This document shows, in pieces, positions 1 through 64,000 of a DNA stretch of 64,000 bases. The notes under the pieces are model-generated. The model saw only the letters and a program-made list of their open reading frames with translations, ran no database searches and had not been told where the DNA came from. Source of the DNA: Raja brachyura (taxonomy: Eukaryota); assembly GCA_963514005.1 (NCBI GenBank), contig OY740790.1:63488001-63552000 (forward strand). The letters run 5' to 3'. How positions within the stretch are numbered: position 1 is the first letter of the stretch; every line of letters begins with the position of its first letter. A program made the translations under genes and the position numbers.

Positions 1-640
1 GTCCAGTCCCATCCCCAGTTCACCGATAGTCGGGCCTATTTGTGGCCTCCACAGCCAGTCCGATGTTTTTCGGGCCCTCTTGCTGGAAAGCTAGAACTCC
101 GGCGTCGGGAGAACACTCCTCAGTGGCCTGGAAATGTCTGGAGCGGCCGTTTCTTTCCTGGAGACTGCGGCACCCGAAGTCCTCAGGCCGAGCTGTTTGG
201 AGCCGACTCTGGCGATCTCGAATCCCAGGCTCCGCAGTGTTTTAAATCCAGTGCCGCCCGCGGCTGGATGCAACGCAGCCACAGCTTCTCGGACGTTGAA
301 GTCGGCGGACACAGCACTCCGGAGCTCACCGCACAGCGACCCGGTAAGGCATCGCCCGCTTCGTGTTGGTGTCCCAGCGCTGTGCCGCTGACGAAGCTGC
401 AGTCCCGGCCGGTCCCGACAGGAAACTCCGCTCCAGACCGATGGCGGGGCAAAGAAGCAGCTCAGAGGAAAGCTGCCTCTCCGACCAGGAAATAAAGTTT
501 CCCCCTTCCCCTCCCCTCACCCACCACATAAAAGACTAAAAGAGCTACAAAACAAGCACTAACTCACTAAAAATAAAAATAAAATGGTGAAAAGACTAAC
601 AGCTGCTGGCAGGGCAGCCATACTCGACGGCGCCACCTAT
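1..640 (-). mobile_element. GC-rich non-autonomous retroposon (5' part; runs off the window edge)
   Basis: On the minus strand, a T-rich tract and GGGGGAAAC are followed by a CpG-rich body, the same layout as 62311-63081. The ORFs show no recognisable domains. Confidence 0.5.
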
Positions 641-649
641 GACTATATC

Positions 650-1935
650 AATCAATAACCCGTGCCTGCCATGTCCCTTGATTCCACTAGCCCCTAGAGC
701 TTTATCTAACTCTCTCTTAAATCCATCCAGTGATTTGGCCTCCACTGCCCTCTGTGGCAGGGAATTCCACAAATTCACAACTCTCTGGGTGAAAACGTTT
801 TTTCTCACATCAGTCTTAAATGGCCTCACCTTTATTCTAAGACTGTGGCCCTTGATTCTGAACTCGCCCAACATTGGGAACATTTTTCCTGCATCTAGCT
901 TGTCCAGTCCTTTTTTAAGTTTCTATAAGATTCCCCCTCATCCTTCTAAACTCCAGTGAATACGCCTCTTTTCAATCTTTCCTCATATGACAGTCCCGCC
1001 ATCCCAGGGATCAATCTTGTGAACCTACGCTGCACTGCCTCAATCTCAAGGATGTCCTTCCTCAAATTAGGAGACCAAAACTGTACACAATACTCCAGAT
1101 GTGGTCTTACCAGAGCCCTATACAACTGCAGAAGAACGTCTCTACTCCTATACTAAAATCCTCTTGTTATGAAGGCCAACATTCCATTACCTTTCTTCAC
1201 TGCCTGCTTGTACCTGCACGCCAACTTTCAGTGGCCGGTGTACAAGGACACCCAGGTCTCACTGTACCTCCCCGATACGTAACCTAACCCCATTGAGATA
1301 ATAATCTGCCCCCTTGTTTGTCACCTAAGTGGATAACCTCACATTTATCTATATTATACTGCATCTGCCACGCATCTGCCCACTCACTCAACCTGTCCAG
1401 ATCACCCTGCAACCTCCTAAAATCCTCTTCACAGTTCACACTGCCACCCAGCTTTGTGTCATCCGCAAACTTGCTAGTGTTGCTCCTAATTCCCTCTTCC
1501 AAATCATTAATACATATGGTAAACAGTTGCGGCCCCAACACCGAGCCTTGCGGCACTCCACTCGCCACTGCCTCCCATTCTGAAAAGGACCCGTTCACTC
1601 CTACTCTTTGCTTCCTGTCTGCCAACCAATTTTTCTATCCACGTCACCACCCTACCCCCAATACCATGTGCTCTAATTTTAGTCACCAGTCTCCCATGCG
1701 GAACCTCATCAAAGGCTTTCTGAAAGTCTAGATACACTACATTCACTGGCTCCCCATCATCCATTTTACTTGTCACATCCTCAAAAAATTCCTGAAGATT
1801 CTTCAAGCATGATTTTCCTTTCATAAATCCATGCTGACTTGGACTAATCCTTTTACTGCTATCCAAATGCCTCATTATTACCTCTTTAATAATTGACCAG
1901 CATCTTTCCCACCACCGAAGTCAGGCTAACTGGTT
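650..1935 (-). mobile_element. CR1-type LINE, 5'-truncated and frameshifted (RT plus 3' end)
   Basis: Peptides QHGFMKGKSCL, VVYLDFQKAFD, SGVPQGSVLGPQLF, KFADDTKLGG, FTQRVVNLWNSLP. Confidence 0.93.
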
Positions 1936-2344
1936 CTTTAAATGAGCTTTTACCAATTTAAAGTGGAAAGGCTCAACATTTTGCATCATGAATAAATATA
2001 TATGCAAAAAGCATATTGTAACAAATAAAGTAATTTAAATTATACACAATTAATTGATATTTGGTGATACAAAACACGTCCATTGAGATGAAAGTAAATA
2101 GGCTGGCACATGCTCTTATCCCAAGAACGGAACTGGTTAATGTCTTACACATTGCAAGAATACAAATGCACAATAGGTTCACAAATTCATAAAATATAAA
2201 TATAATTAAATGAATGAATTGAGGAAAACTTAACCTGAGATCATGAGATGTCAAATGTGTCACACCTTCAATATAACTTGAAGATCACAGAAATAAATTG
2301 GGGGAAAACATTTAGGATGATAATTTTAGACACTTCATGGATTC

Positions 2345-2752
2345 ATAAGTGATATGAGCAGAATTAGGCCATTCAGCCCATCAAGTCTACTCCGCCATTC
2401 AGTCATGGCTGATCTCTCCCTCCTAATCCTATTCTCCTGCCTTCTCCCTTAACCCCCAACACCCGTACTAATCAAGAATCTATCTATATTTGCCCTAAAA
2501 ATATCTATTGACTTGGGCTCCACAGCCTGCTGTGGCAATGAATTCCACTGATTCATTACCCTTTGACTAAAGAAATTCCTCCTCATCTCCTTCCTCAAGG
2601 AATGTCCTTTGATTCCGAGGATATGACCTCTGGTTCTAGGCTCTCCCACTAGTGGATACATCCACTCTATCCAGTCCTTTCACTATTCGGTAAGTTTCAA
2701 TGAGGTTCCTCCTCATCCTTCTAAACTCCAGCAAAAAAAAGGCCCAGTGCCA
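2345..2752 (-). mobile_element. CR1-type LINE 3' fragment
   Basis: EMRRNFFSQRVMNQWNSLPQ followed by a CR1 3' UTR. Confidence 0.88.
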
Positions 2753-3950
2753 ATTAAGGCAGTAATTACTTAATTGTTGCAGTTAATCTCAAGAACAGGG
2801 ATGCATGCAAGGATTTATACTTGTCCGTTTCTAAAGGAGCATGCACGCACTTATGGGCCGAGTGTCCGTGTGATCTCGGGTTACTGGGCTGAGGGGTTAC
2901 TTGCTTCCATTTGCACAAGGCCCTGACCTGAAGAGGTGGGAACTTTGTGAAACTTAATTTTATCCTTATTGTAGCTAACCTGCATTAAAGGTGAAACAGT
3001 TTGAATGGAAGGAGATCGTTCCTGGAGGTGGTCTCACATAAACCATCTAAATGCCAGTGCAAATGCTACGCCTAGTTTGACTACTTAGATTACACCGACA
3101 GGAAACCATAATTACATATTTTCAATTCGATAATATAATAGATGCTTATTGCCAAATCCTAATACAAACACTTCAACCTAAAGTAAATGTTAGGTTCTGT
3201 TCAGTGCTGATCTTACCTGGTGGTAGTTTTAACAGCATAAATATTGCAGCTTCAGGCCCGGCTGCTTCAAAGCTTCACACCCATAATTGTTTAATTCACA
3301 ACTGCATAACGTACTTTGAAACAAAGGATAACATTCACCATGACGAGCAATTAAAGGCTCATCCTACAACTGCTGCCATCCATATTACTGAATGAATGTT
3401 AAATAATCATCCAGATCCACAATGAGACCTCAACTTGCTTGGTAATAAGGAATCAAGAATCTAAATATAACCACAGCTTGGAGGATAAAAAGCAAGTACA
3501 CAACCAGGACACACACTATCGGCACACACACACTACAGTACTGCGCGCTATGGTTCACCAGTCTTACTCGTGATGAAATTAAACCAAATTGGTTCAGAAA
3601 ATTGAACAGACTACAAAGAGAAACTATAAAAAGGGAAAGAAATTATTCAGCAGGCGGAACATCAGCCTTCATACTATAATCCCATTTCATTATTTCAATT
3701 TAATGGTCAAAGAAATTATTATTATTATTATACATTAAACCACATCCGAGTTACTTGGTCAGTTAATGCCACGGCAGCAAAACTGCTGGATTCAAGGTTA
3801 TCTATTTCTATGAACCAGCATGCATGCAACAATTACACTTGCTCTTGCAAACAAAGATGACAAAAGCGATTCTTCACAAAAGCAATTTCGTAGGTGACAA
3901 AACTCCCAAACAGTGCAATTCACACCCTCCAGCCCACAATTTGAACATCA

Positions 3951-4100
<150 letters not shown>

Positions 4101-4687
4101 TCAGAGGCGGGTGAACTACGTTACTATGGTAACCATATTCCTTACTCCACTCAGATTCTGCTTACTCCCTCAGCTAATCAATGATGTCACTTGGTCTGCC
4201 TGGACAATCGTCTGGTGCATGGTTTTTAAAAATAAAAAGGCTCCGTCTGGCGCTCACAGAACAGCAAAGCGGTCATGTAGACAGGCACTTGCAGCAGGGC
4301 AGAAATCGCAATCTGTGATTCCTTTGCTTGCCACTGGTTAACTAACTATCAACGCCCAGCTATTTCCTGCTGGCACAAGGTTAAATTCTCTGAAGACACA
4401 TGAAGTGATCGATTAATGTTGCACATTCACCACTGGTATAGAAAACAGCTGCACACAAGCGATTTACTAATTATCCTTCCCACTCCATAGGAGAGGAGAG
4501 GGGGATTTACATTTGTTATGCTGAATAATGGAAGTATTAGAATTACACGAGTAAAAATGTCAAGTGCAGCAAGAATTGGTGTATTAAGGCTGAATAATAG
4601 ACTAATCTGTAATCTAAAACAGATGAGGTGTTATATATTACAGATTATTGACACTGACTTTCCTACATTAGATAATTACATGCTTAC

Positions 4688-4825
4688 CAGCTCTTCATAA
4701 GCCATTTGGCTCTTCAGCAAGTCCACAGCCATAAAGAGCAAGCAAGCTTCTGATACTGTAATATTTTGTTCAATAGCTGCAAAAGTTCTTTCAACCAGGT
4801 ACGGTGTTCTGGTCATTCTTTGTGC
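4688..4825 (-). CDS. BTBD8: BTBD8-family coding exon 11
   Basis: ttttccag| ... CTG|gtaagc, 138 nt. Peptide AQRMTRTPYLVERTFAAIEQNITVSEACLLFMAVDLLKSQMAYEEL. Confidence 0.9.
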
Positions 4826-6194
4826 CTGGAAAATTGAGATGTAATTTTTGTCAGCATTTTGTGAAAAATATTTCATTTTTGTTTTACTTCCCCCCGGGTC
4901 CCACTTGGTCTAGTATAACAGATAAAACTAGCAGAATTTCTGAAAATGATATTCACATTCATGAGCTGGAAGAATCCATTAAATCCACCTACAGATTATA
5001 AAACTATTTCTCAGTGTCATGAAGCTTTTGTTGTGTAATTAATCAAAAGCAGCTGCAGTGCAAATTTTATTTAAACATAAGATAGACACAAAATGCTCGA
5101 GTAACTCAGCAGGACAGGCAGGCCTGTCTTGTGGAGTTACTCCAACATTTTGTGGCTATCTTCGTTTTAAACCAGCATCTGCAGTTCCTTCCTACACTAA
5201 TATTTAAACATGTAGGTTTTTGAGGCATGATAAAGGCACTGTAAATATGATGCATTTTATCAACATCAGCTACTTCTAATGAAACTTCTAAAGTCAGGAA
5301 AAAATTCAATTATTTGATATCCTTTTCCTACACTCACAACTGACCGCGAAAGGACTTTTCCTCCTAATCTCATTATCAATCATCTGAATGCATGGCTGAG
5401 TGCAGAAAGAGCCCGAAATATTTTGCACATTTTGGAGAAGTGTTTGCTTTTTGCTCATTCCTTTCAATCCAGTGTAGTGGCAGAAGATTGACAACCACTT
5501 GTATGAAAGAACCTTGGGAATGAAAGCACAGCAGAATTCAAGGCTTCAAATACCCTACCACAGAGCATTTTGACATAATGGTTAACAATCAGTTTTGCTA
5601 TAGACTTTTATTTTAATCTCCTTTAAAAAAAAAAGGTGTTTGTCGTGTCTCCTTCTAACCCACCCCCACAGCCAAATGTGTACACTTTTAAGTTTTGAAG
5701 TTGCTTGTTATTTTGCCAATTTAAAATATGTGTCAAAGCATAGCTGCTCTTGTAAGTTGAGCAGTTTGTCAGTGGGAGTCCTGCATCCATCTGTTCACTG
5801 CCAAAACATGTACATGCAAACATTCACACAAAACCAATGTGAAAGAGATCAGATCTGGCTGCCAGCAAAGCTTTTCATCCTGTGTAAACCAACTATTTGA
5901 CATTGGTTCCTGAGCTCTACCTTAATCAATGCAGTTATATGTTTTTGCATAAATTACTGTTGTGTGCATCCATATATATCTTCATTATTTGAGAAATACG
6001 AGAAAGGGCACCAAGTGTAAAGATATATATTACCAAAGACTTCCCTGGACAATAAAAAAGAAAATAAATCTCAGTGATAACTGACTTGTTTCCTCAGAAC
6101 ACCAAGCCCCATCTTGTAGCTGTCTGTATGAAACGGGCCAGAGAAAAAGCAAGCCTTTGTTGCAAATACTTGAGTGGCATAAATGAGCAGGCAA

Positions 6195-6500
6195 AATTGG
6201 TGCTGGTTCACAGGTTCAGTGACTCGGGTTCAATCCAGAACCCCAGTACTGTCTGCATGTATGACCTCCCAGTCGGTGCATAGGTTTACCCTGGGTGCTC
6301 CAGTCTCCTCCCATATCCCAACGACATGAAGGTCGGTACATTAATAGACTGCTGTAAACCCCCCCCCACCCCAATGTTTACAGATTGGTAGAATCAATGA
6401 GAATGTGGGGGAGAGTAAAATGCGCTTACTGTAGGATTTGCGCAAATGGTGTTTGAAGGACGGGATGGGCTGAATGGCCTCTCTTAGTGCTGTATAGTTG
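6195..6500 (+). mobile_element. V-SINE (HE1-like), degenerate
   Basis: tRNA-like head with B-box GGTTCAATCC, then V-domain-like GGGTGCTCCAGTCTCCTCCCATATCCCAA and a CR1-like tail. Confidence 0.7.
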
Positions 6501-8063
6501 AATGGCATTAACATCTATGGGACCATACGGAATTACACCAATCCAACAGATTTATTATCAATTTTCTCTTCCAGGAAATAATGCAGGCTTCTCCTCCTCC
6601 TAAAGTGTAATATTTCATTAAGGTCACCTAGAAATTCAGTTTAACACTTAACTCATGAGTAAGTATTAAATGTTTAATCCCCTCCCCCCCAAAAAACTGG
6701 CTTCCATTACATATCGTGAAAGCATAAATGGATTTTACATACATTAAAAATACCTTAAAATTATGCATTAAATTTGTAATTGGTAATAAATTTGTACTCC
6801 TCTGATCTTGTCTGAATCTCGACTCCATCGATCTTTAATGTGCCCAAACTCATGTTTCAATAGTACCACAGAATCATTTTTCATTCTACTAAGTTTTGGA
6901 CACAAGGCTTTTGAGAGGCTTATTATGTTATTTATTCTGAAGTCCAGGCCAAAAACACTTCTATATTTAATGGAAAATTACCATCAACATTTCCTTCATT
7001 TCTGTTATTGGCCTTGGGACAAGCAACATATCCAGAAGAATAAATAACTTTACCATAATTTTTTTGTAAGGTTAAAGATAATTTTCCCTGAGGCCAACCT
7101 TAGAACCTAGTAAACAAGAATGTCTAACACAAAATAACAGATTTGGAATTCAAACCCATCGCAATAATTACATAAATGCAGAATGAAATAGCAAAGCACA
7201 AAGACATGACTTTCATTACATGCTTCATTGCAAGCGGTTTCTCTCTTTCCCTTGCTTGAAGGATCCCAGCTGAGTGAGGCTTCCCAAACTTCTCCTTATT
7301 GCTGGTACAATGCTGCAGGAATGGAGTGGGCAAGCTCACAATTTCCCCCCTCAGATAACTACATATAGAAACATGTGGAGGTAAATCCCAGGATTGGGAA
7401 TACCAAGACGATGGGGATTTCATTTAAACAAAAAATTGTGGCCATGATGTCCCTTGATGACAAAGTAATTTTTGGCATGAACCTTGTCTTATCTTAGCTT
7501 AGCTTGGTTCTGCAGCAGTTAGGCTCAAGATTCACTCCTGCATATGGTTGGAGGAATTAATATTGGTTGGACTACAGTAATACCCAGGAAATAACATGCC
7601 TTATGAAGCACTGTCCTTTGAGATATTAGATGGCTGGCCATGTCCAATGATGCAAGCACCCATTTGTACTATTAGGAAAGCAGGGTATCATGTTAAACGC
7701 TGATATTATTTTGTCTGTTTGTGGGGCTTTGCTGTGTACTTTTCCCTACATTATTACTGCAGGTACATTTTGAAAGTACTGCAGCGGGTTTGGTACTGCC
7801 AAAAGTCATGGAAGGTTTATTTGACTTCACTACTTAACTTGGTCAGAGTCATGCAGCACCAAAACTGGCCCTTTGGCCCAACTCATACCTGCTTCAACTA
7901 CCTCCTCTAGCAGCTTGTTCCATATACTCACCGCCCTCCGAGTGACTGAAGCCAAGCAACTGGATTTGTAAAGGACAAGCGTAGTTTTCAAAATGTTTTG
8001 ATAATCCCGTTTCCTATCAATATGGAAAGTTGTTGCACGTGAAGGTGAGAAAATGGATCTTAC

Positions 8064-8246
8064 CGTCACCAGAAGGAGGAAGCTTTTATTTTTAATCACC
8101 GAAAGGAAGTTTGGCACAATGAACTTGATGCATTCATCTTGTATATTTTTTGTCAAGGAAACTGCTTGCTCTGCCCATTTCACTTCAGGGAGGCTCCACA
8201 GCAGACGGTCACTTTCCAGCAACACCGAAACTGTATTCTCCGCATT
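8064..8246 (-). CDS. BTBD8: BTBD8-family coding exon 10
   Basis: gctgcag| ... |gtaaga, 183 nt. Peptide NAENTVSVLLESDRLLWSLPEVKWAEQA...NKSFLLLVT. Confidence 0.92.
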
Positions 8247-9071
8247 CTGCAGCATTCAAGTAAAAGCACCAGTTACCTGTGTGAACTCTTAATCACAATG
8301 GGCCAAAATATTTAATTGAAATAAATTGTGACTTTCAATTCAATTTCTGTCTTTTAATGAATCCTTGGCCTTCAAATTTAGAATTTTAAAAATATAACAG
8401 AGGCATCAGCAATACCAATTTAAACAGTCTTCTTTGGGAATTAGATACGCTTTAAAATGAAGCAGGACGAGGAAGGGATTATTGATCAAGGATAATATTA
8501 CAGCTTTACAAAAGGGATGATATGACTAGAGGGGTTAAATACCTCAAGGGAGAATAATGAGAAACCCTGTCTACAATATAGGAGGCCATTCAGCCCATTA
8601 ACCAAGGCAAATTTGATTTTCACATGGAGAAGCCTGCTCAATAAAAAATACCGAACATATTTATTATATTTCTGACCAATTCCGTTTTTTGAAGTAATCA
8701 GAGTTACATTTTACATTCAGTTACAGCACCACATGGCATCAAAAATAAACTAGCTATAGTTTGCCAGGGTGACAGGAGAGACCAAGTTGTTAGTGAATGG
8801 ATGTTTCTGATTAAAGGGCAAAATGCAATAGCAGTTCCAGGAATCACTCATAAGAATATTACTTTTCTGGATGCAGAGAAAATTACTTGGATTTGTCAGA
8901 GAATACAGTTGACATTTGGAATGGTACAGCACTTGCAACATAGCAAATATAATGCAGACTTGAAGACATGGACTAATGAGAAAGGTTGGATGGACAGAAG
9001 TAATTTAATCTAGATGCTTCCTCAAGATGAAAATAATAAAACTGAGAGTGATGAGTTTTGGATAATAGGTT

Positions 9072-9562
9072 GGCAAAGGGGAGGCCATTTAAGACTGAGG
9101 TGAGAAAAAAACTTTTTCACCCAGAGAATTGTGAATTTGTGGAATTCCCTGCCACAGAGGGCAGTGGAGGCCAAGTCACTGGATGGATTTAAGAGTTAGA
9201 TAGAGCTCTAGGGGCTAGTGGAATCAAGGGATATGGGGGGGGGGGGGGGGGGGGGGGCGGAAGGCAGGCACGGGTTATTGATTGGGGACGATCAGCCATG
9301 ATTACAATGAATGGCAGTGCTGGCTCGAAACATAGAAACATAGAAATTAGGTGCAGGAGTAGGCCATTCGGCCCTTCGAGCCTGCACCGCCATTCAATAT
9401 GATCATGGCTGATCATCCAACTCAGTATCCCGTACCTGCCTTCTCTCCATACCCTCTGATCCCCTTAGCCACAAGGGCCACATCTAACTCCCTCTTGACA
9501 CATCTAACTCCCTCCCTCGAAGGGCCGAATAGCCTCCTCCTGCACCTATTTTCTATGTTTCT
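9072..9562 (+). mobile_element. CR1 3' end carrying a second CR1 3' end nested in opposite orientation (about 9329-9515)
   Basis: Host has a TTTCTATG tail at about 9550. The insert starts with ACATAGAAACATAGAAA and is flanked by CTCGAA on both sides. Confidence 0.8.
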
Positions 9563-11099
9563 AAATTAATTAAGGGGGAGAACATTTTCACTCCGATTGT
9601 TATGAATCTCTGGAGAAACAAAGAACTGCAGATGCTGGTTTATAACGCAGATAGACACAAAGTGCTGGAGTAACTCATTGGGTCAGGCAGCATCTCTGGA
9701 GTCAAAGGATTGATGACGTTTTGGGTCACCTGAAACTTCACCCACCTTTTTTCTCCAGAGCTACTGCCTGACCCGCTGAGTTCCTCCAGCACTTTGCGTG
9801 TATCGCTTTGGAATCTCTGGAGCTCTCCATGCCATGAAATGTTCAGATGTTGAGACAAAAGGCAATCAAGGGGTATAGGGATAGGGCAGGGAAGTGTGTG
9901 GTGGAGGTTTAGCTTTGATCTACTTGAATGCAGTGTAAATTAGTGGAATTATACTCCTGAATGCAGCACACATTTTGTTTGTTCAGTAATGCAAACTGAA
10001 GAAAGTGGGATAAAATAATGGAAATAGTACATCATGCATTTTCCCTGCATCTTTGAAAGTAGTTAAGAATTGCTAGAAAATACCATTGTATACGTATTGT
10101 ATAAAATACAACTATAATGTAATGTTTAGCCTTTACAAATCATTGGCTAGGTCTCAGCTAGAATATTGTTACACTTCTGAGCACTGAAATTTAGAAAAAT
10201 GTTGAGGTACCAGACAAGATGCAAAACAAGGTGACACAAAGAATGGGAGGCCAGTTATGTGGAGAGATTGGAGACATTGCAAACATTCTCCTTAGATCAG
10301 AGCAGGTGGAGCAAAGACCTAACATATTCAAAGTCATGGAGTGTTTATTACTACGAGAAGGAAGCAACTGTTCTTGACACAAACATTGTTTCTCTCCTCG
10401 CTGATGTTTGACATGCTGGATGCTTCCAGCATTCCTTGATGTTCCTCTCATAAGTGGAGCAGTAACCATAGACATTAAAAAAAAGGCAAAATAACCAGAG
10501 GGAAACAAGTAGTGTTCAGCTCCGGAAATTACTACCTCAAACAAAATTTCATAGCAACTTTCAAAAGGAAATTACATGTATTTGGAGAAGATTAGTTTGC
10601 AGGGTGTTGTAAAACAGCTAGGATGGAGTGCTAAACTGAACCATTCTTTCAAATAGCTCCTCTGCTGAATGCTGCCCTTCAACTTGATGATATTCCACAA
10701 TAGCCTCCAACTTTCCTCCCCGAACAAGATTTTTTTTTTAAATAAGGAACATTTCGCTTCACATTCAATTCAACTTGTTTTTCACTCTAAAGATCATCCT
10801 TAATTCCCCCCACTGTGCATCCCATCCACCAAACCAATCTGCCAGAGATTCAGCAGCTACTGATTGCTGAGTGTGCTAGATAGTCTGATTACTGTAACAA
10901 GCCAATAACAAGATCAGATAATAAATCTTCACAGAATTTCCCCATCAGTTATGCCTTGCTAGCTATAAATGTTTTTTTTAACATTGGGAATTCAAGGAAC
11001 AAATACTATTCACTGATATTTAAGTTATTTTAGGAAATAATGGATTTAAGCACTTGCTGTGCAATCAGATCCATTGATATTTGCTTTCATTGTAATCAA

Positions 11100-11810
11100 C
11101 CGTCTGTATGCTGAGTAAAACCTCTATCTTATCACATCCTACTTTACAATTGACCAAGCTAAACTGATTCAAGCTCGATCCTATACTTTTACTTATACTT
11201 ATCTCATGCCTCCTTTTTCCTGATCAGGGCCTTAATTTCTCTCATCATCCAGGCTTCCTTACTTCCACCTGCCTTGCCCTTCATGCTAATAAACATGTAC
11301 TATGTCCTGAACACTCCTCGCAGCTTTAAAAGGACCCCATGTTCCAGACATTCCTTTGCCCACAAACAGCCTACTTCAATCAATTTTAGCAAGTTCCTGT
11401 CCAAAACCAAATTTAGCCTGGCCCCAATTTTAAGTTCTGGGCGTGCCCCATCTTTATCCATAACTATTTGAAAGCAAATAGAACTGAGGTTGCTGGTCCA
11501 AAAAGGCACACTCACTGATATTTAAGTCACTTAATCCTTCCCAATTTCAAACATTGTCCTTTCCATTGTAGGGTCCTCGATATATTTCCCGAGTAAACTT
11601 TCTCCAAATACATTTGACATATTCCACCGCATCGAAGGCCTTGGTACTGTGACAGCCCAGGTCTATAATGGGAAAGTTAAAATCCCCTACTATGACGACC
11701 CTGTTAGCCTTGCAGCTGCTGCAATCTCCTGGCATATTTGCTCTTTTAATTCCTGTTGACTATTTGGGGGCCAACAGTACACTCCCACCAAGATCACAGC
11801 CCCTTTTTAT
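11100..11810 (-). mobile_element. Old CR1 ORF2 fragment (endonuclease region)
   Basis: Peptide RVVIVGDFNFPIID, an APE endonuclease motif; heavily degenerate. Confidence 0.7.
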
Positions 11811-12206
11811 TTTTCACCTGAAAAACCCACATAACTATAAGATAAGCTGATTTTTTTAAAGTGGAGCAACTCATCGAGTCGGGCAGCATCTCTGAAGAAC
11901 ATGGATAGATGACGATTTGGATCAGGACCCTTCCTCAGACTCAAATCTGAATTTGAGTCCAAGGGTCCCAATTTGAAATGTCAGCCATCCATGCTCTCCA
12001 GAGATGCTGCCTGACTCGTTGAGTTACTCTAGCACTTTTTGTCTTTTTTAAAAACAGGTTATTTTATAGTTATGTGGGTTTCAGGTGACTAGATGGAACT
12101 CCGTTTTCAAACATCTCCATTCTAAAATAATGATGTCGCTATAAGCAGCTTTTTAAATTATCCGTTCAGACATAAAATTAAAAAATTGTTAACGAATGTG
12201 ACTTAC

Positions 12207-12309
12207 TAACGAATGGACCACAGCGACATAACAAGCTTTCTGTAATTCTACTGGAAGGCAAGAAAATTCTTTTCCAGACCAACATTTCACAAAATATTTG
12301 GTAATCCAT
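12207..12309 (-). CDS. BTBD8: BTBD8-family coding exon 9
   Basis: ttgttttgcag| ... |gtaagt, 103 nt, following an 86-nt intron. Peptide WITKYFVKCWSGKEFSCLPVELQKACYVAVVHSL. Confidence 0.92.
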
Positions 12310-12395
12310 CTGCAAAACAATAAAAGAGAATTTTGGAATAGATTCATTTTCAAAAAGGTTCCAGCAGTTTCACACCACAATTTAAATCATCTTAC

Positions 12396-12484
12396 CTCAT
12401 GCAAGAGTTGTACAGAGCATCAATTCCAACAGAGTGAGATATTTGCAGACATTCCACTATCGACTGCTGCATGCCAATAACAGG
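12396..12484 (-). CDS. BTBD8: BTBD8-family coding exon 8
   Basis: ttcatttacag| ... GAG|gtaaga, 89 nt. Peptide PVIGMQQSIVECLQISHSVGIDALYNSCMR. Confidence 0.92.
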
Positions 12485-13572
12485 CTGTAAATGAAAATAA
12501 AACCAAATTGGAAAGGGGGCAAATTTAAACTGTTTCATGTATTAAATCTCTGTAATTAGCGTATTTACATTTCAGAAAATCCCAGAGAGACCACAATAAT
12601 TCATTAGCACTTATATGTGGCTCCTCTGACTGTTGCAAATGAAGGTTATATTCAATTTATTTTGGCAAAAATATCATCCCAGGTCTCAAACCCACACTAT
12701 TGAATCCCCAGAAATACATGCAGACACATTCCATGAATACACTTCAATCTCAGCTGTTGCTAAAATAAATCACAACCGTGACAACAGAGAAGTGGAAACT
12801 TTAAAAACCCTGCAAATCTCGGAGGTGGGTTGTATACAGAATCGTCATTCCTCATAAATATAGAACATATAACAACACAGCACAGAAACAAGCCCTTTAA
12901 CCCATCATGCCTGTGCCATCCACAATGTTAATCTACACTAATCCCATCTGCTTGCACGGTCGTGGAGCTGAACAGAATGGAAAAAGGCCATTCAGCACAA
13001 CCAAGCCTAGTCCACTTGTCGGCACCTGCCCCTTATTCATCCAAACCATTCTTATCCATGTACCCATCAAAGTGGCTTTAAAATGTTGCAATTATTCCCA
13101 CCTCAACTACTTCCTCTGGCAGCTTGTTCCATGTATGCACCACACCCTTTGTGAAAAAGGTTGCTCCTCGGGTCTTAAATCTTTCCCCTTTCACTTTTAG
13201 ACTCCCCCACCCTGGGGAAAGGACTGTAGTTATTCACTTTATCTATGCTTTTAAAAGATTTTATAAACCTTAAGATCACTCCTCAACCTCCAACCCTTCA
13301 GGGAAAGAATACCTCTCCTAGCCAGCCTCCCCTTGTAACTCAAACACTCTAAATCCATTCACATCCTCAGCACAAAAGAGGCTGATGACATTTGGGAACA
13401 AATTCTGAAGGCCAAGAGCGTAACTTTAGTAGACAAGACAGTCAGGAGCAGGACAAAGAGAGAGGACAGATCAGTGATTTAAACGGCCTTCATTTCAATG
13501 CAAGAGGCTTAACAGGCAAGGTGGATGAACTCGGAATGGATTAGCCCAGGAGATTGGAATACTACCGTCATA

Positions 13573-15140
13573 ATAGAAACATAGAAACAAAGAAATTAGG
13601 TGCAGGAGTAGGCCATTCGGCCCTTCGAACCTGCACCGCCATTCAATATGATCATGGCTGATCATCCAACTCAGTATCCCGTACCTGCCTTCTCTCCATA
13701 CCCTCTGATCCCCTTAGCCACAAGGGCCACTAACTCCCTCTTAAATATAGCCAATGAACTGGCCTCAACTACCCTCTGTGGCAGAGAGTTCCAGAGACCC
13801 ACCACACTGTGTGTGAAAAAAGTCCTTCTCATCTCGGTCCTAAAGGATTTCCCCCTTATCCTTAAGCTGTGACCCCTTGTCCTGGACCTCCACAAAATCG
13901 GGAACAATCTTCCTGCATCTAGCCTGTCCAACCCCTTAAGAATTTTGTAAGTTTCTATAAGATCGCCTCTCAATCTCCTAAATTCTAGAGTATAAACCGA
14001 GTCTATGCAGTCTCTGTTCATAAGACAGTCCTGACATCCCAGGAATCAGTCTGGTGAACCTTCTCTGCACTCCCTCTATGGCAATAATGTCCTTCCTCAG
14101 ATTTGGAGACCAGAACTGTACGCAATACTCCAGGTGTGGTCTCACCAAGACCCTATACAACTGAAGTAGAACCTCCCTGCTCCTATACTCAAATCCTTTT
14201 GCTATGAAAGCTAACATACCATTCGCTTTCTTCTCTGCCTGCTGCACCTGCATGCCTACTTTCAATGACTGGTGTACCATGACACGCAGGTCGCACTGCA
14301 TCTACCCTTTTCCTAATCGGCCTCCATTTAGATAATAGTCTGTTTTCCTATTTTTGCCACCAAAGTGGATAACCTCACATTTATCCACATTATACTGCAT
14401 CTGCCAAACATTTGCCCACTCACCCAGCCTATCCAAGTCACCTTGCAGTCTCCTAGCATCCTCCTCACAGCTAACACTGCCCCCCAGCTTAGTGTCATCC
14501 GCAAACTTGGAGATATTGCCTTCAATTCCCTCAGCCAGATCTTTAATGCATATTGTAAATTGCTGGGGTCCCAGCACTGAGCCTTGCGGTACCCCACTAG
14601 TCACTGCCTGCCATTGTGAAAACGACCAGTTTGCTCCTACTCTTTGCTTCCTGTTTGCCAGCCAGTTCTCTATCCACATCAATACTGAACCCCCAATGCC
14701 ATATGCTTTAAGTTTATATACTAACCTCTTATGTGGGACCTTGTCGAAAGCCTTCTGGAAGTCCAGATACACCACATCCACTGGTTCTCCCCTATCCACG
14801 CTACTAGTTGCATCCTCGAAAAATTCCACAAGATTCGTCAGACATGATTTACCTTTCGTAAATCCATGCTGACTTTGTCCAATGATTTCACCACTTTCCA
14901 AATGTGCTGCTATCCCATCTTTAATAACTGACTCTAGCAGTTTCCCCACTACCGATGTTAGACTAACTGGTCTGTAATTCCCCGTTTTCTCTCTCCCCCA
15001 CTCCTTCTTAAAAAGAGGGGTTACGTTTGCTACCCCTCCAATCCTCAGGAACTACTCCAGAATCTAAAGAGTTTTGAAAGATTATCACTAATGCATCCAC
15101 TATTCCGGAGCTACTTCCTTAAGTACTCTGGGATGCAGCC
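13573..15140 (-). mobile_element. CR1-type LINE, young 5'-truncated copy
   Basis: ORFs 14302..14949, 13978..14301 and 13671..14021 give the RT domain through the C-terminus. Tail appears as ATAGAAACATAGAAAC at 13573. Confidence 0.95.
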
Positions 15141-18100
15141 TGTTCCAATAATGGAAACATTGCTGAGAGAAGGTGAGAGTGGTAAATCTGTATTCGAAGG
15201 TGATGATGCAACAGGCATGACAGAAGTATAGGTATGAGAGGAGAGGATGATTGATGAGGGGGGACTTAACAGTAGTGAAAAGAAGATATTCAATAAGATC
15301 TTTAAGGTTCTTAAAGATAGCGGAGTCAGCGGATATGGGGAGAAGGCAGGAACAGGGTACCGATTGGGACTGATCACATTGAATGGCGGTGCTGGCTCGA
15401 AGGGTCGAATGGCCTACTCCTGCACCTACAGTTTATAATATATTTAATAGAGGCTATACTTGGGGAAAATCCACGAATACCAGTACAGTTAAATGGATGG
15501 AACTTGGAAACAATGGGTTAATCACTTTGATGGGACTGTATGGCAAGCCTCCTTCAGGATTCAGTGGGAATTAGAATAGCTAATGTGAAGGGAGTTTGCA
15601 GATAGCTACAAGAATAATAGGTCTCTCAATATTGAGACCCCTCAATATTGACTGGACCCATCCTAAGGCAAAGGGCTTGGATGGAATTTGTTACACGTGC
15701 CCAATTAAGCTACTTTGATCAACTACTAGAGAGAGAACTACTAGAGGTCTTTATCAACTACTAGAGAGAGAACTTCTAGAGGAATTTACTAGAGAGAACA
15801 ACGCCATTTACCAGTATCTTGGTAACTGACTTAATCTGAGCTCCGATGCAATATATATTGAATATTTCATTAGTTAGTGCTTATAATAAATGGATCGTCC
15901 ATTGAGGTGTGCATCAACATGGCAAGGTGCTACACAAACCAAACCAAAGATAGAGACAAAATGCTGGAGTAACTCAGCAGGACAGGCAGCATCTTTGGGT
16001 AGAAGGAATGGGTGACATTTCAGGTCAGCCTGAAGAAGGGTCTCGACCTAAAACGTCATCCATTCCTTCTATCCAGAGATGCTGCCTGTCCTGCTGAGTT
16101 AGTCCAGCATTTTGATTCTATCTTCGGGACATTTGTCTTGCTGTGTTGATAAATACACACTGCTGGGATTAGATCTGCAGAATTGAGGAAGAAAAAGAGC
16201 TTTTCTGGTTAAATAATGGCATGGGGCAAGAACAGTTAACTAGTGAAAGCTGAGACACTGCACAAATTAACTCACTGGTGGGAAGTTGTGAAGTTATTAA
16301 AAAAAAACCAGGAACAATGAATTGAGAAAAATGTTTGGAGTAGTTCAATGACGAGGTGATTTCTAAATTTAAGGAAGAGAACTTATGCTAAACAACAAAC
16401 GCATATTTAAGATGGAATAGAGAAAATATGTGAACATTTTGATTTTCAAATGCACTCTGGCCAACCTGCTGTGTTGACACAATTAATTTCTGTGTTTGCA
16501 GTCAAGACTTTTTATTACTACATGCAGGCAATACCGACGAGCCCAGAATTAAAAAATAAAGAACTGCAGATTCTGGAATCTTGAGCAAAAAACACAAAAT
16601 GCTGGAGTAACTCAGGGGGCCTGCAGCATCTTTGGAGTACATGTTGCAATCCTACTTGACCAGAATTTATTGCCCATTTCCAGCCGCCCTCAAGGTGGTG
16701 ATGATGAGCAGTTTCCATCGCAGTACCCATGCTGTGTCTTGTGTTAGGTAATTTGAGGATTCTGACCCAACACCTAAAATTAATATATCGACTTTTAAGT
16801 CACCGGTTCCAGATGGCAAGTTAGATGGGAATCTGCAAATGGTTATGTTCCTGTGCCTGCACCTCATTCTCTTACTTGGTGGGAGGTAGTTGCAGGTTTG
16901 GAAAGATTCTATTGAAGCAGCCAGGGAAGTTACACTATTGCATGTTGTGACGGCAGGGAGTATTCAGTGTGGTGGATATAGTTTCAAGCGAGTTGCTTTG
17001 TCCCAGATCATTCCAGGGTACTTAAGGATTTCTGAAGCTGCACTCATCCAGGTGAGAATATGTTGTCATATAAGAAAATGCCTTAGAGTTGGTGCAAAAG
17101 GCTTTGGAAGGTTATTCACTTAAATACCTTCAACCTCTTCTTGGGTCCAGGTTATTTACAGTTTATCCAACTATTTTTCAGGTTAAACCAGCATCTGCGA
17201 CAAGGGAAAATGACTAGACTTTCCTGTTGGAGATCGTTATTGCCAGGCACGGACATTACTGAGCGTAAATCTTACAATCTTACTTGGACCATTTTGCAAT
17301 CTTACTTGGACCATTTTGACTTGTGACTGAAAGTTAACACTGCTTCATTCTGAAGTTCTGAAGGAAGGAAGGCCCTTGATGAAACTCCCAAAGATGGTTG
17401 GGTTTATAACACATTGCTGAAGAACTCCTACACTTTTCAAAGCTACATGATTTATTATTGAAGGAAACCCTTCATTAACAGAGGTTTCATTGGAATGCAT
17501 TGCATTATTTGTGAACATACTTAGTATTCTGCTAAGGACGGTGGTTAGCCATTCAAATAAACATGTCATCAAGCATCCATCTACACTGAATGCATTTTTT
17601 ATTCTCCCCACATTCCCTTCAACCCACCCCCCCCCCACAGTAAATATAGCAAAAAGAAAATACAGTAATAACAACTAACCAGCTGGAGAGGGGCAATAAA
17701 TTCTGACTGTCAGTAATGCCCACGTCATAATGAAAAGCATTATCTCAACTACAAATGCAGAATTTTAACTAACCAGGATACTTTAATGAGCTCTTTATGT
17801 ACATCAATATGCATCTTACAATTAGTTGCTTCATCACGTTTTAGACACAGAAATGCTGGAGTTATATGGACCTTGGTGAGAAGGCACCCAAGTAATATGT
17901 AGAGTTTCTATTTCCATAGCTGAAAATAGATATTTTCACTACAGAAGGAATGCAGCAAACATCTATTAGACTGCTTCCAGGAATGGCAAGTTTGTCGCTT
18001 GAGATATAGTAGACTAGGTCTGTATTCTCCAGAGTTTAAAATGATGAAAGGAGATCGCATTGAAACTAGAATTCTGATAGGACTCCACAGGTTGGATGCA

Positions 18101-18639
18101 GTGGAATATGTCAAAGCAGCAGAAGCCCACTTTGATACTCCATGAATGGTCTCCTCTACATGGAGGAACCAAAGGAAGATGGTATGACTGCATTGCAGCA
18201 CACCAGCAGCTGTCACCCAATTTGCCTTTGGTTCCTCCATGTAGAAAAGCCCATCTCCAAAATGTCAAAGTGATTCTTGACAGTTTGCAATTTCCATCTC
18301 AGAATTCTTTTGTCTGCAATGGAAACAGAGTTAGCATTTGCAGGTCACTATAATTTTCCACCCGACACCCACTCTGATAGCATAATATTGGATCCTTTAA
18401 CCAGACTGGTTTATTTGCGACTCCCGAGCCATCCATATGATCGAGTTCTAGCAGCCTCTTCAGTTGCAGGGATTGACAATTGAGTCAGAGTAATAGACAT
18501 GCAGCACAGAAACTGCCTTAACAGCCAACTGAATCCATGACGAACATCCACAGCCAGTTTTTCACTGTGCTCCCCACATTCCCATCTAAATCCACCACTC
18601 AGCCACATACCAAGGGCAAATTACACTGGCAAAAGAAAC

Positions 18640-18795
18640 TACCAACTCTCAAATTAGTAATGTGGGAGGAAACCAGAGTACCCAGAGGAAACCCAGATAA
18701 TCACAAGCAGAAAGTGCAAGCTCCACACAGAGTGCTGGAGGTCAGGAGTGAACTTGGGTGTGTGGAGCTGTGAGACAGCAGCTCCAGCCATGCCA
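18640..18795 (-). mobile_element. V-SINE fragment
   Basis: TGTGGGAGGAAACCAGAGTACCCAGAGGAAACCCA...TGCAAGCTCCACACAG is the reverse complement of the V-domain. Confidence 0.7.
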
Positions 18796-19390
18796 CAGTC
18801 CAGAGTACTGCTGCCATTGATAGTGACGTTCATTTCACATGATCGGATATGTTTCCTGCTCTCATCTGGCAGAAAGTACAGAAGCTTGAAAGCACGCACA
18901 CCCGGCTTAACAGTTTCTTCCCATGGTATCAGGCTTCTGAATGGTCCTTCCAAAAGGTAGGTTACTGTCCAATTCACCTCTAATCCATTGTGGACATTGG
19001 ACTTTGTCTATTGAACTGGTGCATTACATTACTGAGAACTATTCTACACTCTATCTTCCCCTTTGCTCTATCTATTGTACTTGAGTATGACTTAATTGCA
19101 TTTATGTATATTGTGCCTGATCTGTTTGGATAGCTTGCAAAACAAAGCTTGCGACAATAATAAACCTAAACCCAAGCAAAACAATGTGGCAGTTAACAAA
19201 ACACAGTTAATCATAACTCCACAAAAAAAACCAATCTATTATCGAGGAAAGATTTTCTCAAAGCTAACTTAGGGCATGAACGTAGAGGGCCTGAAAGCAA
19301 TGGATTTAAGAAAATTAAAAGTGAACATTTCTATGAATTTCAAGCTTATCAAGAATTTCAATGCCTACTATACACAGAAAAAAATGTTAC

Positions 19391-19487
19391 CTTGTGAAAA
19401 AACTTGCAATAATCCTTCTTCAGAACATGCAAGACGACTGCTTTCAGCCCATCCAAGTTGTACATATCTGCTAACAAAAGGATGGAA
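19391..19487 (-). CDS. BTBD8: BTBD8-family coding exon 7
   Basis: ctcttcttcag| ... AAG|gtaac, 97 nt. Peptide SILLLADMYNLDGLKAVVLHVLKKDYCKFFHK. Confidence 0.93.
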
Positions 19488-20921
19488 CTGAAGAAGAGGA
19501 AAATGTTGAGTTAGCGCTAAGATTTACTTAATTTATCACTTTGCTTTCAGGTCTGTGTTTGTGAGCCATCATCATTGCAGAAGCTATTCCTACAGTTAGG
19601 AGCTTGTGGAATGGTAGCTGTACACAGCACAAAATTTGCTTCTGTGGTCAACACATTAATAACCATGTTTGAAAAGCAAAAACAGGGCTCTTCCTTTGAC
19701 TGTAGAATTGATTACCAGCACAACAACCACTAGAATTCAGAATCGATATTCGGGAATTATCGTCAGATTGCTATTAGTAATGTTGCAAAGGCTCAAGCAG
19801 TCAAAAAGGTCTCCTTGTTGCCATTAAAACCAGACATGGAACCAATTTTCAGCAGCATTTATAGAAAACGGGCAACTATTCTGACATTTTGCTATTAAAA
19901 ATGAAATCAAGCCAGAGAATAATAGGCATTTGATCCAATATCATCCACTTCGTGCCACTGCAAATTAATAAAAAAACTCCTCTTAAAACTTCTGATTTCC
20001 AGCATCAATCAATACTTCACTAAAAATCTTAATTTAAACATTTTACTACCCCAACTTTATAGGTTGAACTCATGTCGACTTCTCTCTTGCCTGTGGCACA
20101 GCCAACTTGTAGATTATTCAGAAACACAGAACTGTACTTGCTGGTTTAAAAAAATATATTCATTCTGATTCTGAAATTATCAACTTCTTATAGAGAATGG
20201 TTCAAGATGGGTGAAAATTATTCGAGGCAACTTTTAAACAGAAACATTTCCCACAACAGAGCAAAATAATTTTCTTTAAAGCATTTTTACAACTATATTT
20301 TTCATACCAGGTGGCAATTAATCAATTGTTAGTTTACAAATCAGACACTGCCAATTCCAGAATGCCAATAATTTACTAAATCCAGACTGTAAATTTACAT
20401 GGGGTTCAAAACCATAAATGCTAAATCTAGGTGCATAACAGATCTGTTGACCATGCAAGTGGGAGAAAATTATCCGATTGATCTAGCTTCATTCTTGGAT
20501 TATTTTGTGGGCTCTTCCTCTGCAATTCTTCATCCTGTATTTTATGGCTAACTAAATTCCTTAATCCAAACCCCGAAATTTAGCCTAACCGAAAATCCCA
20601 AGATTATTCCCCAAATTTATAATCCTAACTAATCCTACTAGTTCCTAAAATCTAAGCATCACCGCACGAAATATTCATTCTTGTTCATGACTGCCCTTTC
20701 AATTACATTTACCACTTGCCTTGAATTCTCCAACATAATCCCAATTGCCTGCAAACTCAAACCAACCAGTGCACAAAAAACATTAAAAAGGAGCGAAAAA
20801 TGAATAGACATGCTTTTATTGGTGAGGAATTAATTAAGTTTCACAGCAAGATCTCCAAGGTAAACTACAAAGATATACTTCAAAGATCACACTTAAATCA
20901 ATGAAATAATAACATACTTAC

Positions 20922-21002
20922 CACGGGAAAATTCCTCTTGGCAAGTCTAAAATGGCCCCATATATAAAGTTCATCATGACGCCCATCTCCACATGGTTCA
21001 CA
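20922..21002 (-). CDS. BTBD8: BTBD8-family coding exon 6 (BTB2)
   Basis: gtttacag| ... |gtaagt, 81 nt. Peptide VNHVEMGVMMNFIYGAILDLPRGIFP. Confidence 0.93.
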
Positions 21003-22940
21003 CTGTAAACAATTATATATTTATAAATCTACTGAAAAGCTACTGGAACAGTGAAGACAATTTACAAACAAAAATCAGCCTGGGAATAAAATGAACAATA
21101 GATCCACCATCAACCAATTTGGGCCACTGCCAATAAACATAAATTCACCTTTATACCCGTTTCAGATTTCTAGCACCAATAAAAATGAATGACAAATTGG
21201 AAAGTTTCTAATGTTTCTTTAAGTTAACAAGGCAAGGATGAAAAAAAATCTATTCTCTCACACATCACTTTCACAAAACAAAAAGTGCAAGATAGACAAC
21301 TTGTTCTTTAGACCATCAGTACAAACCCAAATTCTTAATTGATAATGAGAAATGTGCACACATATCTTCTTCAGTCACCATGAGACTCTTGATCAACTGG
21401 TGCAGCTATCAAAGAATCCCACTTTGTAATTCAATGACTTTTTACATAGTGGACGAATGTGGATACCATTGGCACTATTGGATAGCATTGTTCCTGACAT
21501 GCAATGAAGCGCCACCAATATTGGTGGGTCCGAGCTGCAACTGTGTGGACATTCAATTCAATTCAATTCAAGTTTAATGTCATTGCACAAATACAAGTAT
21601 AGGTACAACGAAATGCAGTTTAGCGTCATTCGTAGTGATAGCGATATAGAAAAATAAATACAGAGTGCAGTGGTAGCAGTACGGAAAATAAATAAATACA
21701 GGGTACAGACAAGTCTATCAGCTGGGCTCTGAGTTCAGCAGTCTGATGGTGTAGTTGAAGAAGCTGTTCTTCGTCCTACTGGTGCGGGACCTGAGGCTCC
21801 TGTACCGCCTCCCTGATGGGAGGAGGGCAAACAGTCCATGATTAGGGTGTGAGGGGTCCTTCATGATCTTCCCGGCCCGCTTCAGGCACCGTTTTCGGTG
21901 GAGGGCATCCAAGGCAGGGAGCGGGGCACCGATGATGTACTGGGCGGTTTTCACCACCCGTTGTAGTGCCTTCCTGTCTGCCACGGTGCAACTGCTGTAC
22001 CATACCGTAAAGCAGGTGGTCAGGATGCTTTCGACGGTGCAGCGGTAGAAGTTCGTTAGGATCTGGGGGGACAGGTGGGCTTTTTTGAGCCTCCTCAGAA
22101 AATAAAGGCGCTGCTGTGCCTTTTTGATTAGCTTTGAGGTGTTGAGGGACCAGGACAGATCCTCCGAGATGTGTACCCCGAGGAATTTGTAGTTGGAGCC
22201 CGCTCCACCTCAGTCCCGTTTATATGGATGGGGGGGGGGTGTCTGCCCCCTCTGTTCTTCCGAAAGTCAACAATTATTTCCTTTGTCTTCTGCGAGTTGA
22301 GGACGAGGTTATTGTTGGCACACCAGGTAGTCAGGTGCTGGACCTCCTCCCTGTAGGCTGATTCGTCATTATCACTGATCAGTCCTACCACCGTGGTGCC
22401 ATCGGCAAATTTTATGATGGCGTTGGAGCCATACTTGGCGATGCAGTCATGCGTGAAGAGGGAGTAGAGGAGAGGGCTGAGCACACAGCCCTGTGGCACG
22501 CCAGTGTTCAGTGTTATAGTGGAGGAGGTGAGGTTGTTGACCCTAACAGACTGTGGTCTGTTAGTAAGGAAATCCAGTGTCCAATTGCAGAGGGAGGTGG
22601 AGATGCCAAGACCGCTGAGTTTGGTGATCAAGCTAGCGGGTATGACAGTGTTAAAGGCAGAGCTGAAGTCAATAAACAGCAGCCTGATGTAGGTGTTGTT
22701 GCTGTCCAGGTGGGTCAGGGCAGAGTGTAGGGCCGCCGATATGGTGTCCTCTGTAGACCTGTTTGTCCGGTAGGCAAATTGGTGGGAGTCCAGTGTGGGG
22801 GGGGAGGCTGGCTTTGAGGTGAGCCAGGATCAGCCGCTCAAAGCACTTAGCGATGACAGGGGTGAGTGCCACTGGCCGGTAGTCGTTGAGACTCCCTGTC
22901 GCTGATTGTTTGGGCACTGGCACAATGGTAGATGTCTTGA

Positions 22941-23067
22941 TGTTAGAGAAGGAACTGCAGATGCTGGAGAATCGAGGGTTACACAAAAAGCTGGAGAAAC
23001 TCAGCGGGTGCAGCAGCATCTAAGGAGCGAAGGAGATAGGCGACGTTTCGGGTCGAGACCCTTCTTC
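22941..23067 (-). mobile_element. Penelope terminal-repeat insertion inside the Rex1 LINE
   Basis: Flanked by the direct repeat AGATGTCTTGA (22930-22940 and 23068-23078). About 95 bp are identical by eye to 49925-50020 at the end of a Penelope element. Confidence 0.85.
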
Positions 23068-23069
23068 AG
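23042..23069 (-). ncRNA. Minimal hammerhead ribozyme core (Penelope-type), intact
   Basis: Minus strand reads CTGAAGA-A-GGGT-CTCG-ACCC-GAAA-CGTC: CUGANGA box, stem II, GAAA box, palindromic ACGU stem III and a GUC cleavage triplet. Confidence 0.65.
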
Positions 23070-23583
23070 ATGTCTTGAGGCAGGTGGGGACGACACCCTG
23101 GGCCAGTGACAGATTGAAAATGTCAGTGAGGACCAGGGATAGTTGTCCAACACATGCCCTGAGCACCCGCCCGGGGATGCCATCGGGGCCGGCAGCTTTG
23201 TGCTCATTCACCTTGCTCAGTGCGTCTTGTACAGCAGAGGTGGAGAGACTGAGGGGTTGTTCATTCGGGGGTGGATCAACTTTGATGGCTGGAATTTTGT
23301 TGTCCCGGTCAAAGCGAGCATAGAAGTGGTTTAGCTCATTAGGGAGGGTGGCGTTGTCCGGGGAGGGGGGGGGGTGTTGATTTTATGGTAGTCGGCAATG
23401 GACTTAATTGCTTGCCACATGCGCCTGGGGTCAGAGTTGTTTCGGAAATGCTCCTCAATCCGCTGTTTGTGATTGAGTTTAGCATTCCTAATTCCCTTTT
23501 TCAGATTGGCCCTGGATGAGCTGTATCCCTCATGATAGACAAAATTCCTTGAAAGGCATTAATGAACCAGATGGTTTCTTATA

Positions 23584-23870
23584 AGGCAGCGCAGTGGCGC
23601 AGCTGGTACAGCTGCTACCACATAGCTCCAGAGATCCAGGTTTGATCCTGACCTTGGGAATCTGTGCAGAGATTGCATGTTCACCTCGTGATTGTGTGGG
23701 TTTCCTCAGGGTGCTCCAGTTTCCTTCCCAAAGACATGTGGGATTGTAGGTTAGCTGGCTTCTAAATTAAGTGTCTATGAAGTGGATGCAAAAGTGGGAT
23801 AGCATAGAACTAGTGTGATGGGGTGATCGATGTCCATGTCCGAAGGGCACATTTCCATGCAGTGTCTCTA
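23584..23870 (+). mobile_element. V-SINE (HE1-like)
   Basis: A-box TGGCGCAGCTGG, B-box-like GGTTTGATCC, V-domain GTGGGTTTCCTCAGGGTGCTCCAGTTTCC. Confidence 0.8.
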
Positions 23871-25736
23871 TGAAACAAATCTGAACAATTCTCGACTCGA
23901 AACGTCACCTAGTCCTTCTCTCCAGAAATGCTGCCTGTCCTGCTGAGTTACTCCAGCTTTGTGTTTATCTCTGGTAGTTTCATGATTAGTGTGACTGAGA
24001 GTAGCTTTATTTTCAGACATGATTAATTTGATTTAAATTTCCCAGCTGCCATGGTTAAATTTAAACTCATCCCTGAAACAGCAATTGATAAATCTGGCTG
24101 TTGGTGGAGCAACTTAATCAGTTTGCCATCATAGCCCCAAGCGTACTTTCAAACCACCAACTGATTTCCTCCACAAAGTGCTGGAGGAACTTAGCGGGTC
24201 AGGTAGCATCCGTGGAGGGAATGGACAGGCGACATTTTAGAACAGGACCTGTTTTTCAACCAGAGACTGAAGAAGGATCCCGATCCAAAATGTCGCCTTT
24301 CCATTCCCTCCACAGTTGCTTCCTGACCCATTGAGTTCCTCCAGCACTTTGTGTTTTGCTCAAAATTTCACCATCCATAATTTCTTACGTCACCACATAA
24401 ATGTACATCCACAAAATACCCATGTTCCTTACAAAAAGTCAATGAATTAAAATATTTCTATTAATAAACATGTGATGCGTTCTGCCGTTAAATACTAATG
24501 ATTCACAAATTAGGGTTCTGTTCCCTGGAAGTTAGAAGTCGAGAGATGATTTAATTAATGCCTTAAACATTTAAAAAAAAAAGGAATTGATGAGGGGAAC
24601 TGCGAAAAACTAGGTCACTAGAGGGCCTGGTCTAAAAGTTACAGCCAAGTCCTTTGGTGTGCAGGTGGGAAAGACGTCATTACCGAGTAAGAAACAGAAG
24701 TTCTACTTTATACAAATGACAACTGATGCAAAATCAATCATTAATTGTATGGCAGATATTGAGAGGCTTTTGTTAAACAAAGAAAATCTAGGATATGGTG
24801 CACAAATGGGCATAAGTTTGATCATTGATCAGGAGCCGAACATTTAAAAATGTTCCTAAATCTGCATCACATTGATTATGCAGTTTTCTATTTGTGATTA
24901 AACTTTCAACCTCACAGTTTGTTATCTTCTGCCCAGAGCCAACACTTTGAAACTGAAATTTAGATTGCATGGACAAAACTACTTAAGAATTCAAGTATAT
25001 TTCTGAATATCTTTAAAATAAAATTAAACTGCTTCTGTGAGTTCCTTTTGCTCAAAGCAAAATGCAAATGCAGTACTAATGATACCCTAATGAATGTATT
25101 TATATAAAAAGCCATTTCATTTCATTTCCATGACTGATTTATCTCTGATGGTTATTAGGTCATTTACAAATTAGGACGTTTGATGCCAAAATGCACTCCA
25201 GTTCGCAAAATAATAATTGTACATTTTATTTCATACTTGGGATGTTTTTTCATGAAATCCTGAAATATTACAGAAAGGAATGAAATGTGACAGGAGGCAA
25301 TGAAGTCATTGGCATGCACCAAGATCTCTATGACGAGATACTAAAAGTGATTTACATTTTTACTGTTGACCAGCAAAGGTGTGGGCCCTTCAGCCCATCT
25401 ATATTAATTCCATTTGCCTAACTGGGCCTGCGTCAGTCTACGCCTTGACTATTTACATTCCTGTCAAAATGTCTCTTTAAATTTAGACAGTAAATTAAAT
25501 ACTGTATTCAATTCCAACACTTCCTTTGGCAGCGAGTTCCAGATATCAACCACTAAAAAAAAATCCTTTTAAAAATCCTTCCTATCATCTTAAAACAATG
25601 TCTTGATTTTGAAATCCCTACAATGGGAACTTGATTCTATCTACCCTTTTATATACCTTGATCAGGTTACCTCTCAATCTCCAGCAAGAATAAACCCAGA
25701 CTATCCAATCTCTCCCTGTAACTCAAGTTTTCGAAT

Positions 25737-26390
25737 GGGCCTGTCCCACTTCGATGATTTCTCAGGCGACTGCCGGCGACTGTCAAGTCGTAGTCAGTTG
25801 CTGAAAATCCAGCGACTGGAACGGCAACTGTCAGAGTGGAACACACAAACACACACACATCGCTTCCTTCACCAGCCAGTTATGCAGGCGGGAGACAGGG
25901 CTAGCAGGGGGAGCACTGTCTGGGTGAAATTCACATGGTTCAAAGCCAATGTGATAGAGACACACACCACAATGAGCAGGAAGGTTGGCGCTGTAATTAA
26001 GTCGGTGAAAGCACAATGTACAGGAAGGGTCAATTCCTTTAAAAGAGGGGGGGAGAGGTGGGAGAAGGGGTGGGGAGGAGTAGAGACATCTTTTAAGAAG
26101 CCAGGGATACACAGCTGTGAAGCTCAGCGGACATTAACATTACCGGTGGGTTATCCTTGGTTATGAAAACTGCTGTTAACATTTTTTTTCCCCCAATGAG
26201 CCAGTGAAATTCACCGGTCAGCACCGGCGACAACCCACGATCTCCTGGCAACCCACTACCACTGTACCTACGGCTACTCTCCATGGCAGCTTCATTCTGG
26301 TCGCCGCTAATTTTTCAACGTTGAAAAATTAGCGGCAACAAGAATGCAGGAACTATTCACAACCATGAAAGCGACTCCCCAGCAACCACC
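25737..26390 (+). mobile_element. Truncated Harbinger-like non-autonomous DNA element
   Basis: Begins GGGCCTGTCCCACTT, the same terminus as the MITE at 28051. Internal GGCGAC repeats; no right TIR seen. Confidence 0.55.
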
Positions 26391-26767
26391 TGGACAAGGC
26401 TGGAGTAATTCAGTGGGATAGGCAGCATTTCTGGAGAATAAGAAAAGGTGACATTTCAGGTCATAACACTTCATAAGACCGAGGAATACTCCAAGTGTAG
26501 TCCAATCAGTGTTCTGTAAAAAAGTTGCAACATGACGTCCCATATTTCAATTCCCATGCCTCAATCTAAGGTGGCAAAAGCAGGCCTTATGCCTCCTTCA
26601 CTAACCTATCTACCCATAATCAAAGATAGACACAAAATGCTCGAGTAACTCACTCGTGTGAAGAAGGGTCTCGACCAGAAACATCACCAATTTCTTCTCT
26701 CCAGAGATGCTGCCTGTCCCACTGAGTTACTCCAGCATTTTATGTCTATCTTCGATTTAAACCAGCA

Positions 26768-27249
26768 TGATTCCTGGGATGTCAGGACTTTCATATGAGG
26801 AAAGATTGGATAGACTCGGCTTGTACTCGCTGGAATTTAGAAGATTGAGGGGGGATCTTATAGAAACTTACAAAATTCTTAAGGGGTTGGACAAGCTAGA
26901 TGCTGGAAGATTGTTCCCGATGTTGGGGGAGTCCAGAACAAGGGGTCACAGTCTAAGGATAAGGGGGAATTCCTTTAGGACCGAAATGAGGAAAACATTC
27001 TTTACACAGAGAGTCGTGAGTCTCTGGAATTCTCTGCCACAGAAGGTAGTTGAGGCCAGTTCATTGGCTATATTTAAGAGGGCGTTAGATGTGGCACTTG
27101 TGGCTAAAGGGATCAGGGGGTATGGAGAGAAGGCAGGTACAGGATACTGAGTTGGATGATCAGCCATGATCACATTGAATGGCGGTGCAGGCTCGAAGGG
27201 CTGAATGGCATACTCCTGCACCTATTTTCTATGTTTCTATGTTTCTATG
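26768..27249 (+). mobile_element. CR1 3' end inserted into a Penelope terminal repeat
   Basis: ORF 26767..27150 is the CR1 ORF2 C-terminus, with a (TTTCTATG)3 tail. It splits AAACCAGCAT|...|TGCAGTTC. Confidence 0.92.
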
Positions 27250-28050
27250 TGCAGTTCTTTCCAGCACATTTTATATACCCACAATGTTACTTTCAGGGAA
27301 TCCTTATAAACATTTCTCAACACATGACGATTTAATGTGCATCTCTTATTCTTGTTTAACTTGCCAATAAGCATCACTTTGCACATGGGATTAAATTCCA
27401 TCTGCCACAAACAATTGATTTGTATCCTTTGGTGTTAAGACAACCCTCCTCGCTATTCACAACACCAATTTTTGCGTCATCTGCAATCTTTCTAGTCAAA
27501 TATCCTGCTCACATTCATGTCATTAATATATATCCCAAACAGGGGACCCAGTACCATTCCCCACCATACAGCACTGATTATTGACTTCCAATGAGAAATG
27601 CATCTTTCCACTACTACCCTCTGCCTTTTATCACCATGCCAACATAAATTAACCATTTTTGTCAGGATTCCGTGTGCCTTGCCCTTCTGGACCAGCCAAC
27701 CATGCGGGACTTGTCAAATGACTTTCTAAAATCTATATAGACAACCTGTACCACTCCTAGCCCTTATCGATTTTTATTGAGTTATCCCCACACAAAGCCA
27801 GACTGACAATTCCCAATCAGCCTCTGCTTTTCCAAATATACTTGTTTGGTACCTTGGTATTCAGTGGCTGAAAAAACTGCCGCTCATTTTAATATCTAAG
27901 GACATTGCTGTGGATTTAAACATATTCTTTAAAAATGCAATAATATTGGCAATAAATTAATAGGAAAAAAAGGAGAGTTCACCATACCCAACATAACAGA
28001 AAATACTGAAAGACACAGCGAACCCAACGGCAACTTAAATGAGAGTGTAA

Positions 28051-28266
28051 AGGACCTGTCCCACTTGCGTGTCCTTGGCACGCAAATTACGCGACCTCGT
28101 GGTCTGAGCCCCAGCCTGAGCCCCAGGCTGAGCTCAGCGATCGTTTGCCTGCTTCTGCTGCTGTTCCAGGTGAGACATTACGTCGCACCAGGATGCCCGT
28201 GCACCTCAACGCGACCACGAGGTTGCGTAATTTGCGTGCCAAGGACACGTAAGTGGGACAGGCCCT
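28051..28266. mobile_element. Harbinger/PIF-type MITE
   Basis: 54-bp TIRs (AGGACCTGTCCCACTT... / ...AAGTGGGACAGGCCCT) with 3 mismatches. TAA TSD at 28048-28050 and 28267-28269. Confidence 0.85.
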
Positions 28267-28734
28267 TAAGTGTGAACAAAAAAGTACAAAATTTCCCCAA
28301 GTTACAACAGCGATAGCGCTTCAAGAAGTGCCCCACATGTTGTCAATCAACATGAGCATCCCGAAGCTCTGAAAGGCACTCAGCAAATGCAAGCTTTTAT
28401 CCTCTTTGCATGAATTACCAAAGTATGTAGTAACATAATAATTAAGCTCCTGGACAAGTCTCCAGAGGCTTGTATTATAGATCTATAGCCACGTCCTCAA
28501 ATTCCACCAAGGCATCTGGGGATTTTAAATCAAAACTAATAGCAGTCACAAAACTTCCAGATTCTTCTAAAAAAATGAATTTCACTGATGCTCTTTGTGA
28601 AAGGAAAGCTCCCTTCCTGACCTAAAATGAACTGCAGACTCACAACTGATGTGGAATCTTCCATCCTCTTAAACAGTCAAATATGCTATTGGATTGTATG
28701 GTCAGTGAGGGCTAGACAGTAAATAACGCCTTAA

Positions 28735-29565
28735 TGATAGGAGTAGAATTAGGTCATTCAACCCATCAACTACTCCACCATTCAATCATGGCTGATCTAT
28801 CTCTCCCTCCTAATCTCATTCTCCTGCCTTCTCCCCATAACCTCTGAAACCAGTACTAATCAAAAAATCATCATCTTTGCCCTCTACAGCCTTCTGTGGC
28901 AAATAATTCCACAGATTCACCACCCTCTGACTAAAAATATTTCACCTTATCTCCTTCCTAAAATAAAATTCCTTTAATTCCGAAGCTATGACCTCTAGTC
29001 CTAAACTCTCCCACTAGTAGAAACATCCTCTCCACATCCACTCTATCCAAGCCTTTCACTATTCCATATGTTTCAATGAGGTCCCCCTCATTCTTCTAAA
29101 CTCCAGCGAGTACAGGCCCAGTGCCAACAGACGTTCATCATAGGTTAACCTCCTCATTCCTGGGATCATTCTTGTAAACCTCCTCTGCACCCTCTCCAGA
29201 GCCAACACATCCTTCCTCAGATATGGTGCCCAGAATTGCTCGCAATATTCAAAATGCTGCCTTATCAGCGTCTTATAGAGCTACAACATTACATCCCTGC
29301 TTTTTGTATACTAGCCCTCTTGAAATAAATACTAGCATTCAGTTTGTGTTCTTTATTACCGATTCGACTTGCAGATTAACTTTTTGGAAATCCTGCACCA
29401 GCACTCAAGTCCCTTTGCACCTCAGATTTGTGGATTCTCCCCATTTAGGAAATAGTCTATGCCTTTATTCCTACTACCAAAATGCATGACTCCACACTGT
29501 GCTACACTATATTCATTCTGCCACTTCTCTGCCCATACTCCCAACCTGTCCAAGTCCTACTGCAG
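28735..29565 (-). mobile_element. CR1-type LINE 3' fragment
   Basis: Same 3' UTR as the copy at 2345; degenerate ORF2 C-terminus. Confidence 0.85.
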
Positions 29566-30046
29566 CACCCTTAAGTCGGCAACCAGATTGCATGGAGCAT
29601 TACAGCGAGGAGAAGCTGAAGTACGAGCTCCCATGAGCTCCACAGGAACACACGCTCGGAACGCCATTCCATTTGCATTTGGCATGTGAGAAATTCTTAA
29701 GAAAATTGGACCTAAGAACCTGCTGCAGAATTTTAAGTAGGATTATTTCTCTATTAGAACTGTTAATATGTTGATCACTGATATTACAATATTGTACTGC
29801 ACATTTTAATATGGTCACCTTGATTATCGTTTAACTATAAACAATGCAGTATTTTATTTAGCTTTGAGAAAAAATATCCATTGAATTACTGCACACAGAA
29901 TAAAACATGACCCCACTAGTCAGCAACAGCCAGATACATTGCATATGAAGCTGACAAAGCTCTCTTTAGATACGTATTTTAAATGTGGCCCACGAGAAAG
30001 TACTGCCTTTTTAAATGTTAAAAGACCTTTTGGTTATCATTTCCTA

Positions 30047-30217
<171 letters not shown>

Positions 30218-30676
30218 TTAAAAACTAAATACCTTTTACTTTAAACTAATGCAGTGATCATTAGAGTTAGGCAGCTAATTTGTACAAATAAAAAATAAAA
30301 ACTCAATTGCTTATTAATTTATTCAAGGAAAATGATTGACTGACCAATCCAGCATTTAAAAAGGTCCAGCCTTACATCATTAATCTGACATGCAACACCC
30401 AAGCAAAGAGTGCCCCTTCCCATCCCACTCAAGTGAGAAAGAGCTGATACGAAAATAATCAGAAAACATTTAATAGTAGTTTTTTTAAAGCACCTTGAAG
30501 ATAAGAGTACACATGATTTTCTCTTCTGCTGTTACATCAACTAATTCCACTCTAAAGGAGCAAATTTTGTTTTCTTTGTTTGATTGCGTCAAGTTATATC
30601 AATATATTGGTGCAAAATACATAGCTTGGTTCATTTACTCACTTCATGCTGGTTTGTACAATGGAGAACTGCATAC

Positions 30677-30794
30677 CTGTGCACTTGAAAAACTTTGTTC
30701 TCAACATGAAGAGTTATATCGGAACAACAACCTTCGTGGTAGAGGGACAAAAGGTCAGCACCTAAAGTGGAGGCTGGCTCTGGTGTGGGATCAT
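30677..30794 (-). CDS. BTBD8: BTBD8-family coding exon 4, start of second BTB domain
   Basis: ttgactag| ... |gtatgc, 118 nt. Peptide DDPTPEPASTLGADLLSLYHEGCCSDITLHVENKVFQVHR. Confidence 0.93.
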
Positions 30795-32060
30795 CTAGTC
30801 AAGAAACATGAAAATACATTACAGAAGCAAGTCCACCTGCATTAAGGAGATTAAAAGCACAGTTGTCAGAAGTTGCTTGGAGCATCTCTGCAGCTGGCCA
30901 TATCTACTTTATGGAAGTACTGAAAGCTTGGACAAAGAAGCTGGTTTTCAAGCTTTCAGACAGACTTTAGAATATTAATACAAAGATGTGGCTGCTAACT
31001 CAACATTTTTAGGGAAGGGATTCCAAAAATTGGAACAGAAGATTTAGAACGAAAACCATTTTGAAATGTTTACATGAAGCAATTGGTGTACAGAGGAATG
31101 ATGTGTAAACAACTCCCCCAATCCAACGGCAGATCAGATCTGGGTTAAGATGCTCATCCAAATTAGTAGCCAGGAGAAAGATGAAATCAATTCCATAGGA
31201 ATTGGTGGATAGATGATAAGGATGGGCTTTTGGTTCTCTTTGTGTTTAACTGGAGACAATTTTGGACAGGTGATTATACAGCTGGTTGTGCAGGTGGTAA
31301 AGAGATATAATGTACAGCTTTCACGAGTTGGTATTTAACTCCAGATTCATGGACAGTTTCTTCCCAGCTGTTATCAGGCAACTGAACAGTCCTCTCATCA
31401 GCAGGAGAGCAGCCCTGACCTCCCATCTACCTCATGGACACCTTTGAACAATTTTTAATTGGACTTTATCTTGCACTAATTTTGTATCCTTATCTGTGCA
31501 TTTTGGATAGCTTGATTTTAATTGTCTGTAGTCTTTTCTTTGACTGGAGAGCATGCAAACAAAAAGTTTCACTGTACGTTAGTACATGTGACAATAATAC
31601 ACTAAACTAAAACTAAAGATAGGACCGATCAATAAGGATAAATCTCCCAAGGATAACATTAGACGGAAGGAAGGGGGGGGGGGGGGGGGGGGAGACACAC
31701 TACAAAGCAGTGGTGGGTCATCTGCAGATTTCTACAAATGTTCACTGATGTTTGAATTAGGCTAGTAAAATAACTGCAATTTCACAGTTTAAAAGATAGA
31801 AATACAAAGCTTTAAAGAAGTCCATAGAATTTTAATAGTTCAAAACTGAAATAGTGGCAGCTAGGGAGCAGCCATGATGAAAGAGATGTGGATGCTGAAG
31901 TAAATCATTGATCACCAGACAAATACATGTGCAAGCATTTTTGTTGCTATGGTACTCCACTTCCACTAATTGTTCAATGAATTTCAATGATTGATACACC
32001 AAATGTTGAGAATCAGCAACCAAAGCTTAATATCAACCCCTGTTCTTAGCAGCTTCTTAC

Positions 32061-32356
32061 CTACACATAGGACCTGATCCTTTTCTTCCATTTCTTCAGG
32101 CACATCAAACATTCCTTCAGGCATATCGTCTTCCAACAGACTAGAGGTCAACATCTCAATTTCACCCGAGGCATTATCGTTAGGAGCAGCTGGGACTTTT
32201 CCACCCTCAATATCTTTCCCATTGCACATGTTCACTTTCTCAAAGTCACTTAAGGATAGATTGTGGCCTTCTGTCAATCGCATCCCATTCTGATCATTGC
32301 TCAGCAACAGCTCCTCTTCCAATTGATTCACTTTCCCGTCTGCTGTATAAATCTGT
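32061..32356 (-). CDS. BTBD8: BTBD8-family coding exon 3 (end of BTB1 and acidic linker)
   Basis: ctgtaatag| ... |gtaaga, 296 nt, phase 2 to phase 1. Peptide QIYTADGKVNQLEEELL...EEMEEKDQVLCV, inside ORF 31984..32460. Confidence 0.88.
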
Positions 32357-33762
32357 CTATTACAGAAAAAAGATAAACAATTTTGAAAAGCAACAGATGA
32401 CTGTACACTAAAAGGACATGTAAGCACTATGATCCTTACAAGACATTGGCGAGACCACACTTGGGAATACTGGGTACAGTCTGGTCACCTAGCTATAGGA
32501 AGAATGTTATTAAATTGGAATGGGTGCAAAAAACCATCCCAAAAGATTCACAAGAATGGTACTGGGACAAAAAACTAAAGTTGTAAGGGCAGACTGGGTA
32601 GGCTGGAGTTATTGTCAATAAAGTATAGGAGTCTTTATGGAGGAGGTATATAAAATCATGAGGAGCATAGATAGTTTTTTTCCCCCCCATGGTAGTGGAG
32701 TTTAAAAGCAGAGGGCGCAGATTTAAAGTGAGATGGGAAAGACATAAAGGGGACACAAGGGGCATTATTTTCACACACAGGATGGTGGGTATGTAGACAT
32801 TTGGATAGGTACATGGATAGAAAAGGTTTAGAGGTACATAGGACAAACAAAGTAACTTGGTCAGGTCAGCATGGATAAGTTGGGCAGAAGGGTCTGTTTA
32901 CTTGCTCTATAAATCTGTGCAAAACAGTCATACCCTGATAATTAATACATTATGTAACTGTTTAATACAAATCTGTCTATAGTTCTGAATATACTTATTT
33001 TATGGGGGCATTTTGAACATACTGAAATTCAAAGAGCTCAAATGCTCCCAAGATAACAACCATAATATTTTTGATTTAATCCATTAAAAACCAGTACATT
33101 CCTACAATTATTGAAGCAATGATTTTAGACATAATCTGTATGTCATAATTTTTACATTGAAACTGCCTTTTGTAAATACAAGGAAATGTTCAAGAAACAC
33201 AAATCGAATGCCTCAGATCAGAAATGGCAATTGACCGACTGTGAAGTCCAGAGGCCAAAAATCCAGTGGGATATCTTGCAATAGAATAAGCACGATTGTT
33301 AAATAAAGCGTTGTGAGCAATTTGTTGCTACTTGTTAACCTACTTTTTATCTACTTTTTTACCATTCCATTGTTTTCACTTAAAAATAAAGATTATGTAA
33401 CATCTTATAATGAAAAAAGATAAAGCATTTGCAAGCGTTACCACTTTTGTTGACATCTACTGATATATACTTTTTAAAAATACATAATTAGACTTTGTAC
33501 ATTAGCATCAAAAAGGAATGGCAGGTAGAGGACTGGAGTTCCCTGCCAATTATAAACACTGAAGCCACTGGAAAGGAACACAAGAATCAAGAGTGTTTAA
33601 TTGTCATATGTACCGACAACGGAGCAATGAAGTTCCCACTTGCAGCAGTTAAACAGGCCCGTAAACATAGCACACATCATTTAAAAAAAAAATTCAATAG
33701 ATTAATAACTAACACTGGTGCAAAAACCCAAAGTCCTTAGTGCAACCAAAGAGACCCTAGAA

Positions 33763-33966
33763 CAATGGTTCCCAACCTGGGGTAGATTTACCCCCAGGGG
33801 GTAAATTTGTTGATTCTGGGTTTGTACAACATTTTATTTTCATTGACTGTGTTTGGTTCAGGTATATCTGTTCATCATTGGTTGTTCATAAATAAGTCAA
33901 ATTACATTGCTGTGTACAATTAAAGTTGCCAGGGGTAAACGGGACGAAAAAGGTTGGGAGCCCCTG
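33763..33966. mobile_element. hAT (Charlie/Buster-like) MITE
   Basis: TIRs CAATGGTTCCCAACC / GGTTGGGAGCCCCTG. Perfect 8-bp TSD CCCTAGAA at 33755-33762 and 33967-33974. Confidence 0.88.
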
Positions 33967-34227
33967 CCCTAGAAGTCCATTGTTGCTGAAGTTATTTATG
34001 AGTAATATTCAAGAGCTTGATGGTTATTGGGAAGCCGTTATGTTTGAACCCACTGGTCACGGCTTTATCGGATCCAGTACCTTCCCATTGTTAGGAACAA
34101 AAGGAGAACATGACCAGGGTGGTGTGATCTTCAATGATATTGGCTGCCTTTGAGGCAGTACCCTTTAATAGTGGGGAGGTCAGTACCTATGACAGACCAG
34201 GCAATAGCTACCACTCTCTGCAATCTG

Positions 34228-35065
34228 GAGGGAAACTTGGACAGGTTGGGTGAGTGGGCAGATGCATAGCAGATGCGGTTTAATGTGGATATCCACTTTG
34301 GTGGCAAAAACAGGAAGGCAGATTATTATGTGAATGGTGTCAAATTAGGAAAAGGGGAAGTACAATGCGATCTGGGTGTCCTTGTACATCAGTCAATGAA
34401 AGTAAGCATACAGCAGGCAGTGAAGAAAGCTAATGGCATGTTGGCCGTAATAACAAGAGGAGTTAACCATAGGAGCAAAGAGGTCCTTCTGTAGTTGTAC
34501 AAGGCCCTGGTGAGACCACACCTGGAGTATTGTGTGCAGTTTTGGTCTCCAAATTTGAGGAAGGACATTCTTGCTATTGAGGGAGTGCAGCGTAGGTTCA
34601 CAAGGTTAATTCCAGGGATGGCTGGACTGTCATATGTTGAAAGAATGGGGTGACTGGGCTTGTATGCTCTGGAATTTAGAAGGATGAGAGGGGATCTTGC
34701 TGAAACATAAGATTATTAAGGGATTGGACACGCGAGTGGCAGGAAACATGTTCCCGATGTTGGGGGAGTGCAAAACCAGGGGCCACAGTTTAAGAATAAG
34801 GGGTTGGCCATTTAGAACGGAGATGAGAAAAAACTTTTTCACGCAGAGAGTTGTGAATCTGTGGAATTCTCTGCCTCAGAAGGCAGTGGAGGCTGATTCT
34901 CTGGATGCTTTTACGAGAGAGTTAGATAGAGCTCTTGAAGAAAGCAGACTCTGGATAAGGGGAAAAGGCAGAAACGGGCTACTGATTGTGGATGATCAGC
35001 CATGATCCCAGTGAATGGCGGTGCTGGCTTGAAGGGCCAAATAGCCTATTCCTCCACCTATCATC
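34228..35065 (+). mobile_element. CR1-type LINE 3' portion
   Basis: Peptides IHFGGKNRKADYY, AVKKANGMLA, RTEMRKNFFTQRVVNLWNSLPQKAVEA. Confidence 0.92.
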
Positions 35066-38000
35066 TATCTCCTTTGTTCCTGGGTTGCATTCCAAGTTGC
35101 CGAACCAAGCCAGTTAATATGCTCTCAACCACACACCTGTAGTAGTTTCAGAGTGTATTTGTCAACATACCGAATCACCTCAATCTTCTAATGCAGAAGA
35201 GGCATTGATGAGCTTCCTTTATGATTGAATCCATACGCTAGACCCCAGGAGAGTTCTTCATATATATGCATGCCCTGGAACTTGAAGTTGATGACTCACC
35301 CTCAACGCTAACCTGTTGATGAAGGTTTGTGGATCTTTGGCTTTCCCCTTCTAAAGCAAACAATCCACTTCTTGGTCTTGTTGACATTGAGAATAGAGTT
35401 GCTGTTTTGGCACCATTACAGCAGGTTTTCAACCTCCCTCCTATACTCTGATTAATCATTACCCGTTATTCGTCCAACAGCAGTGGTACTGTCAACGAAT
35501 GCCAACTGGCATTGGAACTGTCTGCCTGTATAGTTGTGGTTATAGAGAGGGCAGAGCAAAGGACTGAGGGCACAACCTTGACGTGCTCCTTATTTTCCAA
35601 AGTTGAGCATAAGGTTAGAAGAGATGATGGTGTGGTATGCTCAGCTGTAGTCAATAAACAACATATTCCTGTTGTTCAAATGGTCCAGTGTCGAATGGAG
35701 AACCAACGAGATTGCATCCCTTGTTGATCTATTTTGGCACTATGCCAATTGTAATGGTCCAGTCCTTACGGATGTGGGAGTTGATATGCGTCATTACCAT
35801 CCTCCCAGAGCACATTGCCACCAGGGACAGTAGTGTCACCAGCTGGTATTGGTTCCCACTTTACTCTTCCTGGACACGTATTATTGATGCCCCTTTAAAG
35901 TAGGAACCTCGCACCATAGTAAAGGAAATTTGAAGGTGTCCACAAAATCACCAGCTAGTTGATCTGCACAGGTTTAAGAATGTAGGCAGGTATACCATCA
36001 TTGGAGCCAGATGGAATAACAATGACAGAAACCTTAGCACACATTTAGTGTTGGCGATCAACAGATAACTTTTACGTCCAAAAATTGTTTCCAAAACTGG
36101 ACTGGTGATATTACAGCTCTAACAGAGTGGTCACTATGGAGCCCAACTATTTAATGGACATGAACCAGGGAGATCAATATATTCATTAAGTATTTAATTA
36201 CAAGCTGGATTAATTCAGACAGAGGCTGAAATCGTTATTAATCACCAAAGACAATTTTTAAATCAGAAATAGTTTTAGCAAAACAATAGCAGGGATCTTG
36301 CAGCAGTTAAATAAAATCATTTATTTTAAAACTAGATGAGATCCTGTTAACTACAACATTTCTTTGCAGTCTGACTCCTGGTCACATTCCCGCAACTCAG
36401 TAATTTGTATTTTGAGCTCTTTACAGAAAGACCTGTGAACCATTGCCGTGTGACACAAAAACATCTATTTCTGAAAAGGGCTTACATTTGCAATTGGCTC
36501 TTCAATATTCATGCCGCGCTTCGACCCTGCTCCCCCACAACAGCTTACAAGGCTGCAATTTAGATGCTAATTTCACACAATATATGCTTTTCAGTGGTTC
36601 ACCTTAGTTTCTATTTCACTAGCTAACCACTAATTTATGTCCCAACATCAAGCTCCCTACAGATTTATAAACCTTCTGAATAGCAGTAACCAATCTTCAA
36701 TTTTGGAATAAATAATTTCCAATTTATTTAGCACTACAGTTTTCTTCCCCCACTGACAATGTACAGCTGCTCACAGGATTCCATAAACACCAGACACCTC
36801 TCATGGATCTCCCACAGGAAATATGAAGGACCAGCATTTAATCAAAATGGTAATCAAAGTTTGCTTTCATGCAAAAAATCTGTAATTTAGTTTGTCAAGG
36901 AACATAATCCACTGCACGTACTTTTCCAATGGAAAAACAAAATTATTCTCCTTGCAGTAAGCTACTGAGGTGTTATTAATTACCTTGCATTTGATACCTT
37001 TAATCATAACAGTTTGCTTCAATCTTTACACGTTAAACACGTGTTCTTACAGCCATATTGGGGGAGGGGTGTGCAACATTGAGAAGGGAGAAATGGAAGC
37101 GACAACTGCAGCTTAGTTTGGCTCCAGCACTTCTGGTGTAACACCAGATATGACATCTATATCCTAGAATAAAGCACAGGTTTAAACCCCACCCCAGACA
37201 TCATTCTTATTAGGGAGATTCACTGGAATGAATATAGGAGGTGGAAAGTGGATTGATTAGATCTTTCAATCATGGAAGGTTTGGATAGAGTAGCAGGAGA
37301 GATGCAATGCAGAGTGGCATGGGAAGAGGGCAAGAATGTGGTTCTGAGGATCATCGTATTGAATAATGGAGCAAGTTTAAAGGTCCAAATGGACTATTCA
37401 CACTCATTTTCTTCTGCTATTATTGATGGAAGGTCAAAGTAGAAATCATTGAATGAAGATGGTTGGCAAAACTACTAAAATTATCCAAGGTGGTGGTGGG
37501 GGGAACTTGCTTCTTTTAAAGATATTGCAAGTGGTAAGGATCTGGAATGCATTGCTGGGGGAGGAATAGAGGTAGATTCAGTCATGGCAGTCAGAAGCAA
37601 CCAGATGAACACTTGACAGTAAGAACATTCATAGTTATGGAAGAGGATTGGGGAACAATGCGAGCAGGATTGTTCTTGCACTGGGACAGACTCAATAAGC
37701 TAAATGGTCTCCTTATGTGCCCTACTTTTCTGAAAGCTTGGTGGTTAATCAAAATTGAGGCTGACACTTCGGTAAGGGGAAACAGGCTCAGAGAAATGGC
37801 CTTTCAAATGAGAAGCCACATCTCGGCTGCCTTTGATCACCTTCTCATGCATATAAGTGTCAATGAGACAAAGACATGAAGTGCCAGGAGAAAGTCACAA
37901 GACAGTTGATAAAAGAAAATAACTGAATCTAAAATGTAACCATAAAATAATCTATGGGGATCAGAAAAGGAAAAGGGCTATCTAGGAAAGTGGTAATGCT

Positions 38001-38420
38001 GAACAGAAAAATAAAATTCATGGAGGTAGTGGTAGGCCAAGGTACCATATGAACTCAACATGAAATGCAGTACTACTAAAATTACCTGTAATAAAAAGTA
38101 CATCCTCCTGGGCCAAGGTCCAACAGTATAGTCAAAAGAAAGGCACATACCCACTAAGTAATACGGCCTGCACCCCATATGAAAAAGAGAAAGGTCCTTC
38201 TAACTCCTTGTTAAACAGGTTGAGATCTGGAAAAGGGTCAGTGGTCTTAGTTAAAATTGATCCCAATAATCTGCTTGGAAAGGACTCTGCTTTACTTCAC
38301 AATTGCATTACAATGTATTGTGCTTGGAAAATTTTGCAGTCAGTACTGGTTATACCTCTCCATCGCTTCGAAGTGCCTGTTGTAGGTCTAGATGATATTA
38401 GTGATTCCGAGTAGACTATA

Positions 38421-41002
38421 GTTGGAGGAGATCTCTACATTCATCTCCTGAATTGAGGATTGGAAGTTAAACCAAGTTTCCACCTGCACACTTGATGAGT
38501 AGCAAGGAAGTTATTTCCTCTATTCATAAATACTACAAATAGATTACAAACTGTTATTTGTGGTGGCTTGCTGTGTGTATGAATTTTACACACGTAGGCC
38601 TTAATCTTCAAACATTTTTCCTGATGGCTTTAGGGTATGTTGGCACTCGTGGCAGCAGTAATGTATTTGAGCACAGATACATGCCATCACTGAGGGATTA
38701 GCCCAGAAAATGCTGAACGGTCCAGGGTTTCTAGGGTTCAGTCAAGGATTTTTATTGCTGGGGACAGGTTGACAAAAGTTCTTTGGCGGGTTTCATTCCC
38801 TTCTCAGTGAATAATAACTTGATGTCTTGAAGCTCAGCTGCTGAACCCGTGCAGACACAAGCATTGATTAAAAGTTCTTTCGTGAGGCCCATTCTCATCT
38901 CAGTAAATAACAAGTATTGATGACGTTGCTTTCTTGAGGCATGGTGGAATTTTCAACCCAAGAGCAACTTGCTTGTGGTTAATTAGCACCTGAATTTTCT
39001 GACTGAATCAAAGCAGTCCTGCTAATGTCCTGGAAGAAAAGCCAAGAACTTCTTCACAGGGGCTAACTGCAATGGGCCCCAGGACAGGCAGGTACTCTGT
39101 AACTACCACTGGTTGGGTGATATTAGACTGCCTGCAGGGCACTGTCTGGAGTGGCTGTTTTTGTGAGAGTCATGCCAATAATCCTCTTAAAAGACAAAAT
39201 GAATCTCATTTCTGTCACATTTTTATGGCTAGTTTGTTTCCTTTGGCTTGGAATAGCCTTCGTTAAGATGTGGAAGCTGTTCAAATTTCAAAATGCTGAG
39301 CACATGTGGATGAAACAATGAAAGAGAGACTGGGGAGGTTTCATGGACAACAGCTGCATATATCAGTGATGGTTTTGCCCCCTCTCATGCTTTTAAAGTT
39401 ATGTAAATGGTCCAAGCCATGTGCAAATGGATTAGCTCTGTTCTGCAAGATTAAATTAAGAAATTTATCTCTAAAAAGGAATGAATGAACTTCATGAAAC
39501 ATTTTTGAATCAAGTATTCTCCATTATATAAAATGCAATTAAAAACTCCCCCTTAGCCACAGATTGGACATTAAGCCCGCAGTATTAGCCGAAGAGATGC
39601 AATTAAGGAGTTCAATGATTTTTGACACAGACGATTTAAAAAGAATTATTCCATCATTTAGATCTTCGTAGTAGCTGTCACTTTAGATCCTGGCAAAATT
39701 TAGATTCTACTTGATTTAAATTGTATTGCAATTGAAAATTATCCAAAAACTAATGCCCCACTTCAAAACACAAAACGATCAGGAAGATATTGTGAAGAAA
39801 AATGCCCATGGCCAGAACTCGTATAATGGCTGGAAAAATGAAACCGTTCAAGCAACATCAGTGAGGAAAGAAATAGTTGTGCTATTGTCATGATGTACTG
39901 ATCATTGCTTCCCTCGATTATGAGCCCATCTTTGAACTTCAGGCTGTTGTCTCCCAGGTGATCACTTTATTTCCTTGGGCGATCTCCCCTCTGCAGTGTT
40001 CAGCCATGTAGACCCCACCCTACATCACCTGCTCAGGAGCACAAGGATTGGACTGGCAGACCCATTGTTTTAGCCTGCACTTGTCCCTTCTCTTTTATCG
40101 ACAGCATCTTTGACACCCTCTGCCACTTTGTCAGTTTCCCAGTCTCAAATGACTCACCACCATGGATTCCAATCACTCTTATACTCCCTTCCCACACTTG
40201 GATGGTACAAGGACCCTTTCATTCCCTGAACAGAGGCGAAACAAAACCTTCACCACCACTCTATTTTACTTGGCAGAATTCATTCTTACATCAAGCAACC
40301 ATTTCTTCAACTCTCCTCAAGTCAAAGCTTTTTCATTATCTCTACATAGGGAGCAATCCTTCGTGCAGTCTAATCAGGCCTCATCCCCTCAACTCTTTCT
40401 TTGTTTCACAGATGGTGCTGCTTTCTGCACTCGTGCATTTGAAATTTTCTTTTTTTTGCTGACATTTTCCATCCTGTACTCATCTCTGACTTCTTGAGCA
40501 GACCAGTATCTCATATGCCTTCACAAACGTATCTACATCTATTGTCACCTTCAGGGATCCTTAGACTTGTACCTCTGTCCCTCAATTCTTCATGATGTTT
40601 GTTATACACTTCTAGTCATCTCCAAGTGCATCATTTTGCATTTATCAGGATTAAATTTCATCTGACATTGCGATGCCCATTTTCCCCAAATGATCAATAA
40701 CATCCTGTGTGCTAGGACTATTAGCATCAACATCAGTTTTCATGTCATCTACAAATTTATTAAGCATCCCTATTCTGTTCAGGACTTCAAAAGCAAGTGG
40801 CTGTAGATTTATTTTAGAAATGCAGACAATGTTGTAAAATTCATACACACAGCAAGCCACCACAAATAACAGTTTGTAATCTATTTATAGTATTTATGAA
40901 TATAGGAAATAACTTCCTTGCTACCCATCAAGTGTGCAGGTGGAAACTTGGTTTAACCTCCTATCCTCAATTCAGGAGATGAATGTAGAGATCTCCTCCA
41001 AC
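38421..41002. repeat. 170-bp inverted repeat pair (38421-38590 and 40833-41002)
   Basis: Direct comparison gives 5 mismatches in 170 bp and no indels. Confidence 0.95.
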
Positions 41003-44000
41003 ATACTTCCAAGTGCAGGAACAGAGATAGGTGCAACCCACTGTTGGCAGTGTTGGTCTCAGTAGGAACTACACCTGACTGCTGGCAGTTACTACCACTG
41101 CTCTGGGCCGGAGAATGAAATCCACTCTCCCAATGGGAACTTTAAGAATCAGCCCGTGAAATTTTCAATTCCTTAATGCAAAAACAGAAGGAGACTGTTG
41201 TCTGGTATTATTCACCCTGGTTTTACATGTCCAAAATAATATACAAATTATAATTATGGCTTGAATTGTTCCAAACTTTATTTTCGTTCAGTTTGGGGCA
41301 TTGTTTTTTTTTTAAATTAGCACCCAGCTAAATCAAATTGTTTGTTTTATTAAAAAGAAGTCAAGTGCATTTTTGATGGAGAACATCATGAAGCAAGTCA
41401 GAGATTAAATTACTGAGGGATCATCTGGTGAGGCTTTATGGGTGGAGCAGAGAAATAAGAAGGGATGATCACTTTGAGACCTGGCAATATCCTTGTAAAC
41501 CTTCTCTACACTCTTTCCAGCTTAATGACATATTTCCCATAGCACGATGTCCAAAACTGAATATAATACTCCAAGTCAGCTTCACCAACGTGTTGTAACA
41601 GTGACAAGAGTTACAACTTCTATGGAGAACTGCAGATGCTGGAATCGTGTGTAGAATATTCAAGAGCTGGAGTAATTCAGTGTGTGAGGTAGCATCTCTG
41701 GAGGACATGGATAGGCTTCTCCATGTCTTCAGAGATATTGTCTGATCCACTGAGTTACTCCAGCACATTGTATGTGTCCCAACCTCTATACTTAATTGTG
41801 TAGGAAGGAACTGCAGGTGCTGGTTTAAACCAAAGATAAACACAAAAAGCTGGAGTAACTCAGCGGGTCAGACACTATTTCTTATTTAATCTTTTAATCT
41901 ATACTCAATTCCCTGACTGATAAGTGCCAAAAGCCACCTTCACCACCTTATGTACAGGTACAGTGCCACCTTCAAGGACTTAGGCACTTGTATTTCTAGA
42001 TCCCACATTACATTATGTTGTTAAGTATCCAATTTGAACAATGGTTTTAGGATCTGTTGCTGCTGCTTGGTTTATGGTCATTTTAGTCCAACAATAAAAC
42101 AAAATTGCTGGAAGCATTCAGTAGGTGAGACAACATCAATGGAGATGGAAACAGAGTTAAGGTTTTGGGTTGATGACCCTTTATCATTTGAATCCAGCTT
42201 TGACTAATAGTCTTCAGTGACGACATTTATGTACGCGTGCCTATGTAGCAAGAGAGCGGTAATGGTAACTGACTCAATAAGAATGTTTTCACTATACTAC
42301 ATGTTATCTATTCAAATGTAGCAACAAATCTTCAAGAATCTTTCAACCAAAACTGGGTAGACAGAGATGGGTAATGAACACTGTCTCCTCCAAGACATGC
42401 AGTGCCTTGACTTCAAATTGCATAACCAATCACTCATCCAAGATTCTACACGTGTGGACCTGGTAAAGTATCTTCACCATATCCTCAGCAGCAACTGAAG
42501 ATTTTGATGCAATTTAAAATAATAAGCTAAGAAAGTTGTTTCCAGTTTTGATAATGGCTCATTGACCTCAAAATATTACCATCGATTTCTCTCTCCAAAG
42601 ATGCTGTCTGACCTACTGAGAAACCCTTTTCACTTTTTATTGGTAAATTCCAACAACTACAGGCTTTTTTGCTTTTCAAAATCACAACATTGTTTCCTTG
42701 ACAACAGCTCAGTATCTGCATCACAAAACTAAGTCTTGCATCCCAAGGTGAAGGGCCTTTGACCTTTTGTTCACATGATGTCTGCTAAATTTACAAGAAG
42801 CTATTTCACCTTTCGACGGATTGTAAATCTATAGAACTGACCTTCAGATTAAACAGCCCTCATTCACCATATTCACACCCATTATATTAAAAAAAAAGAC
42901 TTTATCAACAACTACAATACCGCAAGCAATTTCAAGGAAACATCAAAATAAAAAAAAAACAGATTCAGCAGAAATAATCCGATCACCTCTGTCAGGTTCA
43001 ATTCAGAGCCCTCTCACTTTTCATCTTTAGTGCATTAATCGCCCCAGGTGTTATTTAAGAATTATATACAGCCTCCAGAAAAAAAAGCCTGCTATTTATT
43101 AAATGTCTTGAGCAGTTCACTTGCTTAAAGATTATAAATGTATGTTTTCTTAGGTAACCTTTCTTAGCTTATAGAGTGGATAGCTGATATCCATATCTCC
43201 TGCTTCTTAACTTTGCTAATTTCAGTGAGAACACATTTATTTTCCCAAACCTGTCACATACAGGTTCACTTTTCTAGGGAAGCTGTTCAACGCTAAACAT
43301 TTAGATATTTTTTTAAAACATAGCCTGTGTGCCTGCTAATGCATAATAACATTTTTCAGTCTATTTCATGTTGACTGAAGGTGTCGAAGAGCAAGGGATT
43401 TCTATTTTCCCTGCCTCAATAACACTGTTTTTTTTTTTTAATTCCACCAAGGTGTTTGAGCAGAATGTCTGGAACTTCCTCAGCTGGATATTGAAATAGA
43501 GAAATTAAGTGAAAGGCTAAATTTGGAGGCATTTCACAGGAGCCTTCTTATGCAGCATCTTCCCCGCCATTTGAAACGCCTGATGATACTTTACATTTTC
43601 ATAAAACCGACATATTTAGGATTATAATAAGACTGGAAATACTCCGATTCGTCAACATCTGTGGAGAAATTATGGTTCACATTGATGAACTTCCATGAAC
43701 TCCAAGACTCGGTAAAATAACTGCCACAATATAATACATGCACGCCTAATCCACGCTGGCCTCGGTTCCTCTTCCATACCATTTCTCCTTACCTCTCCAT
43801 TCTTCAATCTACCATATCTACCTCTTCCACTTCAAATATTTCTAATGATTCAGCTTCCACCACCCACTGGGATAGAGAATTCTAGAGATTGATGACCCCC
43901 AAGAGAATGACTGACCCTTCATTTTGTTGTTATGTCCCATCGTTCGAGACTTTCTCACTAGCGAAAACATCCCAACATTTAACCTGTTAAGCCCCCTTAG

Positions 44001-46274
44001 GATGCTATATATTTGAATAAGGTTACTCAAACTATTTAGTCTCTCTTCCCATGAATTAGCCTAGTCAATTTGCACTGCCTTCAATGTTACTATCTTTTTT
44101 TCAGTTAAAGAGACCAAAAATATGCACCATTCCAGGCGAGGTCTCACCAACACCCTATTCAATTAAATTCATGTGTGTTTAATTGTCATATGAACCGGGA
44201 TTGGATCAATGATGTTGTTGCAGATTTACAGGCACATTAATGAAACATAAATAACTATAATAAACAATAATGTAATACATTTTCAGTTATGCATGGTAAC
44301 CAGTCCATAACAGCCAACAGCCTCTCTAGCACAAAAAAGGCTCAGGAAAATATCACAGCTATAACCATAACCAAAGAAAACATCACCTAAGATAGTTTGC
44401 TCAGTGTATTCTCCCCCATTAGATTATTCATCCCCTCCACCGGCAACGCTGCGTTTACAGTAAGTACACCCAGTTCAGCAAGTAAATATCTTGCAGCCGG
44501 ATGGCTGTTTAAGTATCACTTGGACATGGTAAATATACTTTCTCTTAATACTGATGCCAGGATAATAATCTCATATAAACATAAAGTAGTAAAAAATCGC
44601 AAATGCTGAATAACGTCTTTTCTGTCACTAGGATATGATCCAATATCCAGAGACCGAATACGAACTGAAGTTTCCAACCTATTGAGCAAGAAATACTAAG
44701 CAGCTGTACTAATACAAATTAATTCCTCAGAATGTTGTGAGCCACACTAAAGCAATAATGTTAAAACATGGATTATAAAAATAAATCCCTTTATTTACTA
44801 CGATAATCAGGAGAAGTGCTTGTCATTTAATCTGTTAGAAACCATACAAAGGGTGATGAAATAGCACCATGCAAGCCACAGTCACCCCTCTAACTGTTCA
44901 AGTGCAGCTCCCAGAGATTCAATGAATGCATACCATTTGGGGAATAATTTCATCACATATATATTGGGAGCTATGATGTCTAATACACATTTGTCTGCTA
45001 ACCCCAAAATGGATGGTGGGATGATGGACTCTTATCCAGCCTGCGTTTTCACCTAATCGCAGGAGCCCGGGCATAAAACACTTGCATTACAGGATTATGG
45101 CTTCATTTGGCTACAGTGAGACTCAGCCAGGGCAAGTAAACATTATGCATTTGTAGAATACAGTACTAGTGCATTACTGTGTGCTCACTAATCAAATATT
45201 TAAATGTCGGCACTCAATACGGAAGTTGACAACAAAACTGGTTTCATGCCATATTGATTGTGTTATATTCTGAAGGAGTCCTTAAAGAATATATGCATCA
45301 AGAGCGGCAAATATATAGACAAACAGAAAATAGACAAATAAAGCAAGTTAAAATTTCCAAAAGAACTTACAATTAGGATGGAGACTCAAGGCCTCTAGTT
45401 TCAATAGCAATGACACAGCAAATATTAAATGTTCCTCAATTAATGTATTGAGGTGGAGTCTTAGTAATAGGAACGTATAAAACAATTGTGCGTCTTGCAA
45501 TTCCCAAACCTCTTGACATTATTGTACATGACTCCAAAATGCCCTCAAGTTTGAGCCTGCATTATCTACTCCAAAACAAGTGCCTTTTGAACAACTATTT
45601 TGTCTTATCAATGAATGTCAGATTAAAGGGAAGAGTCAGAAAAGTCAGTGAATGGCAGATTAAAGGGGGAGCAGAAACCACTTAAAATGCTACTTCTGCT
45701 TGGGATGTATTTCATCCTACAAGCAGTTGTGGTCTACTGAAAGCTGAAAAGTTAAATGTATTATGTTTAAGTAGTAGATGTCCATAGACAACAGCCTGAT
45801 AATTATTGTGAACACTTAATTTAATCACCACTAATAATTTGTAATTGCCAATATCTTGGTTAAGTGATAGTAATTTTCGAAGAGAGGTGATAATGTCTTA
45901 AATATTACATTTTCTGCCTTTAACCCTGATAAGATTCCCCTTTTACCAAATTGACCACCTTCATACACAAACATTTGCTTTACAGCATTAGCAACATTCA
46001 GATTTAATCAGTGCTATAGTATAAACCACTGTGGTATGTCCCAAGGTTGCCAAGAAACCTATACAAATGTAATTTATTCAGATAATTAATGTAACTGATT
46101 GGGTTGGGAAGGGTTAACTCATGTCTGCCATGGGAAAGAATGTTCATTGCTGTGAATTTGAAAGTCTGTTGTTTTGAGTCCAATTGGGAAACAATGTGAA
46201 GTAGCATTTATGATTAGTTTAAATCAAATCTCCCACACACACCAACACATACCACAACTGTTGGAAACACTTAC

Positions 46275-46478
46275 TGCAAGAAGTATTTAAACTGTGAAGG
46301 CTTGAAACTCTCCACAGGGATGATTGATGGACAGTTCTCAGCCTCTTCTTTCAAGTGCTTTTCAGAAACTCTCGAAAAAAACTCTGGAACCCTTGCAAGC
46401 AGCACGGCTCTGTGGGCCTTGAAGACAGCTGCACCCACATGGAATGTGACATCTGCTTGAGTTCCTTCTACAAGAAGC
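46275..46478 (-). CDS. BTBD8: BTBD8-family coding exon 2, first BTB domain
   Basis: cccaaaag| ... |gtaagt, 204 nt. Peptide LLVEGTQADVTFHVGAAVFKAHRAVLLARVPEFF...FKYFLQ carries the BTB signature. Not in the ORF track. Confidence 0.93.
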
Positions 46479-49243
46479 CTTTTGGGAACAAAAAACAGAC
46501 AAATTGTGCAATATTGCTTCTGGAGCTCCTTGGATTTTAAAAATATATAATTAAACAGTCAGAGTACCTATTGAAATATTATTTCTGCAATAGGTATAGT
46601 GGATGCTGTAGTATATATAATGTATAATATAGTAGAGTGTTGAACATCATACAGTTTTAAAAATTAGTGTCCCAATAACCAAGAACCAGATCCATGTATA
46701 ACCAGAATGAATTGTAAATGTTATACTATTGCATTGAGTTAATAATTCATGATTACAAGCCTTATTAATTTTATTTTTGTCTTAAACATATCTATGAAGT
46801 GCAAGATTAGCACAGACTTATTTTACTAATTGTTCATGCCTCCACCCACCCATCACCATTTTGCACACATGAACAGTCAATGAAACATCAGTGCACAATT
46901 CAAACAGCATTTAAAACTCCAAGAGAGATGTTTCATTATATGCACATCTCTCTGGAGAAATGTTTTACTGCCATATCTTAAATAAATTCATTTTCATTTG
47001 AGCCTTTAGTGAGGGGATTGTGAAATAGTGAGAAAGTATTTACAATTTGCACTTATCAGTTATTCCTTTCTCACAATACTCCTCCTCCAAAAACAAAATC
47101 TACCTTCTAGATTTAGTCAGTTTCAGAATTGACCATTCTCAACACTAATCAAACCTATCTTGGCAACTCCCATTTATCCAATTTAAACTCTCACCTGTAA
47201 GGTCATAAGTGATAGGAGCAGAATAAGGCCATTCGGCCCATCAAGTCTACTCCGCCATCCAATCATTGCTGATCTATCTCTCCTCTTAGCCACATTCACC
47301 TGCCTTCTCCTCATAACCCTCGACACCCGCATATATAGCCAACCAGAGCTAAGCAAGCTACGAGAAAAACAAATGTATTTCCAATAAGATGCAATCCACT
47401 TAGGTACAATTTGACCTATAATTCTTTAATTTCTGAATATTGGAGAAAAAAAAAATCCCTCAAAGAGACTCACTTCTAATATTTCATCCAACAGATCATT
47501 GTCTGAGATCAAATCCTCTTCATTTTCAAATTAATATTCATGGACAAACTCAAATTAATATTCCATCCATCATAAACTCATAAATCAAGACAGAAGCTCA
47601 CTACATTCAACCACAGCAGGGCATGTAATTACTTCTGCAGGCGGTATCATGGTCAGAATCTAATCAGCCAAATTTCCTTTATTTACAATAAAGCTCCAAG
47701 GACACTTGTTCCTAACAGTTGCCACGGAATAATGTCTTCCTTTCCCCGTTGTTATTTTTAGGTTTAAGTTCATTATTGTCATGTGCACCAAGGTACAATG
47801 AAAAGATATCGTGCATGCTATCCAATCATATCAGACAATACTAAATATCAATGCAATCAAGACAAACGCAAGTACAATAGCTAGCCAATGTTCACAATGA
47901 GGTAGAGGCGAATTGACTGTACACTAGCGTATAGAAGGACCGTCCAGAAGCCTGATAAGAGGGGAAGAAACTCCTACATCCTATTTTCATTATTTATTAA
48001 CAAAATACACTGGATACAAAATCTAATACATGAATGTATTCAGGCAATTTAAACAAAAGAACAACTTTTATTTAGAGTATTTTTTAAATTAATGACCTCA
48101 TGTTCATGTTCTCTCCTCTCCACAGTTCCTTGGTAACATATTGTAAATCACAGGTGAGTGGATTACTGCATCTATCCATGGTAGTTTACATACACTGCTA
48201 ATCAAGGTCACTGGATAAAGATCAGAAGCTAGATTTCTAAATCAAACACCCCAAAACCAATGTGTTGCAGTCACAACTGAAATTAACTACTTCAAAGCCT
48301 AAGGATTAAAGTTTGGTGATTACTAGCAACATCCTCATAAATCATTTTCGCATTTTTTCCAGCTAATTACATGTTTTCTATAGCAGGATGACCAAATGTA
48401 ACGATACCACTGCAAGTGCAGCCTCAACAATGTATTGTACAACTGCAACATACTGATCCAACTTCTATACTCAATACTCTGACCAATGAAAGCCAGTGTG
48501 CCAAAAGCCTTCTTCATCATCCCATGTATAAGTGCAACGCCACTATCAGTAAACTATGTACTTTGCATTCCAAGACCACTCTGCTCTAAAACACTCCTCA
48601 GGACCCTTCCATTTACTGTGCAGATCCTGTCTTGGCTTGATAACCAGGGTGGCAACAAATGACAACCTGATTGTTTCTGTGCACTAAAGACAAGAAAGGC
48701 TGACAAAGAACCTTCAACACAAAATAGTAGTTAGGGTAAAAGAACCAACAAATCCATTGCAGCCTGAATACTCCAATTGTATATAGCTTGATCTTTCTCT
48801 CTGTTTGTGTCAAGAATCTTCACTTTTGCTTGCCATTCCTCACTTTCTTTTTTCTTTCATTAGTATATTGTGGCTTGCTGGGCATGTCCCAGTAAGACAG
48901 ACTGCTCAGAATTACCTAAACATTACAACAACATTAGCACTACAGCATACAGATAAACAATTGCCTTTTTAATGATTATAACCTACTATAGACAATGGCT
49001 TTGTTCCACCCACTGCCCTACCCCACTTACTTTGCTACCTGGACTAACTTGTTTTCTTTCCTCAGTTCTGTTGAAGGATCTTTGATCTGAAATATTAACA
49101 GTTTCTCTTTCCACAGATGCTGCATGACCTGCTGAGATTTTCCTTTCTGTATTACTAAAAAAATGCTTGAAAAGATAAAAGGATGTGTATTTATATTAAA
49201 TATTTGTTGTACCAAACCCAGTTTATAGGAAGGCATCGCATAC

Positions 49244-49416
49244 CTGAGAAGGTCCTTGTTTAACTGTGAAGCCAGGGTTTCTTTCAATATCTGTCTTTCG
49301 CTTCTAACTCTGTCTTGGAAACCTTTGCTGTTTTCCAGATTGGGAACTCTCTGCACAATTCCTCCATTCCATGTTGCCATTTCCAGGTCTCTTGATTGTT
49401 GTTTATACTCATTCAT
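49244..49416 (-). CDS. BTBD8: BTBD8-family coding exon 1 (exon starts at 49430; ATG at 49416, alternative ATG at 49380)
   Basis: Acceptor ttttaaatag|, donor CAG|gtatgc. Peptide ERQILKETLASQLNKDLLR resembles human BTBD8 ERRRLKATVSEQLSQDLLR (recalled). Ends phase 2. Confidence 0.85.
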
Positions 49417-49477
49417 CTCATGGTAACCATCTATTTAAAAAAATATTAAAATGAAATTAACCAATTAAGACAATACC

Positions 49478-51840
49478 ATGTAGGAAGGAACTGCAGATGC
49501 TGGCTTAAACTGAAGATAGACACAAAAAGCTGGAGTAACTCAGCGGGACAGGCAGCATCTCTGGAGAGAAGGAATGGGTGACGTTTTTCGGGTTGGGACG
49601 CTTCTTCAGACTGGTTAGGGATAAGGGAAACGAGAGATATAGAGAGATAAAGAACAATGAATGAAATATATGCAAAAAGGTAACAATGATAAAGGAAACA
49701 GGCCATCGTTAGCTGTTAGATGTGTGAAAACAAGAAGCTAGTGTGACTTGGGTGGGGGAAGGATAGAGAGAGATGAAATGCTGGGGCTACTTGAAGATAG
49801 AGGAATCAATATTCATACCACTGGGCTGTAAGCTGCCCAAACTAATATGAGATGCTGTTCCTCCAATTTGCGTTCAGCCTCACTATGACAATGGAGGAGA
49901 CCTAGGACAGAAAGGTCTGTGTGGAGGGTTACACAAAAAGCTGGAGAAACTCAGCGGGTGCAGCAGCATCTAAGGAGCGAAGGAGATAGGCGACGTTTCG
50001 GGTCGAGACCCTTCTTCAGACTGGTCAGGGATCAGGGAAACGAGAGATATAAACAGTGATGTGGAGAGATAAGGAACAATGAGTGAAAGATATGCAAAAA
50101 AGTATTGGTGATAAAGGAAGCAGGCCATTGTGTGGAAATTGGAAGGAGAATTAAAAGTGTTTAGCAATCGGGAGATCAGGCAGGTTCAGGCAAACCGAGC
50201 GAAGATGTTCAGCAAAACGATCGCCCAGTGTACATTTGGTCTCGCCGATGTATAATAATCCACATCTTGAGCAATGGATACAGTAGACGAGGTTGGAGGT
50301 GGTGCAAATGAACCTCTGCCTAACCTGAAAGGACTGTCGGGTCCCTGGACAGAGTCGAGCGATGGAGGTAAAGGGACAGGTGTTGCATCTTCTGCAGTTG
50401 CCGGGAAGGTACCTGGGGAGGGTGTGGTTTGGGTGGGAAGGGATGAGTTAACCAAGGAGTTGCGGAGGGAACGGTCTCTGCGGTAGGCGGAAAGGGGTGG
50501 AGAAAGGAAGATGTGACTAATGTTGGGATCCCGTTGGAGGTGGCGAAAATTTCAGAGGACTATGTGTTGTATGCAACGGCCGAATGGCCTCCTCCTGCAG
50601 GCTGAATGGCCTCCTCCTGCACCTATTTTCTATGTTTCTATTTATTGATGGGGGACGATCAGCCATGATCACAATGAATGGCGGTGCTGGCTCGACGGGC
50701 TGAATGGCCTCCTCCTGCACATATTTTCTATGTTTCTCTGATGGGGCAAAAGGTAAGGACTAGGAGAACTGTCTCTGTTGTGACTAGGGGGAGGGGGAGC
50801 AAGTGCGGAGCTGTGGGGTACCGAGGAGACACGAGTGAGGATCTCATCTATGATGGCAGAGGGGAACCCCAGTTTCATAAATAAAGAGGACATCTCAGAA
50901 GTCCTGGTATGGAACACCTCATCTTGGGCGCAGATGCGGCACAGTCGGAGGAATTGGGAGTAGGGGAGTCTTTGCAGGAAGCAGGGTGGGAAAACGTGCA
51001 GTCGAGATAGTTGTGGGAGTTAGTGGGTTTGTAATAGACATCAGTCGATAGTCTATTTCCTGTGATGGAGACTGTGAGATCAAAAACGGGGAGGGAGGTG
51101 TCAGAGATAGTCCAAGTAAATGTGAGTGCAGGATGGAAATTGGTGGCAAAGTTGATGAAGTCCTTGAGTTCTGCATGGGTGCAGAAGGTAGCACCGTCAA
51201 TGTAACAGAGATAGAGTTCGGGGATCGGGCCAGTGTACGCCTGGAACAGGGATTGTTGACCATACCCTACAAAGAGGAGAACATAGCTGGGGCTCATGCA
51301 GGTGCCCATAACTATTCCTTGAACTTGGAGGAAGTGGGAGGAGTCGAAGGAGAAGCTGTTGAGGGCGAGGACCAGCTGCGCTGGGCAGAGTAGAGTGTTA
51401 GTAGAGGGAAATTGGATGGTTGTGCAGTCAAGAAAGAAACAAAGGGCTTTAAGGCTTTCCTGGTGAGGGATGAAGGTGCAGAGTCACTGAACGTCCATAG
51501 TAAAGATGAGGGAGTGGGGGCTCGGAAAGCGGAGGTATCTTGGACATAGGTTGGGAGAGATTGGACTGGGGGGGGGGGGTGGGGGTGGAATATAGTGGAG
51601 TTGAGGTATGTAGAAATCATTTCAGTGGGACAGGAGCAGGCAGAAACAATGCCAGGGCAGTTGTGTTTATGGATTTTGGGGAGAAGGTAAAACCAGGCGG
51701 TGCAGGGCTGGGAAATGATAAATTGGGAGCCGTGAAAGGCAAACAGCCAGAAGTGATGAAATCAGAAATGGTCTGTGAGATTATGGTCTGGTGTTCGTCT
51801 GTGGGATAATGGTTCAAGGATATGGAGGGGAGGTGTCTGA
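49478..51840 (-). mobile_element. Penelope-like element (RT plus GIY-YIG), degenerate, with tandem terminal repeats and a nested CR1 3' piece (about 50580-50737)
   Basis: RT peptide MGTCMSPSY...LCYIDG...FHPALTFTW...TDVYYKPTNSHNYLD. GIY-YIG peptide LVYCIHCSRCGLLYIGETK at about 50230-50290. Repeated terminal blocks at 49480-49710 and 49925-50130. Confidence 0.9.
49992..50019 (-). ncRNA. Minimal hammerhead ribozyme core in the Penelope terminal repeat, intact
   Basis: CTGAAGAAGGGTCTCGACCCGAAACGTC on the minus strand. A degenerate tandem partner lies at about 49580-49609. Confidence 0.65.
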
Positions 51841-54052
51841 GAAACTATACCATTGCACTCGGCACAAAAGACCTGGATATATTATTGGGGACTCAGCAAT
51901 CTCCTTTCCAATATACTCAATTTGTAATTCAACAACCGATTACTGCAATCTGGGGGGATTCAAGAAGGAAAGTGGATATTACACACAGGTTCAGTCATAA
52001 TCCCTGTGCATGTTCCACCATGCAAAATCATCTGCAACATCCTATTCTTAAGGAAACAGCTTCTCTTTGCCTTAAAAGTTCTACTTCAATGTGTCCTGTA
52101 TTATTTCTTAGTACAATATGCAAATCACTAACAAACAATTAGAAATGGTAATTTAGTGATTTAAAATATGGATGAACATTTTCAGTGGAGATTCTAAACC
52201 AAACAGATATCAGATAGAAAATACAAAGCCTGTATTTAAATGTCAGGATATTTAAATGTCCTGCTATTTACAACCCACACCATATAGCAATGCTATTTGA
52301 CTTAATTACAAATACTTTCTTAACAATCCACAATACCTTTTAATATTAACCATTAAGCTACTGAAAAGTCAAAATAGTTTACACCGTACAAGCAGGCCTT
52401 TCATCCCATAATGTCCATTCCAAACAAGATGACAAGTTAAACTGTGTAGGAACGAACTGCAGATGCTGGTTTAAACTGAAGATAGCCACAAATAGCCGGA
52501 GTAACTCAGGGGACAGGAAACATCTCTGGAGAGAAGGTAAGGATGACTTTTTGGGTCAAGGCCCTTCTTCAGTCTGAAACGTCACCTATTCCTCTCTCCA
52601 GAGGTGCTGCCTGTCCCGCTGAGTTACTCCAACTTTTGTTTTTATGACAAGTTAAACTAATCTGAACTGCCTGCACGTGATTCATATCCATCCATTTTGT
52701 ATGCATTTCAAATGATCTGTTATTTTAATATCACACTTAAACACTTCGCAACTTTCATAATTAAAGAACTGACAACCTGAGAACAACCAAAAGCACTTTT
52801 CTGCTAAATACATGATTTTGGAATATAATTATCGTTAGCCGCAGTGCGGTGAATCTGTGGAATTCATTACCACATATACACGGCTGTGCAGGCAGTCTGT
52901 GCATATTTTTAAAGTGAAAGTTGTTGACAAGTTCCTGATTAGTTAGGGCATCAAAAGTTACAGGGAGAAGACAGGAGAATGGGGTTGAGAAGGAAATGTA
53001 GATCAGTTATGATTGAATGACAGAATATACTCGATGGGCCTAATGGCCTAATTCTGCTCCTATGATATAAACTTAGGTATTGAAGGAGACATAGCAGGAA
53101 ATTTGCACAAACCAAGATCCCATGGATAACAATGAGAAACACCCAGATTAACAATGCTAATTCAGCAAGATAACTTTCATACTTGCCTCCATAAATAATG
53201 CCATGTGGTTCTTCACATTCATCAGAAATACTAGACAAGCCTTATGTTTAATGCAAAACACAAAGTACTTGAGGAACTCAGTGGGTCATGCAAAATCTGG
53301 GAGTGAATGGGCAGGTGAAGTTTCAGGTCAGGACCCTTCTTCAGACTGATGTGTTGAGATCATCCAGCATGGTGTTTTGCTCAAGTTTCCAGCATCTGTA
53401 GTCTCTTGTGTCTCCTCGGTTTAAGGGAGTTCTGGTAGCAAGTAAAGCCTTCCTTCAGTATTACAGTGAGAGTTCTGCAGCCTAGCCACAACTGATATAT
53501 TTCCAGTGCAACACAGCCTTACATATTTATTTGGTTTTTACATTACTGAAGAAAGATGTTTGCAGCAATTTTAAACTATGTCAGGATTATGAACAGTACA
53601 ATTACAACAAGACTGTGCAATAATAGACATTCAAAGAAGCAAGTAATGGAAAATTCAATTTTATATGAAGTGCATCAAGATCGGTTGATGTAAAGTGAAA
53701 TTAAATGATGGGGCTTTAATGAAGCAATTAACCTGAATAATGAAACTCAATTAACTTATCATCCACAGCCTGCGTCGAATGATTAGTTTTAATCTACACA
53801 AACTGTTCCCATTTATTATGTGTCAGCTGCAACTTTGTTGGTAGGATTCTCATATAAATTTGAAAGTAGTGAATCTAGATCTCAATCCAAAATACCAAAA
53901 GCCGGCTGGGCATTCCAGCACAGAACAGAAGACACATGAGACAACAATGCGCTACCTTTAAACAAAACATTAAATCAAGGCCTTAAATGATGGATAAGAT
54001 CCCATGACAAAATACAGGAAATTTCAAAGGAGTTCTCATCAATCAACATTAG

Positions 54053-54860
54053 AGAGTCATAGAATGATACAGTGTGGAAACAGGCCCTTCGGCCCAACTT
54101 GCCCACATCGGCCAACAATGCCCCAGCTACACTAATCCCACTTGCCAGTGCTTGGTCCATATCCCTCCAAACATGTCCTATCCATATACCTGTCTGTCTC
54201 TTAAACAATGGGATAGTCCCAGCCTCAACTACCTCCTCTGGCAGCTTATTCCATACACCCAACAGCACTTTGTGTGAAAGTTACCCCTCGGATTCCTATT
54301 AAATCTTTTCCCCTTCACCTTGACCCTATGCCCTCTGGTCCTCAATTCCCCTACTAAGAGACTCTGTACATCTACCTGATCTATTCCTCTCATGATTTTG
54401 TACACCTCTATAAGATTCCCCCTCATCTGCGCTCCATGGAATAGAGACACAGCCTACTCAAACTCTCCAGAGAGCTTACATAGAAAATTGGTGCAGGAGG
54501 AGGCCAATCGGCCCGTCGAGCCAGCGCCATTCATTGTGATCCTGGCGGATCATCCCCAATGAATAACCTGTGCCTGCCTTCTCCCCTTATCCCTTAATTC
54601 CACTAGCCCCTAGACCTCTATCTAACTGTCTCTTAAATCCATCCATTGGCCTCCACTGGGTGAATGCACAACTCTCTGGGTGAAAACGTTTTTTCTCACT
54701 TCAGTCTTAAATGGCTTTCCCTTTATTCTAAAACTATGGCCCCTGGTTCTGGACCTGGCCCTAATCCTGACTCCATTCCTGGCAACCTCCTCATAAATCA
54801 TTTCGAAACTCTTTCAAGCTTGACAATATATTTTCTATTACATGGTGCTCAGAACTGAAC
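54053..54860 (-). mobile_element. Nested CR1 3' fragments (two subfamilies)
   Basis: Peptides RGNLIEVYKIMRGID and VWNKLPEEVVEAGT. A second CR1 3' UTR starts at about 54478. Confidence 0.8.
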
Positions 54861-54877
54861 ATAATATTATAAATGAG

Positions 54878-55530
54878 GCTTCTTCAGACTGATATCAGGC
54901 AGTGTGGGAGTGGGGGGGGGGGGGGGGGGGGGGGAGAAGAGAAAAGAAAGGAAGAGGATGAGACAGTAGGCTTTGTGGGAGAGCTGGAAAGGGGGGGAGA
55001 AAGCAAGGGCTATCTAAAATTACAGAAGTTGGCACCTGGAACAGCGGATGCGGTAGATGAGGTTGGAGGAGGTGCAGGTGAACCTCTGCCTCACCTGGAA
55101 AGACTGATTGGGTTCTTGGATGGAGTCGAGGGCGGAGGTAAAGCGACAAGTGTAGCATTTCCTGCGGTTGCAAGGGAAAGTACCCAGGGAGGCTGTGATT
55201 TGAGTGGGAAGGGATGAATTGACCAGGGAGTTATGGAGGGAACGGCCTCTGCGGAAAGCAGAAAGGGGAGGAGATGGGAAGATGTAGCCAGTGGTACGAT
55301 CCTGTTTGAGGTGGCGAAAATGTCAGCAGATTATATGCTGTATGCGACAGCTGATGGGGTGGAAGGCGAGGACAAGGTGGACGCTGTCCTTGTTACGAGT
55401 AGGAGGAGGGGCAGTAAGAGCAGAGCTGCGGGATATAGAGGAGACCCTGGTGTGAGCCTCATCTATAACGGAAGAGGGGTACCGCCCTAGTATGGAATAC
55501 ATCCTGGGCGCAGATGCAGTGTAAATGGAA
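54878..55530 (-). mobile_element. Penelope-like element 3' fragment
   Basis: Collinear with 50280-50950; starts at CTTCTTCAGACTG. Confidence 0.8.
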
Positions 55531-55537
55531 GAAATAG

Positions 55538-56047
55538 ACGTAGACGGAGCTCCATACCAGAGCTCCAGCAGCAGCGAAGCAGCACTTCTGTGTTTGTGCT
55601 TTTTAAAAAAACATATGTTTATTTATTTTTATGTTACTGACTGTAAGGAAAATCCATTTTGTTGCCCTGCGACTCCGCCCGGCTCGGCCTGTGGACTTCG
55701 GGTGCCGCGGACTCCGGTGGGAGGTGGCTAATCTGGAGGTCCGGGCCGCTGAGAATGTTCTCCGTCGGGGTTCCATCATTCCCGGCGAGAGGGCCTGAGC
55801 ATCGGGCCGTCTGTGGCGGCGACTGCGGGTGCTCGGGAGGCACTGACCACGGGCGAACATCTGGGTAGATTGGCAGGGAGGCTGGCTGGACTATGGGTGC
55901 CGCTGTGGGGGTATGTTGTGTGTGGACTTCTGTGTTTGTGCTTTTTAAAAAAACATATGTTTATTTATTTTTATGTTACTGACTGTAAGGAAAATCCATT
56001 TTGTTGTCTCTAAAATGAGATAATGACAATAAATTGAATACAATACA
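55538..56047 (+). mobile_element. GC-rich non-autonomous retroposon with an internally duplicated tail, inserted in Penelope
   Basis: Ends TGACAATAAATTGAATACAATAC. Flanked by AAATAG on both sides. An 80-bp block occurs twice. Confidence 0.6.
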
Positions 56048-56221
56048 AAATAGGAGTAGGGGATAGAGTGCCAACCTCATCTACTCATCCGCTGTTCCAG
56101 TTGCCAACTTCTCTACTTCGGCAAGACGAAGCGCAGGATTCTCTCACGTCCTAATTAGAACAATGAAACCCTTACTTGCAGCAGCACAACAGAATATGTA
56201 AACATAGTACTCTGAAAACAA

Positions 56222-56660
56222 TGAAGGTTCACCAGACTCCTGGGATGGCAGGAATTCCATATGAAGAAAGACTGGATAGACTCAGCTTGTACTCGCTGGA
56301 ATTTAGAAGATTGAGGGGGGGATCTTATAGAGCCTTACAAAATTCTTAAGGGGTTGGACAGGCTAGATGCAGGAAGATTGTTCCCGATGTCTTTTAGGAC
56401 CGAGATGAGAAAATCATTTTTCACACAGGGAGTGGTGAATCTCTGGAACTCTCTGCCACAGAGGGTAGTTGAGGCCAGTTCATTGGCTATATTTAAGAGG
56501 GAGTTAGATGTGGCCCTTGTGGCTAAGGGGATCAGAGGGTATGGAGAGAAGGCAGGAACGAGATACTGAGTTGGATGATCAGCCATGATCATATTGAATG
56601 GCGGTGCAGGCTTGAAGGGCCGAATGGCCTACTCCTGCACCTAATTTCTATGTTTCTATG
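56222..56660 (+). mobile_element. CR1 3' end
   Basis: RTEMRKSFFTQGVVNLWNSLPQ followed by a TTTCTATG tail. Confidence 0.9.
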
Positions 56661-56821
56661 TATATATCATGTCTTGATTCTGACTGGTAACTACACACTT
56701 TGTCAGAGCACATTATCACACGTGCCATCTTAAATGACCACCTAAACTGTCATTTGGCAACGTAAAAAGCTGCCTAGGTTGCCCGGCAGGCAACAGAGAA
56801 AAAAAGTTAAGTGAGAGCCCT

Positions 56822-57145
56822 GCACACCATCCTGGCCACACACGCATCTCTCCGCTGCCATCAGGTAGAAGGTACAGGAGCCTGAAATCTGGAACATCCA
56901 GGTTCAGGAAGTTTCTTCCCCACAGCCATCAGACTATTAAACACAACTTCAAACAAACTCTGAACCATAACAGCCTATTGCACTTTATCTGTTTATTTGT
57001 GTGTGCGTGTGTATTTTATGGTATATGGACACAATGATCTGTTCCGTATTTATGCCTACAATATTCTGTTGTGCTGCAGCAAGCAAGAATTTCATTGTCC
57101 TATCTGGGACACATGACAATAAACTCTCTTGACTTGTCTTGACGC
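56822..57145 (+). mobile_element. Rex1/Babar 3' end
   Basis: Encodes LPSGRRYRSL and ends TGACAATAAACTCTCTTGACTTG. Confidence 0.75.
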
Positions 57146-57354
57146 TTGGCTTGGCTTGTTTACCATAGCACAACTGTGTGAAGTGGCTGCTAAAGTTGCT
57201 TTATAAATGCAAGACATGGATTTTTCTTTGTATGTGCTTTCATTTTTTATAATTTCCTTTCATTTCCCTGTTTAACCTAACAAATGACATTAGTAGCATA
57301 CATATGAAGCGTAATTGTGTATATATTTGCTCAGGACTGACATAACATCTTTAA

Positions 57355-58015
57355 AGGTTCACAAAAGTGCTGGAGAAACTCAGCGGGTGCAGCAGCATCT
57401 ATGGAGCGAAGGAAATAGGCAACGTTTTGGGCCAAAAACCTTCTTCAGACTGATGCCGGGTGGGGGGGCGGGAAGAAGAAAGGAAGAGGAGGAGCCGGAG
57501 GGCTGACGGAGAGCTGAGAAGGGGAGGAGACAGCAAGGGCTACTGGAAATTGGATAAGTCAATGTTCAAGCCGCTGAGATTACCCAAGCGGAATATGAGG
57601 TGCTGCTCCTCCAATTTCCGGTGGTGCTCACTCTGGCCATGGAGGAGGCCCAGGATAGAAAGGTCAGATTCGGAATGGGAGGGGGAGTTGAAGTGCTGAG
57701 CCATAGGGAGATCAGGTTGGTTAATGTGGACCGAGCGGAGGCGCAAAACGATCGCCAAGCCTACGCTTGGTCACACCGATGTAGATCAACTGACATCTAG
57801 AGCAGAGGATGCAATAGATGAGGTTGGAGGAGGTGCAGGTGAACCTCTGTCACACCTGAAACGACTGCTTGGGTCCTTGAATGGAGTCAAGGGGGGAGGT
57901 AAAGCGACAAGTGTAGCATCTCCTGCGGTTGCAAGGGAAAGTGCCTGGGGAGGGGGTGGTGCGGGTGGGAAGGGAAGAATTGACCAGGGAGTTACAGAGG
58001 GAGCAGTCTTTGCAA
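57355..58015 (-). mobile_element. Penelope-like element 3' end (GIY-YIG C-terminus plus terminal repeat)
   Basis: Peptide AQHFNSPSHSESDLSILGL...RKLEEQHLIFRLG...GLNIDLSNF. Confidence 0.88.
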
Positions 58016-59215
58016 GGTTCAGGTCACTTGCAAATCTGTTTTAGGAGTTAGTGCAATTTCCAGCATAAATTCATATTAAATCAGGAACACATTGACATAC
58101 AAAATAATGTCTGTTAACTGTCAAACTTAACTGTAAAACAATATGATTTATAAAATTCATTTTGAATCCTGACAGCATCAAGAACATCCAAGAGTGAATC
58201 ATGACAATATCTGAATGCATGCACAAAACTCAAAGTACTGGAGGAACTCAGCAGGCCGTGCAGCATCTTTGGAGGGAATGGACAGATAAAGTTGAGTCAG
58301 GACCCTTCTTCAGACCTCAGGTCACTGGGGTCCTCCAGCACTGTTTTGCTCAAGAGTACAGCATCTGCAGCATCCTGTGTCTCCATGTCTTTGTTCACAA
58401 TGTCTGTCCTATTCTTGCTCAATACACATTGCATTGAAGAAAGATTGTCATGCAAGGCATGGATAGAACAGGTGACGAATCAGACAGTTTAGGGCAGGAT
58501 TATTTGGCCTAGCATGTCTGCACCTTTTGGTCTCCAGCATAATCTCATCAAGCAGCACTATGTGCATAACCCTACAGGCCAAGTGAACACCAGGTACTTT
58601 ATAAACACGTGGGTTCCAAACCTACACACCCTGTTGACATTGGGGGGGGGGGGGGGGGGGAGACTCATCCTGCCCCCTAGTTTTGATCTCTCCACTAGGT
58701 GATACAGGTCCATTCTATTTACACTACATCAGCCCTCGTAATATTACACATCTCAATAGGTGTCCCAATAACTTCCTCGGTTTCAAATAAAATAACTCAA
58801 ACATTTTATGGTCTCCATAAAAATTCATAGATTTCCTCTGCACCCTCTTCAGTTTAATTACATCCTCCGTATAATGTGGTGACCTGGGCACAATATGCAA
58901 ACTGTAACTTAACTAGGGTCCAGTGCAATTTGTGCACAACTTTACTGCTCTTGAATGTCTCAAGAAATGACAGAAAACACCATTTAACCACCTTATTGCT
59001 CCGACCCATGATTCCAACCATCTTTCAACACAACTCTACTCTACTCTTGAATCTCTTTTTAAAAGTTTATACTTTTTTTCCACCAAACTATGAAATGCTC
59101 AGTTTTGCTAAAATCCACGTAGACACATCAAGCCTCAGTGTTACCTTCTCAATATAAATATTTCAATTGAGAAGTAGTGAATGGGGAGGGAAGAGCAGGT
59201 GCTGATTAACATTAC

Positions 59216-59520
59216 CTCAGGTCTCAGCAAAGTGCACAATCGTTTCGCTCCGGCGACTGTTCACTTGCACTCAACACTGTGTGCCCGAGGAGACGCTCGG
59301 CTGGATCAGCTCCCGAGCGGCGCGCACCTCCACTTCAGCAGCGGTGGATGTCCATATCCAGCACTACTGCAGCTGACCCGAGGACAGAATGTGTGTCTCG
59401 CCGCCCGCGCTGCTGCTGCTGCTGCTACTGCTGCTACTGCACCGGGTGGGAGAGCGCTATCTCCCCGCGCGCTCGCGCCTCTGTTCTGTTTACAACCGCC
59501 ACCCTTGGAGCTCCACTCGC
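59216..59520 (-). other. BTBD8: Putative non-coding first exon (5' UTR) of the BTBD8-family gene; 5' boundary approximate
   Basis: Lies in the CpG island and ends at a strong donor GAG|gtaat (GT at 59215-59214). If spliced to 49430, an in-frame TGA (59219-59217) precedes the junction, so the exon is non-coding. Confidence 0.65.
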
Positions 59521-59700
59521 GGCTCGCGGGCGGGTACACACGTGATTCCCCACGCCCCGTCGGCGTCACCGCACGGAACTTCCCTCACCCGACGCTATGA
59601 TGTCATAATCCGCGCTCTAAACGGACGGCGTGACGTCACAATCCGCGCTCCAACGCACGGCGGCGTGACATCACAATAGGCACCGTCGCGACGTCATGGG
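59230..59700 (-). promoter_or_regulatory. CpG-island promoter of the BTBD8-family gene
   Basis: Sharp rise in GC and CpG in non-repetitive sequence. GC box GGGCGGG at 59528, E-box CACGTG at 59539-59544, CRE TGACGTCA at 59631-59638 plus variants. Confidence 0.75.
59409..59440 (-). repeat. Interrupted (CAG)n microsatellite in the putative 5' UTR exon
   Basis: Plus strand reads GCTGCTGCTGCTGCTGCTACTGCTGCTACTGC. Confidence 0.9.
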
Positions 59701-59960
59701 GGGGGACGACAAGACGGTGGAGCTGCTGCCTCCCAGCGGCCAGGGACGCGGGTTCGATCCTGACCTCGGGTGCTGTTTTTGTGGAGTTTGCATGTTCTCC
59801 CTATCACCACGTGGGTTTCCTCCAGGTGTTCTGCTTCCCTCCCGATGCTTTGGTTTCCTCCCACATCCCAAAGACGAGCAGGTGTGTAGATTAATTGGCC
59901 TCTGTAAATTACTTCTACTTGTGTGGGAAGTGGCTGAGAAAAATGGGTTCTAACGTTGAA
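59700..59960 (+). mobile_element. V-SINE abutting the promoter
   Basis: B-box GGTTCGATCC at about 59751, then GTGGAGTTTGCATGTTCTCCC and GGTTTCCTCCCACATCCCAAAGAC. Confidence 0.8.
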
Positions 59961-60135
59961 CGAGTATAAGATAGACACAAAATGCTGGAGTAACTCAGCA
60001 AGTCAGGCACCATCTCTGGAGAAGAAGAATGAGTGAGGTTTTGGGTCGGGAACCTTCTTCAGATTGAAAGGAGACCGGGAGAGGTGAAAAGCTGGAAGTG
60101 AGAAAAGACCAGGATCAATTGAGGTCAGCCGCAAA

Positions 60136-61230
60136 TAGGGTTGCCAACTGTCCCATATTAGCTGGGACATCCCGTTTATTGGGCTAAATTGGTTTGTCCA
60201 ATATGGGACTGCCCTTGTCCCATATTTGACTGCTACTACTCAGGTCGAGAGGACTGTCGGGTCGGAGCGCCGCGTCCGGCCCTGCCTCACCCGTCCCGAC
60301 AAAGTGCAGCCCATGGAGTGCAGCAACAGCACCTTGCCCGTGGCAGCTGTCCGACCTTCGGACCTTCGCTTACCGTAGACACCACCACCCCTCCTTCTCA
60401 TGGCCGATCATCAGTTCATGAGTTGGATGGGATGCTGGACTTTGCATGCAGCAGAACACAAAGACCTGCCGGTGGGCCAGCTGAGGAGTTTTGGCCCAGG
60501 CGTCCGACTTTGCGCTCACGCAAAGTCCGGCGCCCTGGCAAAAACTCCTCAGCTGGCCCGCCGGCTGGGCTTTGTATGCAGTCCAGCACCCGGGCCAACT
60601 CATCATTCATCCAGCCACGGCCGAGTCAGTCAACGAATTGCCCCGGACTTGGTAACTGGGTTGACATCCTGTCACTTTCCGTGCATCCGTTGCACTCCTG
60701 GTTCATCGCAAAGATCAAAATTCAAAATTCGAAGTACGGTGTCTACTGAATGTGTCGATACCATCGTAACCATCGCAGCATCGTAAAGTCGAATTATCAC
60801 AAGTCGAGGAGCATGTGTACTCTGTAATCACCGGAGGGCACGCTTACAGACAGATCCTAGATCTGATACAACAGCGAGTGTGTGTGTTGCATGTGCTGTT
60901 GACGCCACGCACGAGTGATTCACCCGACATCCAATCACATGCCCCCTTATGCGCATCGGTTGTACGCTATACTTTGTCAATTCCTGCCTAAACAAAAAGT
61001 TTCCGTAATGTCTGGTGTTGTTCGGTCAGTTTGCACATGCAAATATGGATAAACCTGCAAAAAAGAAAAGACTGTGCAGCTATAACAAGCAATGGGAAGC
61101 AAAAAAGACGTGGGTTAAGCCTGTCAGTGGTGACTCGACGAAGGTCTTCTGTACCTTATGCCATCGGGAATTTGTCCCTTATTTTGACCTTTTGACCCTT
61201 ATTTGGGAATGGGATAAGTTGGCAACCCTA
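60136..61230 (+). mobile_element. hAT (Blackjack-like) internally deleted DNA transposon
   Basis: TIRs TAGGGTTGCCAAC / GTTGGCAACCCTA, subterminal TGTCCC motifs, 8-bp TSD GCCGCAAA/GCCACAAA (60128-60135 and 61231-61238). Confidence 0.88.
61045..61173 (+). pseudogene. hAT transposase N-terminal remnant (basic NLS-like patch and first half of a BED finger)
   Basis: MDKPAKKKRLCSYNKQWEAKKTWVKPVSGDSTKVFCTLCHREF shows the W...W...CxxC pattern and is joined directly to the right end of the element. Confidence 0.7.
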
Positions 61231-61347
61231 GCCACAAATAACCTCAGCCAGGGCTGTGTAGGAAGGAACTGCAGATGCTGGTTTAAAGATAGAAGATGGA
61301 CACAAAATGCTGGAGTAACTCAGCATCTCTGGTGAGAAGGAACAGGT

Positions 61348-61375
61348 GACGTTTCGGGTCGAGACCCTTCTTCAG
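61348..61375 (-). ncRNA. Minimal hammerhead ribozyme core in a solo Penelope terminal repeat, intact
   Basis: Same 28-nt core as at 23042 and 49992. Confidence 0.6.
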
Positions 61376-61848
61376 AGCTGTGCCTGGTAGGTCTACCAGG
61401 TAGGTCTGGAACTAGTGTGAATGGGTGATCAATGGTCGGCGTGGAGTCAATGGGCCAAAGGGCCTGTTGTAATGCAAATCAAACAAATGCAAATTGTGCA
61501 ACAACTGACTCAGCAACATGACGTCAAAAATACAGTACATTCTGATGTGACAATGGTGTGTTGTCTCTTGGTATGTTCTGCTCATCATGCCCTTTGAATG
61601 CTCCATTCAGCTACAGTACCCTCCATAATTTTCGGGCCAAAGACCCATCGTTTCTTTATTTGCCTCTGTACTCCACAATTTGAGATTTGTAATAGAAAAA
61701 ATCACATGTGGTTAAAGTGCACATTGTCATATTTTAATAAAGGCCATTTTTTTACATTTTGGTTTTACCATGTAGAAATTACAGCAGTGTTTATACGTAG
61801 TCCCCCCATTTCAGGGCACCATAATGTTTGGGACACAGCAATGTCATG

Positions 61849-61983
61849 GGGTGGGAGGTTGCAACCTTCACGTGGTCCACGTTTCGACGAATGCAATCAA
61901 CCTGGCGTGCACAAACAAATAAGATCAAATAGAACAAGCTGTCCGACAACTTTCGGCTGTGCATGCCACAGGCAAGAAGAAGA
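61849..61983 (+). mobile_element. Short retroposon with (AAG)n tail
   Basis: 12-bp TSD AGCAATGTCATG (61837-61848 and 61984-61995). Confidence 0.75.
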
Positions 61984-62310
61984 AGCAATGTCATGTAAGT
62001 GAAAGAAGTCATGTTTAGTATTTTGTTGCATATTCTTTGCATGCAATGACTGCTTGAAGTCTGCGATTCATTGACATCACGACTTGCTGGGTGTCTTCAC
62101 TAGTGATGCTCTGCCAGGCCTGTATTGCAGCCATCTTTAGCTTATGCTTGTTTTTGGGGCTTGTCCACATCAGTTTTCTTTTCAGCATAAAAAAGGCATG
62201 CTCATTGTGTTCAGTTCGGGTGATCGACTTGGCCACTCAAGAATTGTCCATTTTTTAGCTTTGAAAAATTTCTTTGTTGCTTTAGCAGTATGTTTGGGAT
62301 CATTGTTTTG

Positions 62311-63081
62311 ACTTTTTTTGTTTTTTTTAGTATGTCCAAAAGTATTTTTTAGTATTTCTCTGTATGTCCTGTGTGGAGTGTGGTGAGGGGGAATAGGGGG
62401 AAACCGTTTTCAGGCATCTACCTCGACAGAGATTCGACTTTCTTCCTTGTCGCTTCTTCGTCCCATTCCTCGCGGCCTTACAGCTAGTTTGGTGCGGCCT
62501 TTCCCGGAGTCTGGCCCAAAGCTTCAGCGGCGGCGCAGCGGGGACGTTAACATCATGGAGCGGAGCGTCCCCTTGCCATGGGTGGCCAGAGAAGTGGTCC
62601 GACCACTGGCCGCGGGCCTACAACATCTTGGAGCCTCTGTCTGTAGAGTTCCTGCGGCAGGCGTGGAACGGACCTTCCATCGTGGAACAGGCGATCCGTC
62701 GACGGGGTAGTGCTCCGATCGCCGGCATGCAAACTACAACATCTGGAAACTGCGGTCTCCGGTAAGGAGGAGGCCAACTGGGAGCTCCGGGCCACAGGGT
62801 GTGCTTGACCTGTCCCAACGTCGGCATTTCGACCATCCCATCCAGAGGGCTTGAACATCGGGCAGTCCGTAGCGGCGACTACGGAGGGTCAGGGCCCCGA
62901 CCACAGGTGAATGCGGAGGACTGTCTGAACTGTACTGCCTTCCACCACAGTGCTGAATGCTGTGGTGGATGTCTGTGTTGAATTATGTTGTGTATTGCGT
63001 CCTTTTTTAATTGTAACGTTGCATGGTAAATTATATTTCACTGCACCTTATGGTGCACGTGACAAATAAATTAGACTTGAA
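62311..63081 (+). mobile_element. GC-rich non-autonomous retroposon with a Rex1-like 3' tail
   Basis: Inserted in the Tc1 element. Tail TTTCACTGCACCTTATGGTGCACGTGACAAATAAA resembles the Rex1 3' ends at about 31570 and 47770. Confidence 0.6.
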
Positions 63082-64000
63082 TTGTCTTGCTGTAGAATGA
63101 ACCGCCGGGGACTTCCAGTGGCGCTATGCAGGGCTAGATACCAGCGCCAGTTAGCTCCATAAAAAATCCGCAAAAAACCGGACCTACCTGCTGTTACTGC
63201 ACCGGCTGCCTGCAACGCGTGAGTGATGTCATTTTGCGCGACTCCGGTATGTCTAGCAATGTTACAACATTTTGAGATTTAAAAAATCAAGTCTGCAATT
63301 TATCCCATCAGATAAAGCATAAAAAGAAGTTTAATTTGACACCTAATTCACTTTCATATCTTCAGTATTAAAAACCTTATGGCCATTTTCATACTCAGAA
63401 ATTAGCATCTTGTTCCCTATTGCTTTTCCATTGACTTAACTCAAAAGCTGTGATCTAGGACAGTCAAAAGCCCATAACTTTCTTAAAAATTAAGAGAACT
63501 CAATGAAATTTTCAGTTATTATAGATTGAAGCATTCTGAAACAAATATGAAACAATATTACTTGGATGACCTGAAATTAAAGCATATAATTAGTTAGTTA
63601 TCTAATTGTAGCTAATTACAAAATTCAATTACTAGATCTAAACATCTATCCATTTCTTAAGAAAAGATAAACTTTTTTAAATTGCCTAAGTGTCCAAATA
63701 ACATTCACACAATAATTCACAATATAACATGATTTTTAAATCTCTTCATGAATTTATAGGCCAAATGGAAGGAATTTAGTGTTTAATTCCTATAACTTAA
63801 TGGCCATTTAAATCAACGCAAGTGGGTTTTAGTGGAATGCGGTGGATTAGACCGTTGCGGTTTGCGGAGAAGTCGGCAGGGAAAATACTGCCGGTTCATA
63901 CATTTTTTTTGTCCCCATTTCGCAACATGAAAATGTGATTAAAGCCTTCCTAAAAAACAAGTTTTAATGTAAAAATAAACTGCACTTTATTTTCTCCCCT

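Follow-up and report, generated by a model that had tools for sequence, protein, structure and literature searches.

Hammerhead cores in short Penelope-like insertions at the BTBD8 locus of the skate Raja brachyura: likely copies of uncleaved RNA and likely inactive in the pre-mRNA

The BTBD8 locus and its hammerhead cores

The window analysed was a stretch of 64,000 nucleotides (64 kb) of the Raja brachyura genome. The gene on its minus strand was identified as BTBD8 from a BTB exon 97% identical to a Leucoraja erinacea protein, and an exon map was made. The first, non-coding exon lies at 59216..59394, an extent set by the reach of the contigs, with a GT donor present; exon 2, with the coding start, was placed at 49243..49430 from the contigs and the exon map, and intron 6 (21003..30047) is missing from a spliced 2,395-nt contig (X2), all on the minus strand. 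The contigs join 59216 to 49430 (X1, X3) and 30048 to 21002 (X2), which places site 49992 in intron 1 and site 23042 in intron 6; these runs are only guessed to be RNA and come from a related organism that may lack the insertions. The joins and the exon map bear out the initial annotation, which had both copies as intronic and sense to the gene.

An exact search of the window placed identical copies of the 28-mer at 23042-23069, 49992-50019 and 61348-61375, all on the minus strand, confirming the three sites annotated earlier. With up to three mismatches allowed, five matches were obtained in the window against 0.00 in 100 shuffles. The 28-mer carries the CUGANGA and GAAA boxes, an extra base before stem II, the G10.1-C11.1 pair and a palindromic stem III, and the copies at 23042 and 49992 have no flaw in either box, in stem II or in the ACGU palindrome. 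These copies had been called intact, which holds for the complete catalytic core and fails for stem I. The contiguous stem I measured 1 bp at 23042, 2 bp at 49992 and 1 bp at 61348, in accordance with the earlier caveat of about 2 bp and short of the helix I of ~4-6 bp expected of minimal Penelope hammerheads. Among 103 exact-core copies, stem I reached at least 4 bp in 8 and was 2 bp or shorter in 95. The Rfam hammerhead covariance models gave no match at the gathering score and none at E≤10.

The copy in intron 6 is a young stub of 130 bp (22941..23070, minus strand, sense to BTBD8), made of the core and a 101-nt tail; it starts at the core, and the upstream sequence of the element is missing. 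It is flanked by an 11-bp target-site duplication (22930..22940 and 23068-23078, minus strand), the latter copy having its last three bases in common with the start of the core, and its target was a LINE reverse-transcriptase reading frame (RVT_1 E=2e-23, 22131-22829). The copy in intron 1 (49926..50131, minus strand, sense) is young, 5'-truncated and ~206 bp long, with 112 nt of 3' UTR, the core and a 65-nt tail, and its core and tail are identical to those of the 23042 copy at 97/97 positions. Its 8-bp target-site duplication lies at 49918..49925 and 50129-50136 (minus strand). The intron 1 copy sits inside the GIY-YIG coding stretch of an older, frameshifted and 5'-truncated Penelope-like element (49479..51820, minus strand), in which reverse transcriptase (RT), Cys-rich linker, GIY-YIG (match E=0.002, below cut-off), 3' UTR and tail were traced. 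The core of the older element, at ~49580-49609, has a broken stem II and a GAAA box with two additional A. The supposed tandem at 49560-50040 is a young copy, with its own target duplication, that landed in an older element with a broken core. The third exact core lies upstream of BTBD8 exon 1 in a stub of another subfamily (61259..61376, minus strand), which starts at the core, has an internal deletion in its tail and shows a possible 6-bp target duplication.

A relative of the repeat was found at all ten decayed sites listed previously. A tail-only profile detected 31 relatives in the window, 20 on the minus and 11 on the plus strand, and both catalytic boxes are kept in only three of them, at 23042, 49992 and 61348. 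The other 28 are decayed terminal-repeat relatives spread over 5071..60066 on both strands, with head-to-head pairs at 9713/9741, 11909/11985, 16013/16058, 24228/24297 and 52544/52584; the relative at 60037, like 61348, lies upstream of the mapped first exon. By orientation, 23 of the BTBD8 copies are sense and 11 antisense, showing no depletion of sense copies.

Anatomy and class of the parent element

The core lies downstream of the RT and then GIY-YIG regions, and a single frame holds RT with a C-terminal GIY-YIG. The Pfam scores of both domains were below the curated cut-offs, but the two domains recur in 974 homologues at E≤1e-50. In near-full-length copies the core and tail stand at the 5' end, ~135 nt before the start of the long ORF, and again behind the 3' UTR; at L317, L321, L333 and L340 they continue into the 5' UTR and reading frame. 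The traits of endonuclease-bearing Penelope elements were present, namely a terminal repeat at both ends, partial tandems, an inverted 5' copy and a 30-40-bp tail. The CX2-5CxxC linker between RT and endonuclease was also present, a criterion of the Neptune/Nematis clade as defined in the accessible literature, and the label Poseidon was dropped because of this Cys-rich linker. Judged from its sequence, the repeat is the end of an endonuclease-bearing Penelope-like element with a minimal type I hammerhead, of the kind described in 2014. The core features and the element anatomy uphold the earlier assignment to a Penelope-like terminal repeat.

The hammerheads of Cervera and De la Pena 2014 (PMC4209133) have the same CUGANGA and GAAA boxes, the same extra base between 9 and 10.1, the same G10.1-C11.1 pair and a palindromic 15.2-16.2 without loop 3, and they occupy the same place in the terminal repeat, mostly as solo dispersed copies. 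Helix I is 2 bp in the skate, as in D. virilis, against 4-5 bp in the Schistosoma families, the skate helix II of 4 bp is a further difference, and the skate copy number is far above the 4,000-9,000 of coelacanth and Xenopus. No skates or sharks are named in the main text or in the searched supplement files of that paper. The skate adds a lineage to those in which the Penelope hammerhead is known, and its intronic copies look inert.

The insertions also resemble the Penelope unit in the available text of Craig et al. 2021 (PMC8557442) and Arkhipova et al. 2013 (PMC3846280) in strong 5' truncation, partial tandems, an inverted 5' copy with palindromic junction, a one-sided tail, insertion into older copies and the CX2-5CxxC linker of Neptune/Nematis; compared with these accounts there is no difference in kind, although very short core-anchored stubs dominate in the skate. 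The anole Poseidon element PAc (Frangieh et al. 2024, PMC11167929), as far as the accessible text goes, likewise has its hammerhead at the junction of repeat and reading frame, two internal RT start points that set a 30-40-bp tail, and uncleaved RNA as the main template. It differs in having its start codon inside the ribozyme, where the skate start codon is ~135 nt past the cut site, and in lacking the Cys-rich linker; that description contains no fixed 5' end at the core.

Predicted activity of the intronic copies

It is highly probable that the motifs are hammerhead cores carried by short, dead insertions from a Penelope-like retrotransposon that was active until recently. Uncleaved element RNA, copied by target-primed reverse transcription, is the likely origin of these insertions, and the motifs are likely inactive in the BTBD8 pre-mRNA. 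The initial annotation had proposed that the intronic copies could cut the pre-mRNA or set free small or circular RNAs. This would require the sense copies to work as dimers, partnered with each other, with 49580 or with other transcripts in trans, and it is scarcely credible. The perfect boxes, stem II and palindrome of two sense-intronic copies agree with it, tens of thousands of identical cores could act as trans partners, and dimer cleavage is published for minimal Penelope hammerheads (PMC4209133 and a review, which relates the work of Luense et al. 2017). In PMC4209133, monomer cleavage was none and dimer cleavage low. Against such activity stand the stem I of 1 and 2 bp and the folding predictions, in which the first stem I pair had a predicted probability of at most 0.001 and stem II of at most 0.04. 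A 4-bp stem III duplex was calculated to be worth -3.1 kcal/mol, and predicted stem III pairing of 49992 with the broken 49580 was 0.0003. Furthermore, introns 1 and 6 are both spliced in the contigs of the related species.

Given the 1-2-bp stem I, the lack of a nearby stem III partner and the lack of the element protein, the intronic cores would not adopt an active ribozyme fold. The anole hammerhead reportedly cuts only with its protein and is dispensable for insertion in vitro (PMC11167929). Judged from sequence, cleavage of the BTBD8 pre-mRNA by the copies at 23042 and 49992 is unlikely, and the earlier proposal finds no support in stem I, the broken 49580 neighbour, the nested insertion or the decay of the boxes. 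As helix I of the Drosophila element is likewise 2 bp (PMC4209133), a short stem I alone is not proof of a dead motif in the source element.

Absence of excess conservation of the boxes over the flanks had been named beforehand as a refuting observation, and no excess was found. Changed non-CpG sites amounted to 38/590 (6.4%) at catalytic positions and 78/1,351 (5.8%) in the tail (p=0.60), and G12 was lost in 13/59, like other CpG guanines (28/118). Catalytic sites differed less than the free positions N7 and the extra A (38/590 vs 16/118, p=0.013), in a sample biased by its filter towards copies that match at the first bases of the core; this difference fits selection on the source elements. 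After insertion the cores appear to decay neutrally.

Ends of the copies and origin of the stubs

Exact cores number 50,608 in 2.70 Gb, one per 53 kb; the expectation per 64 kb is 1.2, which makes three in a window ordinary. The 3' ends fall at two fixed points, ~65 or ~101 nt past GUC, with 76 of 85 main-subfamily copies ending at +62-72 or +99-102. At the 5' end, 47 of the 103 exact-core copies start at the core, 34 run upstream and 22 are immediately preceded by an inverted piece. Starts 1-4 bases before the core account for about 70% of young copies, and in a motif-blind 600-kb sample 9/135 copies run upstream. The 5' junctions are often folded-back or re-primed, and the copies carry target duplications. 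No published account of a fixed 5' end at the core, and no description from cartilaginous fish, was found in a search with little coverage of subscription journals and repeat databases.

The stubs with two fixed ends that start 1-4 bases before the core are likely run-off copies of uncleaved RNA. The enzyme would prime at either of two internal points and copy to the RNA 5' end; with that end just before the core, stubs of 100-135 bp would result, and priming in the 3' repeat would give longer copies, variably truncated. Extending this to the hundreds of thousands of skate stubs, with a 5' start 2-4 nt before the core, is a tentative step. If it is true, the ribozyme of the primary transcript has almost no stem I strand, the motif survives in this lineage mainly as promoter and enzyme-loading RNA end, and the genome is a base-precise fossil map of the starts and stops of Penelope reverse transcription in a vertebrate.

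A rather unlikely alternative takes the copies as inert parts of the same element and places their common 5' end where RT stalls or drops off, at a pyrimidine-rich 3' UTR border or a splice-acceptor-like site. All subfamilies seen have an upstream pyrimidine tract ending in CAG, the intron of the Drosophila element ends at helix I (PMC4209133), and 29% of young cores continue upstream, the next 11 bases being kept in 8,709/29,941 genome-wide. That the excess of G before the junction is partly due to re-priming on an internal repeat, and not to a cap, agrees with stalling as well. However, the ORF end has no splice donor and the short copies share no upstream exon; on these grounds splicing that completes stem I was also rejected. 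Copies reading into the 5' UTR, moreover, start at or inside the core in 8/14 and run upstream in 2/14, and in L007 the same 5' end was reached twice within one insertion.

As to the G excess just before the junction, the counts were 2,070 for GAGT, 1,097 for AAGT and 639 for TAGT, and 3,584 for GGT and 1,609 for TGT. Since 14/30 GAGT loci were inverted or part of one amplified composite and several GGT junctions were re-primed on the internal repeat of the core, which accounts for part of the excess, it does not show a cap and was rejected as a cap signature.

With both ends of the copied RNA recorded in ~30,000 near-identical young insertions, the family could serve as a natural experiment, in which the site where the RNA starts and whether cleavage is needed become directly testable; what the hammerhead does for Penelope elements has yet to be settled (PMC8557442, PMC11167929). 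The insertions indicate a template that was cut in hardly any case and copying that stopped just before the core. The copies span the cut site, and ~1% of young copies start there. The patterns for starts at +1, -1 and +2 matched 314, 174 and 277 times, and the script called true 5' ends in 16/30, 7/15 and 4/15 of the sampled loci; after by-eye removal of repeats, ~12/30 cut-site starts remained against 4/15 and 0-2/15 at the neighbouring positions. These samples are too small to claim a peak; cut-site starts may be up to ~3-fold over the neighbours, which faintly suggests that some element RNA was cut.

Amplification of the short repeat as a self-propagating SINE- or retrozyme-like family through ribozyme processing is very improbable. 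The uniform length of the repeats, their very high copy number and their target duplications would suit it, retrozymes reportedly derive from Penelope terminal repeats (bioRxiv 10.64898/2026.07.22.740005), and L054 contains one 66-bp tandem run of core-less tails. But each stub has its own 5' junction, the stub sequence recurs unchanged at the ends of long coding copies, the unit does not start at the cut site, and no core-bearing tandem arrays occurred among the loci read. The window copies are solo, inverted or nested, not tandem units with complete hammerheads. Non-LTR retrozymes, in the available text of PMC7229834 and of the same preprint, likewise place a type I hammerhead in short dispersed vertebrate repeats and are given as units of 170-400 nt in tandem, in which the ribozymes are canonical and active and circular RNA occurs; the skate repeats differ in being the truncated ends of a coding element and in having a minimal core.

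Occurrence and anatomy of the hammerhead copies

The 28-nt hammerhead core was searched in the window and in the whole genome. Its exact form was present on the minus strand at 23042, 49992 and 61348, with a chance expectation of none, and every decayed copy listed by the initial annotation was recovered. A profile made from the tails alone (the sequence 3' of the core) revealed 31 relatives in the window, 3 of them with both boxes intact. The genome contains 50,608 exact cores, equal on both strands; this density averages 1.2 per 64 kb, so the three in the window are unremarkable. Six 100-kb blocks picked irrespective of the motif held 170 relatives (13-69 per block), which extrapolates to roughly several hundred thousand in the whole genome.

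The 23042 copy is a 130-bp minus-strand insertion inside a LINE reverse-transcriptase frame (RVT_1), having host DNA directly 5' of the core. Its target duplication is 11 bp long and shares its last three bases with the core start. The LINE occupies 21718-23382 (minus) and its frame is mostly open; several CR1/L2-like fragments lie elsewhere, for example at 13671-15051 and 26761-27150. The 49992 copy (minus, ~206 bp, 5'-truncated, 8-bp duplication) sits in an older element, within the part that encodes GIY-YIG. The older element has its own core at 49580, with a C-C mismatch within stem II and two additional A. The tandem proposed earlier for 49560-50040 is a young copy nested in this element. 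The 61348 copy (minus) is a stub of a different subfamily and starts at the core.

The core fits the minimal Penelope hammerhead, a class known since 2014 (PMC4209133); the motif is real, correctly named by the initial annotation and ordinary in kind. It had no match in Rfam. Inverted copies, tails and nesting are already known Penelope features (PMC8557442, PMC3846280). A literature search of limited coverage found no paper on such motifs in cartilaginous fish and none describing copies whose 5' end is fixed at the core; a retrozyme survey in one preprint takes in a single cartilaginous fish.

Element structure and copy ends

Going upstream, the long copies showed a pyrimidine-rich 3' UTR, followed by the GIY-YIG and RT frame. 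The N-terminal coding region as query gave 30 loci, several extending to the element 5' end, which consists of the same core and tail and then the 5' UTR, the start codon lying ~135 nt past GUC. One copy was open for 1,018 codons, up to the locus end. The linker carries a CX2-5CxxC motif, a feature of the Neptune and Nematis clades according to PMC8557442. The reading-frame start codon and a good match to a splice donor overlap at one locus (L321:205-225).

The 5' ends were analysed in 103 copies with an exact core: the three of the window and 100 taken from contig 1, within its first 4.3 Mb. Among them 47 start at the core, 34 extend upstream with scattered ends and 22 are immediately preceded by an inverted piece. 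Genome-wide, 8,709 of 29,941 young cores retain the 11 bases that come next upstream. In the unbiased blocks, 135 copies with the tail start comprised 37 starting at the core, 56 inverted, 22 starting inside the core, 11 without core and 9 extending upstream. Of 14 copies reading into the 5' UTR, four start at the core, four within it, four farther downstream and two upstream. From this pattern we infer run-off, whereby copies would arise on RNA that starts immediately ahead of the core; the main rival is that the ends reflect a stall at the same place and not the RNA start. Within a single insertion at locus L007 the identical 5' end was reached twice, and junctions are often folded back or re-primed on the internal repeat of the core. 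An excess of G at the junction is no proof of a cap. The L007 insertion (1410-1870) comprises, inside one target duplication, an inverted stub, a 5' repeat that continues ~135 nt past the tail and enters the reading frame, a short filler of a few bases and another stub, and is a record of two template jumps.

The 3' ends of the main subfamily fall 62-72 or 99-102 nt past GUC in 76/85 copies. These two end points match the two internal start points and tail shown for the anole element (PMC11167929).

A ~500-bp composite was observed at L069:4726-5264, where two convergent young stubs flank a GC-rich core with short inverted ends. It recurs at L094, L101, L107, L114, L115 and L214 as a unit amplified at several places on contig 1 and accounts for 5 of 30 loci in one sample, the paired matches being ~465 bp apart; the unit may represent host DNA that two flanking terminal repeats mobilised. 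Tail units of ~66 bp, starting at the GAAA box and lacking the first core half, stand in tandem at L054:6747-7011 (minus), and a comparable tandem of 61-bp units was seen at L274-L276.

Ribozyme competence and decay

Stem I departs from the motif of PMC4209133, its third pair being A vs C in the long copies of all subfamilies observed. It has at most 2 bp in 95 of the 103 exact-core copies and at least 4 bp in 8, by means of junction bases. The short stem of about 2 bp noted earlier was borne out, with 1, 2 and 1 bp at 23042, 49992 and 61348, respectively. Neither 23042 nor 49992 was predicted to adopt the active fold, alone or dimerised, and for the nested pair 49992/49580 the predicted stem III pairing was 0.0003. 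Given the 1-2 bp stem I and the unpredicted active fold, the cleavage of the BTBD8 pre-mRNA that the initial annotation considered possible is unlikely. Published minimal Penelope hammerheads were inactive as monomers with low dimer activity (PMC4209133), and cleavage of the anole element was protein-dependent and dispensable for insertion in vitro (PMC11167929).

Decay was counted over 59 copies from the unbiased blocks whose core is full-length. Excess conservation of the boxes over their flanks, as the ribozyme reading had anticipated, was not seen: 38/590 cells were changed at catalytic non-CpG positions vs 78/1,351 at conserved tail positions (p=0.60). G12 was lost at the CpG rate (13/59), and 22/59 copies retained all catalytic and stem III bases. 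The two free positions were more variable than the catalytic ones (16/118 changed, p=0.013), as expected if selection acted on the source elements and not on inserted copies. About 1% of young family members start at the cut site; in samples of 15-30 loci this may exceed the neighbouring positions by as much as 3-fold, which is only a weak hint of some cleavage of element RNA. GGT precedes the core in 3,584 young copies genome-wide, lengthening stem I by chance to 3-4 bp or more; judged on sequence, these would rank first as candidates for copies that are active in the genome.

Placement in the BTBD8 gene

Exons of the BTBD8 protein were mapped on the minus strand, beginning at 49416 and continuing until ~29 kb left of the window; the BTB exon (46274-46558) has 97% identity to Leucoraja erinacea BTBD8, which marks the window as skate DNA. 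Contigs of a related organism, from source runs guessed to be RNA, span the junctions 59216 to 49430, 49243 to 46477 and 30048 to 21002. Since they join 59216/49430 and 30048/21002, intron 1 contains the 49992 copy and intron 6 the 23042 copy, each in sense orientation, in accordance with the intronic placement first assigned to them. The 61348 copy is upstream of the first exon as mapped. Relatives across the gene number 23 sense and 11 antisense, so sense copies have not been purged from it. Intron 1 also holds another decayed fragment of Penelope-like coding sequence (54895-55622, minus), which includes the linker and the start of GIY-YIG.
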